Source: a virus
IMG/VR virus record: IMGVR_UViG_3300046777_002415
Location: 1-64,000 of that record
Strand: one strand, 5' to 3'
Length of the DNA stretch: 64,000 bases
The translations under genes and the position numbers were made by a program. This document shows, one piece after another, positions 1-64,000 of the stretch. Every line of letters begins with the position of its first letter. Within the stretch, counting starts at the first letter, position 1. The notes below the pieces were generated by a model. It worked only from the letters and a program-made list of their open reading frames with translations. It ran no database searches and was not told the DNA's origin.

Positions 1-458
1 TACATAGCCTTCTTGACCCCTTCAAGTTCGAGGAGGAGGGTCTCGGGGCGGGCGGGGTGGCGGTGGGGATTATCCATGTCCCTGCCGAAGATCACCCACT
101 CGTCGCTCATTTCGGGGTCGATGAGGGCGTGGGGGTCGGCATCCTTACGTCTGCTGAGCCTCTGGTAGATCCCAGACAGGCCCATGCCGGTGCGGGCAGC
201 CCATTCCTTGGGTGTCATGCGCTCGTTGTTGTGGGTCAGGAATACCGAGCCACCACGGCCCCGCTTGGTCGCTTGGTGGTTGCAAGCCTTGCAGGCGAGG
301 GTTTGGGTGCCTTTGGCGAAGGCGTTCCACATGCCGGTGTTGACGATCCGTATCGTCCCGCAGGAGGTGCAGGCCACCTCCCAGTTCTTGCCGGCATGTT
401 TTTTGGAGTCAGAAGGGCCCACCAAGCGGTAGCCCTTCACCTCTTCAGGCATTTTCAT
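1..458 (-). CDS. Zn-ribbon + HTH DNA-binding protein (runs off window edge; absent from ORF track)
   Basis: GGAG RBS then ATG at 458; manual translation MKMPEEVKGY...CTSC...CKAC...LTHNNERMTPKEWAARTGMGLSGIYQRL, open to position 1. Confidence 0.7.
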   Translation of the reverse strand, partial: MKMPEEVKGYRLVGPSDSKKHAGKNWEVACTSCGTIRIVNTGMWNAFAKGTQTLACKACNHQATKRGRGGSVFLTHNNERMTPKEWAARTGMGLSGIYQRLSRRKDADPHALIDPEMSDEWVIFGRDMDNPHRHPARPETLLLELEGVKKAM

Positions 459-516
459 GTGTATTCTCCATTCTAGGTCTAAGAAGTAGGCACTATAACA
501 TAAGGGCGTTGGGCGT

Positions 517-601
517 TTAGCAGAATGGAAAAAATAAGTAAGCGAGTCGATACATAGAAGAAACGTAGCGAGTCGAAGTCCTATATTTTCCGTTCTGCTA
601 A
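517..601. repeat. Inverted repeat enclosing a direct repeat
   Basis: TTAGCAGAATGGAAAA (517-532) / TTTTCCGTTCTGCTAA (586-601); AGCGAGTCGA at 541-550 and 567-576. Confidence 0.85.
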
Positions 602-924
602 GAAAGTCTATTTCTGACGTTTTCAGGGCTCGATTTCATGTGTGGAAAATGGCTGTACATCCTGTGATTCCTGTGACTGTCACAACAAATTCTGCAAAAA
701 GGACATATTAGTTTTTCATAGAAGGGGTATGGCCCCGGCGGCTCAAGAGGCGCACTTGTCGGGCTCATGTGGTGAGCCCGAGCAAATCCCCCAAAAAAAA
801 CAATAGCGCTCTAAAAAAAAAAAAAAAACAATAATTTTAAGAAGAGAAGAGAATAGAGACCCTTGGCCTAAATCTTGCATCCCTGTAAATCCGCTCGCAT
901 CCCTACGAAATTGACCAAATGTCA

Positions 925-955
925 TTGACATGGGATCAATCTCCTGTTCTACTCT
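925..955 (+). promoter_or_regulatory. Putative sigma70 promoter
   Basis: TTGACA at 925-930; weak -10 (TACTCT at 950-955, long spacer). Confidence 0.4.
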
Positions 956-959
956 ATCC

Positions 960-1162
960 CGCTACCCCGTCCTGCCCCCGTTGAAGGCCGCTCTGTCGGT
1001 GCTCCAAGGTCCGGGACCGGTGGCGAGCTGCAGGTACCGTGTGCTGACGGCCTGCGGAAGTCTGGATCCCTGCAATGTGGGGGCGCAGCTGGGGTCCAGG
1101 CGCACTAAATTCCGCATCCTTATCGATCCATACGAAAAAGCCCGCACTAGGCGGGCTTTCTT
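960..1162 (+). ncRNA. Candidate structured small RNA (~200 nt)
   Basis: Lies between promoter and terminator; nested stems AGGCCG/CGGCCT, TGCGGAA/TTCCGCA and GTCTGGATCCC/GGGGTCCAGGC with G-U pairs valid on + strand; no ORF with an RBS. Confidence 0.5.
1135..1162. terminator. Bidirectional intrinsic terminator
   Basis: AAAAAGCCCGC-ACTAG-GCGGGCTTTCTT downstream of rha. Confidence 0.8.
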
Positions 1163-1179
1163 GCATCCGTAGGGTTGAT

Positions 1180-1755
1180 CTACTTGAGCTTGAAGTACGG
1201 ATCAACGTGTTTGAGCGCCCTGCCGAATGCCTGCCTGGTCGGCAAGGGCACTGCAAAGCTCTGGGAAAGCAGATTAACCGCTGATATCCCCATGTTTATG
1301 GCCTTCTGAGGGTTCTCATTGACCATCACGGCGGTGATGCGGTTATCCCAGAGCGCCTTGTTGCGGGCGAGCTCCACTTCTTTCTTGTGGAGTTCTTCGC
1401 GTAAGGTGCTGATTTCATTGCGCATTCTTACGAATTCTCGGACGTAGGCAAGCCGAAAGAGCTTTGCCTTGTCCCCGGTATAGCCTAATGCCAGGAGGGA
1501 GAAACCCTCCTCTGTCATGAGGTAAGCAGGCTGCGGATCGCCATTTTTATCAATAAAATCAATGGGCACGATTTGGTGCAGGGTCCATTCGGCCTCTCCA
1601 GCAGCCTCGTAGAATTCCAGCAGGTCGCGAATATCCTGTAGAACACGCTTGTGTGCTTTCTCAAATATCCGGGCGACATCCAGGGAACCAACCATAGGTT
1701 GGCCATCCACGACTTGGACGTGAAGATCAGATGGAATGATAGAATTGCTTTGCAT
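1180..1755 (-). CDS. rha: Rha-family phage regulatory protein
   Basis: SLDVARIFEKAHKRVLQDIRDL...YLMTEEGFSLLALGYTGDKAKLFRLAYVREF Rha signature; RBS GAGGT. Confidence 0.9.
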   Translation of the reverse strand: MQSNSIIPSDLHVQVVDGQPMVGSLDVARIFEKAHKRVLQDIRDLLEFYEAAGEAEWTLHQIVPIDFIDKNGDPQPAYLMTEEGFSLLALGYTGDKAKLFRLAYVREFVRMRNEISTLREELHKKEVELARNKALWDNRITAVMVNENPQKAINMGISAVNLLSQSFAVPLPTRQAFGRALKHVDPYFKLK

Positions 1756-1897
1756 CGTATTACCTCTCGTAGTGTGGTGATGCGTTGAAGTGCTGGCCGG
1801 GAGTTCGTATCTCCCAGCCAGTGCGCCCCATTATAAGTCGCTGATCTGCAAAAGACATTGATCTGAGATCACACTACGAATCCTTTCCTACCGACAT

Positions 1898-1937
1898 GAA
1901 AAAGCCCAGGGTCGCGAACACGACACTGGGCTTTTTC
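1898..1937. terminator. Bidirectional intrinsic terminator
   Basis: GAAAAAGCCCAG...CTGGGCTTTTTC. Confidence 0.75.
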
Positions 1938-2102
1938 GTACGGTCTCACAGTCTATTCGGCAAGCCCCCACTGTGCGTAGGCGGTGTGCTGCTTTACGGG
2001 CCAGAGGTTGCCCTCTGCTAGTCCCGCCGTCTGCCTTATTAGTCCCTGACATTGACGGTCTTGATCCGTGAGACCGCAGAAGGTCTTAGCATCTGCTAAG
2101 CA
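1898..2102 (-). ncRNA. Candidate structured small RNA (~205 nt, multi-way junction)
   Basis: Minus-strand promoter TTGACA(2138-2133)-N18-TAGCAT; 13-bp closing stem 1939-1951/2066-2078; CAGAGG-GCAA-CCUCUG GNRA hairpin; ends in a terminator. Confidence 0.6.
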
Positions 2103-2134
2103 GAGCAAATGCTAAGACAGCTCCAACCACCTTG

Positions 2135-2293
2135 TCAATGTGGTTTACGTACACCTTTCATAGCGTAGGCCTTTTTCAGCTCACGCTTGGTCATGGGTCG
2201 GGCCATGGGTCGCAGTGCCCATATAACGTCCTCCACAAAGCTGTAGAGGCCCAGGATGGCCAGAAAAGCCACGGGCAGAAGTAGGGCGCTCAT
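2135..2293 (-). CDS. Small membrane protein (52 aa)
   Basis: Manual translation MSALLLPVAFLAILGLYSFVEDVIWALRP...; ATGA overlap with upstream ORF. Confidence 0.6.
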   Translation of the reverse strand: MSALLLPVAFLAILGLYSFVEDVIWALRPMARPMTKRELKKAYAMKGVRKPH

Positions 2294-2481
2294 GCGCCCA
2301 ACCCTGTCCAACCCTCCGGGCTTGGCTCAGGCACGTACTGACTGAGGTCTTCGGGTTCCCATCTGTCGAATGCCAGGGATTCGAACTCGCCCCCGCGCTT
2401 GGCAAGGACATACGCTTCTCGGGCTTGCTCGGCCCAAAAAGCGCGACGGAAGGAAGCGGACTGTCTGTGGGCATTTTTCAT
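2290..2481 (-). CDS. Hypothetical protein (63 aa)
   Basis: GGAG RBS before ATG 2481 (MKNAHRQ...), inside the listed ORF 2290..2562. Confidence 0.55.
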   Translation of the reverse strand: MKNAHRQSASFRRAFWAEQAREAYVLAKRGGEFESLAFDRWEPEDLSQYVPEPSPEGWTGLGA

Positions 2482-2507
2482 GTTGTGGTGCTCCAGTAGG
2501 TCTAAGG

Positions 2508-2625
2508 GGTCTACCCCGTCGGGGTAGGGGTGGGCGCCCTGGTAGAGGGCGTGGTCGTCCACCCCGACAGGGTAGGGGTGGGCTTGGTCTACCCCATCAG
2601 CGCGGGAGTAAGGGTAGGGGTGGGC
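2508..2625. repeat. G-rich direct repeats
   Basis: GGGTAGGGGTGGGC at 2522, 2570 and 2612; GGTCTACCCC at 2508 and 2586. Confidence 0.9.
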
Positions 2626-2654
2626 TTTGTTGTGCCGGCCTTTTCGACAGGCAC

Positions 2655-2710
2655 AAAAAAGCCCACCAAAGCGCCGTGAAACGTCTGTGAGTCACGGTAT
2701 TGGTGGGCTT
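2655..2710 (-). terminator. Long-stem terminator-like hairpin
   Basis: AAGCCCACCAA/TTGGTGGGCTT followed by U-tract on - strand. Confidence 0.65.
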
Positions 2711-3065
2711 GATGGTCCGCTGCCACCCTAGATTGCTGGTCTGGATGGCGCGGTATGTCTACCAGTGCGGACATTGCGGGGTAATTGCTGCGCACGTTAT
2801 ACCGGACCCAGACCCAGCTAAACGCGCACGACAAAAACCACGCCGGCATAATGCCCGCATGGCTGAAACCTAGTAGCACATAGGCGCAACATGGAAGCCG
2901 CTATGGTTTATGGCTCATACCCCAAGGTACAAACAGCCAACCTAGCGCCATTACATGCGGCTTTATTCCCTTGCCTTACGTTACCAGATAATCCATTTAT
3001 CTGGCACCAAGCGATTAGCTAATAACCCACGAAGAGCGAATAGCTATAACCTGATTCCCTGTATA

Positions 3066-3155
3066 ATCACCTATCCTATTAGGTGATATTTATAAACGGA
3101 CTAGAGTTTAATCCGTTTATAAATGCCGGCAAACTATAACGTTATAGTTTGCCGG
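3066..3155. repeat. Three abutting inverted repeats including a perfect 30-bp palindrome
   Basis: ATCACCTA/TAGGTGAT; ATTTATAAACGGA/TCCGTTTATAAAT; CCGGCAAACTATAACGTTATAGTTTGCCGG (3126-3155). Confidence 0.95.
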
Positions 3156-3163
3156 ATTAGAAG

Positions 3164-3772
3164 TTATGCAGCTTGGCTAACTGCACTCGATAGCCGTGCT
3201 ATGGTTTCCCTAAGTTCTTTGTTTTCCTTTTCAAGTATCGTTATCTGATGGCGCAAGGATTCTATGGTTTCCTTGGTTTCCTTGACAGTTTCCTTGGTTT
3301 CGGCAAGTTTAACTTGTAGGTCTTTTGCCTTTGCTTGATATGCTTGGGTTTCGCTTGCTTGTTTCTTCAGATCAAGTAAATCCTGTTCCTTTTTGGCCTT
3401 GTCGGCTTTGCGTTTAGCATCGCGGGTTTCCTTGGTTTCCTTTTCATCGTCTGACAGTTCATGCTGATAGTCAGACGGATTGACGTTAGCAGGAACGGGT
3501 TTAAATTCCTTTTCCTTGTTCTTGGACGCTGATAGCTTTCCTTCACGATAGCTAAACGCTACGGGGGTGAAGTCACGGTAAAACGCCATAATGCTAGTCT
3601 TTAGCGTTTGCATATGGATAGCATTTAGCAACTGTGCCATGGGTGAAAAGTCGCCATGATGGATAGCATGATCAACAGTCATCAAAGCCGTTTTACCTGC
3701 GAGTTCCTTGGCATTCTGTTGCGACTTGCCAATGCTGACGATGTTACGGTTTATGGTTTTTATATTGTTCAT
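3164..3772 (-). CDS. Early hypothetical protein with C-terminal coiled coil
   Basis: 202-aa ORF, RBS TAGGTG, AT-rich, K/E-rich heptads. Confidence 0.85.
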   Translation of the reverse strand: MNNIKTINRNIVSIGKSQQNAKELAGKTALMTVDHAIHHGDFSPMAQLLNAIHMQTLKTSIMAFYRDFTPVAFSYREGKLSASKNKEKEFKPVPANVNPSDYQHELSDDEKETKETRDAKRKADKAKKEQDLLDLKKQASETQAYQAKAKDLQVKLAETKETVKETKETIESLRHQITILEKENKELRETIARLSSAVSQAA

Positions 3773-3784
3773 GATTGCACCTAT

Positions 3785-3916
3785 TTATTGTGGGATTATA
3801 TCGACTTTTATGCTGTTATCTAATGCAATGCCGGCAAACTCTAGCGCATCTGTGATGGTATAGAATATGTTATACAATTCACCAATGCTAGTATACTGTT
3901 TTACTATATAGCGCAT
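3785..3916 (-). CDS. Small early protein (43 aa)
   Basis: Same TAAATAGGTG RBS as next gene; MRYIVKQYTSIGELYNIFYTITDALEFAGIALDNSIKVDIIPQ. Confidence 0.65.
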   Translation of the reverse strand: MRYIVKQYTSIGELYNIFYTITDALEFAGIALDNSIKVDIIPQ

Positions 3917-3928
3917 AATTACACCTAT

Positions 3929-4021
3929 TTAGTTGAATCTAGCAAACTCTAAATAAAGCCAAGCAAAAAGCAAACCGGCAAACACAAAAGGGAAGACATA
4001 CTCTTCTAGGAATTCTGACAT
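3929..4021 (-). CDS. Small early membrane peptide (30 aa)
   Basis: RBS AAGGTGG; MSEFLEEYVFPFVFAGLLFAWLYLEFARFN; stop overlaps RBS motif of next ORF. Confidence 0.6.
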   Translation of the reverse strand: MSEFLEEYVFPFVFAGLLFAWLYLEFARFN

Positions 4022-4186
4022 GATGGCCACCTTGTTTTATTGTTGCGTGGGAAAATTCCCACACCGCTATGGTACACGAAATCACTCCCCGGGCATACTT
4101 TTATGCCCTGGAGCTTCGCCTGGCTTAATAGGCTATTCAAAAAATTTTAAGTTATAATCCATTTCTGTTAACTCGGAGACTGACTC

Positions 4187-4546
4187 ATGTACCTCGTCAA
4201 CCCATACTCTGTCCTCCGCAAAACCGGCCGCTTCTACCACGCCTCTCTCACCATCAAAGGCCGTCCCGTCGCCAAACTCTCCGGCTTCCGCTCCCTCGAA
4301 CACGCCCGCCAAGAAGGCCAAGCCATCGCCGACCGACTCAACCGCGGCGAAATCACCCTCGACGAAGTCAAGGAACAGAGGAGCTCACGCTTTATGGGCC
4401 TGACCCAGCAGCAATGGGCCGACAAGCTCGGGGTCTCCCGCAATGCTGTCTACCAAGGCGCCAAGCGCCACGGCATCAGCTGGGAGGAGTGGGTGGTGAG
4501 GCGGCTGCCGCTGGGGGAGCGGAAGGCGATCATGACGGAGGAGTAA
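4187..4546 (+). CDS. AP2-like + HTH DNA-binding protein
   Basis: KTGRFYHASLTIKGRPVAKLSGFRSLEHA (AP2-like) and LTQQQWADKLGVSRNAVYQ (HTH); TATAAT at 4153. Confidence 0.7.
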   Translation: MYLVNPYSVLRKTGRFYHASLTIKGRPVAKLSGFRSLEHARQEGQAIADRLNRGEITLDEVKEQRSSRFMGLTQQQWADKLGVSRNAVYQGAKRHGISWEEWVVRRLPLGERKAIMTEE

Positions 4547-4559
4547 CTGCTTCACATTT

Positions 4560-4800
4560 GATACTGCTCGTGTTTTACTATTGAGACACTCCTTAGGACC
4601 TTGGCCGTGGCCCATACCCGCGGCCTCCTTTTCCAGAAAGGACGCACCACAAGGAAGTACAGCCAGCTCCAAGGCTAGGAGCAGCAAGGACGCGAGCACG
4701 GATTGCTGCTCTAGGGATGGAGCATTAACATTGCGGGGTAGTCAGCAGCACCTGCCTATCCCTGCGGAAACCCAGCACGGCGACCGCAAAATCACCCAAG
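4560..4800 (+). ncRNA. Candidate CsrB/RsmZ-like GGA-repeat RNA or structured late leader
   Basis: Nine GGA motifs, four in short hairpin loops (4649-4658, 4684-4693, 4695-4707, 4707-4724). Confidence 0.55.
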
Positions 4801-4817
4801 ACCAACGAGAGATCACC

Positions 4818-5093
4818 ATGAAAACCTTCGAATCCCTCTGCAAAGAAGCCGCCAAGATCGTCGACGAACGGGTCAAGGCTGAGTCCCCGTCCATCAAGGA
4901 CACCCCGCAACGCCGGTTCTCTGTCTTCCAAGGTGAGCTGACCGTCCTTCTGGTCCAGAACAACACCCCTGTGGACGTCGAAAAGGTCCGGGAAGCCGGC
5001 GAAAAGTACGCATTTGGTACCGTCGACGAGCCTGAAAAGCCCGTAATTCCACCCTCAGAACCTGCCAAGACCGTCATTTCTGACGAAAAATAG
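4818..5093 (+). CDS. Hypothetical protein
   Basis: Likely start MKTFESL at 4818 within listed ORF; phage-like codon usage begins here. Confidence 0.7.
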   Translation: MKTFESLCKEAAKIVDERVKAESPSIKDTPQRRFSVFQGELTVLLVQNNTPVDVEKVREAGEKYAFGTVDEPEKPVIPPSEPAKTVISDEK

Positions 5094-5221
5094 GCCAAAT
5101 TTTGCAGATTTCCTGCAAAAACGGGGCTAAAACGCCGCTAAAACAGCGAATTCGCGCTTTTTGGGAGCGTTTGGGCCTTTTATGGATCTGGTGGACGTGG
5201 ACTTAACCGAGACTTAGCAAT

Positions 5222-5491
5222 ATGGAAACTTTTTTCAAATACGCGGCCTTCTTCATCATCAGCCAGTTCACTGAGCAGGCGCTGGACAAGGAGCAGGTCA
5301 ATCGCGTCCGCAATCTGATCGTCGATCTGGCCGGCCAGGCCATCGATACGGCAGTGAAGCACGAACGAGCGGCTGCTCTGATCAAGGATTTCGCGGAAGA
5401 CCTGACTGACAACGTCATCGACTACGTCATCAAGACGATCCTGTGGACCGCCCGGGCCACCGGCCAGATCAAATACGAGGTGAAGGCATGA
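5222..5491 (+). CDS. Hypothetical lysis-region protein
   Basis: ORF coupled by overlap to next gene. Confidence 0.7.
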   Translation: METFFKYAAFFIISQFTEQALDKEQVNRVRNLIVDLAGQAIDTAVKHERAAALIKDFAEDLTDNVIDYVIKTILWTARATGQIKYEVKA

Positions 5492-5739
5492 ACACCAGAG
5501 CTCTGAAGTTCAAGGCTGTCCACTTCGCTGTCGACGCCTACCTGGGCGAAGACGACAACGGCATCTCCATTCTCGATCGCGTGGTGGGGGCCGTGAAGCG
5601 GGCCAAGAAGCGGGACATCCCGCACGACCACGCGCTGCGTGAAGCCACGAGGGAGATCGACAAGATGGAGGAGTTCAATCTGTCCGACAGCGACCTGCAT
5701 CTGGCTCTGGACGCTGCCGTCATTCTGCTGGAGGGCTGA
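5488..5739 (+). CDS. Hypothetical lysis-region protein (possible paralog of previous)
   Basis: GAGGTG RBS, ATGA overlap; similar C-terminal helix LSDSDLHLALDAAV. Confidence 0.7.
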   Translation: MNTRALKFKAVHFAVDAYLGEDDNGISILDRVVGAVKRAKKRDIPHDHALREATREIDKMEEFNLSDSDLHLALDAAVILLEG

Positions 5740-5740
5740 T

Positions 5741-6001
5741 ATGAAAAAGCAGCTATCTACTGACGAAGGCCAGACCAAGAAGGGCGACGTCTACCTGTTG
5801 CTGGCTTTCATCCAGCCCGTCATCTACGCCATGAGCCCAGGTTGGCCGCAGGTCATCGCCGCCAGTGTGGCACTACTGATTCTGGCTGTTCTGTCCTACC
5901 GGACGGTCGGCAGCGGGGTACGCCCAGAAGAGGCGAAGGCGTTCCGCGAGAAGCTGGACACCCTCTCTGAGGAGGAGCTGGTCAGGGAGGGTCGCGAATG
6001 A
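5741..6001 (+). CDS. Holin candidate
   Basis: Two hydrophobic segments and charged C-terminal tail, upstream of endolysin. Confidence 0.55.
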   Translation: MKKQLSTDEGQTKKGDVYLLLAFIQPVIYAMSPGWPQVIAASVALLILAVLSYRTVGSGVRPEEAKAFREKLDTLSEEELVREGRE

Positions 6002-6252
6002 ACGAGATCCCTGACACCACTTGGCTGGAGCGCGTCAAGATCGAGGCCGAGGAACTCGAGACCAAGGTCAACAAGCTCGGCGCCTTCATCGAGGGCGAGG
6101 CCTACCGGGCGCTCAATATGGACCATAGGGTCGTGCTGGGCACCCAGCTGATGGCCATGTGCTCGTACCTCGCCTGCCTGAAGCATCGGATGCTGCTGGC
6201 TGAACCCACCTCCACGGAAGGAGAAAACGATGACAACGACACAGGATGCTGA
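5998..6252 (+). CDS. crAss001_48-like small helical protein
   Basis: WLERVKIEAEELETKVNKLGAFI...QLMAMCSYLACLKHR pattern. Confidence 0.65.
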   Translation: MNEIPDTTWLERVKIEAEELETKVNKLGAFIEGEAYRALNMDHRVVLGTQLMAMCSYLACLKHRMLLAEPTSTEGENDDNDTGC

Positions 6253-6796
6253 CAAGAGCCTAACCCCGCTCCTCGACTCTCTCTACACCAACCGGGATTA
6301 CACGACCCGGGAGGGCACGGTGCGGGCCATTCTGGCCGAGTGCGATCGGCAAGGCCTGACGCTCGACACCCAGAAGGCCTACGTGCTGGCCACGGTCCAG
6401 CATGAGACCAACAACACCTTCAAGCCGGTATTCGAGGCCTACTTCCTGAAGAACCCGCTGAAGTACCTGCGGAAGCTGCGGTATGCCCCCTACTGGGGTC
6501 GCGGGTTCGTCCAGCTGACCTGGAAGGCCAACTACGCCAAGTACTCCGAGCTGCTCGGCATCGATCTGGTGAAGAACCCGGAAAGGGCCTCGGAGCCGGC
6601 GATTGCCTGTTTCGTCCTAGTCCACGGGTTCCGCACCGGCGCCTTCACCGGCAAGCGGCTGAAGGATTACATCCGGGCTGACAAGTACGACCCGGTCGGC
6701 GCCCGTCGCTGCATTAACGGCACCGACGCGGCCCGGAAGATCGCCGGCATTTCTGACTGGTGGGTCAACCGCCTGCGGAGCCGGGATGACATCTGA
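6230..6796 (+). CDS. Endolysin, glycoside hydrolase family 19
   Basis: AYVLATVQHET, YWGRGFVQLTWKANY and ARRCING motifs. Confidence 0.9.
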   Translation: MTTTQDADKSLTPLLDSLYTNRDYTTREGTVRAILAECDRQGLTLDTQKAYVLATVQHETNNTFKPVFEAYFLKNPLKYLRKLRYAPYWGRGFVQLTWKANYAKYSELLGIDLVKNPERASEPAIACFVLVHGFRTGAFTGKRLKDYIRADKYDPVGARRCINGTDAARKIAGISDWWVNRLRSRDDI

Positions 6797-6974
6797 GATT
6801 ACCCCGCTCTGCAACGGCATCCAGTGGCACAAGGACACCGAGTGGCAGCGATGCCCGAAGGCGTCCAGCTGCCTGCGCTATATCCGGCGCATGGACGACC
6901 GGGCGCATGCGGTCGACAAGCTCTGCAACACCGTGGAGTTCGAGCACTATTTGGAGGCACCGAATGCGACCTAG
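6786..6974 (+). CDS. Small Cys-containing hypothetical protein
   Basis: Overlaps endolysin stop; four Cys. Confidence 0.5.
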   Translation: MTSEITPLCNGIQWHKDTEWQRCPKASSCLRYIRRMDDRAHAVDKLCNTVEFEHYLEAPNAT

Positions 6975-7146
6975 ATTTTTACGTGGCGGTATCCCGAAGG
7001 ATGCCAGAGGAAGAATGGAACCGACCGAGTTTGATGAGTACGACCAAGAGGTCCTGGACGAGTTTGTGAAGGGCGTGAAGACCGTGGCCCTGCTGGTCGT
7101 GGGCATGGTACTGGTGATTGCCGGGGTGGCTGGGAAGTGGGCATGA
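6964..7146 (+). CDS. Small membrane protein (C-terminal TM)
   Basis: GGAGG RBS before ATG 6964; TVALLVVGMVLVIAGV. Confidence 0.55.
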   Translation: MRPRFLRGGIPKDARGRMEPTEFDEYDQEVLDEFVKGVKTVALLVVGMVLVIAGVAGKWA

Positions 7147-7397
7147 GGTTCGCCTTTCTGCTGCTGCTGGCCGGCTGCACCCCTGCGGTTCAAGTCAACC
7201 ACGAGGTCCCTCAATTGGACAAGGCCGGCGAGGCGATCAAGAAGATCGTCGTAGCGGGCTGCCAGCCCACGAAGTACGCCATGAAGCCGATTCCCCAGGA
7301 CGTCGAAATCAACATCAAAGGTGACAAGGTGGAGGCCAACGACGGCGGCGTCGAACTCCTCAGGGAGTATGTCACCGCCCGCAAACTACTGAGGTAA
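7143..7397 (+). CDS. Lipoprotein, o-spanin candidate
   Basis: MRFAFLLLLAG|C lipobox in lysis cassette. Confidence 0.7.
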   Translation: MRFAFLLLLAGCTPAVQVNHEVPQLDKAGEAIKKIVVAGCQPTKYAMKPIPQDVEINIKGDKVEANDGGVELLREYVTARKLLR

Positions 7398-7401
7398 GAC
7401 C

Positions 7402-7608
7402 ATGTTTTCAGTGAGGCAGAAGAGGGAAATCGCGGATGCTGTTCAGCAGATTCTGCGGGACACGAACCATCCGGAACTCCCTGAAGGGGAGATCCAGTTC
7501 CACCTCCACGTAGATGGCGCGGAGTCATGGAGTTGGGCTGACATCCGGAACAATGGCGCCGTCGAGGCGCCGGCAGTCAACCCGTGGAACGAGGCCCAGG
7601 ATAAATGA
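7402..7608 (+). CDS. Hypothetical protein
   Basis: GAGGT RBS; 68 aa. Confidence 0.65.
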   Translation: MFSVRQKREIADAVQQILRDTNHPELPEGEIQFHLHVDGAESWSWADIRNNGAVEAPAVNPWNEAQDK

Positions 7609-7697
7609 CCCCGGCACTGATCGGCATGCTGATCTACGCGATCATGATCGGACTGACAGTGGTGTTCATGCTCGGCAGGAAGGAGGACGACCATTGA
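7605..7697 (+). CDS. Small single-TM peptide (30 aa)
   Basis: ATGA overlap; MTPALIGMLIYAIMIGLTVVFMLGRKEDDH. Confidence 0.55.
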   Translation: MTPALIGMLIYAIMIGLTVVFMLGRKEDDH

Positions 7698-7887
7698 CCA
7701 CCACCGCTGCGCTGTTCTTGCTGCTCTCCTCTTGGCGACCGCCGCGGCCACGTCACTGAGTGGGTGTGCGATTAAAAGCTGCAAGATTCGTCCGGCCTTG
7801 GCCGGCTCTATTTGGCTGGGCGGGGCTGAGGAGATCGATGAGGCGAATATGGAAAGGCTACGGATGCACCTGATATGCGAATTCTGA
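7693..7887 (+). CDS. Putative lipoprotein with ATT start
   Basis: AAGGAGG 6 nt before ATT; AVLAALLLATAAATSLSG|C lipobox; fills the gap to next gene. Confidence 0.5.
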   Translation: MDHHRCAVLAALLLATAAATSLSGCAIKSCKIRPALAGSIWLGGAEEIDEANMERLRMHLICEF

Positions 7888-7893
7888 GGACTC

Positions 7894-8343
7894 ATGGATT
7901 TTGAGGAATACATCGAGCGATACGGTATTGACGTCAACGAGGTCGCCAAGGCCCTGCTGTCCCGTATAGATTCGCTCGACAACTTTAGCCGCAACGCCCT
8001 CTACCAGGAGCTGGCGCCCGGCGACGGCAAGAGCGCGTCACAAACCAACCTGCTGAACCTCGTCGACGAGGCGCAAGAGAACCTCGCATTGGCCCGGAAG
8101 CTGCGGGATAGCATCATAGGCAAGCAGGGCGAACTGCTCGGCACGGTCGGTGACGTCACCAAGACACTGATGGCCGTGGACAAGTGCCTGGACGGGGCGG
8201 CGAAGCGGTTCCAGACCATCTACAGCGTCCACTCCCAACAGGCGGTTGAGGAATGTGTGAAGGAGACGCTGCAGGAGATGAGCCAGGAGCAGTACGAGCG
8301 GTTCATGTGGCTGCTGGAGGATAAGTTGAGGGCGGTGAGATGA
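7894..8343 (+). CDS. Terminase small subunit candidate
   Basis: 149-aa helical protein overlapping TerL start. Confidence 0.6.
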   Translation: MDFEEYIERYGIDVNEVAKALLSRIDSLDNFSRNALYQELAPGDGKSASQTNLLNLVDEAQENLALARKLRDSIIGKQGELLGTVGDVTKTLMAVDKCLDGAAKRFQTIYSVHSQQAVEECVKETLQEMSQEQYERFMWLLEDKLRAVR

Positions 8344-10091
8344 ACCCCACCGCGCTGGCTTTCCTCGATCGGATCCGAGACGCACAGGAGTCGACGACGG
8401 GTTCCCTGGGCCGACTGTCGTACTGGCTGGAGAAGCACACGACGCTGGCCGGCCGGAAGTTCTCGTTCAAGGATCACGAGTTTCAGCGCGATATCTGTGA
8501 CGACACGTCATCGTCCATGGTGGTGATCAAAAATTCGCAAGCCGGCGTCTCAGAACTTACAGCCCGCATGACGCTGGGTTTTCTGGCGACCAATCCCTCA
8601 GTGACCGCCATCTACGGCCTTCAAGCAGTTTTCTTCCAGACCCGTTTCTTTAAGGCACGTATCGACCCCATCATCAGGGAGTCGGATACGCTCTCCGCTC
8701 TGATCCTGCCGGCAGCCGACTCCGCCAGCTTCAAGCAATTTACCAACGGCAGCCAGCTGCATGGCGCAGGCTTTTCGCCCGGGATAGCCGTGATCAGTAC
8801 GCCGTCGAGCATGGTGGTCGCAGATGAGTATGATTTCTGTGACCCCCAGTCAATCGCCACGGCAGAATCTCGACTCTCGCACTCGCCATTTGTTGATGCC
8901 GGAACAGGGGTCAGAGGTATTCGCCGTTTCTTCTCGACCCCGACGACGGAGGGCTACGGCGTATCCGGACTCTACGAGAAGAGCAACAAGCGGAAGCGCC
9001 TGGTCAAGTGCCGCTCTTGTTCGGAATGGTTTTGGCCGAACCTGCTGGACCAAGGGGTCATCGACGGGTGGGACCGCTCCGTCAGAGAGCTGACCGCGGC
9101 GGATGCCCAGTCGTTGGATGACCGCGGGTTGTTGGTTTCGGCCAGACTGCTATGCCCACACTGCCACGGGGTCGTCACTAATGAAAACCTGGGGCCAGAC
9201 CACAGGGAATGGGTCGCAGAAAAGCCGGATGTGAGGCGCATGTCCGGATGGCAGGTGTCGCCGTTCGACTTACCGGCCTACCACACCCCAGAATCATTGA
9301 TTCGGAAGCTGATCGAGACCGGGGACCATGCGGTACATCACTGGCACAACTTTGCACTGGGCCTGCCGTACACCAATGCCCTGAACAGCGTGAACCCGCA
9401 GGCGGTTACCGAGAACACCACGGTCAGCCCGATACCGCCCGCCAATGCACCTGGCATGATTTCAGGGTGCGTGGCGGGGGTGGACATCGGCAAGATCAGC
9501 TGGATCACCATCGGCAAAATCGTTGACGGGCGGCTGCACATTGTCTGGGTGGAGCAGATCCGGCTACGGGCCGACGACGGATCCGACCTAGAGGAAAGGG
9601 TGCTGGGGCTACTGAAGGCATACCGGGTATCCCTCTGCATCATGGACGCTTTCCCCTACACCGACACGATCCTCCGCATCATCGCCCGGTACCCATCGGT
9701 GCGGGCTGCCGAATACTCGATCCGGGACAAGACGTTGCCAATGATGCTGGCCAAAGAGGACGACGATATCGTCAAGCTGAACCGATCGAAGACGCTCTCC
9801 TACATGGTCAAGCGAGTGAATTCCGGACAGATCAAGTTCCCGACTATGGATGAGACACGAATCGTGGCAAATCACCTGAAAGCGCTGAGGCAGATCGAGC
9901 GAATCAAGGAATCAGGCGAGGTGGTGCAGGAGTGGGTCAACACAGGCCCCGACCACTACGGACACAGCCTGAACTACTGCAATATGGCGGCTCAATCCTT
10001 GATGGATTCGTTCACTACGGGCTTTGCGCCCATGCCCTCCCTGAAAGAAGCCTTCATCAGTTCAAAGTACGTCCCTTCCAAAGCTGCATAA
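8340..10091 (+). CDS. terL: Terminase large subunit (lambda GpA-like)
   Basis: KNSQAGVSE Walker A variant, VVADEYD Walker B, FSTPT, CxxC pairs, AGVDIG nuclease, DHYGHSLNY. Confidence 0.9.
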   Translation: MNPTALAFLDRIRDAQESTTGSLGRLSYWLEKHTTLAGRKFSFKDHEFQRDICDDTSSSMVVIKNSQAGVSELTARMTLGFLATNPSVTAIYGLQAVFFQTRFFKARIDPIIRESDTLSALILPAADSASFKQFTNGSQLHGAGFSPGIAVISTPSSMVVADEYDFCDPQSIATAESRLSHSPFVDAGTGVRGIRRFFSTPTTEGYGVSGLYEKSNKRKRLVKCRSCSEWFWPNLLDQGVIDGWDRSVRELTAADAQSLDDRGLLVSARLLCPHCHGVVTNENLGPDHREWVAEKPDVRRMSGWQVSPFDLPAYHTPESLIRKLIETGDHAVHHWHNFALGLPYTNALNSVNPQAVTENTTVSPIPPANAPGMISGCVAGVDIGKISWITIGKIVDGRLHIVWVEQIRLRADDGSDLEERVLGLLKAYRVSLCIMDAFPYTDTILRIIARYPSVRAAEYSIRDKTLPMMLAKEDDDIVKLNRSKTLSYMVKRVNSGQIKFPTMDETRIVANHLKALRQIERIKESGEVVQEWVNTGPDHYGHSLNYCNMAAQSLMDSFTTGFAPMPSLKEAFISSKYVPSKAA

Positions 10092-10104
10092 TTCTCGTTA
10101 CACT
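10076..10104 (+). promoter_or_regulatory. Late-region promoter
   Basis: TTCCAA-N17-TACACT; CTTCCAAAGCTG-N10-GTTACACT also at 17523-17552. Confidence 0.65.
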
Positions 10105-10129
10105 GCACCAAACCTAATACAGGACGATC

Positions 10130-11620
10130 ATGGCAAGGAAGCCAACCCCCAAAAAGAGCTCGGCTGAGCAGGCCACAGTCCTGCCGCGTTCGCTTGTCGT
10201 CGGCATTCAGACCGTCGACAACTCGACCGGGAAAGGCAAAGACTTCCCGCTTACCGACAGTTCGCTTGTCGTCTTTAACAAGTCGATTGCGGATGTCCGG
10301 ACCCAGTCCAATATCTTCGATGCGCTGCGGTTGCTGCGGAGGATCTCCGGCGATACCGCCACGGCCATCGCCTCCTACGTTAGGCTGGCCAACACCCCAT
10401 TGAGCTTCAAGGTCTACGACGCTGCGCATCAGCTGTCCGACGAGGGCAGCACGCTCATCAAGAGCATTCTGAACAGCCTAGAGAATCTTTCAGATTACAC
10501 CTACGGCTTCGACGACCGACAAGGCATGAAAGGCCTGGTCGACACCCTACTGAACGAAGAGCTGCTGACCGGGGCCATCGGCCTCGAACTGGTCCTGGAT
10601 AAGCAGCGGTTGCCGTTCAAGCTGCAGCCTGTGTCCCCAGCGAAATTGAAGTGGCGGATCGGCAAGACCAGCACCGGAAAATCGAACACCAAGATCGTCC
10701 CCTACCAGCAGGCGCAGGGCGAGGAGGTCGTTCTCGACATCCCGACCTTCTTCTACGCGGCACTGGACTCTGATCCGACCGCAACCTACCCGAAGCCGAT
10801 GCTGGAATCCGCGGTCAATGCCGCCGTCTTCCATGCCGAGACCATCGAGGATATCCGCCGGGTCGTGAAGCGTTCCGGCCACAGCCGGTTGATCATGAAA
10901 CTGGCGACCGAGGAGCTGTTGAAGGCAGCGCCCCCTGAAGTGCGCGTTGACGCCCAGAAGCTCGCCGAGTGGATGGAGCAGACCCGGACAGATTTGGTCA
11001 CGGCGGTGGAGAATCTCAGCCCGGAATCGGCCCTGGTGCTGTTCGACACCGTCGAGGCCGACTACCTCAACTCCGAGATCGGAGCTTCCGCCGACTATTC
11101 TGCCTTCATGGAGATGATCGACGGGATTGAGGCCACCGCGCTGCGGACCCCTCCGTCGGTGCTGGGCAAGCGCATGGGCGGGTCCCAGAACGTCAGCTCG
11201 ACCGAGTCCTTACTGTTCATCAAGCAGGCCGCTGGGCTGCACACCCCGCTGATCGAAGTGTTGTCGAAGGCCATGACGCTGGCCCTCCGGCTGTATGGTT
11301 TCGACGGCTACTGCCAGGCTGAATTCGCAGCGATCGATCTCCGGCCGGAGTCCGAGCTGGAAGCATTTCGTACCATGGCCCAACAGCGCATCCTCGAGCT
11401 GCTATCTCTTGGCTTCGTCACTGACCAGGAAGCGGCTGAGATGCTCGGTACAGGTATGCGGGCGCCCGGGGCCCCACCACTGTCCGGGACATTTTTCCAA
11501 AAAGCTGACGCCAGCAAAGACCCTACAGGCATGACCCCTGCATCTTCTACTACCGGAGATCCAGGTAAACGGGCGCTGACCGGTAATGCCCCTAGCAAAG
11601 CAGGAGGCAGCAGCCAATGA
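10130..11620 (+). CDS. Portal protein
   Basis: 496 aa between TerL and protease; portal-like size and composition. Confidence 0.8.
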   Translation: MARKPTPKKSSAEQATVLPRSLVVGIQTVDNSTGKGKDFPLTDSSLVVFNKSIADVRTQSNIFDALRLLRRISGDTATAIASYVRLANTPLSFKVYDAAHQLSDEGSTLIKSILNSLENLSDYTYGFDDRQGMKGLVDTLLNEELLTGAIGLELVLDKQRLPFKLQPVSPAKLKWRIGKTSTGKSNTKIVPYQQAQGEEVVLDIPTFFYAALDSDPTATYPKPMLESAVNAAVFHAETIEDIRRVVKRSGHSRLIMKLATEELLKAAPPEVRVDAQKLAEWMEQTRTDLVTAVENLSPESALVLFDTVEADYLNSEIGASADYSAFMEMIDGIEATALRTPPSVLGKRMGGSQNVSSTESLLFIKQAAGLHTPLIEVLSKAMTLALRLYGFDGYCQAEFAAIDLRPESELEAFRTMAQQRILELLSLGFVTDQEAAEMLGTGMRAPGAPPLSGTFFQKADASKDPTGMTPASSTTGDPGKRALTGNAPSKAGGSSQ

Positions 11621-11868
11621 GTGATTTCGTCAAGATGGCAGGCATGGTGATCGGCGTTGCCGTCACCATGTATGTGATGCTTCAGCAGCACGAGTACCGC
11701 CTATCTCGGGTTGAGTCCACGATCGAGCAGCACTTGCAGAAGCATGAATTGCAGAACGAGGCGATCCAGAAGACGCTCACCCAGATTCAAATTCAGTTAG
11801 GGGGCATGGCAGAGCAGGAGCCGGAGGCTAAACCCAAGCAAGTTGCTCCCACGCGGGCATTCCGATGA
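11617..11868 (+). CDS. Membrane-anchored coiled-coil protein
   Basis: N-terminal TM then coiled coil; ATGA overlap. Confidence 0.65.
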   Translation: MSDFVKMAGMVIGVAVTMYVMLQQHEYRLSRVESTIEQHLQKHELQNEAIQKTLTQIQIQLGGMAEQEPEAKPKQVAPTRAFR

Positions 11869-12041
11869 AAACCATGGGCATCCTTTTATCCTTCATCGCA
11901 GGAGCCCTCCTGTTCCTGACCCTCGACATGCTTTTCGGAGACGGGCGACTGGTTGCTCATAACCTGCATGACGCTACCCCCAACTGCAGCGCATCCTGCC
12001 ATGGACCTACTCCGAGACCCACTTCTTCGGACCCCACTTGA
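11865..12041 (+). CDS. Small exported/membrane peptide (58 aa)
   Basis: ATGA overlap; MKTMGILLSFIAGALLFLTLDMLFG...NCSASCHG. Confidence 0.5.
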   Translation: MKTMGILLSFIAGALLFLTLDMLFGDGRLVAHNLHDATPNCSASCHGPTPRPTSSDPT

Positions 12042-12222
12042 ATCATGGCGCTGCGAGGTATGTCGGCAGCACATCGATCCGAGGGAATTCCGAGCAGATC
12101 CCGGCAGGCAGATTTGCGAATACTGCTGGTTATTTGCGCCGGAAGACTTGACAAATTGTTGCGACAGTAATAACAACACTGATACACTTCCTGTAACACC
12201 AACGCAAGGACAGCGTTCATGA
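12001..12222 (+). CDS. TraR/DksA-type C4 zinc-finger protein
   Basis: CEVCRQHIDPREFRADPGRQICEYC matches the C-x2-C-x17-C-x2-C spacing. Confidence 0.6.
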   Translation: MDLLRDPLLRTPLESWRCEVCRQHIDPREFRADPGRQICEYCWLFAPEDLTNCCDSNNNTDTLPVTPTQGQRS

Positions 12223-13613
12223 ACCAAATTTGGCTCGGAAGCCTCGACTCTTACCGCGATTATCTGACCCGCCAGGACCGACTGGACAGCGCGGTTGCGT
12301 CCGGTATGCCGGCCCCCGCACAGGTGGAAGGGTATTCCCTCCACGGCAACGTCGCCGTTGTCGATGTCTCCGGTCCGCTCACCAATACCGACAGCTTTTG
12401 GAATGAGCTGTTCGGCCTGACGTCCTACAACTCAATCCGCAATAACCTGATCGAGGCCGCGTCGAACCCAGACGTCAAGGAAATCGTCATGAACATCGAC
12501 AGCCCCGGCGGTAGCCCGGCAGGCCTGTCCGATGTATCAAACCTGATCCAGAGCATCTCCAAGGCTATACCGGTATCGGCGTACACCGCCGGCCACATGA
12601 CCAGTGCGGCCTACTGGTTGGGCTCCGCCGCCGACAAGATATACGCCGGCCCGACCGCCACGGTTGGCTCGATCGGCGTTATCACCACCCACTTCGATGT
12701 CACCAAGAACCTCGAGGATAAGGGCGTCAAGCCGACTGTGATTCGCGCCGGTGACAAGAAGGCACTGGGCGGGCCGTATGAGGAGCTCTCCAAGGAAGCC
12801 AAGGCCGAAATCCAGGGCCAACTCGATCACCTCCATGACGTCTTCATCAGCAAGGTCGCGGATCACCGTGGCATGTCGCATGCGGACGTCAAAAAGAACC
12901 TTGCCGACGGGTCAACCTTCATCGGCGAGCAGGCTGTCAGCGTTGGGTTGGCTGACGGTCTCACCACGCTGGACGCCCTGGTGGGCGGACTGCAAACCCG
13001 TTACGAATCCAAATCAACACGAGGCACGGACGCTATGGCTACTAGAAAGAAGCTACTCAGCGAACGGGAAGTAGCACTCATCGCGGAGGGAGTTACTCCT
13101 CAGGCCGCGTTTGAATCTGCTCCCGCTGACGAAACCCCGCCGGCAACCCCACCTGAAGGTGAGACCCCGCCGGCACCCGCTACCACAGATGAGACGCCCC
13201 CGGCGGCTGCAGCATCTGCCGCTGCGCCTGCTGCAGCCACCCCGGATCTGGTGACCTTCCTCCAGGCCGATCTTGCTGCCAAGGCCACCGAGATCACTCA
13301 ATTGAGTGTCAAGCTGGCCGAACAGGAGCGTGAACTCAACGCATTCAAGGCGCATGACAGCGAGCTGAAAGCTATCGTCGCTGCCAGCGTCAACCGCATG
13401 CAGATTGGCCTGGGCGGCAAGTCCACCGATCTCAGCAAGCTCAGCACCGAGGCCTTGCTATCCCAGCATAGCTCGGTGATGACCCAGTTCAGCCAGACCT
13501 TCCCAGTGGGCGGTGTGGCAGCTGTGTCGACGGAAGAGGAGGGCGCCCCCAAGGCTGCCTCCAATTCGCCGCTGGACAAGGCCCGCATGCGGGTCGTCAA
13601 AACTCACAAGTAA
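12219..13613 (+). CDS. Prohead protease (S49/SppA family) with C-terminal scaffold
   Basis: IDSPGG, TSAAYWLGS and VGSIGV motifs. Confidence 0.92.
   Translation: MNQIWLGSLDSYRDYLTRQDRLDSAVASGMPAPAQVEGYSLHGNVAVVDVSGPLTNTDSFWNELFGLTSYNSIRNNLIEAASNPDVKEIVMNIDSPGGSPAGLSDVSNLIQSISKAIPVSAYTAGHMTSAAYWLGSAADKIYAGPTATVGSIGVITTHFDVTKNLEDKGVKPTVIRAGDKKALGGPYEELSKEAKAEIQGQLDHLHDVFISKVADHRGMSHADVKKNLADGSTFIGEQAVSVGLADGLTTLDALVGGLQTRYESKSTRGTDAMATRKKLLSEREVALIAEGVTPQAAFESAPADETPPATPPEGETPPAPATTDETPPAAAASAAAPAAATPDLVTFLQADLAAKATEITQLSVKLAEQERELNAFKAHDSELKAIVAASVNRMQIGLGGKSTDLSKLSTEALLSQHSSVMTQFSQTFPVGGVAAVSTEEEGAPKAASNSPLDKARMRVVKTHK
13035..13613 (+). CDS. Nested in-frame scaffolding protein (Nu3-like)
   Basis: In-frame ATG (MATRKK) after the protease domain with its own RBS/hairpin; Pro/Ala linker and coiled coil. 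Confidence 0.6.
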   Translation: MATRKKLLSEREVALIAEGVTPQAAFESAPADETPPATPPEGETPPAPATTDETPPAAAASAAAPAAATPDLVTFLQADLAAKATEITQLSVKLAEQERELNAFKAHDSELKAIVAASVNRMQIGLGGKSTDLSKLSTEALLSQHSSVMTQFSQTFPVGGVAAVSTEEEGAPKAASNSPLDKARMRVVKTHK

Positions 13614-13631
13614 CGAACACGGAGGTTCGAA

Positions 13632-14105
13632 ATGACTGCATTTGCATTTAGAGAGACGGTTCCGGCGTCTACGATGATGACCTCGGCCCTGGGTACGGGC
13701 GGAGCCAACATCTGGACCGATAAGGAACTAGGTAAGGCCGTAAAGCTGAGTCAGGCTGACGACAGCACCATGGTCCTGGCGACCAACGGCGACGAGATCG
13801 ACGGTTTCGTCGGCGCAATTGCCATCGGCACTGTCAATGACGGGTTCTCGCACGGTTCCGTTAAGACGGAAGGCTGGCAAGAGGCGCTGATCGGCACCCA
13901 TCAGCCGGATACCGGCGGGCAGACCCCGACCGTGGTCGCTGCCAAGGTAGGTGACTGGGTCGTCGCCGACGACCAGATCGCCTTTGGCACCGCGGGTCTC
14001 CCGAAGGTCAAGACGTCAGCCACTGCTCGCAGCGGCTGGAAAATCATGCGTATCTTGTCTGGCACCGGCGTGGTCGGCGACAAGGTGCTGCTGGCTCGCG
14101 ACTAA
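13632..14105 (+). CDS. Head decoration / capsid cement protein
   Basis: 157 aa between scaffold and capsid; beta-rich. Confidence 0.7.
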   Translation: MTAFAFRETVPASTMMTSALGTGGANIWTDKELGKAVKLSQADDSTMVLATNGDEIDGFVGAIAIGTVNDGFSHGSVKTEGWQEALIGTHQPDTGGQTPTVVAAKVGDWVVADDQIAFGTAGLPKVKTSATARSGWKIMRILSGTGVVGDKVLLARD

Positions 14106-14128
14106 CAACTGAACACGGAGGTTCTACA

Positions 14129-15316
14129 ATGACTACTAGCTTCAGAGATGATAGCGGCCAGATACAGGAATTCACGCCGAAGCTCGAGCACTACGCGGAA
14201 GCATTCGGCAAAGGCCTGTCCCTGCGCCAGTACTACACCCAGACCCTGAGCACGGACGAGGACAAATACGGCAACGCATTTGACCAGATCTTGGCATCAG
14301 CAGGTGTCTTCCTGCAAGGTGACAAGCACACTGGCCTAAAGCCCCCGACTGTCTCCAGCATCCTGGGGAATGGGTCCCCGGAAGCAGGCATGGCCCTGAC
14401 CCGCAACGACGGCACCAAAGCGCTGACCCTCACTGGTCGTCTGCTGTTCCCGGCCGTTGTTATGGAACTGGCCGATGCCTTCCTGATGGACGATGATTCC
14501 AGCTACAACGCGCTGTTCGACAGCATGGTAGCTGTGAATCAGGCCATCGACAGCCCACATGCGTTCCAGCCGCTGATTGACGTGACCGGTCCTCGCGCTT
14601 CCCGCGCCATGCCGATCTCCCAGTTGGCAGAGCCGGTCAACATGGCGACGATCACCCTGAGTGAGCGTTCCATGCGCCTGCCGACTTGGTCGATTGGCCT
14701 CGAGATCTCCGACGAGGCGGCAAGAGCCTCGACGCTGGATCTCGTTGGTATCGCCATTCGCGAGCAAGCGCTGGGAGAAAGAAGTGCAAGAATCAACGAA
14801 GCCATCAAGCAATTAGTTGACGGCGATGTGGATCTAGGTATCTCTGCTCTTTCCGCGGTAGATATTTCGGATTTCGATTCTACTTCTACTAGCGGTAAGG
14901 TAACTAATAAGGCTTGGATCAAGCTACTTCGTGAGAAGTGGATGAAACAGACCTACTCACATGTAATATGTGATATAGAAAGTTATTTGGCCATTGAGCA
15001 GAGGGAAGGTCGTCCGGTGGTTGTCGATAATGACGGTACTGGTCGACTTACTTCTCTACCTACTGCGTTGAACCCTAACTTCCCGACCAGCTTACCTGTA
15101 TTCCTGATGGAAGATAGTTCGTTGCTGGGGGCTAATACTGTTATCCTACTGGATCGCAGTAAAGGTATTAGGAAGGTTACATATACTGGCGCTAGTTATA
15201 ATGCCGTAGAAAATTATGTGATGAGAAGGTCAACGGCCTTCCGTTTCGACTTCAGCGAGGGTTATTTCCGGCTGTTTGACAATGGCGATGGATGGAGAAA
15301 GGTTATACTGCAGTAA
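14129..15316 (+). CDS. Major capsid protein
   Basis: 395 aa, position, followed by strong terminator. Confidence 0.85.
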   Translation: MTTSFRDDSGQIQEFTPKLEHYAEAFGKGLSLRQYYTQTLSTDEDKYGNAFDQILASAGVFLQGDKHTGLKPPTVSSILGNGSPEAGMALTRNDGTKALTLTGRLLFPAVVMELADAFLMDDDSSYNALFDSMVAVNQAIDSPHAFQPLIDVTGPRASRAMPISQLAEPVNMATITLSERSMRLPTWSIGLEISDEAARASTLDLVGIAIREQALGERSARINEAIKQLVDGDVDLGISALSAVDISDFDSTSTSGKVTNKAWIKLLREKWMKQTYSHVICDIESYLAIEQREGRPVVVDNDGTGRLTSLPTALNPNFPTSLPVFLMEDSSLLGANTVILLDRSKGIRKVTYTGASYNAVENYVMRRSTAFRFDFSEGYFRLFDNGDGWRKVILQ

Positions 15317-15338
15317 TAGATACTGAGTATCTTCTACG

Positions 15339-15365
15339 AAAACCCGCTTCGGCGGGTTTTCTTTT
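15339..15365 (+). terminator. Intrinsic terminator
   Basis: AAAACCCGC-TTCG-GCGGGTTTTCTTTT. Confidence 0.9.
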
Positions 15366-15367
15366 CC

Positions 15368-15396
15368 TTGACACATCGTTTTATACGAAATAGACT
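15368..15396 (+). promoter_or_regulatory. sigma70 promoter of endonuclease gene
   Basis: TTGACA-N17-TAGACT. Confidence 0.8.
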
Positions 15397-15429
15397 GTAG
15401 TCTTCTATCCTAGACCTTGGAGAGATCAG

Positions 15430-17535
15430 ATGTCTTTAGTTGATTTTTTAGGCAAGTGCCAGAAGAAGTACGGGGAGCTTTACGACTACAGCGCCGTGGA
15501 GTACAAGAACAGCCAGTCCCCCGTGACCATCATCTGCAGGACACACGGTCCATTTCAGATGCGGCCAGCAGCGCATCTGCATAAACAAGGGTGCCCGACA
15601 TGCGGTCGGGAAAGATCAGCCAGTTTGCGGAGGACTAGCGTAGCTTCCTTTGTAGAGAGGGCGAGCACGATACACAAAGGGGAGTATGACTACAGCCAGG
15701 TAATCCAACCACCGGACAACAAGACCAAGGTCACTATCATCTGCAAAAAACACGGTGCTTTCGCACAGAGCTTTAACGCTCACTTGGGAGGCACAGGGTG
15801 CCCGGGTTGCGGTGCGGAGAGGGCGGCAGGGAGCAGGAGATCCAACTTCGTTGAATTTTTGGAGAAGGCCAGAAAGGTTCACGGAGACAAGTATGATTAC
15901 TCTCTGACCGAATACAAAGGTTCGGAGACCAAGGTAAAAATCCGCTGTAAGGCATGTGACTCCTTATTTGAGCAAGCCCCGCATAATCACATCAACCAAA
16001 AACAAGGATGCCCAGATTGTGGCAGGCGCAGTAGTGAACGTAGTCGTCGCAAGGACCAGGATAAGTTTATTTCCGAGGCCGTGGCCATCCACGGAGATAC
16101 GTACATCTACGACTTAGTTCAGTACGAGGGGGCCAACAACAATGTAACCATCATTTGTAGGGAGCATGGTGAGTTTCTACAGCGCCCTGCCCAACACCTG
16201 AAAGGGCAAGGCTGCCGGAAATGCGGGATCACCCGTAGGACCCAAGCGAGCCGCAACACTACCGAGTGGTTTACTGCAGAGGCCAGAAAGGTTCATGGAG
16301 ATAGGTTTGACTACACAAACACCACATACACCACCTCCGCGGACAAGGTTACGTATATCTGCGAGGACCACGGGGAGGTAACCGTGCTGCCATACGACCA
16401 CCTCAAAGGGATAGGCTGCCCTACGTGCTCTCATACCTTGGCAGGGGAAAGGAGGCGCACGAGTTTCCGGGAATTCATGGTCAAGGCATTTGCCATTCAC
16501 GAAGGTAGGTACAGCTATATCGAAGATGGCTTCATCGACAGCAAGACGCCCGCCAACATCCTTTGTCACGTACACGGGGTGTTTCAGCAGCAACCCAATA
16601 GCCATCTAGGTGGCCACGGCTGCAAAGCATGCAGCGGGTCTAATGGCGAGAACTCAATGGCGGAGTTTCTATGGCACCTCGGCGTCAACGTCGTGCGATG
16701 GGACAGAACCATCCTTGATGGGTTCGAACTCGATTTCTACCTACCAGACCAGAATCTGGCGATCGAGTACAACGGTCTGCGATATCACAGTTCTTGGGCA
16801 GATGAACACCGTGGCAGGGACTGGGTTCGGAATCACCAGAAATGGAAGCAGGAACAATGCGCGAAGAAAGGTATTCGGCTACTCCACTATTACGAGGATG
16901 AGTGGATCAACCGTAGAGCAGCGGTCACCAAACAGTTGTCCCTCGCGCTTGGCCGCTACGACGGGCCGAGGCACTACGCAAGGCAAACCAAGACCACATG
17001 GCTGCCCTGGGCAGACGCCAAGGACTTCATGGACCTCCACCACTTGCAGGGTGCCCCCATGCAGGGTACGAGTTACGGGCTGGAAGTCGACGACAAGATC
17101 GTGGCAGTGATGATCTTTGCGGCGATCACATCCAAGCGAGGGGAGAAGGCATGTCCATCCAAATGGGAACTGGTTCGGTACGCCAGCGATGGCCAAGTAG
17201 TTGGAGGGGCCTCCAAGCTGCTGGCCGCGTTCGTAAAGCACCACCCGGAAGCCAGGGAGGTCGTCAGCTACTCTGATAACCGCTGGGCCAGCGGAGACGT
17301 ATACCGCAGGCTGGGCTTTACCGAGGACTCTCAAGTCCCCGTGGATTACATGTATATCAAGACCAGCACGGTCGAGCGGTTCCACAAATCCAACTTCCGC
17401 CGATCCGCCCTCGCCAAGAAGTACCCGGACCAATTCGACCCCGCCCTTTCCGAGCGCGAGAACTGCCACAAGCTGGGCTTCTATCAGATCTTCAATTGCG
17501 GCCTCACCAAATGGGTTCGCCACTTCCAAAGCTGA
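15430..17535 (+). CDS. Free-standing Hef-like homing endonuclease: six Zn-binding repeats + PD-(D/E)xK/Vsr-like nuclease + GNAT/Mom-like C-terminal domain
   Basis: Six ~69-aa repeats CxxH/C...H..G.GCPxC; ELDFYLPDQNLAIEYNGLRYHS; WELVRYA...GGASKLL...SYSDNRWASGDVYRRLGF. Confidence 0.8.
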   Translation: MSLVDFLGKCQKKYGELYDYSAVEYKNSQSPVTIICRTHGPFQMRPAAHLHKQGCPTCGRERSASLRRTSVASFVERASTIHKGEYDYSQVIQPPDNKTKVTIICKKHGAFAQSFNAHLGGTGCPGCGAERAAGSRRSNFVEFLEKARKVHGDKYDYSLTEYKGSETKVKIRCKACDSLFEQAPHNHINQKQGCPDCGRRSSERSRRKDQDKFISEAVAIHGDTYIYDLVQYEGANNNVTIICREHGEFLQRPAQHLKGQGCRKCGITRRTQASRNTTEWFTAEARKVHGDRFDYTNTTYTTSADKVTYICEDHGEVTVLPYDHLKGIGCPTCSHTLAGERRRTSFREFMVKAFAIHEGRYSYIEDGFIDSKTPANILCHVHGVFQQQPNSHLGGHGCKACSGSNGENSMAEFLWHLGVNVVRWDRTILDGFELDFYLPDQNLAIEYNGLRYHSSWADEHRGRDWVRNHQKWKQEQCAKKGIRLLHYYEDEWINRRAAVTKQLSLALGRYDGPRHYARQTKTTWLPWADAKDFMDLHHLQGAPMQGTSYGLEVDDKIVAVMIFAAITSKRGEKACPSKWELVRYASDGQVVGGASKLLAAFVKHHPEAREVVSYSDNRWASGDVYRRLGFTEDSQVPVDYMYIKTSTVERFHKSNFRRSALAKKYPDQFDPALSERENCHKLGFYQIFNCGLTKWVRHFQS

Positions 17536-17552
17536 ATCAATAGGGTTACACT
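17524..17552 (+). promoter_or_regulatory. Late-region promoter
   Basis: TTCCAA-N17-TACACT, near copy of 10076-10104. Confidence 0.65.
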
Positions 17553-17588
17553 TTGTAGCAGGAATTTATCAACACAAGGATCTGTGTT

Positions 17589-17876
17589 ATGGCCAGAATG
17601 CGCCGACTCCCCGATTTTCAAGAACCTCAGGTCCCGTCCACTCCCGTGGTGGGCGAAGGCGACCGGCTATCCGTTAGCGGCCAAGTGCAAGTGACCGAGG
17701 CATCCGCTGCCCCCAAAGTGGAGGTCAGCAAACCCCTTCTCATCGAGGCCATCAAGTCCAGCCTCCTCGAGCCGCACGAGCTGATCTGGTTTCACCCCGG
17801 CAAACCCAAAGAGGTTGCCCGCATCACCAAGTGGATGCAGGCCCAGATCAATGCGGGATTGCTGAGGCAGGTCTAA
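17589..17876 (+). CDS. Hypothetical virion-associated protein
   Basis: 95-aa ORF after promoter. Confidence 0.7.
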   Translation: MARMRRLPDFQEPQVPSTPVVGEGDRLSVSGQVQVTEASAAPKVEVSKPLLIEAIKSSLLEPHELIWFHPGKPKEVARITKWMQAQINAGLLRQV

Positions 17877-18245
17877 ATGCAGACCCTGCCTCCCTTCAAG
17901 CGCGGCGACACCTTCAGCCTCGGCTGTCTGGCTAAGGATGCCGGAGGTGTTCCAGAGGATCTGTCCAACATCACCCTGAGAGCACAGATCCGCCGCCAAG
18001 GCACCCGCCTGGCGCCGGAGCCGGTGTTCGTCGCGGAGCTGACGGTCGACAAGGCCAACCAATCCACCCACAAGGGTGAGTTCTCACTGACGGCGCTGCC
18101 GGCGGTAACCAAGCTGTGGCAGAGCGGTCTGGAGGCTACCCCGGTTATGCACGTCGTGGATATCCAGAAAGACGTCGCAGGCGTCGTTATCAGCTCCGAG
18201 ACCTTCGCGGTACCGGTGATCAAGGATGTCACCTATGACGATTGA
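17877..18245 (+). CDS. Fibre-anchoring / BppU-like structural protein
   Basis: FKRGDTFSL...DLSNITLRAQIR...DIQ...SSETF pattern. Confidence 0.65.
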   Translation: MQTLPPFKRGDTFSLGCLAKDAGGVPEDLSNITLRAQIRRQGTRLAPEPVFVAELTVDKANQSTHKGEFSLTALPAVTKLWQSGLEATPVMHVVDIQKDVAGVVISSETFAVPVIKDVTYDD

Positions 18246-20379
18246 AATCACATCTCTGTATGGCCCGGGCACTGCTCCCACCATAACCCTGCAATCTCAG
18301 GACGCTGGAGGAGCGATCGCCGCTCGTGCCGCGGCCGAGGCGGCAAAGACCAGCGCGGCTGCTGCACTGGCCAGCGAGGTGGCAGCAGAAGCAGATCGAA
18401 TGCAGACCGGGCTCGACCGGGTACAGACCGGTCAGGACCGGCAGGTCACGAGTGCGGATGCCACCGCGACCTCTCAGGACCGGGTACAGACAGGGCAGGA
18501 CCGCACCGCCACTGCCGCTGACCGGATACAGACCGGGCAGGACCGAAGCACTTCGACTTCGGCAGCTACTGTAGCCACAACCCAGGCAGGCATTGCTGTC
18601 AGCCAAGCCCAGGCAGCCGCGATTTCTGCCGGTGACGCTGCGGACAGCGCTGACTCCTCGATTGCTGCCGCCGAAGTGTCTGTCGCTAAAGCTGCGATTG
18701 CCACGCAGAAGGCAGCGGATGCATCGAACTTCGCACAGTCAGCTGAAACATCCAAGAATACGGCCCAGTCTCACGCTCAGACTGCGACCACGCAGGCAGG
18801 GATCGCCACCACGAAAGCTGGGGAAGCGAGCACTTCGGCCACAACTGCCAGCACACAGGCAGGAGCTGCCACAACCAAAGCTAATCAAGCGGGTTCATCC
18901 GCCGACGCTGCGTCAGCCAGCGCCACAGTGGCCACTGACCAAGCAGCCATAGCCACTGCCAAGGCCGCTGTAGCCACGACCAAAGCGAGCGAGGCCAGCG
19001 GCTCTGCATCCACAGCAACGACCAAGGCCGGGGAAGCTCTGTCTTCCGCCAATGCCGCCAGCGCTTCGGCAACTACCGCAACCACCGAGGCGGGGGAGGC
19101 ATCAGCATCGGCTGTCACGGCCAGCACCCAAGCAGGGACTGCCACAACCAAAGCGTCGGAGGCCAGCGCATCCGCCCTCAGTGCCAGCAGTAGCGCCCAG
19201 ACGGCAGTAACTCAAGCCAATACAGCGACAACCAAGGCGAGTGAAGCCGCCGCGTCTGCATCAGGTGCTGCTACCTCCGCATCCACCGCAACAACTCAGG
19301 CCGGTATCGCCACAACCAAGGCGAGCGAGGCTAGTGCCTCCGCATCCACCGCAACGACCCAGGCCGGCACCGCCACAACCAAAGCAGGGGAAGCATCTGC
19401 CAGCGCATCTGCTGCCAGTGGCAGTGCAGTGGCTGCTGCGGCTTCTGCAGACAGCGCGGCGGCAAGCGCCAGCACCGCCCAGGGCGTAATCAACGACCCT
19501 GATTTCGGGCTTGTCGTAGCGGGGCTGGAAGCCTTGGCCATCTCGGGCGAGATACAGACGGTCGCGGCCAATATAACGGACATACAGAACGCAGAAGAGA
19601 ATGCTGCCACTGCAGTCCTGAACGCAAGCATATCCGGTGTGCAGGCCGGTAATGCCATTGTTTCGGCGCAGGCCGCGCAGGCCGCCGCTGCCAATGCTGT
19701 TGCGGTTGTCACCGGAGGAACAGCCTCACTGACTCCGAGCGCGGGGAAAATCCCGATCGCCGACGCCACAGGCAAGATCGACTATGGGTGGGTTGACCCC
19801 ATCCCCGCTGTTGCCGCGAACCTCCACCGGTCCCCGAACGCCATCACGTCGATGTTCATTTATGACACCAGCAAAGCGTCAGACGGCGGGGCATTCATCG
19901 ACAAATTGGGTGCTACGTCCATCGTCAATGAAACGCTGAATGGCAAATGGTTGGGACAGCAAGCCAATGAATCGGCGGCTCGGGCAGTATCCGGTGCAGC
20001 CACGGGCGATTTTTATCAACTCACGTCAGACGGCAAGGTCTACAAGCTCAACGCAGGCTCTGGCGTCACCCAGGTTTACCGCGGCAACTCCGCCAAATGG
20101 CCGCGATTGATGGCGTTCGTCGCGGAATCCCTTGGACTATTCATCTACGACTTGACCCAGGCGGGTCGCCCGTTGTTTCGACACTTCCCGGTCGGCGCCA
20201 ATGAGATTGTGATCGCCACCCCCACCAGCGTTCAGGCGCTGGAATCCACTATCGCTATCGGCACGGCCAGCGGCTTGATCCTGATGGACTTTGCGCGGGA
20301 CGTTGCGAAAAAACTGACTACCGGCACCGATCAGGCATACAAGGGCTTTCTGGCTAAAGCCACCGCTGGATGGGCGTGA
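18235..20379 (+). CDS. Tail fibre, N-terminal part (Stf-like Ala/Thr/Ser repeats)
   Basis: DRVQTGQ and ATTKAGEASASA repeats, then globular region truncated at HNH. Confidence 0.8.
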   Translation: MTIEITSLYGPGTAPTITLQSQDAGGAIAARAAAEAAKTSAAAALASEVAAEADRMQTGLDRVQTGQDRQVTSADATATSQDRVQTGQDRTATAADRIQTGQDRSTSTSAATVATTQAGIAVSQAQAAAISAGDAADSADSSIAAAEVSVAKAAIATQKAADASNFAQSAETSKNTAQSHAQTATTQAGIATTKAGEASTSATTASTQAGAATTKANQAGSSADAASASATVATDQAAIATAKAAVATTKASEASGSASTATTKAGEALSSANAASASATTATTEAGEASASAVTASTQAGTATTKASEASASALSASSSAQTAVTQANTATTKASEAAASASGAATSASTATTQAGIATTKASEASASASTATTQAGTATTKAGEASASASAASGSAVAAAASADSAAASASTAQGVINDPDFGLVVAGLEALAISGEIQTVAANITDIQNAEENAATAVLNASISGVQAGNAIVSAQAAQAAAANAVAVVTGGTASLTPSAGKIPIADATGKIDYGWVDPIPAVAANLHRSPNAITSMFIYDTSKASDGGAFIDKLGATSIVNETLNGKWLGQQANESAARAVSGAATGDFYQLTSDGKVYKLNAGSGVTQVYRGNSAKWPRLMAFVAESLGLFIYDLTQAGRPLFRHFPVGANEIVIATPTSVQALESTIAIGTASGLILMDFARDVAKKLTTGTDQAYKGFLAKATAGWA

Positions 20380-21116
20380 TGGGAGTCTCTCTAAGCCACG
20401 AAATCGTTGCCGCTTACCAAAGCGGTCTGTCGATGCACGAATGCGCTAGGCGCTTCGGAATGTCACGCACGTCATTGTCGTACCGGCTAAAGAAGGCGGG
20501 AATCCGCATCAAGCAGAAGGCAGAGGTTATTGCCGAGCAATATGCCGACGCACCGTGGCGCAACAAAGACCAGATGCTTGATCTGTACGAGCGCCAAGGC
20601 AAATCAACGATTGAAATCGCCGAAATGTTTGGGTGCGACAGGTCAGTTGTGACTGACTGGCTGAATCGCTTTGGCGCAACCATGCGGACCACTGCCGAAA
20701 CTCAAAAAGGCAAAGAGCCCGCCACAAAAGGCAAAGGCAAGCGGAACAGTACCGAGACCGTGCTGTGTGCTTGTGGCTGCGGCACATCCATTAAGCGGTA
20801 CAGCTTCAGTAGCAGCGAGGTGCGGTTTGCCAGCGGTCATCGGATACATGGTGCCGATCACCCACGGTACAAGCCGAATGGCGGCAGACGGACGGACAGG
20901 CATGACAGGGCCGATTACCGAGTTTGGCGCAGAGAGGTTCTTGCCGCAAACAGCTATACCTGCGCCGTGTGCGGGGTTAAGGGTGGAAAACTGCATTCGC
21001 ACCATGTGCTGCCGTTTTCAAAATTCCCACAATACAGGTACGAAGTCACCAATGGTCTGGCCATGTGTAAACCCTACCATATCGAAACACACAAAGTTGC
21101 CAGGGAGATCATGTAA
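20379..21116 (+). CDS. HNH homing endonuclease with N-terminal HTHs
   Basis: CAVCG...LHSHHVLPFS...VTNGLAMCKPYH; two HTH units; CACGCG; TGATG and TAATG overlaps (alternative start 20370). Confidence 0.85.
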   Translation: MGVSLSHEIVAAYQSGLSMHECARRFGMSRTSLSYRLKKAGIRIKQKAEVIAEQYADAPWRNKDQMLDLYERQGKSTIEIAEMFGCDRSVVTDWLNRFGATMRTTAETQKGKEPATKGKGKRNSTETVLCACGCGTSIKRYSFSSSEVRFASGHRIHGADHPRYKPNGGRRTDRHDRADYRVWRREVLAANSYTCAVCGVKGGKLHSHHVLPFSKFPQYRYEVTNGLAMCKPYHIETHKVAREIM

Positions 21117-24100
21117 TGCCTATAGTAAACAACACCGTCAACGCCGTCGCCATGACCATCCTCCCCGACGCGCCGGTTGATCCTGTTACCGGATTGAAGG
21201 TGCCGACGATTGCGGTGGCTACGGGCGGGGGAATTTCGGTTATCAAGCATAATGGGACGGTAGTTAATAGCAGTAGCACACTACAATACAATGCTGTTTT
21301 GTTTGCGGATAAACAGTATTTGTGCTCTGCCTACCAGCAATACGTTTACTTAACGCCTCGGTCAGTGTGGGAGCAGTCTGGATTCACGATCTCCAGTGGT
21401 GGGTATTACGACTCTAGCTTCCAATCACCACTAAGTATTCTTAGTGCAACCGGATCAACTACTGTTAGGCGTTTTGCGCGTGGCGATTCTCAATTTATTG
21501 TGCAAAGAGACAAGGGGGCGCAGATTCTAAAACGCCATAACACTACCACCAAGGCGACGGCAGCAGAAATTACCAACACCCACAACACCGGCCACCTCGT
21601 CGGTGACATCCGCCGCTGCTTTTTGGCCGACATCGGATCGGGGAGTGTGACGGGACCGGAGTTGGTGACGAACGGGGATTTCTCGAATGAGACGACGGGG
21701 TGGACTGCTGGGTCCGCGACTATGGCTGTTGTCGGTGGGCGACTGCAAATCACCAATACGGGCACAGTGTTTGGCAAAGCGTATCAATCGTTTGCGACAA
21801 CAATCGGCGGTTCCTATCGCTTGTCATTCAGCGCAGGGCCGGTGACAGCATCTGCGGCGGCTGTATATGCGTCTGTAGATACGACATCCAGCGGAAGTAT
21901 AGGGGTTATAAGTAGCATAACGACTTACGGAAACCGTGAATTTATTTTTAGAGCGACAACCACAACCACTTATGTCCTGCTGATCAATACCAATACTAAC
22001 AACGGCATTGGCGAATACGACAACATCTCCGTCCGCGAAGTCATCCCCGACCGCTCCTACAAGGCCCAAAGCGCGAACATTGTTGGCACCCTGACCAAAA
22101 CCGCTGCTGCTGTTAATGCTCAGATGGCAGCGTACTCCGGGTTCTCGGCGGCGAACTACGCAAGGGAGCCGTACAGTGCCGATCTCGATTTCGGCACGGG
22201 CGAGTGGACCGCGAGTGCGTGGGTGAATGTGCTTGTTGGGAACTTCCCGGTGGTTGGGGGTGAGCTTCTTACCGGCACATTCACCAACGGTTCACCGGGA
22301 TTCGATACGTTTTCACCGAGCGGCACGACGGAATTTACCGGCACAACAACAACGGCAAAATCCGCTCGTTGCTACATAGGTAATTTGTCTGCATTTGTCG
22401 GTAAAATAATTACAATATCAGGAACAGTATCATCAAGCGGGATATCAGCCGTGTCAATGAATTTCTCATCGGCTGGCTCGCAAAGCTCAGGATTAACTAG
22501 CGGATGGGTTATTACAGCAAACGGGAATTTCACCACTACCGTATATGTTCCGGTCAACGCTTCTAATCTGTTGATTCTAGGAACGTCAACTGGCGTTTCG
22601 ACCATGACGCTATCCAATCTATCCGTCAAAGAGCTTGCCCCCGCCCTCATCGCTGACCGTGCCTTCTCCACTGGCCCCAAGATCAGTCTCGGTGTTAGCG
22701 CCTTGGGCAATCTCACCGCCACTGCTTTCGACGGCACCACCACCCGCACGGTTACGACAAGCGCCGCTTACAACACCGGGACTTGGAACAAAGCTCGGGT
22801 CAACTACACCACGGACGGCACCCTGGCGCTGTTGGTGAATGGCGTGGAAGTAGCGGCGACTCGGGGTAATCCGCTGTTGAGTTTGAGTAGTAGGTATAAC
22901 TTACTGAATTACTCAGAGCAGTTCGATAACGGCGCATGGACAAAAGGAACTAATGTCACAGTCATTCCCAATTCAGCGACAGACCCTCTTGGTGGTAGTA
23001 CGGCTGACAAAATTTCCGTTTCATCGAGTTTAGACTCAAGTGCTACTCGCATTTCTCAGGCTGTAAATGTAGGCGGCGATCTTGTATTTTCGGTATGGCT
23101 TCGGGCTGCGACAGCCCAGACCGTAAGACTAAAAATCTTTGGGACAACAGGAACCGTCGTCATTAGCTCACTTGATGTTTCAGTTACGTCAAGCTGGACT
23201 AGGTTTTCTATAACAGGGGTGGGCGCTGTTCCCAACAGTACCGTGACCATAGGACCAGCGATTTCCGTGCTAACAGATATAGAGGTCTGGGGCGCTCAAG
23301 TTGAGGTTGGTTCCACTGCCAAAACCTACCAGCACACCACCACGGTAGCCGAAACAGAGGTTGCCCCTCTCACTATCGGCAACAGCTACGCCCTCGATGC
23401 GCCGTTCCCCGGTTCGCTGGCCTTGCTGAAGTTCTCCGCGACCGTTCCCACCACCGAGCAATCGGTCTGGATGTACGAGCAGGAGAAGCAACTTTTCCGC
23501 GAGGGTGCTCAGTGTGTTCTCCCCGACTCCGGGAATATCCTCGACCTGACCTACGACGACGCGACCGACAAGTGGATCGCGGTGTCTGCGACCAATGAGA
23601 GCGAATGGTCGGGTCTGGTTCGCACCTCGACGGCTACGCCAAGCGCGGGTTCGTTCAGCAAGACCGTAGCCAAGTCAGGTGTGCAGTTGCTGGCTCGGAC
23701 CACGACCAACCCCGGTGTCGATGTGATGATCCCTGCCTATGGTCTGCGGTCGGAACTGGTGAGACGGGCCGAGGCTGCGGCATTGCTGAATGCCCAACTG
23801 GCGACCTTCGATTTCGTTGGCGGGTTCACGGCGACCACGGTAGCTGGCAACACAGCGATCACCAGTGTGGCGGGCCTGACTTATCCGACCTCCTACATCG
23901 GCGCAGTCGTCACGGGTTCAGGTATTCCGGCCAACACCGTCATCGTCGCGGTATCGGGCACGACCATCTACCTGAGTGCGGCGGCGACCGCCAGTGCATC
24001 CGGCGTACAGGTGAGCTTCACTGACTTCATTCTGCCAGTGGGTTATGAGGCTAGTACGGTCGCCGCCGCAGGCACCAGAAGACGTGAAGGGTCCACCGCC

Positions 24101-24202
24101 GATTTTGTCCGCCGATTCGACGGCTTCAAGGAGACGATCCGCTTTGCAGTCGCCCCCGGCCATACCGCATGGGTATCCATTCAAGCAGCCAGGAGCGCGT
24201 AA
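21116..24202 (+). CDS. Tail fibre / receptor-binding protein, C-terminal part (LamG and carbohydrate-binding-like modules)
   Basis: ELVTNGDFS, NLLNYSEQFDN...VWGAQVE and LDFGTGEWTASAWV modules. Confidence 0.8.
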   Translation: MPIVNNTVNAVAMTILPDAPVDPVTGLKVPTIAVATGGGISVIKHNGTVVNSSSTLQYNAVLFADKQYLCSAYQQYVYLTPRSVWEQSGFTISSGGYYDSSFQSPLSILSATGSTTVRRFARGDSQFIVQRDKGAQILKRHNTTTKATAAEITNTHNTGHLVGDIRRCFLADIGSGSVTGPELVTNGDFSNETTGWTAGSATMAVVGGRLQITNTGTVFGKAYQSFATTIGGSYRLSFSAGPVTASAAAVYASVDTTSSGSIGVISSITTYGNREFIFRATTTTTYVLLINTNTNNGIGEYDNISVREVIPDRSYKAQSANIVGTLTKTAAAVNAQMAAYSGFSAANYAREPYSADLDFGTGEWTASAWVNVLVGNFPVVGGELLTGTFTNGSPGFDTFSPSGTTEFTGTTTTAKSARCYIGNLSAFVGKIITISGTVSSSGISAVSMNFSSAGSQSSGLTSGWVITANGNFTTTVYVPVNASNLLILGTSTGVSTMTLSNLSVKELAPALIADRAFSTGPKISLGVSALGNLTATAFDGTTTRTVTTSAAYNTGTWNKARVNYTTDGTLALLVNGVEVAATRGNPLLSLSSRYNLLNYSEQFDNGAWTKGTNVTVIPNSATDPLGGSTADKISVSSSLDSSATRISQAVNVGGDLVFSVWLRAATAQTVRLKIFGTTGTVVISSLDVSVTSSWTRFSITGVGAVPNSTVTIGPAISVLTDIEVWGAQVEVGSTAKTYQHTTTVAETEVAPLTIGNSYALDAPFPGSLALLKFSATVPTTEQSVWMYEQEKQLFREGAQCVLPDSGNILDLTYDDATDKWIAVSATNESEWSGLVRTSTATPSAGSFSKTVAKSGVQLLARTTTNPGVDVMIPAYGLRSELVRRAEAAALLNAQLATFDFVGGFTATTVAGNTAITSVAGLTYPTSYIGAVVTGSGIPANTVIVAVSGTTIYLSAAATASASGVQVSFTDFILPVGYEASTVAAAGTRRREGSTADFVRRFDGFKETIRFAVAPGHTAWVSIQAARSA

Positions 24203-24699
24203 TGAGTTCCTTCATCGACATGATGGGCAGTGATGTTTGGTCCGACGCCGACATCACTCGCCGCACCGAAGCGATGGTTCGATCTGTCATGTCGTTGCAG
24301 GATGAGATGGTCCTGAATCGCAAGGTTCAGGGCGCGGCCTTGGGCGAATACACACTGACTGAGCAAGATCAGGCTGACATGGCGCGGCTGGCGCAAGCCG
24401 GGTTTGAGGCCCAGCAAATGGGTATCGCTGCGCGGGCGGATATGGCCCTGCTGCTGGAAGTATTCGATGTGGAAGCCGCTGAGGCGTGGCTGGCGCAATC
24501 GACTGTCGAGCCAGAACTGGATGAGGGCGGCAACGTCACCAACCAAGAGGCGGTTGACGCTGATGTTGAAGAACGCGCTGCCGCTCAGGCTGTGGTGGAT
24601 GCCGCTTCGCCTGAAGTCCTGGAGTGGGTGGAGAAACGTCGTCAACCCATTGTTGAAGAACCTGCTGTTGAACCTGAAACCCCGGAGATACCCGAATGA
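24202..24699 (+). CDS. Tail fibre-associated protein/chaperone
   Basis: AGGAG RBS, TAATG overlap, acidic. Confidence 0.65.
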   Translation: MSSFIDMMGSDVWSDADITRRTEAMVRSVMSLQDEMVLNRKVQGAALGEYTLTEQDQADMARLAQAGFEAQQMGIAARADMALLLEVFDVEAAEAWLAQSTVEPELDEGGNVTNQEAVDADVEERAAAQAVVDAASPEVLEWVEKRRQPIVEEPAVEPETPEIPE

Positions 24700-25064
24700 A
24701 ATTCTTGCTGCTGTTGCTGCTGTCGCTCCCCGCGTGGGCCAATCAAGCCCCGGAAATCTCGCAGGTCATCGTCAACGAAAACACGATGGTCGTGCGCGGG
24801 GCCAACCTCTGGAAAGTCCAGAGAGCGACCTTAGGTGGAAAAATAGTCAATACGATGCTGGGCGGGGTTGATCTGGTTGTCTCTTGTCGCAAGCTGGATA
24901 AGGTTCCTTGCGCGAACGGTCGTTGGATACCAGGCGTCTACACATTGCGGTTGTTCAAGGCGGGAAAAGCCCTGGTGGCGTATCCCGTGACGATTACCGG
25001 TTTGGAAAAGCAGGACCGCCCGACCCCACCCGAAACCATCATGCCCCGTCCAGCTTGGCAGTAA
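24696..25064 (+). CDS. Secreted protein with Sec signal peptide (Ig/IPT-like)
   Basis: MKFLLLLLLSLPAWA|; PEISQV...MVVRGANL. Confidence 0.7.
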   Translation: MKFLLLLLLSLPAWANQAPEISQVIVNENTMVVRGANLWKVQRATLGGKIVNTMLGGVDLVVSCRKLDKVPCANGRWIPGVYTLRLFKAGKALVAYPVTITGLEKQDRPTPPETIMPRPAWQ

Positions 25065-25067
25065 CCT

Positions 25068-25520
25068 ATGACCTCCCTCGCATTCCCTCAATTCCCCCAG
25101 CTCGACGAGACTTACACGCTCGGCGACCGCTCGTGGAAATGGAACGGGCTGGGTTGGGAGAAGCTGACCGAGGCGGTCTCTAAGCCTTACGGCATCGTGG
25201 CCTATTCCCCAGGAATACCAGAACCAAACGATGTACTGCTCCCGCACATAGCCGCATGGGCAGCCGAATTCCCACCAGACTTGGTGGGGAGCTACGCCAT
25301 CGCCGTGGTAGCCGCGACCTCACAGACTGATATCGCGATCAATGTCAGCGGCACCCAGGTCGGCACGATGCGGTTCGCCGCAGGATCTGCGGTTGGTACT
25401 TTCCTACCTGGGGCTGCATTCTCTTTGGCCCAAGGGGATGTGCTCACTGTAGTGGCACCTGCTCTCGCAGATGCCACGCTCAGTGATATTTCATTTACAT
25501 TAACGGGCAGTCGAGTATGA
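25068..25520 (+). CDS. Minor structural protein
   Basis: FP..P.L..TY...W.WNG..W N-terminal motif shared with 26715 gene. Confidence 0.7.
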   Translation: MTSLAFPQFPQLDETYTLGDRSWKWNGLGWEKLTEAVSKPYGIVAYSPGIPEPNDVLLPHIAAWAAEFPPDLVGSYAIAVVAATSQTDIAINVSGTQVGTMRFAAGSAVGTFLPGAAFSLAQGDVLTVVAPALADATLSDISFTLTGSRV

Positions 25521-26515
25521 GTTACGAGCTTTTCATTGATGGGTTTGATCACTATGCGACTGCGAACATTACAAAGAAGTGGCAGGAGACAACATCCACC
25601 ATTTACACGATAGCCCCGACATCTGGTCGGAGGGGCGGAGGGGCATTGAGCGTTGGCTCTTTCCCTAATACCAACGGCACCATCAAGTCAAAAACATTTA
25701 CAGCATCAAGTAAAGTTGTCGTCGGCTTCGCTTTGAAGATCACTACCGGGAGCCTTGGTGTTACGACCCGCTTTTATGCCGGCGGTGTACTGCAGTTCAG
25801 CATCGGCATGAACGGGTCTGGGCAGTTCTTCGCACAGCGCTCGGGGGTTGCGGTACACGCCACATCTATTAATTCATTTCCGATGGACTCTTACAATTAC
25901 GTGGAGATCGGTGTGCATCTGGCAGATGCAGGATCGTACGAGGTCCGCGTTAATGGTCAGTCGGCAGGATGGCTACCAGCTACAAGTTATGACACATTAG
26001 TCACTACCGGGGCTAGCATAAATCAAATCTGGTTTGAGCGCGTACCGACAGTAACTAGTGGGGCTTTCCTAGATGACTTATATATCGCGTATGGTAACGA
26101 ATTGAGGTGGCTAGGAGACTCCCGTGTTGATACCCTGGCGCTGACGGGAAACTCAACGCCGCAAGGCTGGATACCCAATACCGGCAATGCATGGGAGCAA
26201 CTCAATCAGGACGTAGGCTACATCTCTGCTAGTGCTGTGGGTGAGTCGTCGCTATTTGTGGTAGGCAACCTCACACATAACCCACAAATTATTCATGGTG
26301 TGCAACTAAACGGTCTTGCCAGCAAATCCGATACAGGGACACGAGCAGCAGCGCTGCTATTGAACTCCGGAGCGACGATCGAAGGCAGTTCTGTACCTTT
26401 GTCCGTAGACACGCTGTTAATCAGGGAGTCGTATATTCTGAATCCGGTAACTGCCTCAGCGTGGTCTAAATCAGATGTGGATGCCATGGAAGTTGGCGTG
26501 AAGGTAACTGCATGA
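25517..26515 (+). CDS. Minor structural protein (lectin/jelly-roll-like)
   Basis: LFIDGFDHY...YVEIG...EVRVNG...LDDLYI. Confidence 0.7.
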   Translation: MSYELFIDGFDHYATANITKKWQETTSTIYTIAPTSGRRGGGALSVGSFPNTNGTIKSKTFTASSKVVVGFALKITTGSLGVTTRFYAGGVLQFSIGMNGSGQFFAQRSGVAVHATSINSFPMDSYNYVEIGVHLADAGSYEVRVNGQSAGWLPATSYDTLVTTGASINQIWFERVPTVTSGAFLDDLYIAYGNELRWLGDSRVDTLALTGNSTPQGWIPNTGNAWEQLNQDVGYISASAVGESSLFVVGNLTHNPQIIHGVQLNGLASKSDTGTRAAALLLNSGATIEGSSVPLSVDTLLIRESYILNPVTASAWSKSDVDAMEVGVKVTA

Positions 26516-26712
26516 CGACGGAAGCACGACTTCATAGATTAACAGCCGAAACCTTATCGACAGCGGATGCATCCGTTAGGCTGCAGCGTCTAGTGAGCGA
26601 AGTATTATCGCCCAATGCGCTAACCGCGGACCTGTCTAGGTTGTCAGTAGAGGTGCTCGGCTCCTGTACCGTAGTGGTCAAAAAGCGTCCCATCACTTTC
26701 CTGATCCTTTGA
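26512..26712 (+). CDS. Small structural protein
   Basis: Internal R-L-x-x-E-V-L repeats; ATGA overlap. Confidence 0.6.
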
Positions 26713-26714
26713 CC

Positions 26715-27242
26715 ATGCCAGACTTCCCCGAAAACCCCGTCCTCAACCAGACCTACTTCAACGGCAACCGCTGGTACCGCTGGGACGGTTCCGCGTGGAA
26801 CCTGCAGTGGAAGATCCCAACGGCCAGCACGACTGAACTTGGCGGCATCATCGTCGGCGACAATCTGGAGGTCGATGAGAACGGCGTTCTCAGTGCCCCT
26901 CCCGGCGTCGAAGGCCCTCAAGGTATCGTCGGCCCCGCCGGCCCCGCCGGCCCCATAGGGCCACAAGGTCTCCAAGGGGTGCAGGGCCTGACTGGCCCCG
27001 CGGGCCCTGCGGGCCCGCCCGGGCCGGCCGGCCCGCAGGGCGAGCAGGGTCTCCAAGGCATCATGGGCCCGGCTGGCCCCATCGGGCCCCGCGGCCCGGG
27101 CATTCGCTGCTTCGTCGGCGGGATGCCTCCGGACATCACGGAAGAGAACATCCAGGAGGGTGAGTTCTGGATCAATGACGAGACCGGGGTGACCTACCAG
27201 TGGCACGTCTCAGCCTTCTCGTCGCAGTGGGTCGAGTTCTGA
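26715..27242 (+). CDS. Collagen-like fibre protein
   Basis: About 20 contiguous Gly-X-Y triplets. Confidence 0.85.
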
Positions 27243-27279
27243 TGTAGACTGTCGCAATACCGCTACACGGACGTAAGCG

Positions 27280-27714
27280 ATGGACATCCTCTATACCGAC
27301 ACGGACCAGATCCGCAGTTGCCTCCTCCTCGCCGAGGAAGACCTGCCCGACACCCTCTTCAATCAGGACCTGTACGAGCGCGAGCTGACGCTCCATCTTG
27401 GCGTATGGCTGCCCGACCACGCCACTCTGGTCTCAGGCACCAACCAGAACATCTCCTTTGCTCTGCAGAATTACTGCGCCTACTGGGCAGCCTACAAAGT
27501 CGCCAGTACTCTGGCCATCAGCGTCCCGCAGCAGGTCAGTGATGGCAAGAACATGCTGCAGCGCAGTCCCGACTTTGTCGCACTGATGACGGCGATGATG
27601 GCCGGCATGGGTGACGCCCGGGCGACGATCACCGCGGAACTGGGCGGAGCCACCACCTCGACGGTCACCCAGTTCTCGGTCGCGGGCCTGGCGGTGGATC
27701 CGGTCACCGGCTGA
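27280..27714 (+). CDS. Head-tail adaptor candidate
   Basis: Position and size. Confidence 0.6.
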   Translation: MDILYTDTDQIRSCLLLAEEDLPDTLFNQDLYERELTLHLGVWLPDHATLVSGTNQNISFALQNYCAYWAAYKVASTLAISVPQQVSDGKNMLQRSPDFVALMTAMMAGMGDARATITAELGGATTSTVTQFSVAGLAVDPVTG

Positions 27715-28304
27715 TGGGCCTCAAGACCGCCGCCAATTATTTCGTGCGGACACCCATCTACGGGTGGAACGGCACGACCTTCGTGCCGACCGGCGCCAAG
27801 GGCGCACTGGATCCTTACGACCGGTTTGTCTCTGAACGTGAGTTCGGCCTCAAGCGGCGGATGCTGCTGGTCAACCCGGACAGTCCGATACCGGCCCAGT
27901 ACTCCACGATTCGCATCGGCGCTGCCGGCCCGATCTATCTATTGGGCTGGATGAACCAGGACATCTACGCCGACCACCCCTACAGCCTCGTTTACCTGAT
28001 GTGCGTGGCCACCGAGGTCTGTCAGGTCGTCAGCCTAACCAAAACAGCCAAGGCCTCCGGCATGGCCTTCAGCACGACTGACACGCCGGTCGGTAACTAT
28101 CACTGCGTCACCGAGCGCGTCACGTTCTCCAACTCGCCTGAGTTCACGCAGATGCGTGTCACTGACGCCACGGTCACCTTGCCGATCGACTGCCCGGTCC
28201 ACGCGGATCACGAGATCATTGTCGGCGGGCACCGGTACGCCGTCCAGGAAGAATACAAAACCGCCGGCTTCCGGCAGGTCAGGTGTCAGGTGAAAAATGC
28301 CTAG
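27714..28304 (+). CDS. Head-closure / neck protein candidate
   Basis: Position; C-terminal beta pattern. Confidence 0.55.
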   Translation: MGLKTAANYFVRTPIYGWNGTTFVPTGAKGALDPYDRFVSEREFGLKRRMLLVNPDSPIPAQYSTIRIGAAGPIYLLGWMNQDIYADHPYSLVYLMCVATEVCQVVSLTKTAKASGMAFSTTDTPVGNYHCVTERVTFSNSPEFTQMRVTDATVTLPIDCPVHADHEIIVGGHRYAVQEEYKTAGFRQVRCQVKNA

Positions 28305-28743
28305 CAAATTCCCTCTCTGCGTGAAGTCGACGCTCGACTACACCGCTATGCAGATTGCTCAGACCCTGAGTCTGCCGGTTGTCGACATGGATTCGGCCGG
28401 CCTCTTCGCTGAGCTGCTCGATTCCGACGCCACCGCAATCGTCTGGGCCATCGGCAGCCTGTCCGAGGCTCCGACCGACCCGCTCTGGTTCGTCGACTTC
28501 GACATCGGCGCCAAGACATCCTTGGACCCCGCCCAGTACAAATCACTGGACGTTGTCGGCACCCTGACCGCGACCTTCAAGGTCGGCAAGGAGATCACCG
28601 TCAAGGACTACTCTGGGAACACCGCAGGGCCAGCGGTGGGGTCGCTGTTTATCACCAACGTGATCGCTTCCCCGTCGCAGCCGGATCGGCTGTCTGGAGT
28701 GCGGCTGATCAACGTGCAGGCGCGGGCGATGAGGACGGGCTGA
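28297..28743 (+). CDS. Tail terminator/completion candidate
   Basis: Position and size. Confidence 0.5.
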   Translation: MPSKFPLCVKSTLDYTAMQIAQTLSLPVVDMDSAGLFAELLDSDATAIVWAIGSLSEAPTDPLWFVDFDIGAKTSLDPAQYKSLDVVGTLTATFKVGKEITVKDYSGNTAGPAVGSLFITNVIASPSQPDRLSGVRLINVQARAMRTG

Positions 28744-29762
28744 TGGCTTCTCCCCGTCGCCTCAAGATCAAGTCAGCTACTGTCAAAAAGCTAACCAATG
28801 ATCTGGGCAACGCCGTCGCTAGGCGAGTCCGTCTGGACATCGCGGACCTCAACCCGCGCAGCCCGCTCAATAGCCGAATCGAGCAGGTCGTTGCGAGAAG
28901 GCAGGAGAACGTGGCGAAGGTGATGGCAGGGTATTACTCGTCCATGGTCCGAGAAGTGGCGAACATACTCCGGGACCCTCCTGTAAAAGCGTACGTGTAT
29001 CCCAGCGAATTCGGCACGATGGGGTTCCCGGCAGCTGATAAGGTCAACTTCAGCAAGTCGGTATCTCTTTCAGTGGGGAAAGGCGTAACAGGTGCGCCAA
29101 CTTCAGAGACTGTGAAGATCGAGCCAGGTGTCTCAACTCGAAAGGCATGGAGACCACTTTCCATAGGATATGCGGCATCTCTCAAAGGAACCCGATGGGA
29201 AGGTATGCCGCGCTCAATCAACTTCTGGCGGAAGACCAGCAAGCTGAATGCATTGATGGCTGCCTGGTACGCGCAGAACTACAAGACGGTTTTCCACGCC
29301 AAGAACTACAAGGTTGGGAAAATCACGAGAACCAAAAGACTTGGCAAGAACGTACCTTACGCACCGGGCAAGGTCATCAGCGGCTATACCGCCCTACCTC
29401 GCGAAGGCGTCATGGTCTCATCTAACACCAAGCAACTGGTTGCGACATACACGTTCGCTGTTCAGCCCCCGCGGTTAGGACACCCTGCGTTGGATCAGGT
29501 TCTGAGAAGATCCTATATCTCCGGCAAGCCGCAGAAGTACTGGCCGACTAGACCCAAGGACATATCAGTCTCCTACAAGGCCGGGAAACTGGCAGGCAGG
29601 ACCATCGAGCAGACAAGGCAGGTATCCCGGCTGGCGGAAGACCCTCGTGACTTCTACAGGCTGCTGCTGCCAGAGCATTCCCGCCCCATGCTCGCCCGCT
29701 TCGCCGCCGCCGTTGGCCGCAAAGAGATGGCAGCATTGCGCAAACTCTTGCAACGCAAATGA
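28743..29762 (+). CDS. Basic neck/tail-completion-like protein
   Basis: 339 aa, highly K/R-rich, coupled by overlap. Confidence 0.55.
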   Translation: MASPRRLKIKSATVKKLTNDLGNAVARRVRLDIADLNPRSPLNSRIEQVVARRQENVAKVMAGYYSSMVREVANILRDPPVKAYVYPSEFGTMGFPAADKVNFSKSVSLSVGKGVTGAPTSETVKIEPGVSTRKAWRPLSIGYAASLKGTRWEGMPRSINFWRKTSKLNALMAAWYAQNYKTVFHAKNYKVGKITRTKRLGKNVPYAPGKVISGYTALPREGVMVSSNTKQLVATYTFAVQPPRLGHPALDQVLRRSYISGKPQKYWPTRPKDISVSYKAGKLAGRTIEQTRQVSRLAEDPRDFYRLLLPEHSRPMLARFAAAVGRKEMAALRKLLQRK

Positions 29763-29820
29763 GACAGTTGTAACATCAGAACTGGAAATTTCCTTCAACC
29801 ACCATGGATAGGTACTAACT

Positions 29821-30675
29821 ATGGCATCACTAGGCGCCGCAAAAACCGGCAAGTTCGCGATCGGCACTGCAGAATTGCGTGTCGGACCCCTCACCCTGGC
29901 TGGCAAGCTGAACCGTAAGCACGGTGTCGGTCTTATCGATTCCGCCACCCTCAACGTCGAGCAGACATCTGTCGACCTGAAGGGCGGCTTCCCCCAGGTC
30001 ATCATGGACACCCAGGTCACCGACCAGTCTGCCCAGATCACTGCAACCCTCCGCGAGTTCTCTCGCCGGAACTTGGGTATCTTATTGGGTCAAGGTCTCG
30101 TCTACGACGATTCCAACGATACCAATGATGCCGTCACGGCCACTACCGCTTCATATACCGCAGGCGGAGCCAGCCTGGCTGTACCCGCAGGTGCCATCGG
30201 TGCTGGGGACACCCAGTTTGCAGGTGCTCCCTGGATTTCAGTGTGGAATCCGGCTGACGCAGCCGAGTCCGTCATCTCCAAAGTCTCCTCCTGCGCTGGA
30301 ACCACTCTGACTCTCGACTCGGAATTTCTCATTCCCGTTGACATGCCGTCAGGGGCTAAGGTCAGCAAGCTGGTACCTATCTCCGTCGGTAACGTCAGCC
30401 AGGTGCAGTATTTCTCCGCTCAGCTGATTACCATCGACCGCCAATCCGGACGTCCGAAGATTTCGAACTTCTGGAAGTTGGCTATCGGTTCCGGCATGTC
30501 TCTGGCCAACAATGCCACTGACTTCGCCTCGACCGAAATGGTGTTGAAGGTCTTGCAGCCGTCGCTGGCGGACTACGAAAAGGTAGGGTCCCCGCTGTAC
30601 CACCTGCGCAACATCATCGGCGCCTACCCGATGGGCATGATGGGCGAAGTCTCCGACGAGTCCATCGCCGCGTAA
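29821..30675 (+). CDS. Major tail tube protein
   Basis: Own promoter-like TTGCAA-N17-TAACAT upstream, terminator downstream, precedes chaperone and TMP. Confidence 0.75.
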   Translation: MASLGAAKTGKFAIGTAELRVGPLTLAGKLNRKHGVGLIDSATLNVEQTSVDLKGGFPQVIMDTQVTDQSAQITATLREFSRRNLGILLGQGLVYDDSNDTNDAVTATTASYTAGGASLAVPAGAIGAGDTQFAGAPWISVWNPADAAESVISKVSSCAGTTLTLDSEFLIPVDMPSGAKVSKLVPISVGNVSQVQYFSAQLITIDRQSGRPKISNFWKLAIGSGMSLANNATDFASTEMVLKVLQPSLADYEKVGSPLYHLRNIIGAYPMGMMGEVSDESIAA

Positions 30676-30696
30676 ACCAGTACATCTGGTCCTCCC

Positions 30697-30725
30697 AAAA
30701 GGCCCGCCTCGTGCGGGCCTTTTTA
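30697..30725 (+). terminator. Intrinsic terminator
   Basis: AAAAGGCCCGC-CTCGT-GCGGGCCTTTTT. Confidence 0.9.
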
Positions 30726-30740
30726 TTACTGGAGCATGGA

Positions 30741-31304
30741 ATGCTCGAAAAATTCATCGAACTCCCCGCTGACCTCCCGGCCCTCCCGCTGTCCTTCGGC
30801 CTTGAGGCTCTGATCGCCGAGAGGATCGGCCAAGACGGCCATATCTCGGCCCAGACCATTGCCGAATGTGCCCTTCGACTTTGGCCGGAAAAGGTGGTAC
30901 AACAGCATCTCGAAGACCTGTCTGCCCGATTCATCCAGCGCGTCGAGCGCATGGCGAAATCCCGGGAAGAGCCCGACAAGGGTAAAGGGTCCGAGAACCC
31001 CAAACGGAACTTGGGCGCCAACCTTCAAGAATGGACGCAATCTCTCGATCATACGGGCCTCTGCCTGTATCTGGCCGATTACGACCCCGAGCGGGCACAC
31101 CGCTTGTACTGGCGGGTCGAAGCGGATCTCCTCGAGCTGACGCTCCACGCGAAGCTGCGATTCGAGTCCACCAAACATCTCAATGCCCATGAGGCCGCGC
31201 TCTACGGTTTCGGGGGCAGCTATGCCGACGACGGCGAAGAAGGAACTTCTGTATCCGGGGAACTGGATGCGGGCGCTTTGAAAGATTTCGGTATCAACTT
31301 CTGA
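30741..31304 (+). CDS. Tail assembly chaperone candidate
   Basis: Between tube and TMP; GGAG RBS before ATG 30741. Confidence 0.6.
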   Translation: MLEKFIELPADLPALPLSFGLEALIAERIGQDGHISAQTIAECALRLWPEKVVQQHLEDLSARFIQRVERMAKSREEPDKGKGSENPKRNLGANLQEWTQSLDHTGLCLYLADYDPERAHRLYWRVEADLLELTLHAKLRFESTKHLNAHEAALYGFGGSYADDGEEGTSVSGELDAGALKDFGINF

Positions 31305-31316
31305 CGGAGGCCAAGG

Positions 31317-34300
31317 ATGGCTACTTCTCTACCCAATGAACAGATTGAGATTGGTATTGACCTGCTGCTTGGTAAGGTCAACGACAAGCAACTCGCCAAA
31401 GGCCTCAGTGATCTTGCCAACCGGGTCAGCGAAATTGCGGCCAAGACGTCGTATGACCCTACCGTCAAGGTCGACATAAAACTGGGGGACGAGAAGAAGA
31501 TCAACCAGAGTGTCGCCAAGGCGACTAAGACGATCAATGACGCCCTCAAGGACCTAGCCCCAGATAGCGAGGACGCCGGAAAGACGGTTGATGCTTACCG
31601 AGAATACTTTCACAAGTTAGAGCGAGCCCTCTCGGTCAACACGGCGGAGTACAGCAAGACCGTCCAGGCTAATTACGAGGCGCTAGCGTCAGGTAATGAC
31701 CGAGTGCTGCGTAAACTTGGTGATAAGGAATTGGCCGCCGCTGTTCGCTACGGTAACGCCTCGAATCTTCGTAATAAGTTGCTCAAGCAGGCACTGGATT
31801 CCTCCGCGTCAATCTTCAACCGGGTAGGCAAGGAAGGTATCCCAGTAAAGCCGGTAGCTGTCGATGCTCTCGATACCGAGCTCAAGAAGCAAGCCGACAA
31901 GTACAGGAACTTCAACAGGTTCATCAAGGACTCGAATGTAGAGGCTCGTGTTCAAGCTGTTGAAAATCGCAGGTACCGCCAAGACCTAATCAAGAAAACC
32001 CAGAAACGCAATATCGAGAGGCTGGGGGAGGACTTCAACTTCTCAGGTGTCCAGCGAGCATACCGTAAAGAGATCGGTGACCTGCTCCGAGATCAGGAAT
32101 CTGCTCCCCTGAAGGGAAAAAGAGGGCTACTGAGCAAGGACCAGATCGGCAAGCAGGTTCAGACCCTGGAAGGCGAGCTTAAAGCTGTCCAGGGGCGATA
32201 CAAAATCCTGTTCGGCAGCACCCTTCAGGATAGTGCCAGAGCCGCCGAGGCTGGGTCTACTCAGGCTGAAATCAGATACAACAAGGCGAAGGAGCAGATC
32301 GGCAAGGCAGGGCTGCAGACTACGGAGAGGAAAGTCGCTGAAACCCTTGCCCAGAAGGAGCTGACCACGGCCCTGAACGGGGCGTATCAAGTTCTGAAGA
32401 AGCTGGCCCCACTTGGCGAAAAGGAAAGCAAGGACGCACAGGATCGGGTCGAACGTCTACTGAGTGAGAAAGAGGCCCTTGGCAAGCTGGTCTCTGCTCG
32501 CAGGGATGATGCCCGGCTTCGCAACCAACGAAACACCCTCGAGGTCAACGCCGCCAAGTCGGATGAGCGTGAGCAAAAGCGTGTCCGTAACCAACGAAAC
32601 ACCCTCGAGGTCAACGCCGCCAAGTCGGATGAGCGTGAGCAAAAGCGTGTCCGTAACCAACGAAACACCCTCGAGGTACAGGCTGCCAAACGGGAAGAAC
32701 AAGAGAAGATTCGGACCAGAAGGGGCACCAATCAGCTCGAGGTACAGGCTGCCAAACGGGAAGAACAAAGTAGGCAAAGAGGCCTCAACCAGCGGAACGC
32801 GATTGACGTCCGCATGGACAAGGCCGGCTTCTCCCCCGACAACATCGCCAGCCTCAGAGAGCGGGTAGGCGCCCTTGGGTACCGCAAAGGCACCATCTCC
32901 GAGACCTTGAAGGGCATGGTCGCCTCCAACGCTCTCGGCGTTGATGGTGCCGTCGCGGACCTGCAGATACTAAAGACGAAGCTCCTCGACGTGTCCCGGG
33001 CTGCCAAGGATTCTGGCATCCCGAAACTCGAATCTGAGTTCAAGGGGCTGGCCAATGCCGTTGGCAAGGCTGTCGGGCAGGTCAACAAATTCGACAAGCG
33101 CCCGCCGGCCGAAGACTTCGACGCCCAAGTACGCGCCTACCGGACGCGCCAGGCCCGCATCGAGGCCCTCGGCACCGCCAGGGACGCCCTGTTCACCCAG
33201 GTGTCTTCCCTCCGGTCCATGATGAGTAACGCCCAGACCGAGGGCGACATCAAGACGCTGCGGATCCTGCTGGCGGAAGCGCTTACCGATGTTCGCCGCC
33301 TGGGAACAGAGTCCAAAAAGCTGGGCTTCGAAGAAGGCATTGATTCAGCCCGTCGCCTGAAGAAGGAGATCTCCGAGGTTGGGGATGCCTCCAAAACCAC
33401 GCTCAAGGAGATCAAAGGCCCAACTGCTGCTGAACTCCGCCGCGCTGAGAAGGAGCGCATACGCGCAGCCCTGATCGCTCAAGGCGAAGAGGCCTTTGCG
33501 GCCGTCGGTGGCATACGCAACTATGCCAAAATCGGCGAAGGGGATTACCACGCGGCCCAAGCGTACGCTGCCTATACCCGTGACACGATCGACAAGAGAA
33601 GGCCAGATATTGTCAACGATCCTAACCTCACGGAGGTTCAGCGATCGAAGGCGCTCAAGGACCTGAGCAAGGAGTTCAACACCGCCAGCAAGGCTGCCAA
33701 CTATCTGCAGGCTGAGATCAACGGCAACGTCGGCGCCCTCCGTCAAATTCAGCTCGCCGCCCGCAATTTCGCCCGTTACTTCATCGTCTACGGTGGGCTG
33801 TATCAGGTCGTCGGTTACTTTCAGCAGCTCGCCCGCACCCTAGTCGACTTCCAGGACTCCCTGAAATCCACGCAGGTTATCGCCCAGGCCACCGGCCGGG
33901 ATATGGCCGGTATTGGGGAGGCGATTCGCAGTGTGGCCTCGGAGTCTGGTGACTCCCTGCGAAATGTGGCAGCCGCGGCTGAAACGCTCGCGCAGGCCGG
34001 CACCTCAGTCAAGGATATTCCTGCCGCCCTCAAGGCCGTCTCCGACTTTGCATTGGCGACCGGCAGCAGCATGCAGGTGGCTGCTGACATTATCACCTCG
34101 GCCAAGGAGATATTCGGAGAGGATCTGACCTTCGCCGGGGCGGCTGACCAGCTGACCCGCGCAGTCAATATCTCCAAGCTGCGGGCTGAGGATCTCAGAA
34201 CCATCTTCAACCTTGGCGCCCAGACGGCCCAGTCCTCTGGTCTGTCCTCGGCTCAGTTCCTCGGTGCGTCCGCGACCTTGTCGAATCTGGGTATCAAGAG

Positions 34301-37300
34301 CTCGACGGTCGCCACCGGTCTGCGGCAATTGCTGCTGGAGCTCTTCAACCCCGACGAAAAGACCATCGCCTTCCTACGCAAGCGCTACAACGAGATCGGT
34401 GAGCGCCTGTCGGACGGGGAGATTCGCACCCGCTTCCAGGGCTTCCAAAGCTCCAACAACCCGCTGCTCGAAGCGCTCGGGGAATTGCGCAGACTCGGCG
34501 CGGCCGGCTCCGGCCGGGATGACTTCCGCCGGGTGCTCGATATCCGGGCCGAGAACGTCGGGCTACCGCTTATGCAGCGGCTGGACGAACTGGCGAAGAG
34601 CATCGCTCAGGTCAGCGAGACCGGAGCGGCTGCCGCAGGCGCTGCCGATCGCGTCAATACCCTGAAGAAAGCTATCGAGCAGCTCGGGGTTAAGGTCCAG
34701 CTTCTGGCCGAGGACTTGGTCGGCGATCTGCCCAAGTCGCTGGAGACACTAGCCAAGTCCATTGGCGACTTCATCGATCGCATTCGCGGCAAACAGCTTG
34801 ACTTGTCCCTGTCAGGGCAAGAGTCCTCAATCGATAAAGGCACTGCGCTCGAAGGCGGCTATGTCGGCTACGCGCTGGCTCGTACCCGGCTGGGACGTAT
34901 CGGCTCTGCTGCTGTAGGCATGCTGACTGGCGCGACTTCGTACCTTGGCGGCAAGGCCGCAGAGGCAGGCGACGGTGCCAAAGGCGAGGTCGTATCACAG
35001 GCTGTGCAAGGTGCCGCAGGCATAGCCGCCGCGATCGAGATCGTCAGGAAACTGGGCCAGTATGACTGGATCAGAAAACTGATAGGGCTCGGCGGAAAAG
35101 TCGCCGCTGTCGCCAAGACAGCAGAAACGGCCGTCGAGGGCGTGGTAGCCGCCGCAGAAGCCGCTCCCGCTGCTGTCGGGATTCTCGGCCGTCTCGGGGC
35201 ACTCCTTGCCCGGTTCAACCCGTTCATCGCGGTCGCGTCTTTCGCTTTCGCCGCTTATGAATTGTTCGATCTACTCCGGGAGAAGTTCAAGGGACCCGGC
35301 CAGGGCGCCAATTCCGAGGCAGTAGCCAGAGCGCTGGCCCAGCAACAGCAGCAGGTAGGCGAAGCCGAGGCAGCTCTCAAGCAGATCACTGCTGATAACA
35401 AGAGCAGCATCAAGGCGCAGGCCGATGAGGTCAACAAGCAGGTCTTGTCGTACAGCAGCACCCTGCAGGACATTTTTGGCAAGAATGCTGATGAAGCAGC
35501 CAAGATGTTGGAAGAGCTGGGTAGCGTACCGCTGGAGGCAGGCACCAAGCGCACCAATGATCTGCGGGCGCGGCTGGAAGCCAAGGCTCCGAAGGGCCTA
35601 GACGAGCGAAAGTTTGCGGAGCTCTCCAAGGCCCGGGCCGACTTCACTGCGGCCCAGAGCACCTTGCAGACGCTGGCCAGTCAGCAACTGGACAAGGCTG
35701 CCAAGATCGTCCGCGAAGGTCAGGAAAACATGGATGAATCCGAGAAGAAATTCTTGGAGGCCATCGACACCCTGAAAGACAGCCCGCTGTTCAAGCCAGG
35801 GGCATTCACTCCGGAAAACTTGGTCCAGGGCCTGAAGGATCTCTTCACTCTGCTGAACATCGAGATCAAGAAAGGCGAGAAGGTTCTCGAAGACGCCAAG
35901 GCCAAAGTGGCCACGACCGAGAACCAGCAGACCGGCCTTGATCTACGTAGAGCTTTTGGCGAGGGCAGCACTCCAGACACTCGCCAGCAGTTCGATATCT
36001 TCATCCGGAAGGCGACCCAAAACCCGACCCCGGAGAATCTCGCGGAGCTTCAGCGCATCAAAGCCGAGACCGCGAAGTACCTGCAGGAGCAGATCGCCGC
36101 TGCCCCGAAGGATGCGCCTATCCCGCAGGATATGGCCGACCGAATCACCAACCTGGAGGATGTCCAGAAGAAGGTCGATGAGGCCATCAAGACGTCGTCC
36201 GAAGCCTTGATGACGGCCGAGGAGAAGAAGAAGAAAGCGGACGCGGACGCCGCCGAGCAGAAGAAGATCGACGAGGCCAAGCAAAAGCGCCGGGCTGCCG
36301 AAGAGGATGCCGCCAATCTATCCGAAGAAGAGCTGGCCATCCTGCGTAACCGACTCGAGACCGAGAAGGACGAATGGGAAGAGAAGGTCAAGCTCGCCAA
36401 CAAAGAGAAGCGGTGGAATGACCTACTCAAGGACGGCGGTCTCATCGACAAGCAGTACGAGGCTCGCGTCAAGCTGGCAGAGGCCGAGCAGGGGCTTGCT
36501 ATCCGCGCAGTGCGACGGGCTGCTGACGATGCCGGCATCGCTCTGCCAAAGAACGTCACTGACCTCAGCGCCAAGGACCGGGTTCTCGTAAAGCGGGCTG
36601 AGAAGGGTCCGGAGGCGCTCGCCCGTCTGGATCAGGCCAATACCGCACTAGCCACCATCAAGAAGACTCGGGACGAGGCCAAAGCCTCGATACTCGAGTC
36701 CTCGAAGCAGGTCATCCCGTTCACGGAATCTGTCGCCTACAACGACCGCCAGATCGAGATCCGCAAGCTCAAGGAGAGGATCAACGACAGCGAGAAGGAG
36801 AGCCTCTCCGAAATGCTGAGCATGATCGACCAGCTGTACGCGCTGGAGATCGCCAACATTCAGGAGGAGATTGATCACGTCAAGAGCCAGAAGAGCAACT
36901 ACGGCACCGACGAGGAAGGCCAAGCCAAGTACAAGATCGCGCTGGCCAAAGCCGAGGATCGCAAAGCTGACGCCATCAGCCAACTAAAGCGCCAGCGGCA
37001 GGCTGTCATCGACCGTGCTGAGGTTGAGTCCCTCAAGGCTGAAGAGAAGTCGGTCATCGCGCAGCAAAAGCTGATCGTCGCCCGCAACAAACAGAAGGCC
37101 CAGGCGCCGGAGACCACCCGCCGCGGGGTGCAGGTCCTGACCGGGGTACCGCCGCAGATGGGAGGGGTGCAGACTTCTGGCATCAGCCCGAACGCAAAAA
37201 CAGCATACGACTATTTCATTCGCAAAGGCCTGAAACCGTATCAGGCGGCTGGCATCGTCGGCAACCTGATGCAGGAGTCGTACGCCCAGGTTGAGCCGAC

Positions 37301-40300
37301 GACCACGAATAGCCGGGGTGCCGTAGGCATAGCCCAATGGCTGTACCCGTCCAGAAAAGCCGGACTGCTAAGCAAGAGCAAACCCTACGATTTGCAAACC
37401 CAGCTCGACTATATCTGGGAGGAGTACAACACCACCCAGAAGACCGCGCTGCGGAATATGCGCTCCTCTGGGGACCTTACCGGCGCAGTGGACTCCTTCC
37501 TTTGGGATTTTGAGAACCCTGGTAAGGACGAAGCACATCGCGACAAGCGACTGAAACACGCGCAACGGGTTCTGGCAGCAATGCAAGGATCCGGCGCTGC
37601 TTATGGCTCTAGGCCCATCCCTGCCGCCACCCCTGTGTCAGGCGGCCTGCGCCCCCGCGCATGGGAGGAGTTCAAGTTCATCGACCGTGACGGCAACGGC
37701 GGCGGCGATGTCTTCGGTGTAGAGAAATTCAAGCAGAAGGCCCCGCAGGTCTATCAGGCCATCATCGGCGGGGCCATGAAGTGGGTGGAGGAGCAAGGCG
37801 GCAAATCCTACGTCAAGATCCGTGACATCGGTAGAGGCAGGGACAAAGGCAACCACAGTATGGGGTATGCCGGCGACGTCGAGCTTTACGACGCTCAAGG
37901 CCGGAAGATCCCGAATCTGCGCAACACGGGCAAGCAGTTCCGCGCTTACGAACAGTTCTGGCAGGACGGCCTCGCCTATGCCATGCAACTGGAAGGCCCT
38001 GATGGCAAGAAGCTCTGGGGCCCCGAGCTTGAGAAGTATTTCCGCCACGGAGGGTATTTCACTGACACCTCCAGGGACGGCATGCACGGCGATGTCAGCA
38101 TGTTGTACCCGGAGGAGCGCAAAGCTGCGGGCTACAAACCTGCTGTCCCTGCTGCGGGTGGCAACCTACGCGAGGGTGCCTACCCCTGGTTCAAGAAGCA
38201 GTTCCGCCTCGAATCCCAAGGTATCCCGAACGGGGACTGGAACCAGTACTTCGCGGATCGCTTCCCGGGGCTGGCCAGCCAGATGGGTGCAGTATCTTCG
38301 GCCGGCCCTGATTACACTGGCGTCCTCAGCGGTATCCAATTCCCTGGCGGCATGGCTGCCGACGAGATCAGCCGGTCCCAGAAAGAACTTCGCGACCTCG
38401 ACCTTCAGCGTATCGAGATTCTGGCCAGACGCTCGCGTCTGGATCCCAATATCGATGTCGGTGCCGAGTCCAAGGACATTTCTGCCCGGGCCTACGAGCG
38501 GGACACCAAGGACCAGCAACGGGCGATCGATTCCCTGCGCTCCGGGCTAGAGGCGCAGCAGACATACCTGACCCGCCGGCAGACAGAAATGCTGCCGTAT
38601 GGCCCAGCGGAGGCTGCGGCCAGAAGCGCGGCAGGCCTGCCTTTCGCCCCGAAGGATGAGTTGACCCGCCTCCAATCAGTCAGGGAGGAGCTCGACAATG
38701 TCCAGATAGCTGCCGAGGAAGCCCTTCGCGCCTTGGGCCCCCTCAAATCAAGGATGGAGGATAACCGAGACCAGGCACAGGCTGACCTCAGCGCCGTCAA
38801 CAAGCAACTGGAAGACGCAAAGACCCGCGGAGACGAACAGGCAGTCAAGGCGTTGGAGGCCAAGGCCGGCTACTTCGACGATTACCTGACCGCCCTGAAC
38901 GACAACCTGAAGGGCTGGGACACGCTGACCGCGGAATTCCAGACCCGGGTCAATGAGTCCAGGGCAGCCGTTGCGGCCAACATTCAGGAGCAGCAGAACT
39001 TCGACCCGAGCCTGCTGAACCGGGAGATACCGGTCAAGGTCGTCGGCCCGGACGGTAAAGTCAGGGATGAGACCTTCACCCAATACGGACAATTGGCGCA
39101 AGGCTTCGACGCGAAAGCCATTGCCGCTGACCTGAATGAGCTCTCCTACTCCCTCAAGAACCTCGGACGGAATATCCGTGGCTTCTTCGTCAACGTCATC
39201 GACACCTTCGTCAGCACCGTCGCTGACCGCATCGTCAAAGGCGCGGCCGAGGTCGACACGACGGCGCTGAACGAGGCGAGAGCGAATCTGTACGCGGCTC
39301 AGGCTGATGGAGGTGCAGAAACAGCCAGGCTGCAGGCGGAATTGCGCCAGTACGAAGACTCCACCAAAGGTATGGACACGCCCGGCATTCGGGCGCGTCG
39401 TGCCGAACTGCAGAGCACGTATGCGCAGAGCGCACAGGCACGTTCTGCCGAGGTCAACGCCAGGCAGGCTCAGGTCAAGGAATTGGAGAAGCAGGCCGAA
39501 GGGCCGACCCTTGGAGATGCATTCACAGGGCTGATGCAGGAATTCAGCAGCCAGATGCTGAAGACCGTTCTGCTCATGCCGTTCCAGGGCATCATGGATA
39601 AGTTGGGTCTAGGCCAGAGAGGTTCCCAGGCCAACCCCATGTACGTCAAAGATGTCGACGCGCCCGCCAAGACTGCTGGAGCCGGGGGGTCCGCCGGAGG
39701 GGCATCGACAGGCGGGGTCATGGATTCCGTTCTGGGCCCGCTCAAGGATGTCTTCTACGGCATTGGAGACATGTTCGGGGGGATATTCAGCACCATTACA
39801 GGACTGTTCAGTAGCCTAGGTGGAGGCGGGGGCGGTGGCTGGGGCAATGCCATCGGCTCCATAGTCGGGGCCTTCTTCGCAGAAGGTGGGCCAGTCGGTC
39901 GGCAGCGCGTCACTGGCAAAGTCAAAGGGCCTGGCACCGGCACCTCCGACTCCATCCCCGCCTGGCTGTCCAACGGCGAATACGTCCTGACGGCTGCCGA
40001 GGTCCAGAAGATCGGGGTGCAGAACATCGAGAAGTGGAAATCGGCCATGGCCAGCCCGGCCAAGTTCGCCGCCGGCGGATTGGTTCAAACCTTTGACACC
40101 GCGACCCGCAATCCGGCAAACTACAGTAACGCTGGTGCTACAGGTGGTAGTACCGATGTGACAATCATCGACCAGCGCAGCCAGGCCTCTTCAGAGCCGG
40201 TATCAGTCAACCGCACCCGCGGACCCGACAACAAGGAAGTCATTCAGATCATGGTCAGGGACGCTGTCAAGAACGCCATCAATTCCGGCTATATGGATCG

Positions 40301-40349
40301 CACCATGGCCGCGAACTTTGGTGCCCGTAGGCCCGGAGCCCGCCGATGA
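31317..40349 (+). CDS. Tape measure protein with embedded muralytic domains
   Basis: TP901-like core; AAGIVGNLMQES...GIAQW phage tail lysozyme; C-terminal GPGTGTSDSIPAWLSNGEYV. Confidence 0.92.
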   Translation: MATSLPNEQIEIGIDLLLGKVNDKQLAKGLSDLANRVSEIAAKTSYDPTVKVDIKLGDEKKINQSVAKATKTINDALKDLAPDSEDAGKTVDAYREYFHKLERALSVNTAEYSKTVQANYEALASGNDRVLRKLGDKELAAAVRYGNASNLRNKLLKQALDSSASIFNRVGKEGIPVKPVAVDALDTELKKQADKYRNFNRFIKDSNVEARVQAVENRRYRQDLIKKTQKRNIERLGEDFNFSGVQRAYRKEIGDLLRDQESAPLKGKRGLLSKDQIGKQVQTLEGELKAVQGRYKILFGSTLQDSARAAEAGSTQAEIRYNKAKEQIGKAGLQTTERKVAETLAQKELTTALNGAYQVLKKLAPLGEKESKDAQDRVERLLSEKEALGKLVSARRDDARLRNQRNTLEVNAAKSDEREQKRVRNQRNTLEVNAAKSDEREQKRVRNQRNTLEVQAAKREEQEKIRTRRGTNQLEVQAAKREEQSRQRGLNQRNAIDVRMDKAGFSPDNIASLRERVGALGYRKGTISETLKGMVASNALGVDGAVADLQILKTKLLDVSRAAKDSGIPKLESEFKGLANAVGKAVGQVNKFDKRPPAEDFDAQVRAYRTRQARIEALGTARDALFTQVSSLRSMMSNAQTEGDIKTLRILLAEALTDVRRLGTESKKLGFEEGIDSARRLKKEISEVGDASKTTLKEIKGPTAAELRRAEKERIRAALIAQGEEAFAAVGGIRNYAKIGEGDYHAAQAYAAYTRDTIDKRRPDIVNDPNLTEVQRSKALKDLSKEFNTASKAANYLQAEINGNVGALRQIQLAARNFARYFIVYGGLYQVVGYFQQLARTLVDFQDSLKSTQVIAQATGRDMAGIGEAIRSVASESGDSLRNVAAAAETLAQAGTSVKDIPAALKAVSDFALATGSSMQVAADIITSAKEIFGEDLTFAGAADQLTRAVNISKLRAEDLRTIFNLGAQTAQSSGLSSAQFLGASATLSNLGIKSSTVATGLRQLLLELFNPDEKTIAFLRKRYNEIGERLSDGEIRTRFQGFQSSNNPLLEALGELRRLGAAGSGRDDFRRVLDIRAENVGLPLMQRLDELAKSIAQVSETGAAAAGAADRVNTLKKAIEQLGVKVQLLAEDLVGDLPKSLETLAKSIGDFIDRIRGKQLDLSLSGQESSIDKGTALEGGYVGYALARTRLGRIGSAAVGMLTGATSYLGGKAAEAGDGAKGEVVSQAVQGAAGIAAAIEIVRKLGQYDWIRKLIGLGGKVAAVAKTAETAVEGVVAAAEAAPAAVGILGRLGALLARFNPFIAVASFAFAAYELFDLLREKFKGPGQGANSEAVARALAQQQQQVGEAEAALKQITADNKSSIKAQADEVNKQVLSYSSTLQDIFGKNADEAAKMLEELGSVPLEAGTKRTNDLRARLEAKAPKGLDERKFAELSKARADFTAAQSTLQTLASQQLDKAAKIVREGQENMDESEKKFLEAIDTLKDSPLFKPGAFTPENLVQGLKDLFTLLNIEIKKGEKVLEDAKAKVATTENQQTGLDLRRAFGEGSTPDTRQQFDIFIRKATQNPTPENLAELQRIKAETAKYLQEQIAAAPKDAPIPQDMADRITNLEDVQKKVDEAIKTSSEALMTAEEKKKKADADAAEQKKIDEAKQKRRAAEEDAANLSEEELAILRNRLETEKDEWEEKVKLANKEKRWNDLLKDGGLIDKQYEARVKLAEAEQGLAIRAVRRAADDAGIALPKNVTDLSAKDRVLVKRAEKGPEALARLDQANTALATIKKTRDEAKASILESSKQVIPFTESVAYNDRQIEIRKLKERINDSEKESLSEMLSMIDQLYALEIANIQEEIDHVKSQKSNYGTDEEGQAKYKIALAKAEDRKADAISQLKRQRQAVIDRAEVESLKAEEKSVIAQQKLIVARNKQKAQAPETTRRGVQVLTGVPPQMGGVQTSGISPNAKTAYDYFIRKGLKPYQAAGIVGNLMQESYAQVEPTTTNSRGAVGIAQWLYPSRKAGLLSKSKPYDLQTQLDYIWEEYNTTQKTALRNMRSSGDLTGAVDSFLWDFENPGKDEAHRDKRLKHAQRVLAAMQGSGAAYGSRPIPAATPVSGGLRPRAWEEFKFIDRDGNGGGDVFGVEKFKQKAPQVYQAIIGGAMKWVEEQGGKSYVKIRDIGRGRDKGNHSMGYAGDVELYDAQGRKIPNLRNTGKQFRAYEQFWQDGLAYAMQLEGPDGKKLWGPELEKYFRHGGYFTDTSRDGMHGDVSMLYPEERKAAGYKPAVPAAGGNLREGAYPWFKKQFRLESQGIPNGDWNQYFADRFPGLASQMGAVSSAGPDYTGVLSGIQFPGGMAADEISRSQKELRDLDLQRIEILARRSRLDPNIDVGAESKDISARAYERDTKDQQRAIDSLRSGLEAQQTYLTRRQTEMLPYGPAEAAARSAAGLPFAPKDELTRLQSVREELDNVQIAAEEALRALGPLKSRMEDNRDQAQADLSAVNKQLEDAKTRGDEQAVKALEAKAGYFDDYLTALNDNLKGWDTLTAEFQTRVNESRAAVAANIQEQQNFDPSLLNREIPVKVVGPDGKVRDETFTQYGQLAQGFDAKAIAADLNELSYSLKNLGRNIRGFFVNVIDTFVSTVADRIVKGAAEVDTTALNEARANLYAAQADGGAETARLQAELRQYEDSTKGMDTPGIRARRAELQSTYAQSAQARSAEVNARQAQVKELEKQAEGPTLGDAFTGLMQEFSSQMLKTVLLMPFQGIMDKLGLGQRGSQANPMYVKDVDAPAKTAGAGGSAGGASTGGVMDSVLGPLKDVFYGIGDMFGGIFSTITGLFSSLGGGGGGGWGNAIGSIVGAFFAEGGPVGRQRVTGKVKGPGTGTSDSIPAWLSNGEYVLTAAEVQKIGVQNIEKWKSAMASPAKFAAGGLVQTFDTATRNPANYSNAGATGGSTDVTIIDQRSQASSEPVSVNRTRGPDNKEVIQIMVRDAVKNAINSGYMDRTMAANFGARRPGARR
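32523..32768 (+). repeat. 66-bp in-frame tandem repeats in TMP
   Basis: RNQRNTLEVNAAKSDEREQKRV units, nucleotide-identical copies at 66-bp period. Confidence 0.95.
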
Positions 40350-40765
40350 GTGGCGCTATCGTCGACTGGCCGACCTATATGAATCCGGCTACCAACCAAG
40401 AAGAGCCCGTCCCACCACCGCAGTGGGATGGGCAGCAAATCGATGTGCAGGACATCTTGCTGCGGTCGCAGATGGACTCAGGCCCACCCAAGATTCGCCG
40501 CCGCTTCACCGGGGCGTCGAGGTACCTGACCTGCTCGTTCGTGTTCACGGTCGAGCAGGCCTATGCCTTCAATGTTTGGTACGAGGGCGAGCTTGGTTAC
40601 GGCGCCAATCGGTTCAACTGGATTACGCCCTACAGTAATACGCCTTGTGTGGCCAGCCTCCGCAAGCCTCCGACCGTCGTCCCTGCGTCATCCATCATTC
40701 GCCGAACAGACGGCGGTTACCACACGCTGTGGAAGTACACCTGCGAAGTTGAGATTCACCCATGA
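40346..40765 (+). CDS. Distal tail protein (gpM-like)
   Basis: LRSQMDSGPPKIRRRFT...GANRFNW. Confidence 0.8.
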   Translation: MSGAIVDWPTYMNPATNQEEPVPPPQWDGQQIDVQDILLRSQMDSGPPKIRRRFTGASRYLTCSFVFTVEQAYAFNVWYEGELGYGANRFNWITPYSNTPCVASLRKPPTVVPASSIIRRTDGGYHTLWKYTCEVEIHP

Positions 40766-41280
40766 GAAACGTCTCCCTTGATGGCCTTCGGTCAATGATC
40801 GCCCAGCAGACCGATTCGATATGGGTGTTCGGTGTGACATTCATTCCCGGAGAAGGGGACTCCTACCCCGTCACCCGGTACTGCAACAATACGGAGAACT
40901 TCAGGTTCCCTTATCCGAGCGGCGATGAGTACGTCGCCTTACCTTTCGAGGTGACCCTAGCCTCTGAGAATGAGGAGTCCGTGCCGCAGGCCCGAATCCG
41001 GATTGACAACGTGTCCTTGGTGTTCTCGAACGTCATTCGGAGAACGGATATACCGCCGGAAGTTGAGCTTCGAATCTTCCGCCTTGAAGAGGAAGTGGTC
41101 GACGGTGAGAAGACATGGGTCCCGTATCTGGAGCTAGGGCCATCCGCCTTCACCTTGCTCGGGGCCACCGTCAATTCGGTAACGGTCGAGGGCACCATCG
41201 GCTACGAACATGACATTCTCAACGAGCCGGCAGTGCAACACCGGTTCACTCCGACACAAGCTCCGGCCATGTTCAGCTAA
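40762..41280 (+). CDS. Minor tail protein (DUF1833/gpL-like)
   Basis: YVALPFEVTL...ARIRIDNVS...LNEP...FTP..AP.MF. Confidence 0.8.
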   Translation: MRNVSLDGLRSMIAQQTDSIWVFGVTFIPGEGDSYPVTRYCNNTENFRFPYPSGDEYVALPFEVTLASENEESVPQARIRIDNVSLVFSNVIRRTDIPPEVELRIFRLEEEVVDGEKTWVPYLELGPSAFTLLGATVNSVTVEGTIGYEHDILNEPAVQHRFTPTQAPAMFS

Positions 41281-41678
41281 TGTGGTTCGTAAAGTATCTC
41301 GGCATCCCGTTCGTCGAGCTCGGCAGAGACCGTAGCGGCTGGGATTGCTGGGGACTGGTACGGACTGTCTACGCCGAGGAGCTTGGCATTCTGTTGCCGG
41401 AGTGGTCCTCGCACAAGAGCTCGTTCGACAATGCTGAGATAGAGCGTGAAATCCAAGACGCCCATGCGTACTTCTCGAAGATACCCCAGCCAGAACCCAT
41501 GTCAATCGCATGGTTCAGCAGCCGAAGCATATACGCCCATGTCGGCATAGTTATCGACGCGCAGCGCATGCTGCATTGCACCGCAGGCAAGGATACCTGC
41601 GTCGAATCGTGGCAGCCCCGCCTTCACCAATTGAAAGGATTCTACGTACCCAATGATCAGAATCATCGCCCGGCCTAA
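41280..41678 (+). CDS. NlpC/P60 tail protein (gpK-like)
   Basis: GRDRSGWDCWGL...HVGI...MLH. Confidence 0.9.
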   Translation: MWFVKYLGIPFVELGRDRSGWDCWGLVRTVYAEELGILLPEWSSHKSSFDNAEIEREIQDAHAYFSKIPQPEPMSIAWFSSRSIYAHVGIVIDAQRMLHCTAGKDTCVESWQPRLHQLKGFYVPNDQNHRPA

Positions 41679-44600
41679 TCCGTTTGAATCGGAAATCGTC
41701 TACTGCGACATAAAGCCCGGGCTCAACCTGACCGAGATCGTCGGCCGGAACAACAACAAAGTTCACATTCAGGTCGAGGGTGTCCCGGTACCCAACGAAG
41801 CATGGGACAGTACCTACCCAAAAAGCGGGGAGGTTGTCACTATAACAGTGGTGCCAGGGCTGTTTGGCCTCGAAGGGGTCATAGCGGGTATTGTCGGCGC
41901 AGCCGTCAACGCAGGGGCAACAGCAGGCCTCACCGTTGCTGGAGCTGTAGGGTTGACCGGTACGACCGCCACTACAGTGGCAGCTACCGTGGGTGGTGTG
42001 ATCGGCGGTGCCATAGGTATCGGAGCCATGATCGCTCCGATGATCTTGCCCTTTCTGGTAAAACCCCAGCTGCCATCGATATCCGGCAGTGGCTACACCG
42101 GGCAGACGGGCAGCCGTTTCAGTGTGCTGAACTCCAACAGCAACCCGAACATGCAGTACGGTGTCATCCCGAAGCTGTATGGCGAGTTCAGGATCACGCC
42201 CCCGGTAGCTGGCAATGCCTACACCAGACTCAAGAAGGCAGTCATCGTCGGGCAGCCGGGCACCTATGGCTACGCTGGAACGGAACCCACGCAGACGTAC
42301 CACCTTCTGCTGTGCCTAGGCTACGGGCCTTTAAAGATCGGCGGAGTCTGCATAGGCCCCCAAGGCTTACAAGTAACAGATCCCAGCACAGGTAACGTGC
42401 TCACTTGTCAATCGAAAGCAGGCACGAAAAGCCCTACTCAGCCGATCGACTGTCTGGACCAGGATGCTTTGGCGATTCTTGTAGGGGACACCCCATTCAG
42501 GCAGATACCGGGGTCGCTGTACACGGTCGGAACGGCCAAGGAAATCGTAGGCCTGCTGAACCGAGAGGGATGGGCATCATACCCGGCAGATATCGAAGAG
42601 GATTCCTTATCCCTCACGCTGCCTACCCCCAATACACCTCCGGACGTAGACAGCTCGTGGACTTCCGTGGACGGGGTGTATCAGGTCTGGACAGCTGCTC
42701 CAGATGCGTTGAAGGTTGAGGTCGACATCGTATTCGACGCGCTTTACGCCTCCAGAATGAAGGACGACCCGAATAATCCGGGCCTAGAGGACATGAATGT
42801 CGATGTCGTCTTTCGTGTGCTCTTCAAAAAGTCGAGTGCTGCAGGCACGATCACACGCGAGAAGATTGGAGTAGACCAGTGGGGCGCGGAACAATGGGTC
42901 GTAATAGCGGCTGGTAGTTGGCAGCAATTCACTTCTTTCACCGCGACTGCTCGCTCGAAAGGAGCATGTGCTTGGACGGTCAAAATAGACCTGCCCTCGG
43001 ATGCTGATCCCCCAGCCACTACCTATGACATCCTCGTCATCCGGCAGTCCACTAAATACCCTCGGCCGAACGTCTCCACATCTGCAGCCAATGCTACATG
43101 GATGGCTCTACGCTCGCTCAAGGCAGGCACTGTGTGGGACACCAGCGAAGATACGGGGCTCGACGAGGCCATCCTCATGGCGGTGGAGTTTCAAGCGTCC
43201 AGAGGCTTCAACGGCGGCGTAGATCCGATATCCATTCGGGCTAAGTCCATTGTGCGGCGTCCCGTAGCGGATACATTAGCTGCATGGGGCAGCAACAAGA
43301 ACCTAAAGTGGGTGGTCTCCTCGAGTCCTGCATGGGCTTTTGCCGACGCTTTCATAGGGCCACAACTGCAGGAACCCTTCAAGAAGGACCGCATCGATTG
43401 GCCCGCGCTTATCGAATGGGCCAACTGGTGCGACGGCACTACGAATACATTTATCGACCCAGATACTGGTGAAGTAACCAGAAAGATCACTGACTACAAC
43501 TGGTATCACGTCGAAGAAGAGACCATTCTCGACAGAATTCGCACGATTACCTCTTGCGGTAGAGCAGCATGGAATATCACCGGAGGTCTGTTTTCGGTCA
43601 CACAGGACGCGAATTTTTACCCGGTGCAGCTCCTGTCTCCGAGAAATAGCCGCAATCTGGAGATCACCAAGAGCTACCCAAAGATCCCTAATGCCCTGCG
43701 TGTCAGGTATGTGCATCCGAAGACTTGGCAGCAAGATGAAGTTATCGTTCTCGATGATTACTATCTAAGGAGAGTTAACAACCAATGGGTCGATAACTGG
43801 GGCGACCCACACACCCCCGGCCAAGACGGCTACAAAAAGGCGAAGACCTATGAGGTCCTTGAAACTCAAGGTGTAACCAGCAAGGCGCAAGCCAAACGCG
43901 AGGGCAGGTACCACTTGGCGAACCTGCGAATGCGTCCAGAATTCTTCACCTGCGAAGTCGATTTTGAGCATCTTGTCGCTCAGCGTGGTGACTGTGTCCT
44001 GCTGTCCCATGATGTGTTGTTGCGGGGGTGGGCTTTCGGCCGGGTACTCAAAATCACAGCGCCTACCCAGCAAAGCGCCGAGTACCGAATTGACGTCGAC
44101 ACTGATATCGAGATCAGCGATGACGCCAATTTCGCTGTGCAGGTCAGGTCGATGAACACCGATCCGACTTCCGCGGTCCCTCTGGCGTTTATCGAATTGC
44201 CTTTGAGCAACCCGCCCGGCACCTACCAGCAGCTCTGGGTGTCCAGCAGTCATGCTGCTGAAATCGCCAAGATTGCCGAAGGTGACCTGTTTGTTTTCGG
44301 CCCCCTCGACGAAGACGGGGACCCGACTGGCAGTCTGTTGGCCAAAATCACCCAGATAGACTATCAAGCCGACATGTCGGCAAAGATCACCATGACCTAC
44401 GCTGCCCCGGGTATCCCTGCGGCTGACGACGGCATCATGGATGACGACGGTGACGGCCCGGCACCGAAGGAAATACCCCCGCCGCCACCCTCGTCATTCC
44501 GCCTCCTGATCTCACAGTCGATACCGGATATGACCGTCGACGGGGCCCGCTACACCGTGGACGCAACATGGGAATTGCCGACGACAGGGGTACGGGACAA

Positions 44601-47600
44601 GATCGAGATCGTGGAGGTCACCTACAGGGTGGGTGAGGAAGCGTGGCAGGTTGTCCAGGTCAACCCGACAGCTGGTAATACTTACCCGATCAAGGGCGTC
44701 CCACCAGAGACTCAGGTCACTGGTAAGGCGCGGTGCCTCAATTCTATGGGGGCCTCGGACTACACCGCCGAGTCGACTCTGATTACCCCGTCGCTTAACG
44801 ATCTTCTACCTCAGATGCCCACCAACCTGGACCTTGTCCAGGACGATTATCGGGAGGCCAACGGCCGCATCCGCTATTTCATCAAGGTCAACTGGGTCGT
44901 CAACGGCCTGACAGCAGGCACCGAGATTCAGTGGATACGGTTCGGGGACATCGAAGATCCCGCCAACTGGCCAGATGACAACCGGCTGGGCAAGACCTTC
45001 ATCGATGGCAGTGGTCAGTTCTTCCAGATCGAGAACGTGGACGTCACCATGTACAAGGTGCGGCTGCGGTCGAAGAGCATCATCCCGATCAATGGCGCCT
45101 ACCAGTACTCCGCTTGGGCAGAAGGCTCAATAGACATTCTGGTCTACGACTACCCTCCGGGACCGCCCACCAATCTGCAAGCCAAGTCGACCCCATCGGG
45201 CATCATGCTGACGTGGGACAACCCACTGGACAGCGACTTCGCCGGCATCCAGATTTTCCACAGCACGACCAACAACCGAGAGGGGGATCTCACCAATATC
45301 CCGGTGATCCCGGAAGCTAAACCACTGGCATCGGTAGGGAACCCTGTCAACAGCTACTTCCACGTCCCGGACGACCGCCTCTGGCATTACTATTGGATCT
45401 ACGCCTACGACAGCGAGGACGGGATCCACCAGACCAACAAGTCCTCCTGGGAACGCCCAGGCAACAATGACGGTGTCCGCGGCCGGCAAGGCATATTCGG
45501 CGACGGCCTACCTCCGCCCCCGCCAATCAATCTGGTCCTGTACCCGGACACATGGCAGGTCAGTCTGCAATGGGAGCAGAGTCAGGAGATACCCGACCTG
45601 TACGGTACCCAGATTTACTGGTCCAAGACCAACGACCGGGGTCCCGACGACGCTCTCCTTGCTACCTACCTGTTCGTCACGGATGAGAACTTCGCTACTC
45701 ACCTCGGACTTGAGACCGGAGAAACCTATTACTATTGGATCCGGAACATGGACGTCGAGGACCCACCCCAGTTTTCGACGTGGCTACCAGAGGACCGCTA
45801 CGGCGGTGCGGCGGCGACGGTCCCGCCCGACCCCCGCAAATATCTTGAGCTGCTCAATGGCGCCATCACCGAAACACAGCTGGCGCAGTCACTGCTGGGT
45901 CTGATCAACAGCGACGGGCTGACCGAGAACGCGACCTTCCTGCAGCTGCAGAAGCTGGTCTCGGACATCGAGGCTCGAGTTGTTCTGAAGTTGCAGCAAA
46001 ACTACGAGGGTCTCTCTGAGGTCGCTGCCATTGGCTTCGGTACCGAGGTACAGAACGGCCAAATCGTCAGCCAGTTCTTGGTGCAGGCCGACCGGCTGGC
46101 CATGGGCGCCCCGCAGGTCTTCAACTCGGACGGCATTGAGCTGGTGCCGATCCAGTACGGCTGGGACGACGGCAACTTGCCGGTGGTCTACGATATCGCC
46201 GGCAATGTCATCACCCCTTGCGACCGCTATGGCCAGCCGCTGCCGGCCCATGACGAGACGGCGAAGGGCGCCATCCGGTTGGTCTATGATGAGAATGGCG
46301 AGCGGATGCCGATCTACGGTGCCGATCACGAACTGTTCCCGACACCGCGCTGGGACGGGTTCGTTATCACCACTGAGGAGTACTGGGACGAGAACGGCGT
46401 ACTGATCCCACCCGGGGTCTACATCCGCAATGCCAACATCGCGGAAGCCTCGATCGACGGGGCCAAGATTCAGGCGCATACCATCAAGGCCGACCGGATC
46501 GATGCCAATGGGCTGGTGTTGTTCGACAGTGAAGGTAAGCCTATCTTCGCAGGGGGCGGCGTCGGTGTTGATCTGGAAGCCATGTTCGGCCTTGAACTCG
46601 GCCAGGCCCTGAGAGACCTGAAGGCCAAGGACATCCATCTCTGGATGAAGAACGCGGTCATCGGGGACCTCTACATCGCCGACACGCTGTCATCGGTCGA
46701 CTATTCGCCGAGCTATATCAATGAACAAGGTGAATATGTGCCTGGCACAGGATGGCGCATTCACCGCGGCTCAAATCTAGGGGACCCCTCGACCATTGAG
46801 ACTGACAACCTCGTGGCGAGAGGGACGCTCAGCTCGGACATCTATGTAGCTGGCGCCCAGGGTTGGAAGTTGTTCAAGGACGGCAGCGTCGAGGTCAACA
46901 ACGGGGTGTTCCGTGGCACACTGGGCGCAGAGACGCTGCTGGTCGGGACTGACTTCACGCTGAAACAGCTCAGCGAACAGGTGCTGCTGGCCTCCTTGAA
47001 CATCAGCGCATCTGATCAGTATTTCTCGTTCAACTCCTCAGGGGTCTGCACGAGCGACCTGAATCTGACGATGTTCATCAACAACATCGACAACATCCTG
47101 TGGTCAGCTACCGGGTATCCAGGTGGGGTGCAATTGCAGTTGACAGAGGACGAGGCTAGACCGCGCTATCGGTTCCTGAACAATGAACAGATCAAGAAGG
47201 CCGGTGGGGGCTATTACGACTATATTGAGGTCAAGGCGCAGTTCCAGGACCGCTACGACATCGTCCGCATCTACCCGCTGATCTTCGAAAGCGGCATCGT
47301 CACCGCCGAGCTCTCGAACGCTCGTATCAACTTGGCAGCCGACAGCTCAGGCTACGTCGGCAACTACTCGCTCGGCACTGGGCGCTTTCGAGTCCACCAC
47401 GGTACGACAGAGGTGGCCAAGGCCTCCCTGGCCTTCTCGGTGGTCGGTAGCACCGGTTGTGCCGTCTCGATTGTCAGCGACCCCACCAAGCCCAACCACG
47501 GGGTCTACAAGGTCACGGACCTGACGTCTGCCGCAGCTACCGCAACCCTTCGGGCTACCTACAACGGGGTCAATTACGATAGGACGCTGGATGTTCTGAA

Positions 47601-48477
47601 GTATCAGGCGATCTTGAGCGGAGCCCCGGGCGAGCCCGGAGAAGATGGCACGGACGGCAAGCGCGGGTCCAAGTTCTTTGTCTTCTACACCTACAACCCT
47701 GATGGGTATTCGGATGCGACATGGTCGGTAACTCAGCCGCCCGTGGACCCGAACAAGGTCTTACCGCCAAGTACGAACACAGCCGAGCTACTGGTCGACG
47801 CTATGGTGAGGACTGACCCTGGGTCAGAAGGTATCGTGGTCTACTGGGACGTGGTGACCTTGATCAACTACGCCACCGGCTGGAGCGAGACCCGGATGCG
47901 CAGGGATACGGGCTGGGAAGTGGTTGCCGCGTTCTTCAATGGCGACATCATCGTCAAGGGAACGATCTACGCTGACAAGATCGTCAGCAATAGCATCATT
48001 CGCTTGACCTCAACATCCCTCTACGCCTCCACCGTTTTCGCCGGGGGTAACCAATGGCAACCGCAAATAGGGTGGATATCCCCCAACCCGAAGTATGTCG
48101 TAGACGCTCACCCAGAAAAGACGGGGATAAAGCTGGTGGTCACTGTCACCATGGACTGCCCGACTGATTTGACAGGTGTCCGCATCGCTTACGAGCAATA
48201 TGTAAAGGACTACTGGAACCAAGATGATCCACCCGCCTGGAGAACTCAGTACCGGGAGATATTCAATAGAGGATCCGCGTACTACTCTGCCCGGGTGTTC
48301 ACAGCCAGTATCGTACTGGAACTGCAGGTACCTCCGGGTAAGGCCTTCAACCTCTACGTCGAGGCTAAGCAGTTGGGGGCAGAGTGGGTCAACGCGGATG
48401 CCAACCTGCCCTCGCTCTCGGTAATCGAAACATTCTCTTACTACTTCCCCGATGATGATTGGCGCTATGCCTTCTAA
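41653..48477 (+). CDS. Tail tip / host specificity protein (gpI-gpJ-like fusion, FN3 repeats)
   Basis: IPKLYGEFRITP; PNALRVRY; QRGDCVLLSHD; FN3-like PPTNL...LTWDNP. Confidence 0.88.
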   Translation: MIRIIARPNPFESEIVYCDIKPGLNLTEIVGRNNNKVHIQVEGVPVPNEAWDSTYPKSGEVVTITVVPGLFGLEGVIAGIVGAAVNAGATAGLTVAGAVGLTGTTATTVAATVGGVIGGAIGIGAMIAPMILPFLVKPQLPSISGSGYTGQTGSRFSVLNSNSNPNMQYGVIPKLYGEFRITPPVAGNAYTRLKKAVIVGQPGTYGYAGTEPTQTYHLLLCLGYGPLKIGGVCIGPQGLQVTDPSTGNVLTCQSKAGTKSPTQPIDCLDQDALAILVGDTPFRQIPGSLYTVGTAKEIVGLLNREGWASYPADIEEDSLSLTLPTPNTPPDVDSSWTSVDGVYQVWTAAPDALKVEVDIVFDALYASRMKDDPNNPGLEDMNVDVVFRVLFKKSSAAGTITREKIGVDQWGAEQWVVIAAGSWQQFTSFTATARSKGACAWTVKIDLPSDADPPATTYDILVIRQSTKYPRPNVSTSAANATWMALRSLKAGTVWDTSEDTGLDEAILMAVEFQASRGFNGGVDPISIRAKSIVRRPVADTLAAWGSNKNLKWVVSSSPAWAFADAFIGPQLQEPFKKDRIDWPALIEWANWCDGTTNTFIDPDTGEVTRKITDYNWYHVEEETILDRIRTITSCGRAAWNITGGLFSVTQDANFYPVQLLSPRNSRNLEITKSYPKIPNALRVRYVHPKTWQQDEVIVLDDYYLRRVNNQWVDNWGDPHTPGQDGYKKAKTYEVLETQGVTSKAQAKREGRYHLANLRMRPEFFTCEVDFEHLVAQRGDCVLLSHDVLLRGWAFGRVLKITAPTQQSAEYRIDVDTDIEISDDANFAVQVRSMNTDPTSAVPLAFIELPLSNPPGTYQQLWVSSSHAAEIAKIAEGDLFVFGPLDEDGDPTGSLLAKITQIDYQADMSAKITMTYAAPGIPAADDGIMDDDGDGPAPKEIPPPPPSSFRLLISQSIPDMTVDGARYTVDATWELPTTGVRDKIEIVEVTYRVGEEAWQVVQVNPTAGNTYPIKGVPPETQVTGKARCLNSMGASDYTAESTLITPSLNDLLPQMPTNLDLVQDDYREANGRIRYFIKVNWVVNGLTAGTEIQWIRFGDIEDPANWPDDNRLGKTFIDGSGQFFQIENVDVTMYKVRLRSKSIIPINGAYQYSAWAEGSIDILVYDYPPGPPTNLQAKSTPSGIMLTWDNPLDSDFAGIQIFHSTTNNREGDLTNIPVIPEAKPLASVGNPVNSYFHVPDDRLWHYYWIYAYDSEDGIHQTNKSSWERPGNNDGVRGRQGIFGDGLPPPPPINLVLYPDTWQVSLQWEQSQEIPDLYGTQIYWSKTNDRGPDDALLATYLFVTDENFATHLGLETGETYYYWIRNMDVEDPPQFSTWLPEDRYGGAAATVPPDPRKYLELLNGAITETQLAQSLLGLINSDGLTENATFLQLQKLVSDIEARVVLKLQQNYEGLSEVAAIGFGTEVQNGQIVSQFLVQADRLAMGAPQVFNSDGIELVPIQYGWDDGNLPVVYDIAGNVITPCDRYGQPLPAHDETAKGAIRLVYDENGERMPIYGADHELFPTPRWDGFVITTEEYWDENGVLIPPGVYIRNANIAEASIDGAKIQAHTIKADRIDANGLVLFDSEGKPIFAGGGVGVDLEAMFGLELGQALRDLKAKDIHLWMKNAVIGDLYIADTLSSVDYSPSYINEQGEYVPGTGWRIHRGSNLGDPSTIETDNLVARGTLSSDIYVAGAQGWKLFKDGSVEVNNGVFRGTLGAETLLVGTDFTLKQLSEQVLLASLNISASDQYFSFNSSGVCTSDLNLTMFINNIDNILWSATGYPGGVQLQLTEDEARPRYRFLNNEQIKKAGGGYYDYIEVKAQFQDRYDIVRIYPLIFESGIVTAELSNARINLAADSSGYVGNYSLGTGRFRVHHGTTEVAKASLAFSVVGSTGCAVSIVSDPTKPNHGVYKVTDLTSAAATATLRATYNGVNYDRTLDVLKYQAILSGAPGEPGEDGTDGKRGSKFFVFYTYNPDGYSDATWSVTQPPVDPNKVLPPSTNTAELLVDAMVRTDPGSEGIVVYWDVVTLINYATGWSETRMRRDTGWEVVAAFFNGDIIVKGTIYADKIVSNSIIRLTSTSLYASTVFAGGNQWQPQIGWISPNPKYVVDAHPEKTGIKLVVTVTMDCPTDLTGVRIAYEQYVKDYWNQDDPPAWRTQYREIFNRGSAYYSARVFTASIVLELQVPPGKAFNLYVEAKQLGAEWVNADANLPSLSVIETFSYYFPDDDWRYAF

Positions 48478-48886
48478 CTTCATAACCTACGAAGCGGCCA
48501 CCGGCCGCATTCTGTCCCTGGTTAAGAACCAGGATTTCGCCATCAGCGTGTCGACGATGCCCCCTGGGTATTTGGCTTTGCCTGTCGAGGATTCGATACC
48601 TGATTCGGTAGGCTGGAACTACTGGGTCGATGCCGGCAAAATAGTACCCAGAGAGGAACTACCTTTGACCGTCTCCGGCACTGAGATCGCCGCCGATGGT
48701 CAGACAGTCCTGTCAGTGGCCGGCATTCCTGCGGGCGCATCGCTGCGTCTGGTCGGGCCGGTTGCCGACGAATGGGTGGAGCAGGACGGGGAGACCGAGA
48801 TCACCACGACCGAGCCCGGGGAGTACCAACTGGTGATCGACCTCTGGCCTTACAAGACAGCGAGGGTGGACTTCAATGCGACGTAA
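48467..48886 (+). CDS. Tail tip accessory protein
   Basis: ORF overlapping J stop. Confidence 0.7.
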   Translation: MPSNFITYEAATGRILSLVKNQDFAISVSTMPPGYLALPVEDSIPDSVGWNYWVDAGKIVPREELPLTVSGTEIAADGQTVLSVAGIPAGASLRLVGPVADEWVEQDGETEITTTEPGEYQLVIDLWPYKTARVDFNAT

Positions 48887-49097
48887 CCTGACCGGCAGCT
48901 CAGAACAGCAGAAGGCCAAGCGCAACAAGCTGCTGGCCGACACCGACTGGATCGTCACCCGGCACCGAGACGAGAAGGACGAGGGCACCGGGACGACCCT
49001 GACCGCGAAGCAGTTCAAGGCTGTGCTGGCCTACCGGAAGGCGCTCCGGGACTGGGACAAGGTGTCGCCGCTGCCGGCGGCACCTGAACTCCCGTGA
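48876..49097 (+). CDS. Tail fibre assembly chaperone-like protein
   Basis: KRNKLLADTDW...YRKALRD...P..P. Confidence 0.8.
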   Translation: MRRNLTGSSEQQKAKRNKLLADTDWIVTRHRDEKDEGTGTTLTAKQFKAVLAYRKALRDWDKVSPLPAAPELP

Positions 49098-49125
49098 TCA
49101 CAATTTTGATCACAGGCCCTTTGAA

Positions 49126-49170
49126 TGGCGCCCCGAACACGATTCGAACGTGTGGCCTTTCCCTTAGGAG
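49126..49170 (-). other. attP core = 3' half of tRNA-Arg(CCU)
   Basis: Minus strand CTCCTAA-GGGAA-AGGCC-ACACG-TTCGAAT-CGTGT-TCGGGGCG-CCA: anticodon loop through CCA, no 5' half; adjacent to int. Confidence 0.9.
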
Positions 49171-49212
49171 AACTATGTATTCCTCTGTAGGCCGCGCCGT
49201 TACTGGGTTCCC

Positions 49213-50223
49213 TTAAAAATGTGATTGCCGTTTGGCACGGCTGGAGCGCGTAGTTCCGCTGTGATCGTGTGCGGCAATCACAGAATCAAGCACACCCACT
49301 GCACCCCGCAAATTGCCCGGGGCCAGATGGGCGTAGCGCTCCGTTACCTTGATGGTCGAGTGCCCCAGTATCTCCTTGACCTCGTACAGGGGCACCCCTG
49401 CGCTGACCATCCACGACGCAGTGGTATGGCGGAGCGTGTGCGGGGTAACGTCCGTGAAGCCCGCATTTCTGCAGGCAGTCTCGAATGACCGGCGGAAGTT
49501 CTGGATGCCGTGGAACACCAGCGGGTGGCCTCGCTGTGATTCCAGCGTCTCCACCGCGACATCGGTCAGAGGGATCGTGCGGGATTTCTTGGCCTTGGTC
49601 GTCTCGGCCCGGAGTGTGATCAATCTGCGGGGCATGTCCACATCAGACCATCGAAGTGCCATCAGCTCCCCACGCCGCATGCCAGTGCTGACTGCCAGAA
49701 TCACGAAGGCCCTCAGATGCCCGTCACAGAGCGATATGAGCCGGGCGTACTCGTCACCCGTCAGCCACCGCAGTTTCCCTTCTGGCTCACGCAGCTTCAG
49801 CCCTGACACAGGGTTCGGGATGTGGGTGCCGTGATCAATGTTGTAGCAGTTGATGGCTGCCGAGATCATGACCAACTCTTTGTTAATCGTGCCTGGCGCG
49901 GCCCCCTCGGCCTGCCGGCGCTTGACGTGTGAGCGGAGTAGAGAGGGTGACAGGTCCCGGCCCCAGGTAGGGGCGAGACCTGTCAGATGGCGGGCAGTGG
50001 ATTTGTTCTGTGGGGTCAGCCGGGTAGACAAGTACTCGGTCAGGACCGTATCAAGCGTAACGTCGCCCCGGTGCTGGGTTTTGTTGCGGTGGGATTCGCT
50101 GCGGAGCTTCTGCTCGAGCGCCTTGGCTTCTTTGAAGTCGGTCCCAGCAGATCGCCTAACTTGCTTGCCGGTGCGGGGATCGTAATAGCTGATCCACCAG
50201 ATGTTGTTTCGTTGGTAGGGCAT
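49213..50223 (-). CDS. int: Tyrosine integrase
   Basis: TGMRRGEL, HTLRHT, LGHS...TERYAH catalytic motifs. Confidence 0.95.
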   Translation of the reverse strand: MPYQRNNIWWISYYDPRTGKQVRRSAGTDFKEAKALEQKLRSESHRNKTQHRGDVTLDTVLTEYLSTRLTPQNKSTARHLTGLAPTWGRDLSPSLLRSHVKRRQAEGAAPGTINKELVMISAAINCYNIDHGTHIPNPVSGLKLREPEGKLRWLTGDEYARLISLCDGHLRAFVILAVSTGMRRGELMALRWSDVDMPRRLITLRAETTKAKKSRTIPLTDVAVETLESQRGHPLVFHGIQNFRRSFETACRNAGFTDVTPHTLRHTTASWMVSAGVPLYEVKEILGHSTIKVTERYAHLAPGNLRGAVGVLDSVIAAHDHSGTTRSSRAKRQSHF

Positions 50224-50372
50224 CCATTGATGATAAAGGCCTCAAGGTCGGATTCGCAAACCCGGATCACCTTGCCCTCCACAAAGGCTCTGAGCCGGCC
50301 CTGTCGGACCCACAGCCTGACCGTGGTCCTGCCGACGTTGAGGCGCTCGGCGACCTGTTTGACGGTCATCAT
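50040..50372 (-). CDS. xis: Excisionase-type HTH (HTH_17/MerR-like)
   Basis: MMTVKQVAERLNVGRTTVRLWVRQGRL...RVCESDLEAFI directly upstream of int. Confidence 0.8.
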   Translation of the reverse strand: MMTVKQVAERLNVGRTTVRLWVRQGRLRAFVEGKVIRVCESDLEAFIINGCPTNETTSGGSAITIPAPASKLGDLLGPTSKKPRRSSRSSAANPTATKPSTGATLRLIRS

Positions 50373-50581
50373 ACCCCAGCCCTCGCTGCCTGCAGCGCCA
50401 CCAGCAGCACATCAATCTGCTCGTGTCGCAGGGCGAAGGCGCTCATGAGGGCGTGGGTCTCCTTGTCGTGGACCATGACACTGACGCCCTCGTGGTTGCC
50501 CCAAGTGGTGGCAATGACCACGACCCCGTGGCCCTCGATCTCAGCCTCGGTGACCGGGGTCTGCAGCACTTCGAGCTTCAT
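50369..50581 (-). CDS. Hypothetical protein
   Basis: ATGA-coupled chain. Confidence 0.7.
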   Translation of the reverse strand: MKLEVLQTPVTEAEIEGHGVVVIATTWGNHEGVSVMVHDKETHALMSAFALRHEQIDVLLVALQAARAGV

Positions 50582-50736
50582 TTCAGCACCTTCTCATACT
50601 TGACACACTCCGCATGCCCTTGTATCACCGCCGCCTCAATACAGGTGATCGCATGGGAATCGAAGAAGTCGGTAATCATGCGTTTAGTCGTTACTGCTGA
50701 GATCACGAAGATCAGTAACCAGGGTAGATACTTCAT
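50578..50736 (-). CDS. Small membrane protein (52 aa)
   Basis: MKYLPWLLIFVISAV...; GGAGG RBS and ATGA overlaps at both ends. Confidence 0.65.
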   Translation of the reverse strand: MKYLPWLLIFVISAVTTKRMITDFFDSHAITCIEAAVIQGHAECVKYEKVLK

Positions 50737-51074
50737 TTCGCCTCCCACCGTTCCGCCTGTCTATCCTTCGAATTCCACAGGACCTGAGTGACGACCGCGG
50801 AAGCGCAGATGCCTTCCTCGATCTCCCGCTTGGCTTGATTTTGGGACCGGATCAGTCCGCTCTCATCAGCCAGCACGGTAGCAACCTTGGCGCCGAACTC
50901 GTCGAACCGGAGGATCAGGTAATTCCCGGTCTTGTATTTCCGGCCAATGTCCAGCTCGCGCTGCAGATCAGCCAGCAGGGTCTCGATCGGCCCGCCTTCC
51001 TGGGTGACGATGTGGCATTCCCTGACCAGCTCCTCTATGCAGTCCTTGGCTTGCTCAATCAGATGCCTGCTCAT
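50733..51074 (-). CDS. Hypothetical protein
   Basis: ATGA-coupled chain. Confidence 0.7.
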   Translation of the reverse strand: MSRHLIEQAKDCIEELVRECHIVTQEGGPIETLLADLQRELDIGRKYKTGNYLILRFDEFGAKVATVLADESGLIRSQNQAKREIEEGICASAVVTQVLWNSKDRQAERWEAK

Positions 51075-51448
51075 AGCTCAATCTCCGGGGTGAATTTCTC
51101 ATTGAACTCTGGCAGTGGTCTGATCCAGATGCGCTGGTCCTCCGTGCTTTGGTAGACGACCATCTCATGCTGGGTCGACTCCATCTGGCCCACATGAAGC
51201 ACCCGGTAAATGTTTCCAGTCTTCTTGTGGACATGGAGGTCGCCCCGGGGCTCAGGGCTTTCAGGCTTGGCCTTCTCAGACTTTTCGACGAAGTCGGCCA
51301 TCATCAGAATCTGCGTGGCAACATACTTGGCCATGGCCGGCCGGAGGCCGGCGTAGGCCGAGGGGCCTACGTGGAGCGTGACGTAGCTCGACTTATTCCC
51401 CTCATTGAAGTCGTGACCGACTGCGACGGGATAGGTGGTTTTGATCAT
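51071..51448 (-). CDS. DUF1653-domain protein
   Basis: HKKTGNIYRVL...E.MVVYQS...IWIRPLPEFNEKF. Confidence 0.8.
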   Translation of the reverse strand: MIKTTYPVAVGHDFNEGNKSSYVTLHVGPSAYAGLRPAMAKYVATQILMMADFVEKSEKAKPESPEPRGDLHVHKKTGNIYRVLHVGQMESTQHEMVVYQSTEDQRIWIRPLPEFNEKFTPEIEL

Positions 51449-51981
51449 ACCCTTCCCTCCCCTCTCAGCACTCTCTGCACTCGCTCGACCTGCTCCTTGT
51501 CCTCCCTCTGCCCTTCTTCCCGTCTTGCCTTCAGCTCCAGCACGGCCAAGCAGTTCCAGGCGATGTGGGCTAAATGATCGAGGTTAGAGTCAGGATCAAT
51601 AGGCTGCCTCTGCATCTTCAGCAGATGCCGCATGAAGGCATCCAGGTATCTCTCTTCAGCGTTGGGCACAGACTGCCACCCGCCGCGGCAATACTTGTTG
51701 GCGCCAAACGTACCGACGTCGGCCACAGCTCCCAGAGCCCGGCTGAAGTCGAGCAGGACGCCGGCAAGCTGCTTTCCGGCATCCATCTTGGCGCCAGAGG
51801 CGTGGGGATCGGTGCCGTGGGGGTCGGACTCTGCCGGGGGTTTGCGGTAGGGCAGAGCTACGGCCTCATAACTCGGCCGTGCTATGGCTACCATATCCCC
51901 GTCGGCATCTCGAATAGTGCGCGGCTTCGGGGGGGCCGGGGGTATTTGTGTGCCAGGTACAGGTTGAACCATTACCGCCAC
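51445..51981 (-). CDS. DUF5664 dATP/dGTP diphosphohydrolase-domain protein
   Basis: GAKMDAGK...VGTFGANKY...W...RYLDAFMRH...DPDSNLDHLAHIAWNCL. Confidence 0.85.
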   Translation of the reverse strand: MAVMVQPVPGTQIPPAPPKPRTIRDADGDMVAIARPSYEAVALPYRKPPAESDPHGTDPHASGAKMDAGKQLAGVLLDFSRALGAVADVGTFGANKYCRGGWQSVPNAEERYLDAFMRHLLKMQRQPIDPDSNLDHLAHIAWNCLAVLELKARREEGQREDKEQVERVQRVLRGEGRV

Positions 51982-52172
51982 CCTCCCACATCCTTCAGGT
52001 GTCGAACCTGATTCTCAGTGATCTCGGCCTCCATGCCATAGGCGACATAGAGCGCGGCAATATCGTCGACCAGTCGAAGGTCCTGGATGCGCTGCGCGAA
52101 GAAGCGGGCGTCGACCAGGAGCTCTTCGATGGTGTCCGGGTCCTGGAAAAAGTCAGAAAGTTTCATCACCAC
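51972..52172 (-). CDS. Hypothetical protein (paralog of next)
   Basis: Aligns by eye with 52166..52354. Confidence 0.7.
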   Translation of the reverse strand: MVMKLSDFFQDPDTIEELLVDARFFAQRIQDLRLVDDIAALYVAYGMEAEITENQVRHLKDVGGWR

Positions 52173-52354
52173 CCCGCAATCCTTTCAAGGATCTCGAGCT
52201 GCTTCTCCGAGATAAACATCTCGCTGCCGTATTCTGCGAACTTGACCTCCATGTCGGATACAAAGCCCATTTCCCAGTCAGTCTCCGCGTTGAAGCTGGC
52301 GTCTGCCAAAATGTCGGCGAAGTCAAAATTAAGATCAGCAACCGTGTTGCTCAT
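52166..52354 (-). CDS. Hypothetical protein
   Basis: GGAG RBS; TDWEMGFVSDM...ISEKQLEILERI. Confidence 0.7.
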   Translation of the reverse strand: MSNTVADLNFDFADILADASFNAETDWEMGFVSDMEVKFAEYGSEMFISEKQLEILERIAGW

Positions 52355-52404
52355 TGGTATCTCCATAGTCAAAGGGCCGGTGTGCTGCCGGCCCAGGTAG
52401 GTTA

Positions 52405-54576
52405 TCAGAGGGCGATTACGACATCAGCGTTGACGGCATCACCTTCACGATGGGTGACGTAGATCACTTGGCTGCCCAGGCTCTGCAGCATCCCAGCGAT
52501 CCGGGCCGCATTCTCGGAGCTGGCATCGGCGGTCGGTTCGTCCAACAGCAACATGTGTTCGTCACCGTAGAACACCCTGCTCATGGCGATCCGGAGTGCC
52601 AGCCCGACCAGCGAACGCTGGTAGCCAGACAGCTCGGTGACTGCCACGCTGTCGCCTTGCTCGTCGACCATCAGCTCGCCGTCCTCGCGGTAGACCCGAG
52701 ACAGTTCTCCCGACGTCGTGGTCGAGATCAGGTGGGAGGCGTAGGCCAGCATGTTGTCCCAGAGCTCGATCATCAGGTCGGCCCGGGACTTCCGCAGCCA
52801 GACCTGCAGACGCTTGCGGAGATCGATCTCGGTGATGAGGCACTTCCGGGACTCCTGCGCCTTCTCTGCTCTTTCCAAGGCATCCTCCGATGCTAACAGC
52901 CGGATTTGGTTGCCGGCGACTTGCGTCTGCAGTAGAGATTGCCGGTCCTGTATGGCCCGGACTTGCTGCACCGACTGGTCCAGCAGCAGCCTGAGCTTGA
53001 CGATGTCCTCCACCGGCGGCAAAGCCAGTAGATCAGCTTCATGCTGCTGCAGGGCCATTAACTCTTCAGTTACTCTTTGCTGAAGGTCAGCCAACTTGGC
53101 TTGCAGAGAAGTCTGAGTGTTGACCCGGCTGGTCATGTCAGCCCAAGTGGCGCGGGCCCGGTCCATTGCGACCTTGGACTCCATCGTCGCCGAAGCCAGG
53201 TCCTCGATCGAATGGAAGCCCTGCAGGGCTGCGACGAAGTCGGCCTGAGCGTCTTCGAGCTGCTGGGTGATCTCCGCAAGTAGGTCGGCGGCGCCAGGGT
53301 TGTAAGCCTTCCGTAATTCCGCGACCTCTGACAGCTTGGTGCGGAGCGGGGTCTGGGCATCGGACCATTGCTGGTAGAGGGCCTCATAGGCGTCAACGGC
53401 CTCCTCTTGGCGCTTGATGGCAGCCAGGCGCTCTTCCTCATTGAAGGGGCGTTGGCACTCGTGGCAGACGCTCTTGTCTACCGCATCACGGGCAGATGCC
53501 AGCATGGCTTTCGCGGCGTCACAGGCGAGGTCCAGCCGGGTGCTCACCTCGCTCAGTTGCGCCAACTCTTCCTGCGCCTGCTGCAACTTGCCAGCCACGA
53601 TACTCGAAGCCCCTACCACTTGGTTTAGGTGCTCCTGCTTCTGAGCTAGTGTGTTGATGCGGGCGGACAAGGTCTGGGCCTGATCCAGCCGCTGTTTCCG
53701 GTGAGACCATGTCTGTTGCATGGCCTCGATATTGGCGGCTCCGATGTTGGCCCGCTCGGCCAGATCCGGTTCGAAGCCTTCCAAGGTGATGGAGGTTTCC
53801 TGAATACTGGCGTTCAGCGCCTTGACCCGGTCCTTCCGGGAGGTGATGGCGAAGTTCATCTGCTCCAGCTTGTTCGAGAGCGACTGGGCCTGCTCGTACC
53901 GCTGGCGCAGGTTGGTCTCTGCATCCTGCATGTTCCGCAGCTCGTTGGTGGTTTCCTTGAGAGACAGGTTGTCATCCTTGATCAAGGTCTGGTACATGTC
54001 GACCTCCTCACGCAGCTTGCCAAGGTCCGCGACCTCACCAAGGCCAGTCAACTGCCCTTCCATGCTGGTGACGTCCTTCCCGACCATGTCGAGGATCTTG
54101 TCGACCAGATCGCTCTTGGCCAGCCGCTCGATGGTCTTCTGCAGCGCCGTGGCGCCGAACTCCAGCAAGGCCTGGGACTGCCCCTGCTTGCTATACATCA
54201 GCAGTTGTAAGTCTGCAGCCGACATGCCGTAGGCTTCCTCGATCAGCTTGATGACCGGGGTTGTGCCGTTGGCCAGCAGGGTGCCGTCCTTGGCCCAGAC
54301 CTTGGCGCCCTTCAAAGTGCGCTCGATCTTGACGTCCCCGTGGACCGGCAGGCTGATTTCGAGGGTTGCGGTGGTGCTGCCCTCTGCGCCTCGGGTCGGG
54401 ATGCGCTCTACCTTGTGGCCGGTAGCGGTCGGCCCCAGCAGAGCGAAAAGGATCCCCTTCAAGATGGTTGACTTGCCTTGGGCGTTCTCACCCGTGACGG
54501 CTGCCAGACCGTCGGAGAAATCCGCCCGAAAGTCGTGGTGCTTCTTGAAATTCTCGAGATGAATTGAGCGGATCAT
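52405..54576 (-). CDS. sbcC: SbcC/Rad50-like ATPase
   Basis: GENAQGKST, CHEC hook, LSGYQ signature, LLLDEPT. Confidence 0.93.
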   Translation of the reverse strand: MIRSIHLENFKKHHDFRADFSDGLAAVTGENAQGKSTILKGILFALLGPTATGHKVERIPTRGAEGSTTATLEISLPVHGDVKIERTLKGAKVWAKDGTLLANGTTPVIKLIEEAYGMSAADLQLLMYSKQGQSQALLEFGATALQKTIERLAKSDLVDKILDMVGKDVTSMEGQLTGLGEVADLGKLREEVDMYQTLIKDDNLSLKETTNELRNMQDAETNLRQRYEQAQSLSNKLEQMNFAITSRKDRVKALNASIQETSITLEGFEPDLAERANIGAANIEAMQQTWSHRKQRLDQAQTLSARINTLAQKQEHLNQVVGASSIVAGKLQQAQEELAQLSEVSTRLDLACDAAKAMLASARDAVDKSVCHECQRPFNEEERLAAIKRQEEAVDAYEALYQQWSDAQTPLRTKLSEVAELRKAYNPGAADLLAEITQQLEDAQADFVAALQGFHSIEDLASATMESKVAMDRARATWADMTSRVNTQTSLQAKLADLQQRVTEELMALQQHEADLLALPPVEDIVKLRLLLDQSVQQVRAIQDRQSLLQTQVAGNQIRLLASEDALERAEKAQESRKCLITEIDLRKRLQVWLRKSRADLMIELWDNMLAYASHLISTTTSGELSRVYREDGELMVDEQGDSVAVTELSGYQRSLVGLALRIAMSRVFYGDEHMLLLDEPTADASSENAARIAGMLQSLGSQVIYVTHREGDAVNADVVIAL

Positions 54577-55616
54577 TGTGCTGCCTCTCTGTAGTGCTGC
54601 CAGATTGAATGAAGGTCAGTGCTTTCCAGTGCGGCGGAAATGCGTGAAGGAAGATCGAGGGATCGGCACACGGCATGATCCACTTCAGGAACGATAGAAT
54701 CAGACTGGACATTGTTTCTCACCATCAACAAGTTCGGCCACTCCTTCCAGAGTTTGGTTATGGCCTGGGCGATGTTTGGAAGTTGTTCGCTCGGCACCGT
54801 GCCAGTCACTTCGATGAACTGGACCAGCTCATCCATGCGTACCGAATCTCCATATCGCAACTCCCGGTACCCATCAGCCTTGCTCCAGATCGGATGCTGG
54901 ATGAACTGCTTCCCGTCGAACTCCCACAAAAACTTGTCTCCCACATCGCTGAAACTGGTCGGGTGGGTGTTGCCGAGGATGATCAGCCGACCGTTGTGCA
55001 GCGTCCGCGGCATGTGCTCGTGGCCCAGCAGGACGTAATCGAAGGTCTCCAGCAGCTTCTCGGCCCTTTCTGCTGTGAGGTTGAGGCTGGCGTCGTTGTG
55101 GATCAGGCCGGAGTTGTAGTTGCAGTGGAGGCAAAGGATGCTCGTCTCATCTCGACCAACGAAATCAGTAACCTCATCGAGCGAAATATCAAACAACTCC
55201 TGTGTTGCCATGTGGGGTACAAGATATACGTAGGCGCCACAGTCCCCTACGAAATCGAACCCGGGCTGGCTAACGCTGCCCAGAACGATCGGGCTACGTT
55301 CATCACAGTCGCCTGGGAGCATATCGGCAAGTAGTTGCAACGATCCGAGCTTCCCCTCCCTATTTGGCAAGTCATGGTTACCTGCCATGACTCGACAGCA
55401 CTCCGCAGCAATCCTGTAACCCTGCAGGATGCCTGCTTCGTCATTGGATTCTGTATCGAATAGATCACCTAAGCAGTAAGGCGAGGTGCTGCAGAGGCTA
55501 AGGGCTTTGGTTGCTTGCCTGTATAGGGCCTCCCTCAACCTCAACCGCGAGGCCTGCGTCGTGTGTGATGTCCGCATCAATCCGAGATGCGGATCGCTGA
55601 AAAACCAGATGCTCAT
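54573..55616 (-). CDS. sbcD: SbcD/Mre11-like nuclease
   Basis: True start MSIWFFSDPHLG at 55616; GDLFD, GNHD, GHEH. Confidence 0.92.
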   Translation of the reverse strand: MSIWFFSDPHLGLMRTSHTTQASRLRLREALYRQATKALSLCSTSPYCLGDLFDTESNDEAGILQGYRIAAECCRVMAGNHDLPNREGKLGSLQLLADMLPGDCDERSPIVLGSVSQPGFDFVGDCGAYVYLVPHMATQELFDISLDEVTDFVGRDETSILCLHCNYNSGLIHNDASLNLTAERAEKLLETFDYVLLGHEHMPRTLHNGRLIILGNTHPTSFSDVGDKFLWEFDGKQFIQHPIWSKADGYRELRYGDSVRMDELVQFIEVTGTVPSEQLPNIAQAITKLWKEWPNLLMVRNNVQSDSIVPEVDHAVCRSLDLPSRISAALESTDLHSIWQHYREAAQ

Positions 55617-56200
55617 TGTTGTGCTCCCAAGGTCTTGAGTAGAACCCCGTTTCCACGGAGTTCGATGTGGCCCTCGTCCTTGAGTTTGGTGATCATCCGT
55701 GACACGTACTCCTTGCCAAGCCCCGCTCTCTGGGCCAGCTTGGTACGGCTCAGCGCCGGGATGAATATCCCGCCACTCTCTTTCTTCCCGCGGTTCTCCG
55801 CGATCTCCCTGATCAACATGCTGATGCGCTTGTCGCCCGGCAGCGCGGACATCATGGACTGCTGCAGGACTCGGTTCTGCTGCTGCGAAGCAGAACGCAG
55901 CACCTGACGGAGTGTTTCGGGGTCCGATAGACCTGCTGCCGAAAGGAACCCCACCACGCAAATGTCCTCAGCCCGCCAGGTAATCGAGGCAGAGGGCGGG
56001 CACTTGCAGTCGAGTGTCTCAACGCCAAGCCACTCGCCGTCGTAGACGAGGTGGGTGGAGTAAGCGTCGGGGTGATGCTTGTCCAGATAGGTCACGGCGA
56101 CGATACCGCGTGACAGAAACCCGACCGTCGGTGCTGCGGTCGGGCAGTGAAGGATGACGTCCCCTGGGACGAAGGTTCTGTAGTCGGCGTCGTTCAACAT
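55613..56200 (-). CDS. Crp/Fnr-family transcription regulator
   Basis: cNMP-fold-like ...GEWLG..., C-terminal LSRTKLAQRAGLGKEYVSRMITKLKDEGHI HTH. Confidence 0.85.
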   Translation of the reverse strand: MLNDADYRTFVPGDVILHCPTAAPTVGFLSRGIVAVTYLDKHHPDAYSTHLVYDGEWLGVETLDCKCPPSASITWRAEDICVVGFLSAAGLSDPETLRQVLRSASQQQNRVLQQSMMSALPGDKRISMLIREIAENRGKKESGGIFIPALSRTKLAQRAGLGKEYVSRMITKLKDEGHIELRGNGVLLKTLGAQQ

Positions 56201-56619
56201 GACTGTGCTGCGAAAGTGAACATGGAATCGAAATCGTCGGTGGTGCCCTGCCAAACTGGCTTCTTTTTCCCCTCAGCCCTCACCACCTCCTCCCCTCGGT
56301 ACCAAGCCAGCAGGTTCTTGGCCCGGTCGGCGTAGATGAAGGCGGTGACATGGCCGGCCCGCTGCCAGAGGCGGTGCTTGCCGCACTGCCCGGAGTCCAG
56401 CAGGGACTTGAGAGACGCTGATTTCTCGGTGCTCTTGGCCTCAATCAGGATCGCCGGCTTCTCTGGCAGCAGCCAGAGGAAGTCCCCGGGCTGGGCCGGC
56501 ATGTAACCGCCGGCCGACTTCGAGTCGTAGAAGCGGTGGAAGAACGACTTATGCTCGCACTGCCACCGGTACAAAGCCTCCTGGATGTGCTTCTCCAGCC
56601 ATTTGCCGTCATTGGCCAT
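56194..56619 (-). CDS. Holliday junction resolvase (RecU/PD-(D/E)xK-like)
   Basis: GKWLEKHI...PGDF...LIEAKST. Confidence 0.75.
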   Translation of the reverse strand: MANDGKWLEKHIQEALYRWQCEHKSFFHRFYDSKSAGGYMPAQPGDFLWLLPEKPAILIEAKSTEKSASLKSLLDSGQCGKHRLWQRAGHVTAFIYADRAKNLLAWYRGEEVVRAEGKKKPVWQGTTDDFDSMFTFAAQSC

Positions 56620-57346
56620 GGTGGCCTCCGAGGATGCTCAAGGCAGTGAAGCGGACGTCCGGATCCATGTCAGGCTGCGTGAACCACTTCAGGCTGGACG
56701 GCCTGAGTGAGGAGAACGGCATGCCCTTGTGCTTGCCGAACGGCACCAGACGCAGTTGCTGCGGGGCTCCAAGCCATGTCGCCATGCCTTCCAGAGTCTT
56801 CTGGGTCTGCTTCATGTAATGGTTGAGCAGCAGCCCAACCATCCAGCAATCGGCAAGTCCATCGTGAGCCTGCTTCGGCAACTCGGTGTCCAGCACGTAC
56901 CGCTCACCGACCAGATGGCTCAGGCGGTGATTGGATGCGATCGGATCCAGGCGCCGAGCTGCCCACAGGGTGTCGATCATCCGGTTGTGCGGCCATCCCG
57001 GCAGATGCCGGGCCACGATCGGCACGTCGAATTTCACGATGTTGTGGCCGACGAGGAAGACATTGGCGTCGTGCAGCATGGCGAACTCGTTGACGGTTTG
57101 CCGCCACCTCTGTGCCACCGTGCTGGACGGCTGCTTGCCTGCAACCCTCTCCTCGCTGATCCCGTGCGTGTCGAACGCCCCTTGCGCGATCGGCCGGTTC
57201 GGCTTGGCCAGCTCGTCGAAGACGACCGCCGTGCTGGGGTCACCCTCGACGAACATGACCGAGCTGAGCTGGACGAAATCGTCCTGCTTGGGGTCGGCGC
57301 CAGTTGTTTCTGTGTCGAAGCAGACTGCGATGGACTTCCTTGTCAT
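56609..57346 (-). CDS. DEDDh 3'-5' exonuclease (ExoX/DnaQ-like)
   Basis: FDTETTG, GHNIVKFD, HDGLAD, PFGKHKG. Confidence 0.9.
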   Translation of the reverse strand: MTRKSIAVCFDTETTGADPKQDDFVQLSSVMFVEGDPSTAVVFDELAKPNRPIAQGAFDTHGISEERVAGKQPSSTVAQRWRQTVNEFAMLHDANVFLVGHNIVKFDVPIVARHLPGWPHNRMIDTLWAARRLDPIASNHRLSHLVGERYVLDTELPKQAHDGLADCWMVGLLLNHYMKQTQKTLEGMATWLGAPQQLRLVPFGKHKGMPFSSLRPSSLKWFTQPDMDPDVRFTALSILGGHHGQ

Positions 57347-57350
57347 AGTG

Positions 57351-57797
57351 TCAAACCCTCCCAGTTGAACCGAAGCCACCTTCTCGGTTGCTGGCACTCA
57401 GCTCCTCAGCTTCTGCCAGATCGACGCGGTAGAACGGTAGGAACATTGCCTGACAGATGCGCTCACCAGGGTTGATGTAGTAGGTATCGTCGCCGCGATT
57501 CCAGACCGAGACCTTTACCTCGTCCCGATAGTCTGGGTCGATCACCCCGATCAGGTTACCGAGGACGACGCCGTGCTTGTGCCCAAGGCCGGAGCGCGGG
57601 GTCAGCAGCATGACGATCGATTCCGGCACCTCGAAGATCAACCCGGTCGGCAGCAGAATGGTCTGCCCAGGGGCGAGGGTGGTTCTGGCGAAGGTCGCTG
57701 CCCTCAGATCGATGGCGGCGGCACCGGCAGTAGATCCGGAGGGGAGGGGGTGGTGTTCGTAGAACGCTGGGTCGATGACTTTGACGTTGATCTTCAT
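57351..57797 (-). CDS. dut: dUTPase
   Basis: AAIDL, PRSGLG, GVIDPDYR, GERICQ, REGGFGSTG. Confidence 0.97.
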   Translation of the reverse strand: MKINVKVIDPAFYEHHPLPSGSTAGAAAIDLRAATFARTTLAPGQTILLPTGLIFEVPESIVMLLTPRSGLGHKHGVVLGNLIGVIDPDYRDEVKVSVWNRGDDTYYINPGERICQAMFLPFYRVDLAEAEELSASNREGGFGSTGRV

Positions 57798-58234
57798 GCC
57801 CTGGCACCCTCCGGTACCACCAAAAGCAGGTAGGTTGTATCCTCTGTTTGTATTACCTCGTGTTCGACCTTAGTCGTACGGAGATTGCCCAAGGAGATAC
57901 CCATTCCTTCCTTTAATGTCATGTGCAAGATTGGTTTGCTCTTTAGCTGTCCTATCTTTACGCCCTTGGCTAAGTCTGAGTCCGTCTTCTTCCGGTAAGC
58001 GAAAGTATTCGAGCTTGGGTCCACAAGAGGCGTAATTTTGTCTCCCAATTTCCAACCGAGTTCTTCGAGTACTTTTTCGCCTATTTCTACACGCAGAAAA
58101 TCCCCTTGCTTTCCCCGCCTTGTGATAGCGATTCTGACGTCTATTGACCTATCCACAGTCGCGGGATAGCCGCCCCTTGTTAGATAAAAGGACGAGGCAG
58201 GCGGAAACCTTGAAACATCAAATTCTTGAGTCAT
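57794..58234 (-). CDS. Hypothetical protein, possibly AbrB-like, lower GC
   Basis: LRVEIGEKVLEELGWKLGDKI resembles AbrB swapped hairpin. Confidence 0.55.
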   Translation of the reverse strand: MTQEFDVSRFPPASSFYLTRGGYPATVDRSIDVRIAITRRGKQGDFLRVEIGEKVLEELGWKLGDKITPLVDPSSNTFAYRKKTDSDLAKGVKIGQLKSKPILHMTLKEGMGISLGNLRTTKVEHEVIQTEDTTYLLLVVPEGARA

Positions 58235-58251
58235 AACTGCTCCTTAGTTTC

Positions 58252-58524
58252 CTAGTTCACCAGATCCTTCAGCGCCTTCGCCGGCTTGAACACCACCGCC
58301 TTGCTGGCCGGTATCTGGATCGTCTGGCCGGTGGCGGGGTTGCGGCCGGTGCGGGCTTCACGGTCCTTGACGTGGAAAGCGCCGAAGCCGTGGATGGTTA
58401 CGTCTTCTCCGACTGCCAGGTAGTCTGCGATCCTGCCGAATACAGCATCGAGCACCCGGCCGGCACTGGCTTTGCTGACATCAATTTCAGTGGTGATTGC
58501 GTTTACCAGTTCTGCTTTGTTCAT
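58252..58524 (-). CDS. hup: HU-like DNA-binding protein
   Basis: MNKAELV...GFGAF...ARTGRNPATG...FKPAKALKD. Confidence 0.96.
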   Translation of the reverse strand: MNKAELVNAITTEIDVSKASAGRVLDAVFGRIADYLAVGEDVTIHGFGAFHVKDREARTGRNPATGQTIQIPASKAVVFKPAKALKDLVN

Positions 58525-58566
58525 CTCAGTTCTCTCATTGATTGCCGGGGACCGCCCGGCGCGGGT

Positions 58567-61500
58567 TCATGCTGCCTCGGCGTGGCCCAAGGCCTTGTCG
58601 ATGGCGTAATTGATCAGCTCCGGCGTCGGGTGCGGCCCGATCTCGACCTGCGTCCCGAAGTTCGGGCCCAGTGAAGGCTCTGCCCAGAGAGGGCAGGGCA
58701 GACCCGGGATGCCTTGGGTCATGATGGAGTGGACCTCCATGATCAGGCTTGGCGCCTTGCTGCTGTGGCAGGAAAACACCAGCTCGTCATGGATCGGAGC
58801 AAGGAACTGAGCCCCGTGACGCTGGAAGGTTTTGCGCTGGTAGAGGGCGGTCAGGACGACCTTCAAATAGTCGGCGCACACGCCTTGGATCAGGGAGTTC
58901 AAGGCCGACCGCTCAAGGTAGCCGCGCATGCCTTCATCGTTGGTCAGCAGCTTGCTGAACAGATGGCGCCGGGAACCGTAGAGCGTCGTCAGGTAACCCT
59001 GGCTGTGCAGCTGCTCGATGGACTTCTCGCGCCAGTCCTCGTACCCGGAGTACAGCTTCTTCTTGGCAGAGAGGTAGTCCTTGGCTATCTCCGGGTCACA
59101 GATCAGCTTCCGGGCCAGCTTGGTTGGGCCTCCACCGTATTGGCTGAGGAAGTTGACGCCCTTGGCATCGCCGCGGATCTTCTTGTAGCTCTTGGCGTCG
59201 GGGTGGGTATCGTCGTGGCGGGCTTCCTCGAACTGCTCGTAAGGCACCCCGGCAATCCCGGCAGCCGTCAGGCTGTGGATGTCCCGCAGTTCTGATGTCC
59301 GGAAACGCTCGACGAACTTGGGGCCCAGCTGTTCGATCATCCAGTCGGGCAGCGTCTTGAGGACGTTGCCGTCGATGTAGCAGCTCAGCATCTCAATGTC
59401 CCGGGATAGCCCGGCGCCGACCCGCAGTTCCTCGCCAGCCCAATCGATTGAGCAGATCAGGTCGTGGCCCTTGAGCGGGATCACAGCGTTCCGGAACTTG
59501 ATGCCGTCGCCGCGCTTCGGCATCTGCATCAGATTCGGCGAGCTGCCCGACATGCGCCGGGTTTCCGTGCCGCAGCTGTTGAGCTGGGGGTGGACCAGAC
59601 CGGTCTTGGGGTGCTGCCACAGCGGGTACTTGCTGTAGAAGTTGCTGTTGCGGGTCTGCGCCTTCTTGGCCTTCAGCAGGCACTCCAGTGCCTCACGCTT
59701 CCACGAACCTTCCGGTGCGTCCGTGGCCATCGCTGTCAAGATCGCGTCCTCGTTAGCCTGTGCTCCGCCTTCCAGCCCCAAGTCAGCGCGTTCCTCGGTG
59801 ACATCGAAGCTGCGTATCCGGAGCGGTAAGGCCAGCATGCCGTACAGCAACGCCTTCATCTGCAGAGGGGAGCTCAGCGACAGTTCGCTGCCGACCGTTT
59901 CGTACCGCTTGTCATCGGGCGTGGCCTCGACTTTAACCTCGCGGCAGAGCTCCATTAGTCTCTGGACTTTGGGCTTCTCGGTGCAGTTCTTCTGGTGCAG
60001 ACAATCCACTAGGTCACGAATTAGCCCCAGGATACGCTCGGCTCGACTGTCTGGGTGGTCTAGGCCCAGTGTGGCTTCCTTCCATGCCACCCAGGCCTTA
60101 TTGGTAGTCTTCTCCAGAGCAGGGAGCCCAAGGTACTCAAAAACCTCGCTGAACTGCACTGCCGTCATCTTGAAGTCGATCGGCTTCTCGACCCGTTCCA
60201 TATCCCGGTACGTCACCCTCTCCTCGATCTTGAGGGTCAGGGCGGCGATGTCCTCAGCCATCCTGCTTTTGGCGTCGTTCTCTTCGAGTTGCTTGGCCTT
60301 GACCGCCGCGGCGTACTTGGCATCGATCATCTCGCGCTCGACTTCCAGCAGGTTGCGGATACCCTCCTGCAGGACCTCGTCCGTCTGGTTCTCCCGCAGC
60401 AATTCACGGAGGCGGGCCATGTTGGTATCGAACACCTCTTGGTCCTCGATCCGCAGTCGGTCGAGTTCCTGCCAGTCGATGTCGATGCCGGCGAGGTAGG
60501 CGTCGGACAGCAGATAGATCGGCGGGAATTCATTCTGTCTGACGAAGTCCCAGGTGCCTTCCAGCAGCAACTGGAGCTTGAGGAATTCATACAAGTGGGC
60601 CGTGACCAACGGATCATCGGCGCCGTACTGCAGGACGTGCTCAGCGCTGTAGTCGCGCATCGCTGTCCCCTTCTCGATGACGTCGTGGTAGTGCAGCTGC
60701 TTGTAGCCAAGGATCCGGAGGCTCATATCCTTCAGACCGCTGGACTCCTGCTCGTCGACATGCGATGACATCACTTTGGTGTCATGCGCCGGCGGCAGAT
60801 CACGACCGAACTGATTCTTGTAGATGGTCTGTTCGAAATACAGGTTCTGGATCACCAGCGGGGTGCCCGCCGGAATGCAATCGATCAGCTTGGGGATGAA
60901 CTCGGCCGGCAGGTTGTTGTTGCCGGCGTGGTCGACCGTCGCGTAGAAGGTGTGCTCCAGGTTCTTGCCGAACGTGAAGCCGGCGCCGGTGATGGTCGAG
61001 GACAGCATGTCGACGTACTCACGACCATTAGCTGCTTCGATGAACGCATCGGTAACAGGTGCCGAGGTCTCCCAGTCGATCGAGATGAAGGGCGACTCGG
61101 CGAACAACTCGCGGGCCTGGGCCAGAGTGCCTTCCTCATCGTCCAGGGCCGAAGCGTCAAGGATGAAAGGCGGATTGGGCATGAACGGCGCCAGAGTCTG
61201 GCGCAGGTCCTGACAGCCGACGGCATCCAGCAAGGTGCCCAGTTTGTCAGCCCGGGGCAGGGCGGTGGACCACTTCGGAGTCAGGTAGATGCTCTTGCCA
61301 CTGATCTCGGTCTTGCTATTGACGAGGCTGGGGTGGAGGATCGCTAGGTCCCAGCACATTATCCAGTTTTGCAGGTCTCGGAAGATCATCTCCAGTAGCG
61401 GATCGCTACCTGACTCAGCCAGCTTTTTCAGCAGGTTGTAGCCGGCACCGGTCAGCATGTCCTGCAGCTGCTGCAGTCCGTCGTCGCCGTAGGTCTCGAC

Positions 61501-62118
61501 CAGCTTGAGCCACTTGGCAGGACCGAAGCCGTTGACACCCTTGTACCCGTCCGACGAATCGCCGACGAGCGACTTGTAGAGGGCGACCCGGTTGAAGGGG
61601 ACCTCGATGTCCTTGTCCTTGAAGCAGTCGATGAATTCGTGGCCGATGTTCAGGACGACGCTGTCCGATCCAAGCTGAGCCAAGTCGCGGTCGACGGTGT
61701 AGATCATGGAGGCCGGCAGATGCTTGGCCATCCAGGCGATCACGTCATCTGCCTCGACCGTGTCGACGACGACCTGGGTGATGCCCAAGTATTTCAGCAG
61801 CAGCTTGGTATGCTTGATGGTCTCGCTGATGGCGAACTTGAGCTCTGGCGATTGCTCGCGCTCCTTGCGGGCCTTCTTGTAATCAGGGAAGCGGGTTTCG
61901 CGGTAGAGGTTACCGCCGTCCCAGACAGCCACGACTTGCTTCACCCTGAAATCCTTCAGGATCGGGAGCAGGACGGAGTTGACGAGGTTGTCGATAGCGT
62001 GGCCGGCGGTGTTGACCGTCTTGCCAGTGATTGAGTCACGGTCACCGTCTCTGTCGGTGCCGGAGTGCAGGCTGCGAAGCGCAAGCCCACGAATATCCAG
62101 TAGGACGTAGCTGTCCAT
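58567..62118 (-). CDS. polA: Family A DNA polymerase with fused 5'-3' and 3'-5' exonuclease domains
   Basis: VEADDVI/DRDL/GDSSDG; DWET/YGADD; RMSGSSPNLMQ, DWAGEELR, KGVNF...YG, IHDEL. Confidence 0.95.
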   Translation of the reverse strand: MDSYVLLDIRGLALRSLHSGTDRDGDRDSITGKTVNTAGHAIDNLVNSVLLPILKDFRVKQVVAVWDGGNLYRETRFPDYKKARKEREQSPELKFAISETIKHTKLLLKYLGITQVVVDTVEADDVIAWMAKHLPASMIYTVDRDLAQLGSDSVVLNIGHEFIDCFKDKDIEVPFNRVALYKSLVGDSSDGYKGVNGFGPAKWLKLVETYGDDGLQQLQDMLTGAGYNLLKKLAESGSDPLLEMIFRDLQNWIMCWDLAILHPSLVNSKTEISGKSIYLTPKWSTALPRADKLGTLLDAVGCQDLRQTLAPFMPNPPFILDASALDDEEGTLAQARELFAESPFISIDWETSAPVTDAFIEAANGREYVDMLSSTITGAGFTFGKNLEHTFYATVDHAGNNNLPAEFIPKLIDCIPAGTPLVIQNLYFEQTIYKNQFGRDLPPAHDTKVMSSHVDEQESSGLKDMSLRILGYKQLHYHDVIEKGTAMRDYSAEHVLQYGADDPLVTAHLYEFLKLQLLLEGTWDFVRQNEFPPIYLLSDAYLAGIDIDWQELDRLRIEDQEVFDTNMARLRELLRENQTDEVLQEGIRNLLEVEREMIDAKYAAAVKAKQLEENDAKSRMAEDIAALTLKIEERVTYRDMERVEKPIDFKMTAVQFSEVFEYLGLPALEKTTNKAWVAWKEATLGLDHPDSRAERILGLIRDLVDCLHQKNCTEKPKVQRLMELCREVKVEATPDDKRYETVGSELSLSSPLQMKALLYGMLALPLRIRSFDVTEERADLGLEGGAQANEDAILTAMATDAPEGSWKREALECLLKAKKAQTRNSNFYSKYPLWQHPKTGLVHPQLNSCGTETRRMSGSSPNLMQMPKRGDGIKFRNAVIPLKGHDLICSIDWAGEELRVGAGLSRDIEMLSCYIDGNVLKTLPDWMIEQLGPKFVERFRTSELRDIHSLTAAGIAGVPYEQFEEARHDDTHPDAKSYKKIRGDAKGVNFLSQYGGGPTKLARKLICDPEIAKDYLSAKKKLYSGYEDWREKSIEQLHSQGYLTTLYGSRRHLFSKLLTNDEGMRGYLERSALNSLIQGVCADYLKVVLTALYQRKTFQRHGAQFLAPIHDELVFSCHSSKAPSLIMEVHSIMTQGIPGLPCPLWAEPSLGPNFGTQVEIGPHPTPELINYAIDKALGHAEAA

Positions 62119-62246
62119 GATGCCTCCAAGGAAAGCCTTCCCGGTCTGGAGTGCTGCCAGACCGGGTCGGTGGGTCTACTTATTCAGGTATCGCCAGGCG
62201 ACGTATCCTGAAACTGCAATTGCCAGAACGTCGAGTAGCAGGCACA

Positions 62247-62666
62247 TCAGGCCAGTCCGTACTCTTTCGGATCCAGACGCAAAGTGCGGCAGACCTCCAT
62301 GATGACGGTGTGCTCCTCCGGCTCGATCTCACCATCAGCCTTGGCGATCGCCAGCATGGTGAGCAGAACCTCCTGCGCGTGGTCGTCGTTGTCGGCGATG
62401 TCACTGATCTCGTCCAGCATCTTCTTCTTGCCGATGCCGAAATCCGCGTCGAGGATGTTTTCGAAGCGGGTGATCGTCTTCGTGATCTCCCGGCCGCGGA
62501 AGGCTTCAAGCAGGTCATTGGCTTGCAGGAGCTTGGTCAGCTTGTCAGTCTCGGAACGCTCGATGGTTCCATCTGCTGCCGCCGTGAGCAAAGCCCCGGC
62601 GACAATGGCTTCCATCACGTTTTTGTTCTGGACTTTCTTGGCTTTGTTGAACAGGTTTCCAAACAT
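62247..62666 (-). CDS. terB: TerB-family tellurite-resistance-like protein
   Basis: AAADGTIERSE...IAKADGEIEPEE repeats. Confidence 0.9.
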   Translation of the reverse strand: MFGNLFNKAKKVQNKNVMEAIVAGALLTAAADGTIERSETDKLTKLLQANDLLEAFRGREITKTITRFENILDADFGIGKKKMLDEISDIADNDDHAQEVLLTMLAIAKADGEIEPEEHTVIMEVCRTLRLDPKEYGLA

Positions 62667-62723
62667 TTTGATACTCCAAAGGAAGATACCAGCCCGGGGT
62701 GCTGCCGGGCTGGCTTATTGATA

Positions 62724-63482
62724 TTACGCAGCCTGATTCTGGGGCTGGTAATCACCTACTGCTTCAAACGTCCAAGGCTGGAACGTCCGGGTGCCGGTCT
62801 TGATCGGACTACCCACTCCTACCTTGGTGACTACCTGCGGGACCCTGCGGCCCTTGGTGACACCCAGTACCTTGGAGTACCCAGCAAACTTCTTCGCAGA
62901 AGTCTGTGGAATTGCCAGCATCGCTACCGCGCCGTCGTGCTCCCCGCCGATGATCATCGCCGCGGCCTCCAACGTATTCCTCACCACCGGCGAATGACCC
63001 TCTGCCTTCCACCGGGCGATGACCTGTGCAACAGGTTCACCGGCTGTGGTGACGGCGTTGGGGTTCTTGGTGATGTCCTCGTAGGACCAGACAGCCTGAG
63101 CGTCCGAACCTTCTTCCTTGGAGCGGTGGATGTACACCTTCTTCACCTGGAAAATGTTGCAGGTGAAATCGCTGCCCATCTTCTCTTCGTCGAACCAGAA
63201 GATGCCGCTGTCGAGCTTGACTCGGGAAAATGAGCCAAAGCCGATCTCGTCATCGAGGTCGTCGAAGCCGTCGTTGAACTGGGAGGCCTGGACAGGCAGA
63301 GGCTGTACCGCCGGAAGCGCATTGGCTGCCGGTTGCAGATAACCTGTGGTCTGGGGGACAGACTCCTCGTACGAGGCTACAGGAGGGAGAGGCTGCTCAA
63401 CAGGTGCTGCCGGGGCGGCAACGGTCGGGTTGGTGAGCGGGTTGGTGAGCGGGTTGACGGGCTGGTTTCTTAACAGAGTCAT
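62724..63482 (-). CDS. Putative ssDNA-binding/annealing protein
   Basis: Position in replication cluster; low-complexity N-terminus; LAIPQTSAKKF...VVTKV...F motif. Confidence 0.5.
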   Translation of the reverse strand: MTLLRNQPVNPLTNPLTNPTVAAPAAPVEQPLPPVASYEESVPQTTGYLQPAANALPAVQPLPVQASQFNDGFDDLDDEIGFGSFSRVKLDSGIFWFDEEKMGSDFTCNIFQVKKVYIHRSKEEGSDAQAVWSYEDITKNPNAVTTAGEPVAQVIARWKAEGHSPVVRNTLEAAAMIIGGEHDGAVAMLAIPQTSAKKFAGYSKVLGVTKGRRVPQVVTKVGVGSPIKTGTRTFQPWTFEAVGDYQPQNQAA

Positions 63483-63612
63483 AATAGTCTCCTTGGTCGT
63501 TTACATGTGTCAGCTCTTCGACGTGCTGTCAGGCTGCTGACGTGGCCTACTTCTGGTGCTGCAGATTCGGCGTGAGTTGAATCTAACAGCACCGGAATCG
63601 GTTGACAAGAGG

Positions 63613-64000
63613 TCAATGCACAAAGCTGGCATGCACCATCACCAGGCGCTGCTTGGCGCGGGTGACGGCGGTGTACAAGAAGCGCTTGGCCTCCTCGAAA
63701 TCGTTGGCTTGCTCGAACGCCGCCACTTCTTCCACGTAGATCTGGACGGAGTCCCATTCAGAGCCCTGTGCGGTGTGGGCGGTGATGGCGTAGCCGAGCT
63801 GGAATTGGCAGTCCCTAAGCTCTGGCTGCCGGTCATGGATGCCGTCGATATGCATGTGCTCGAGGTGAACCCTCTTGCCTGCGTCGTCGACGACGTGGTT
63901 GTTGCCGGCGTACCACCAGAGTGAGTTATTGACGAGGCCAAGGTGGGCCCATGTTTTCACCGTGGCCTTGCACACCAGAGGTTCACCCTCGACCAGTTCC
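63613..64000 (-). CDS. RecD/Dda-like SF1 helicase, C-terminal part
   Basis: GYAITAHTAQGSEWDSV, LYTAVTRAK. Confidence 0.9.
   Translation of the reverse strand, partial: ELVEGEPLVCKATVKTWAHLGLVNNSLWWYAGNNHVVDDAGKRVHLEHMHIDGIHDRQPELRDCQFQLGYAITAHTAQGSEWDSVQIYVEEVAAFEQANDFEEAKRFLYTAVTRAKQRLVMVHASFVH

Follow-up and report, generated by a model that had tools for sequence, protein, structure and literature searches.

The sequence studied comprises 64,000 nt (positions 1 to 64,000, hereafter the window) of IMG/VR record IMGVR_UViG_3300046777_002415, which derives from a phage in a freshwater metagenome and is 79.5 kb long and 92% complete in full. In an earlier note, 14 strings from this DNA were quoted as GGA-presenting sites at the starts of at least 11 late genes and were read as operators for CsrA/RsmA; all 14 were recovered at their coordinates. 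A hairpin is called canonical here if a stem of 4-5 bp carries a hexaloop of the form A-N-GGA-N. The sites, together with a non-coding leader, are as follows:

4547..4817, + strand: non-coding leader at the start of the late block, with A(N)GGA motifs denser than anywhere else in the genome
6210..6223, + strand: endolysin hairpin CTCC-ACGGAA-GGAG, canonical hexaloop, 4 bp; ATG 6230
10131..10144, + strand: portal hairpin TGGC-AAGGAA-GCCA, canonical hexaloop across codons 1-5; ATG 10130
12201..12217, + strand: head-protease hairpin AACGC-AAGGACA-GCGTT, 5 bp, 7-nt loop; ATG 12219
13023..13034, + strand: nested-scaffold site GGC-ACGGAC-GCT, identical to CACGGACG, chance-level stem of 3 bp including G-U; putative internal start at 13035
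13614..13629, + strand: decoration-protein hairpin CGAAC-ACGGAG-GTTCG, canonical hexaloop, 5 bp; ATG 13632
14111..14124, + strand: major-capsid hairpin GAAC-ACGGAG-GTTC, canonical hexaloop, 4 bp; ATG 14129
17571..17588, + strand: gene 17589 hairpin AACACA-AGGATC-TGTGTT, 6 bp, loop without the N position, touching the ATG
18215..18233, + strand: fibre hairpin GGTGA-T-C-AAGGAT-G-TCACC, holding CAAGGATG; likely start ATG 18235
27261..27279, + strand: adaptor hairpin CGCTAC-ACGGAC-GTAAGCG, 3+3 bp, bulged, holding CACGGACG
29801..29813, + strand: tail-tube site ACC-ATGGATA-GGT, only 3 bp, chance level alone
30732..30746, + strand: chaperone palindrome GAGCAT-GGA-ATGCTC, 6 bp, 3-nt loop, covering ATG 30741
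31309..31322, + strand: tape-measure hairpin GCCA-AGGA-TGGC, covering ATG 31317

For sense-strand GGAs within genes, a Watson-Crick stem closing a 3-10 nt loop that contains the GGA occurs with a probability of 0.13 (at least 4 bp) or 0.03 (at least 5 bp), and these values rise to 0.38 and 0.16, respectively, when G-U pairs are permitted; counting 3-bp stems also raises the chance considerably. Because this background is high, the nested-scaffold and tail-tube sites, the portal CAGGACG (10120) and the second protease site, GGCT-CGGA-AGCC (12232-12243), are individually at chance level; CAGGACG has no stem. Roughly half of the sites in the earlier note are no better than chance.

A core of sites exceeds it. 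Late (n=42) and early (n=47) starts were compared with shuffles in which every GGA and the start codon were preserved. Under a loose criterion (Watson-Crick stem of at least 4 bp, GGA inside a 3-8 nt loop), hairpins were found at 9 of the 42 late starts versus 4.2 +/- 1.8 in shuffles (P=0.011), and stems of at least 5 bp at four starts versus 1.1 expected (P=0.024). The canonical hexaloop is present at four late starts (endolysin, portal, decoration, and capsid) versus 0.08 expected, a count reached in 0 of 1000 shuffles, and about five further starts have variant forms. GGA-loop hairpins are depleted at early starts (1/47 versus 5.0 expected). The enrichment of late over early starts that the earlier note had anticipated is thus borne out, and its tally of at least 11 late genes shrinks to about four canonical and five variant sites.

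When -30..+20 was folded to minimum free energy, 14 of 42 late starts placed a GGA in a hairpin loop, compared with 6 of 47 early ones, and the total folding strength of start regions is no greater than that of shuffles (z about 0). A test that ignores stems detected CANGGANG at 9 of the 44 GGAs close to late starts versus 32 of 804 (4%) elsewhere (odds ratio 6.2, P=1.2e-4), with no enrichment at early genes. Early genes have plain GGAG Shine-Dalgarno sequences, and the difference in this respect that had been noticed at a few starts holds generally, as GGAG follows at 36/39 early versus 14/28 late anchored sites. In most hairpins, the GGA of the loop doubles as the Shine-Dalgarno sequence at normal spacing, and stability is marginal (median -4.1 kcal/mol).

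Conservation was assessed at 27 sites that precede decoration and capsid orthologs and were picked by protein homology, not by pairing. At these sites, 67% of cells are paired versus 45% after shuffling, and the covariation score is 0.57 versus 0.21, neither value being reached in any of 500 shuffles; slid controls gave 0.08-0.23. In a clade of relatives, the hairpin is found again at the starts of the protease, decoration, and capsid genes, on stems that differ in sequence through compensating changes (CGAAC, CAAAAC, AAGAC, TTAAGAC, AAGCC, and TCTAC among them). The decoration hairpin is built from eight other stem sequences at orthologous sites, and capsid orthologs use GAACC/GGTTC, TTGAT/ATCAA, TCGAT/ATCGA, CGAT/ATCG, and AGTC/GACT. 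Orthologous protease starts carry GGCA-GGA-TGCC, CGGCA-AGGA-TGCTG, TGGC-AGGAC-GCCA, ATCC-AAGGAT-GGAT, or CTTTC-ATTGAG-GAAAG, and, among the changes listed for a relative diverged by about 10%, the only ones in the protease hairpin are 12207 and 12211, its free loop positions N and X. The portal hairpin is invariant in the clade and lies after the ATG in the window; L005/6, L007, L010, and L011 have (T)GACA-CGGA-TGTC(A) just 5′ of the ATG, at the same gene in another position. In the endolysin gene (identified by PHROG 181), the Shine-Dalgarno sequence is the GGAG of the 3′ arm. With covariance model R1, the endolysin hairpin, a training site, scores 19.6 bits, the decoration hairpin 20.8 bits, and the tape-measure hairpin 12.6 bits.

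Across 80 loci (1.16 Mb), 34 canonical hairpins were found at ORF starts on the late strand versus one on the other strand, and 31 of the 34 lie within L003, L005/6, L007, L010, L011, L012, and L014. One member of this clade, provirus L007/G002, is a prophage of Methylovulum miyakonense and has six canonical hairpins, all in the structural module and none at early starts. Outside the prophage, such hairpins are apparently rare in the 4.7-Mb Methylovulum genome, with at least seven model matches, of which only two among those listed are at an ORF start. The hairpins are real, above chance, specific to late genes and to the sense strand, and conserved at head-gene starts.

The other sites are more varied. 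In relatives from runs X3-X5, 17553-17740, including the gene 17589 hairpin, is exchanged for unrelated sequence. The layout of the fibre hairpin occurs at two genes of L003, where another in-frame ATG comes after ACAAGGATGT. The tape-measure start has a distinct GGAGG Shine-Dalgarno sequence partly inside the 5′ arm; a contig from run X4 matches the window as far as 31322, the end of this hairpin, and diverges beyond it, and the G002 tape-measure start carries GGTAAA-AGGAG-TTTACC. Tail-tube orthologs have canonical hairpins in L006 (GTTTA-AAGGAA-TAAAC) and L012 (TCTAC-ATGGAG-GTAGA). The conservation expected in the earlier note, upheld at the three head genes, fails at two others: the chaperone palindrome, which is preceded by a terminator at 30697-30727, is absent from the orthologous starts compared, and no such hairpin exists at the adaptor orthologs of at least 30 relatives, clade members among them, most of which also lack a GGA. 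The adaptor hairpin may be specific to the window, and is probably due to chance.

The leader at 4547-4817 lies outside the range of the original finding (6210-31322). It contains 10 A(N)GGA motifs per 200 nt versus a mean of 1.4 and seven in the next-best stretch, and none in 2.3 Mb of relatives reaches nine. Its codon score is negative and its fold z-score is -2.56; neither an Rfam family match nor an alignable counterpart in relatives was found. Tandem A-N-GGA hairpins are also present in L010, L007, and L006, in non-coding leaders that precede the small-terminase gene, although these leaders could instead be DNA-level cos/pac repeats (packaging sites).

It was reported that the high-affinity CsrA/RsmE site is an ANGGAX hexaloop directly on a stem with a C-G closing pair (PMC4005645), and SELEX with RsmA/N yielded CANGGAYG within a hexaloop (10.1101/2020.08.24.265819). 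The loop and closing pair of the head-gene hairpins match this published site. Selection for an extended GGAGG Shine-Dalgarno sequence, with which A(N)GGA inherently overlaps, would also produce the C-G closing pair and the G that follows GGA. Single-site CsrA predictions are prone to false positives, and validated targets have clusters of at least three sites (PMC4066749). Most window sites are single, and the multi-site criteria of that study give no late-gene enrichment (6/42 late versus 11/47 early). No CsrA gene (PF02599) was found in the 79.5-kb record or in provirus G002, so the phage homolog outside the window that the earlier note had envisaged did not appear in a record that is 92% complete; M. 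miyakonense, the host of that provirus, does encode CsrA (91.5 bits), in line with the host part of its proposal.

Taken together, the late-start hairpins could well be operators for a CsrA-type protein, a reading that we favour tentatively and put a little short of an even chance. The late/early contrast, the conservation at head genes, the published geometry, and the CsrA of a relative's host argue for this part of the earlier proposal, and the multi-site pattern and the lack of a phage csrA argue against it. Briefly, in a subset of late genes (endolysin, portal, head protease, decoration, and major capsid, and probably gene 17589, fibre, and tape measure), the ribosome-binding site is embedded in a short, marginally stable hairpin, which presents A-N-GGA-N as a hexaloop or in a similar form and either covers the start codon or stops 0-6 nt 5′ of it. 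The ligand would most likely be a host-supplied GGA-loop-binding protein of the CsrA/RsmA type, whose binding would hold the hairpin closed and keep the 30S subunit from loading, so that head-module synthesis might be set by the free CsrA level of the cell. Marginal stability suits a structure that is stabilised by a bound protein. In addition, the numerous sites on abundant late mRNA and the GGA-dense leader could titrate CsrA. We infer CsrA as the ligand, repression as its effect, and a csrA gene in the window's host. If this is true, the host may control virion production through CsrA, since the loops match the site that this protein prefers; joint repression of virion and lysis genes, as formerly suggested, is unsupported in its breadth, as no more than about nine of the 42 late starts have a credible hairpin.

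A cis-acting structural start-site element without a dedicated protein is credible but rather unlikely. In tightly packed late operons, the hairpin would shield the start from long-range pairing while its loop displays the Shine-Dalgarno sequence, or it would serve as a 5′ stabiliser following mRNA processing; high, fixed expression of head proteins would result from both. The virion genes that carry the hairpins (capsid, decoration, protease/scaffold, and portal) are those expressed most highly, most of the loops offer a normally spaced Shine-Dalgarno sequence, the stems are weak enough to be melted by the 30S subunit, and the phage has no cognate protein gene that could be found. GGA-loop hairpins were not found in the closest relatives, L001/L002 (77% capsid identity), whose capsid and protease starts retain hairpins in a different register, either with GGA half in the stem or with the AUG separated from the Shine-Dalgarno sequence by the hairpin; this suggests that the structure may matter in its own right. 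However, the conserved A at loop position 1 is left unexplained when position 2 is C or U, because ACGGAG and AUGGAG interrupt contiguity with the anti-Shine-Dalgarno sequence. Shine-Dalgarno display also fails to explain starts at which the loop GGA touches or overlaps the AUG while the 5′ arm contains a distinct Shine-Dalgarno sequence (the tape measure of the window, the portal of L003, and the terminase of L010), and it cannot explain the leader at 4547-4817 or the tandem hairpins of the small-terminase leaders. Folding of start regions that is no stronger than in shuffles is a further difficulty.

It is improbable that the hairpins are operators for another RNA-binding protein that recognises the same GGA loop, for which a phage late regulator, an autoregulating structural protein, or a non-CsrA host factor could be candidates. 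Start-site hairpins that are conserved and covary are characteristic of protein operators. The trait is also clade-specific: it is absent from about 65 other relatives, the closest among them, and was not found in Vibrio phage SHOU24, whose host genus has CsrA, which fits a phage-carried factor and counts against CsrA. No other family is known to recognise ANGGAN hexaloops, which speaks against such a different protein. Moreover, no RNA-binding domain was detected among the scanned proteins common to the window and G002, and the only conserved protein that resembles CsrA in size (68 aa, 52166-52372) is highly acidic. On the other hand, one stem sequence is reused within a genome (at two genes in L012, three in L003, and decoration and capsid in the window), as in the start-associated sequences (SAS) of Cluster K mycobacteriophages (PMC3203893).

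Coincidence, by which Shine-Dalgarno-derived GGAs would fall between short inverted repeats and be selected by eye, is very improbable as a general account: it draws on the high background (13% of GGAs with a 4-bp Watson-Crick stem, 38% with G-U), the roughly half of the listed sites at that level, and the 4.2/42 expected under the loose criterion, and it holds for the scaffold, tube, first portal, and second protease sites and probably the adaptor, but for the core sites it is refuted by the hexaloop excess (4 versus 0.08), covariation at orthologous sites, and the strand and start bias (34 versus 1 across 1.16 Mb).

With regard to known systems, phage translational operators, such as the MS2 or PP7 coat-protein hairpin, the T4 RegA and gp32 operators, and Mu Com-mom, govern when or how much late protein is made. 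Like the window sites, they are small hairpins at or over a start site, but they have one or few sites per genome, other loops, and a phage-encoded ligand. The Cluster K SAS is GGGATAGGAGCCC, a fixed 13 bp with 3-bp symmetric ends found at non-structural genes only, for which a host or phage binding factor was proposed (PMC3203893). As in the window, it is a repeated element with a Shine-Dalgarno core between short inverted ends, lies a few nt 5′ of the starts of a gene subset in one orientation, and is conserved among related phages; its sequence is fixed, whereas the window stems vary and covary around a constant loop at structural genes. CsrA-regulated long 5′ leaders (pgaA and glgC) and CsrB-type sponges have closely spaced A(N)GGA, as do 4547-4817 and the small-terminase leaders of L010, L007, and L006, with many such motifs, some in hairpin loops; 4547-4817 differs in having no Rfam match. 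The CsrA/RsmA/RsmE hairpins themselves (the hcnA ribosome-binding site and the stem-loops of RsmZ, RsmY, and CsrB) differ in that their established targets are mRNAs of the host and sponge RNAs, with clusters of at least three sites where validated, while the candidate phage sites are mostly single, lie at virion-gene starts inside polycistronic operons, and would have a cognate protein that the phage does not encode. Both share the ANGGAX hexaloop directly on a stem, the C-G closure, and the CANGGAYG/CANGGANG context; both also overlap the Shine-Dalgarno sequence or the start codon and are only marginally stable by themselves.

The record from which the window derives is the linear genome of a siphophage, 79.5 kb long and 92% complete, which was recovered from freshwater metagenomes and of which the window comprises the first 64 kb. 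Lysis, packaging, head, and tail genes form a + strand block (4187-49097), and early and replication genes form a - strand block (49213-79464). A near-DNA search of the phage collection returned no close relative. The capsid protein shares 36-38% identity with Vibrio phage SHOU24 and its allies, and capsid homologs P0003-P0012 show 81-92% identity. No relatives of single window proteins were found among the viral and metagenome contigs scanned, and a profile scan of metagenome contigs returned relatives only at 45% identity. The features of the late block are listed below.

Features of the late block (genes assigned by PHROG)
4547-4817, + strand, non-coding leader at the head of the block, downstream of gene 4187-4546 and upstream of the ATG at 4818
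6230, + strand, endolysin
8340, + strand, large terminase
10130, + strand, portal
12219, + strand, head protease
14129, + strand, major capsid
15430-17535, + strand, HNH/homing-endonuclease gene inside the structural block (PHROG 559)
20379-21116, + strand, second HNH/homing-endonuclease gene inside the structural block (PHROG 8446)
30697-30727, + strand, strong intrinsic terminator AAAAGGCCCGC-CTCGT-GCGGGCCTTTT, directly after the tail-tube gene 29821-30675
31317, + strand, tape measure, 3010 aa
41653, + strand, J-like fibre

The first endonuclease gene is located in a region of reduced G+C; the second sits between the large fibre-like ORFs 18235-20379 and 21116-24202. A terminator-like hairpin ahead of the chaperone gene is also seen in four relatives (G002, L012, L021, and L080).

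An earlier note on this DNA had quoted 14 strings as candidate CsrA/RsmA operators, hairpins with GGA in the loop at the start sites of at least 11 late genes, and all 14 occur where it had placed them. Its hairpin criteria were loose, so the background rate was measured. Of the 1,337 sense-strand GGAs that lie within genes, 13% are enclosed by a Watson-Crick stem of at least 4 bp with a GGA-holding loop of 3-10 nt, and about 3% by a stem of at least 5 bp; these rates rise to 38-41% and 16-18%, respectively, when G-U pairs are permitted. Because the background is this high, 3-bp or G-U stems are uninformative, which concerns the scaffold, tube, portal-1, and protease-2 sites.

Enrichment was assessed on a hand-curated set of 42 late and 47 early starts, with the flanks shuffled and every GGA and the start codon held fixed. 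A hairpin of at least 4 bp with GGA in a 3-8 nt loop is present at 9/42 late starts (4.2 +/- 1.8 expected, P=0.011) and at 1/47 early starts (5.0 expected). With stems of at least 5 bp, the late count is 4 against 1.1 expected (P=0.024) and the early count 0 against 1.3, and for an A-N-GGA-N hexaloop on at least 4 bp, four late sites compare with 0.08 expected (0/1000 shuffles) and no early site with 0.08. Minimum free energy folds place GGA inside a hairpin loop at 14/42 late and 6/47 early starts; the overall folding energy of start regions is the same as that of shuffles. The predicted enrichment over GGA-preserving controls is thus present at late starts and not at early ones, although the number of genes had been over-counted: about nine sites are credible, four of them canonical. 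When stems are ignored, the share of GGAs in CANGGANG is 9/44 near late starts and 32/804 elsewhere (odds ratio 6.2, P=1.2e-4; 5-6 fold); for early starts it is 3/57 nearby and 34/581 elsewhere. GGAG is found at 36/39 early but only 14/28 late anchored sites, and the late-versus-early contrast drawn in the earlier note is real for both this element and the hairpins.

With regard to the early genes, their start sites include the CCTTGGAGG type, and an extended context, CCTTGGAG(G), is seen at 6 of the 47 starts (14 copies on the - strand, 5 on the +). In the late block, the HNH endonuclease gene at 15430 (+) is the only gene to have it, which suggests early-type expression signals for this mobile gene. 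The early region also has hairpins with CCGG-closed stems and CAGCA-containing loops, which form a second family, separate from the late GGA-loop hairpins.

Features of the early region
51445-51972, - strand, MazZ-like dATP/dGTP diphosphohydrolase N-terminal domain (PF18909, 83 bits)
62247-62666, - strand, TerB-domain protein of the early block (PF05099)
window 52374-52394 and record 72321-72348, - strand, early-region hairpins, for example cgccacccgg-ACAGCAAA-ccgggtggcg
62118, 73310, 74032, 75021, 77397, and 78494 (record coordinates, some beyond the window), - strand, CCTTGGAG(G) starts

No PurZ-type adenylosuccinate synthetase is encoded in the record to partner the MazZ-like gene. G002, the Methylovulum provirus, encodes a counterpart of the TerB-domain protein (47% identity).

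The loop A-N-GGA-N is the constant part of the late hairpin, and its stems are variable and covary. Of 41 non-redundant sites, 27 are closed by a C-G pair and 9 by a U-A pair. The hairpins are of low stability (median -4.1 kcal/mol), and their 3' end lies 0-6 nt ahead of the ATG unless they cover it. In the window, the sequence is ACACGGAGGU at the decoration and capsid sites, CAAGGAUG at the fibre and tape-measure sites, and CACGGACG at the adaptor and scaffold sites. A covariance model of the GGA-loop hairpin (R1) finds nothing in the window past its four training sites at E<0.05.

With a profile of capsid homologs, relatives were recovered as 80 IMG/VR loci (designated by L numbers) and as the prophage of Methylovulum miyakonense HT12 (G002, the same element as L007); only the head module is widely common to them. 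Hairpins of the window's form lie directly upstream of the decoration starts of L003, L005/6, L007, L010, L011, L012, L014, and L015, with the loop A-[C/U]-GGAG (AAUGAG in L015) on varying stems (CGAAC, CAAAAC, AGAC, AAGAC, TTAAGAC, AAGCC, TTCTAC, TCTAC, and AACC). Stems vary at capsid starts (GAAC(C), TTGAT, TCGAT, CGAT, and AGTC) and at protease starts (AACGC/GCGTT, GGCA/TGCC, TGGC/GCCA, ATCC/GGAT, and CTTTC/GAAAG). In 27 decoration and capsid sites picked by protein homology, hairpin-less loci included, 67% of cells are paired as against 45% in shuffles, and the covariation score is 0.57 as against 0.21 (0/500 shuffles reach either value); control structures slid by 1-3 columns score 0.08-0.23. 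The conservation sought in relatives is borne out by compensating stems at the decoration, capsid, and protease sites; the adaptor and chaperone hairpins of the window have no counterpart at orthologous starts. The portal hairpin is invariant in sequence, (T)GACA-CGGA-TGTC(A), directly ahead of the ATG in five relatives, unlike that of the window, which is positioned after the ATG. Tail-tube orthologs in L006 and L012 carry canonical hairpins; the window's tube site has only 3 bp.

Canonical hexaloop hairpins at ORF starts of the 80 loci number 34 on the late-gene strand and one on the other, and 31 of the 34 fall in one clade. Throughout the 72.9 kb of G002, all six canonical copies are in the structural module and none is at an early start. 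In a relative that is about 10% diverged and was seen in public runs, the changes listed for the protease hairpin are confined to positions 12207 and 12211, which the consensus leaves free within the loop.

Several observations concern the sequence around these sites. TATAAT-like -10 elements (gttgatataatc, gttggtatactacc, and gttgctataatcc) lie ahead of the portal hairpin in L007, L010, and L011, which suggests a promoter within the packaging/head operon of these relatives. Related phages in public runs from freshwater and wastewater have about 170 nt of unrelated sequence in place of the start and upstream region of gene 17589 (17553-17740), and one relative diverges completely directly past the tape-measure hairpin (31322 onward); mosaic junctions therefore fall at gene starts. 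At the protease start of L001/L002, a GGAGG Shine-Dalgarno sequence is separated from the ATG by a 7-bp hairpin (GTTTCAA...TTGAAAC, 13-nt loop), which would put the distant Shine-Dalgarno beside the start codon.

The leader 4547-4817, non-coding by codon score, is the A(N)GGA density maximum of the 79.5-kb genome (10 per 200 nt; genome mean 1.4, next-best window 7), and no window with 9 or more per 200 nt occurs in 2.3 Mb of relatives. It folds better than shuffles (z = -2.56). As expected of a sponge RNA, it is dense in A(N)GGA and non-coding; it lacks homology to a curated family, Rfam giving no match at the gathering score anywhere in the window, the leader included. A CsrA-regulated 5' UTR and a sponge-like RNA are both possible readings of this leader. 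A GGA-rich window of G002 (32881), considered as its counterpart, was rejected as lying inside a 534-codon ORF.

Carbon flow, motility, and biofilm formation are under the global control of CsrA. As in CsrA/RsmA sites, GGA is presented in the loop at more late starts than expected (9/42 vs 4.2), and the hairpins overlap the Shine-Dalgarno sequence or start codon. High-affinity sites of this type have an ANGGAX hexaloop directly on the stem in a CANGGAYG context (PMC4005645; 10.1101/2020.08.24.265819), and the SELEX consensus of RsmA/N is CANGGAYG within a hexaloop (bioRxiv 10.1101/2020.08.24.265819); this high-affinity form is matched by four sites of the window and, in clade relatives, by 31 sites at starts. 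The earlier note had named a host CsrA or a phage homolog as repressor. A search for CsrA (PF02599) is negative for the 79.5-kb record and for G002, and positive for Methylovulum miyakonense, the host of this relative, which has a canonical CsrA (91.5 bits). A hidden phage CsrA was looked for: a Pfam scan of conserved small proteins gave no RNA-binding domain, and a conserved 68-aa protein considered for this role is acidic. In the 4.7-Mb Methylovulum chromosome, 150 of 575 R1 candidates were scored, so that the counts are lower bounds: at least 7 copies lie outside the prophage, at least 2 of them at an ORF start. Copies being few among the candidates scored, the motif is not general to host start sites.

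Several findings weigh against CsrA. Targets are expected to carry at least three A(N)GGA, paired at spacings of 10-60 nt (PMC4066749), a pattern in which late genes are not enriched (6/42 late vs 11/47 early starts); the exceptions are the leader 4547-4817 and the small-terminase leaders of relatives. The majority of the window's late genes have no hairpin, and GGA-loop hairpins are missing in L001/L002, the nearest of the loci compared (77% capsid identity). They are also absent from 25 kb of Vibrio phage SHOU24, although Vibrio possesses CsrA. As judged from sequence, the chance that the ligand of the late hairpins is a CsrA-family protein is slightly below even.

Another account is plain display of a Shine-Dalgarno sequence. 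However, the tape measure of the window, the portal of L003, and the terminase of L010 have a separate GGAGG, AGGAG, or GAGGA in the 5' arm, and their loop GGA is no Shine-Dalgarno because it touches the AUG. Small-terminase non-coding leaders (L010, L007, and L006) moreover carry 4-6 tandem A-N-GGA, several in hairpins, and the stretch 4547-4817 is GGA-dense and non-coding. We argue that the GGA loop itself would be the functional unit. A start-site element that acts through structure, independently of any protein, is unlikely on the whole, and is favoured by L001/L002, which keep hairpins of a different register at their capsid and protease starts. Recognition by a different RNA-binding protein is quite unlikely. 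Chance is highly improbable for the core sites, but best explains about half of the sites listed.

If CsrA is the ligand, initiation at the head-module, endolysin, and tape-measure genes would be blocked by host CsrA dimers that bind and lock the hexaloop hairpins of their start sites. Derepression could follow once late transcripts, each with several high-affinity sites as well as the GGA-dense leader, outnumber free CsrA, or alternatively when host sponge RNAs rise. This full scheme of gating and titration is put forward tentatively and is open to doubt. It is likewise possible, if doubtful, that a freshwater siphophage clade including the Methylovulum prophage has placed its head/tail module under the host Csr system. 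Stray late transcripts would then be silenced by the leader and by high-affinity CsrA hairpins where the portal, protease/scaffold, decoration, capsid, and tape-measure genes start; virion synthesis would start only when late mRNA out-titrates CsrA or host sponge RNAs rise, and the phage would double as a CsrA sponge, reprogramming host metabolism late in infection. Binding by CsrA would tie virion production post-transcriptionally to the physiological state of the host and place late phage mRNA among the strongest CsrA ligands of the cell. Since one clade member is a prophage in cultured Methylovulum miyakonense HT12, the hairpins are directly testable.

An effect of CsrA on prophage activation in Serratia is cited by PMC7366521, according to which csrA is carried by about 1% of phages. 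Literature searches returned phage-borne csrA and CsrA effects on prophage induction, and no virion-gene starts built as CsrA-type hairpins. In form, the closest known elements are CsrA/Rsm operators, which share the geometry of the phage hairpins; the phage targets are new, the sites are mostly single, and CsrA is a candidate ligand. In genomic behaviour, the closest are the start-associated sequences (SAS) of Cluster K mycobacteriophages, which are fixed in sequence, belong to non-structural genes, and have no known function (PMC3203893). Like SAS, the hairpins lie a few nt upstream of starts in one orientation (34 vs 1). However, SAS have a fixed 13-bp consensus, GGGATAGGAGCCC, whereas the hairpins of the window and its clade combine variable, covarying stems with a constant A-N-GGA loop. 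Even if CsrA does not bind, they would still be a conserved start-site RNA motif, covarying at three of four head genes, and a late-gene counterpart of these unexplained mycobacteriophage sequences.
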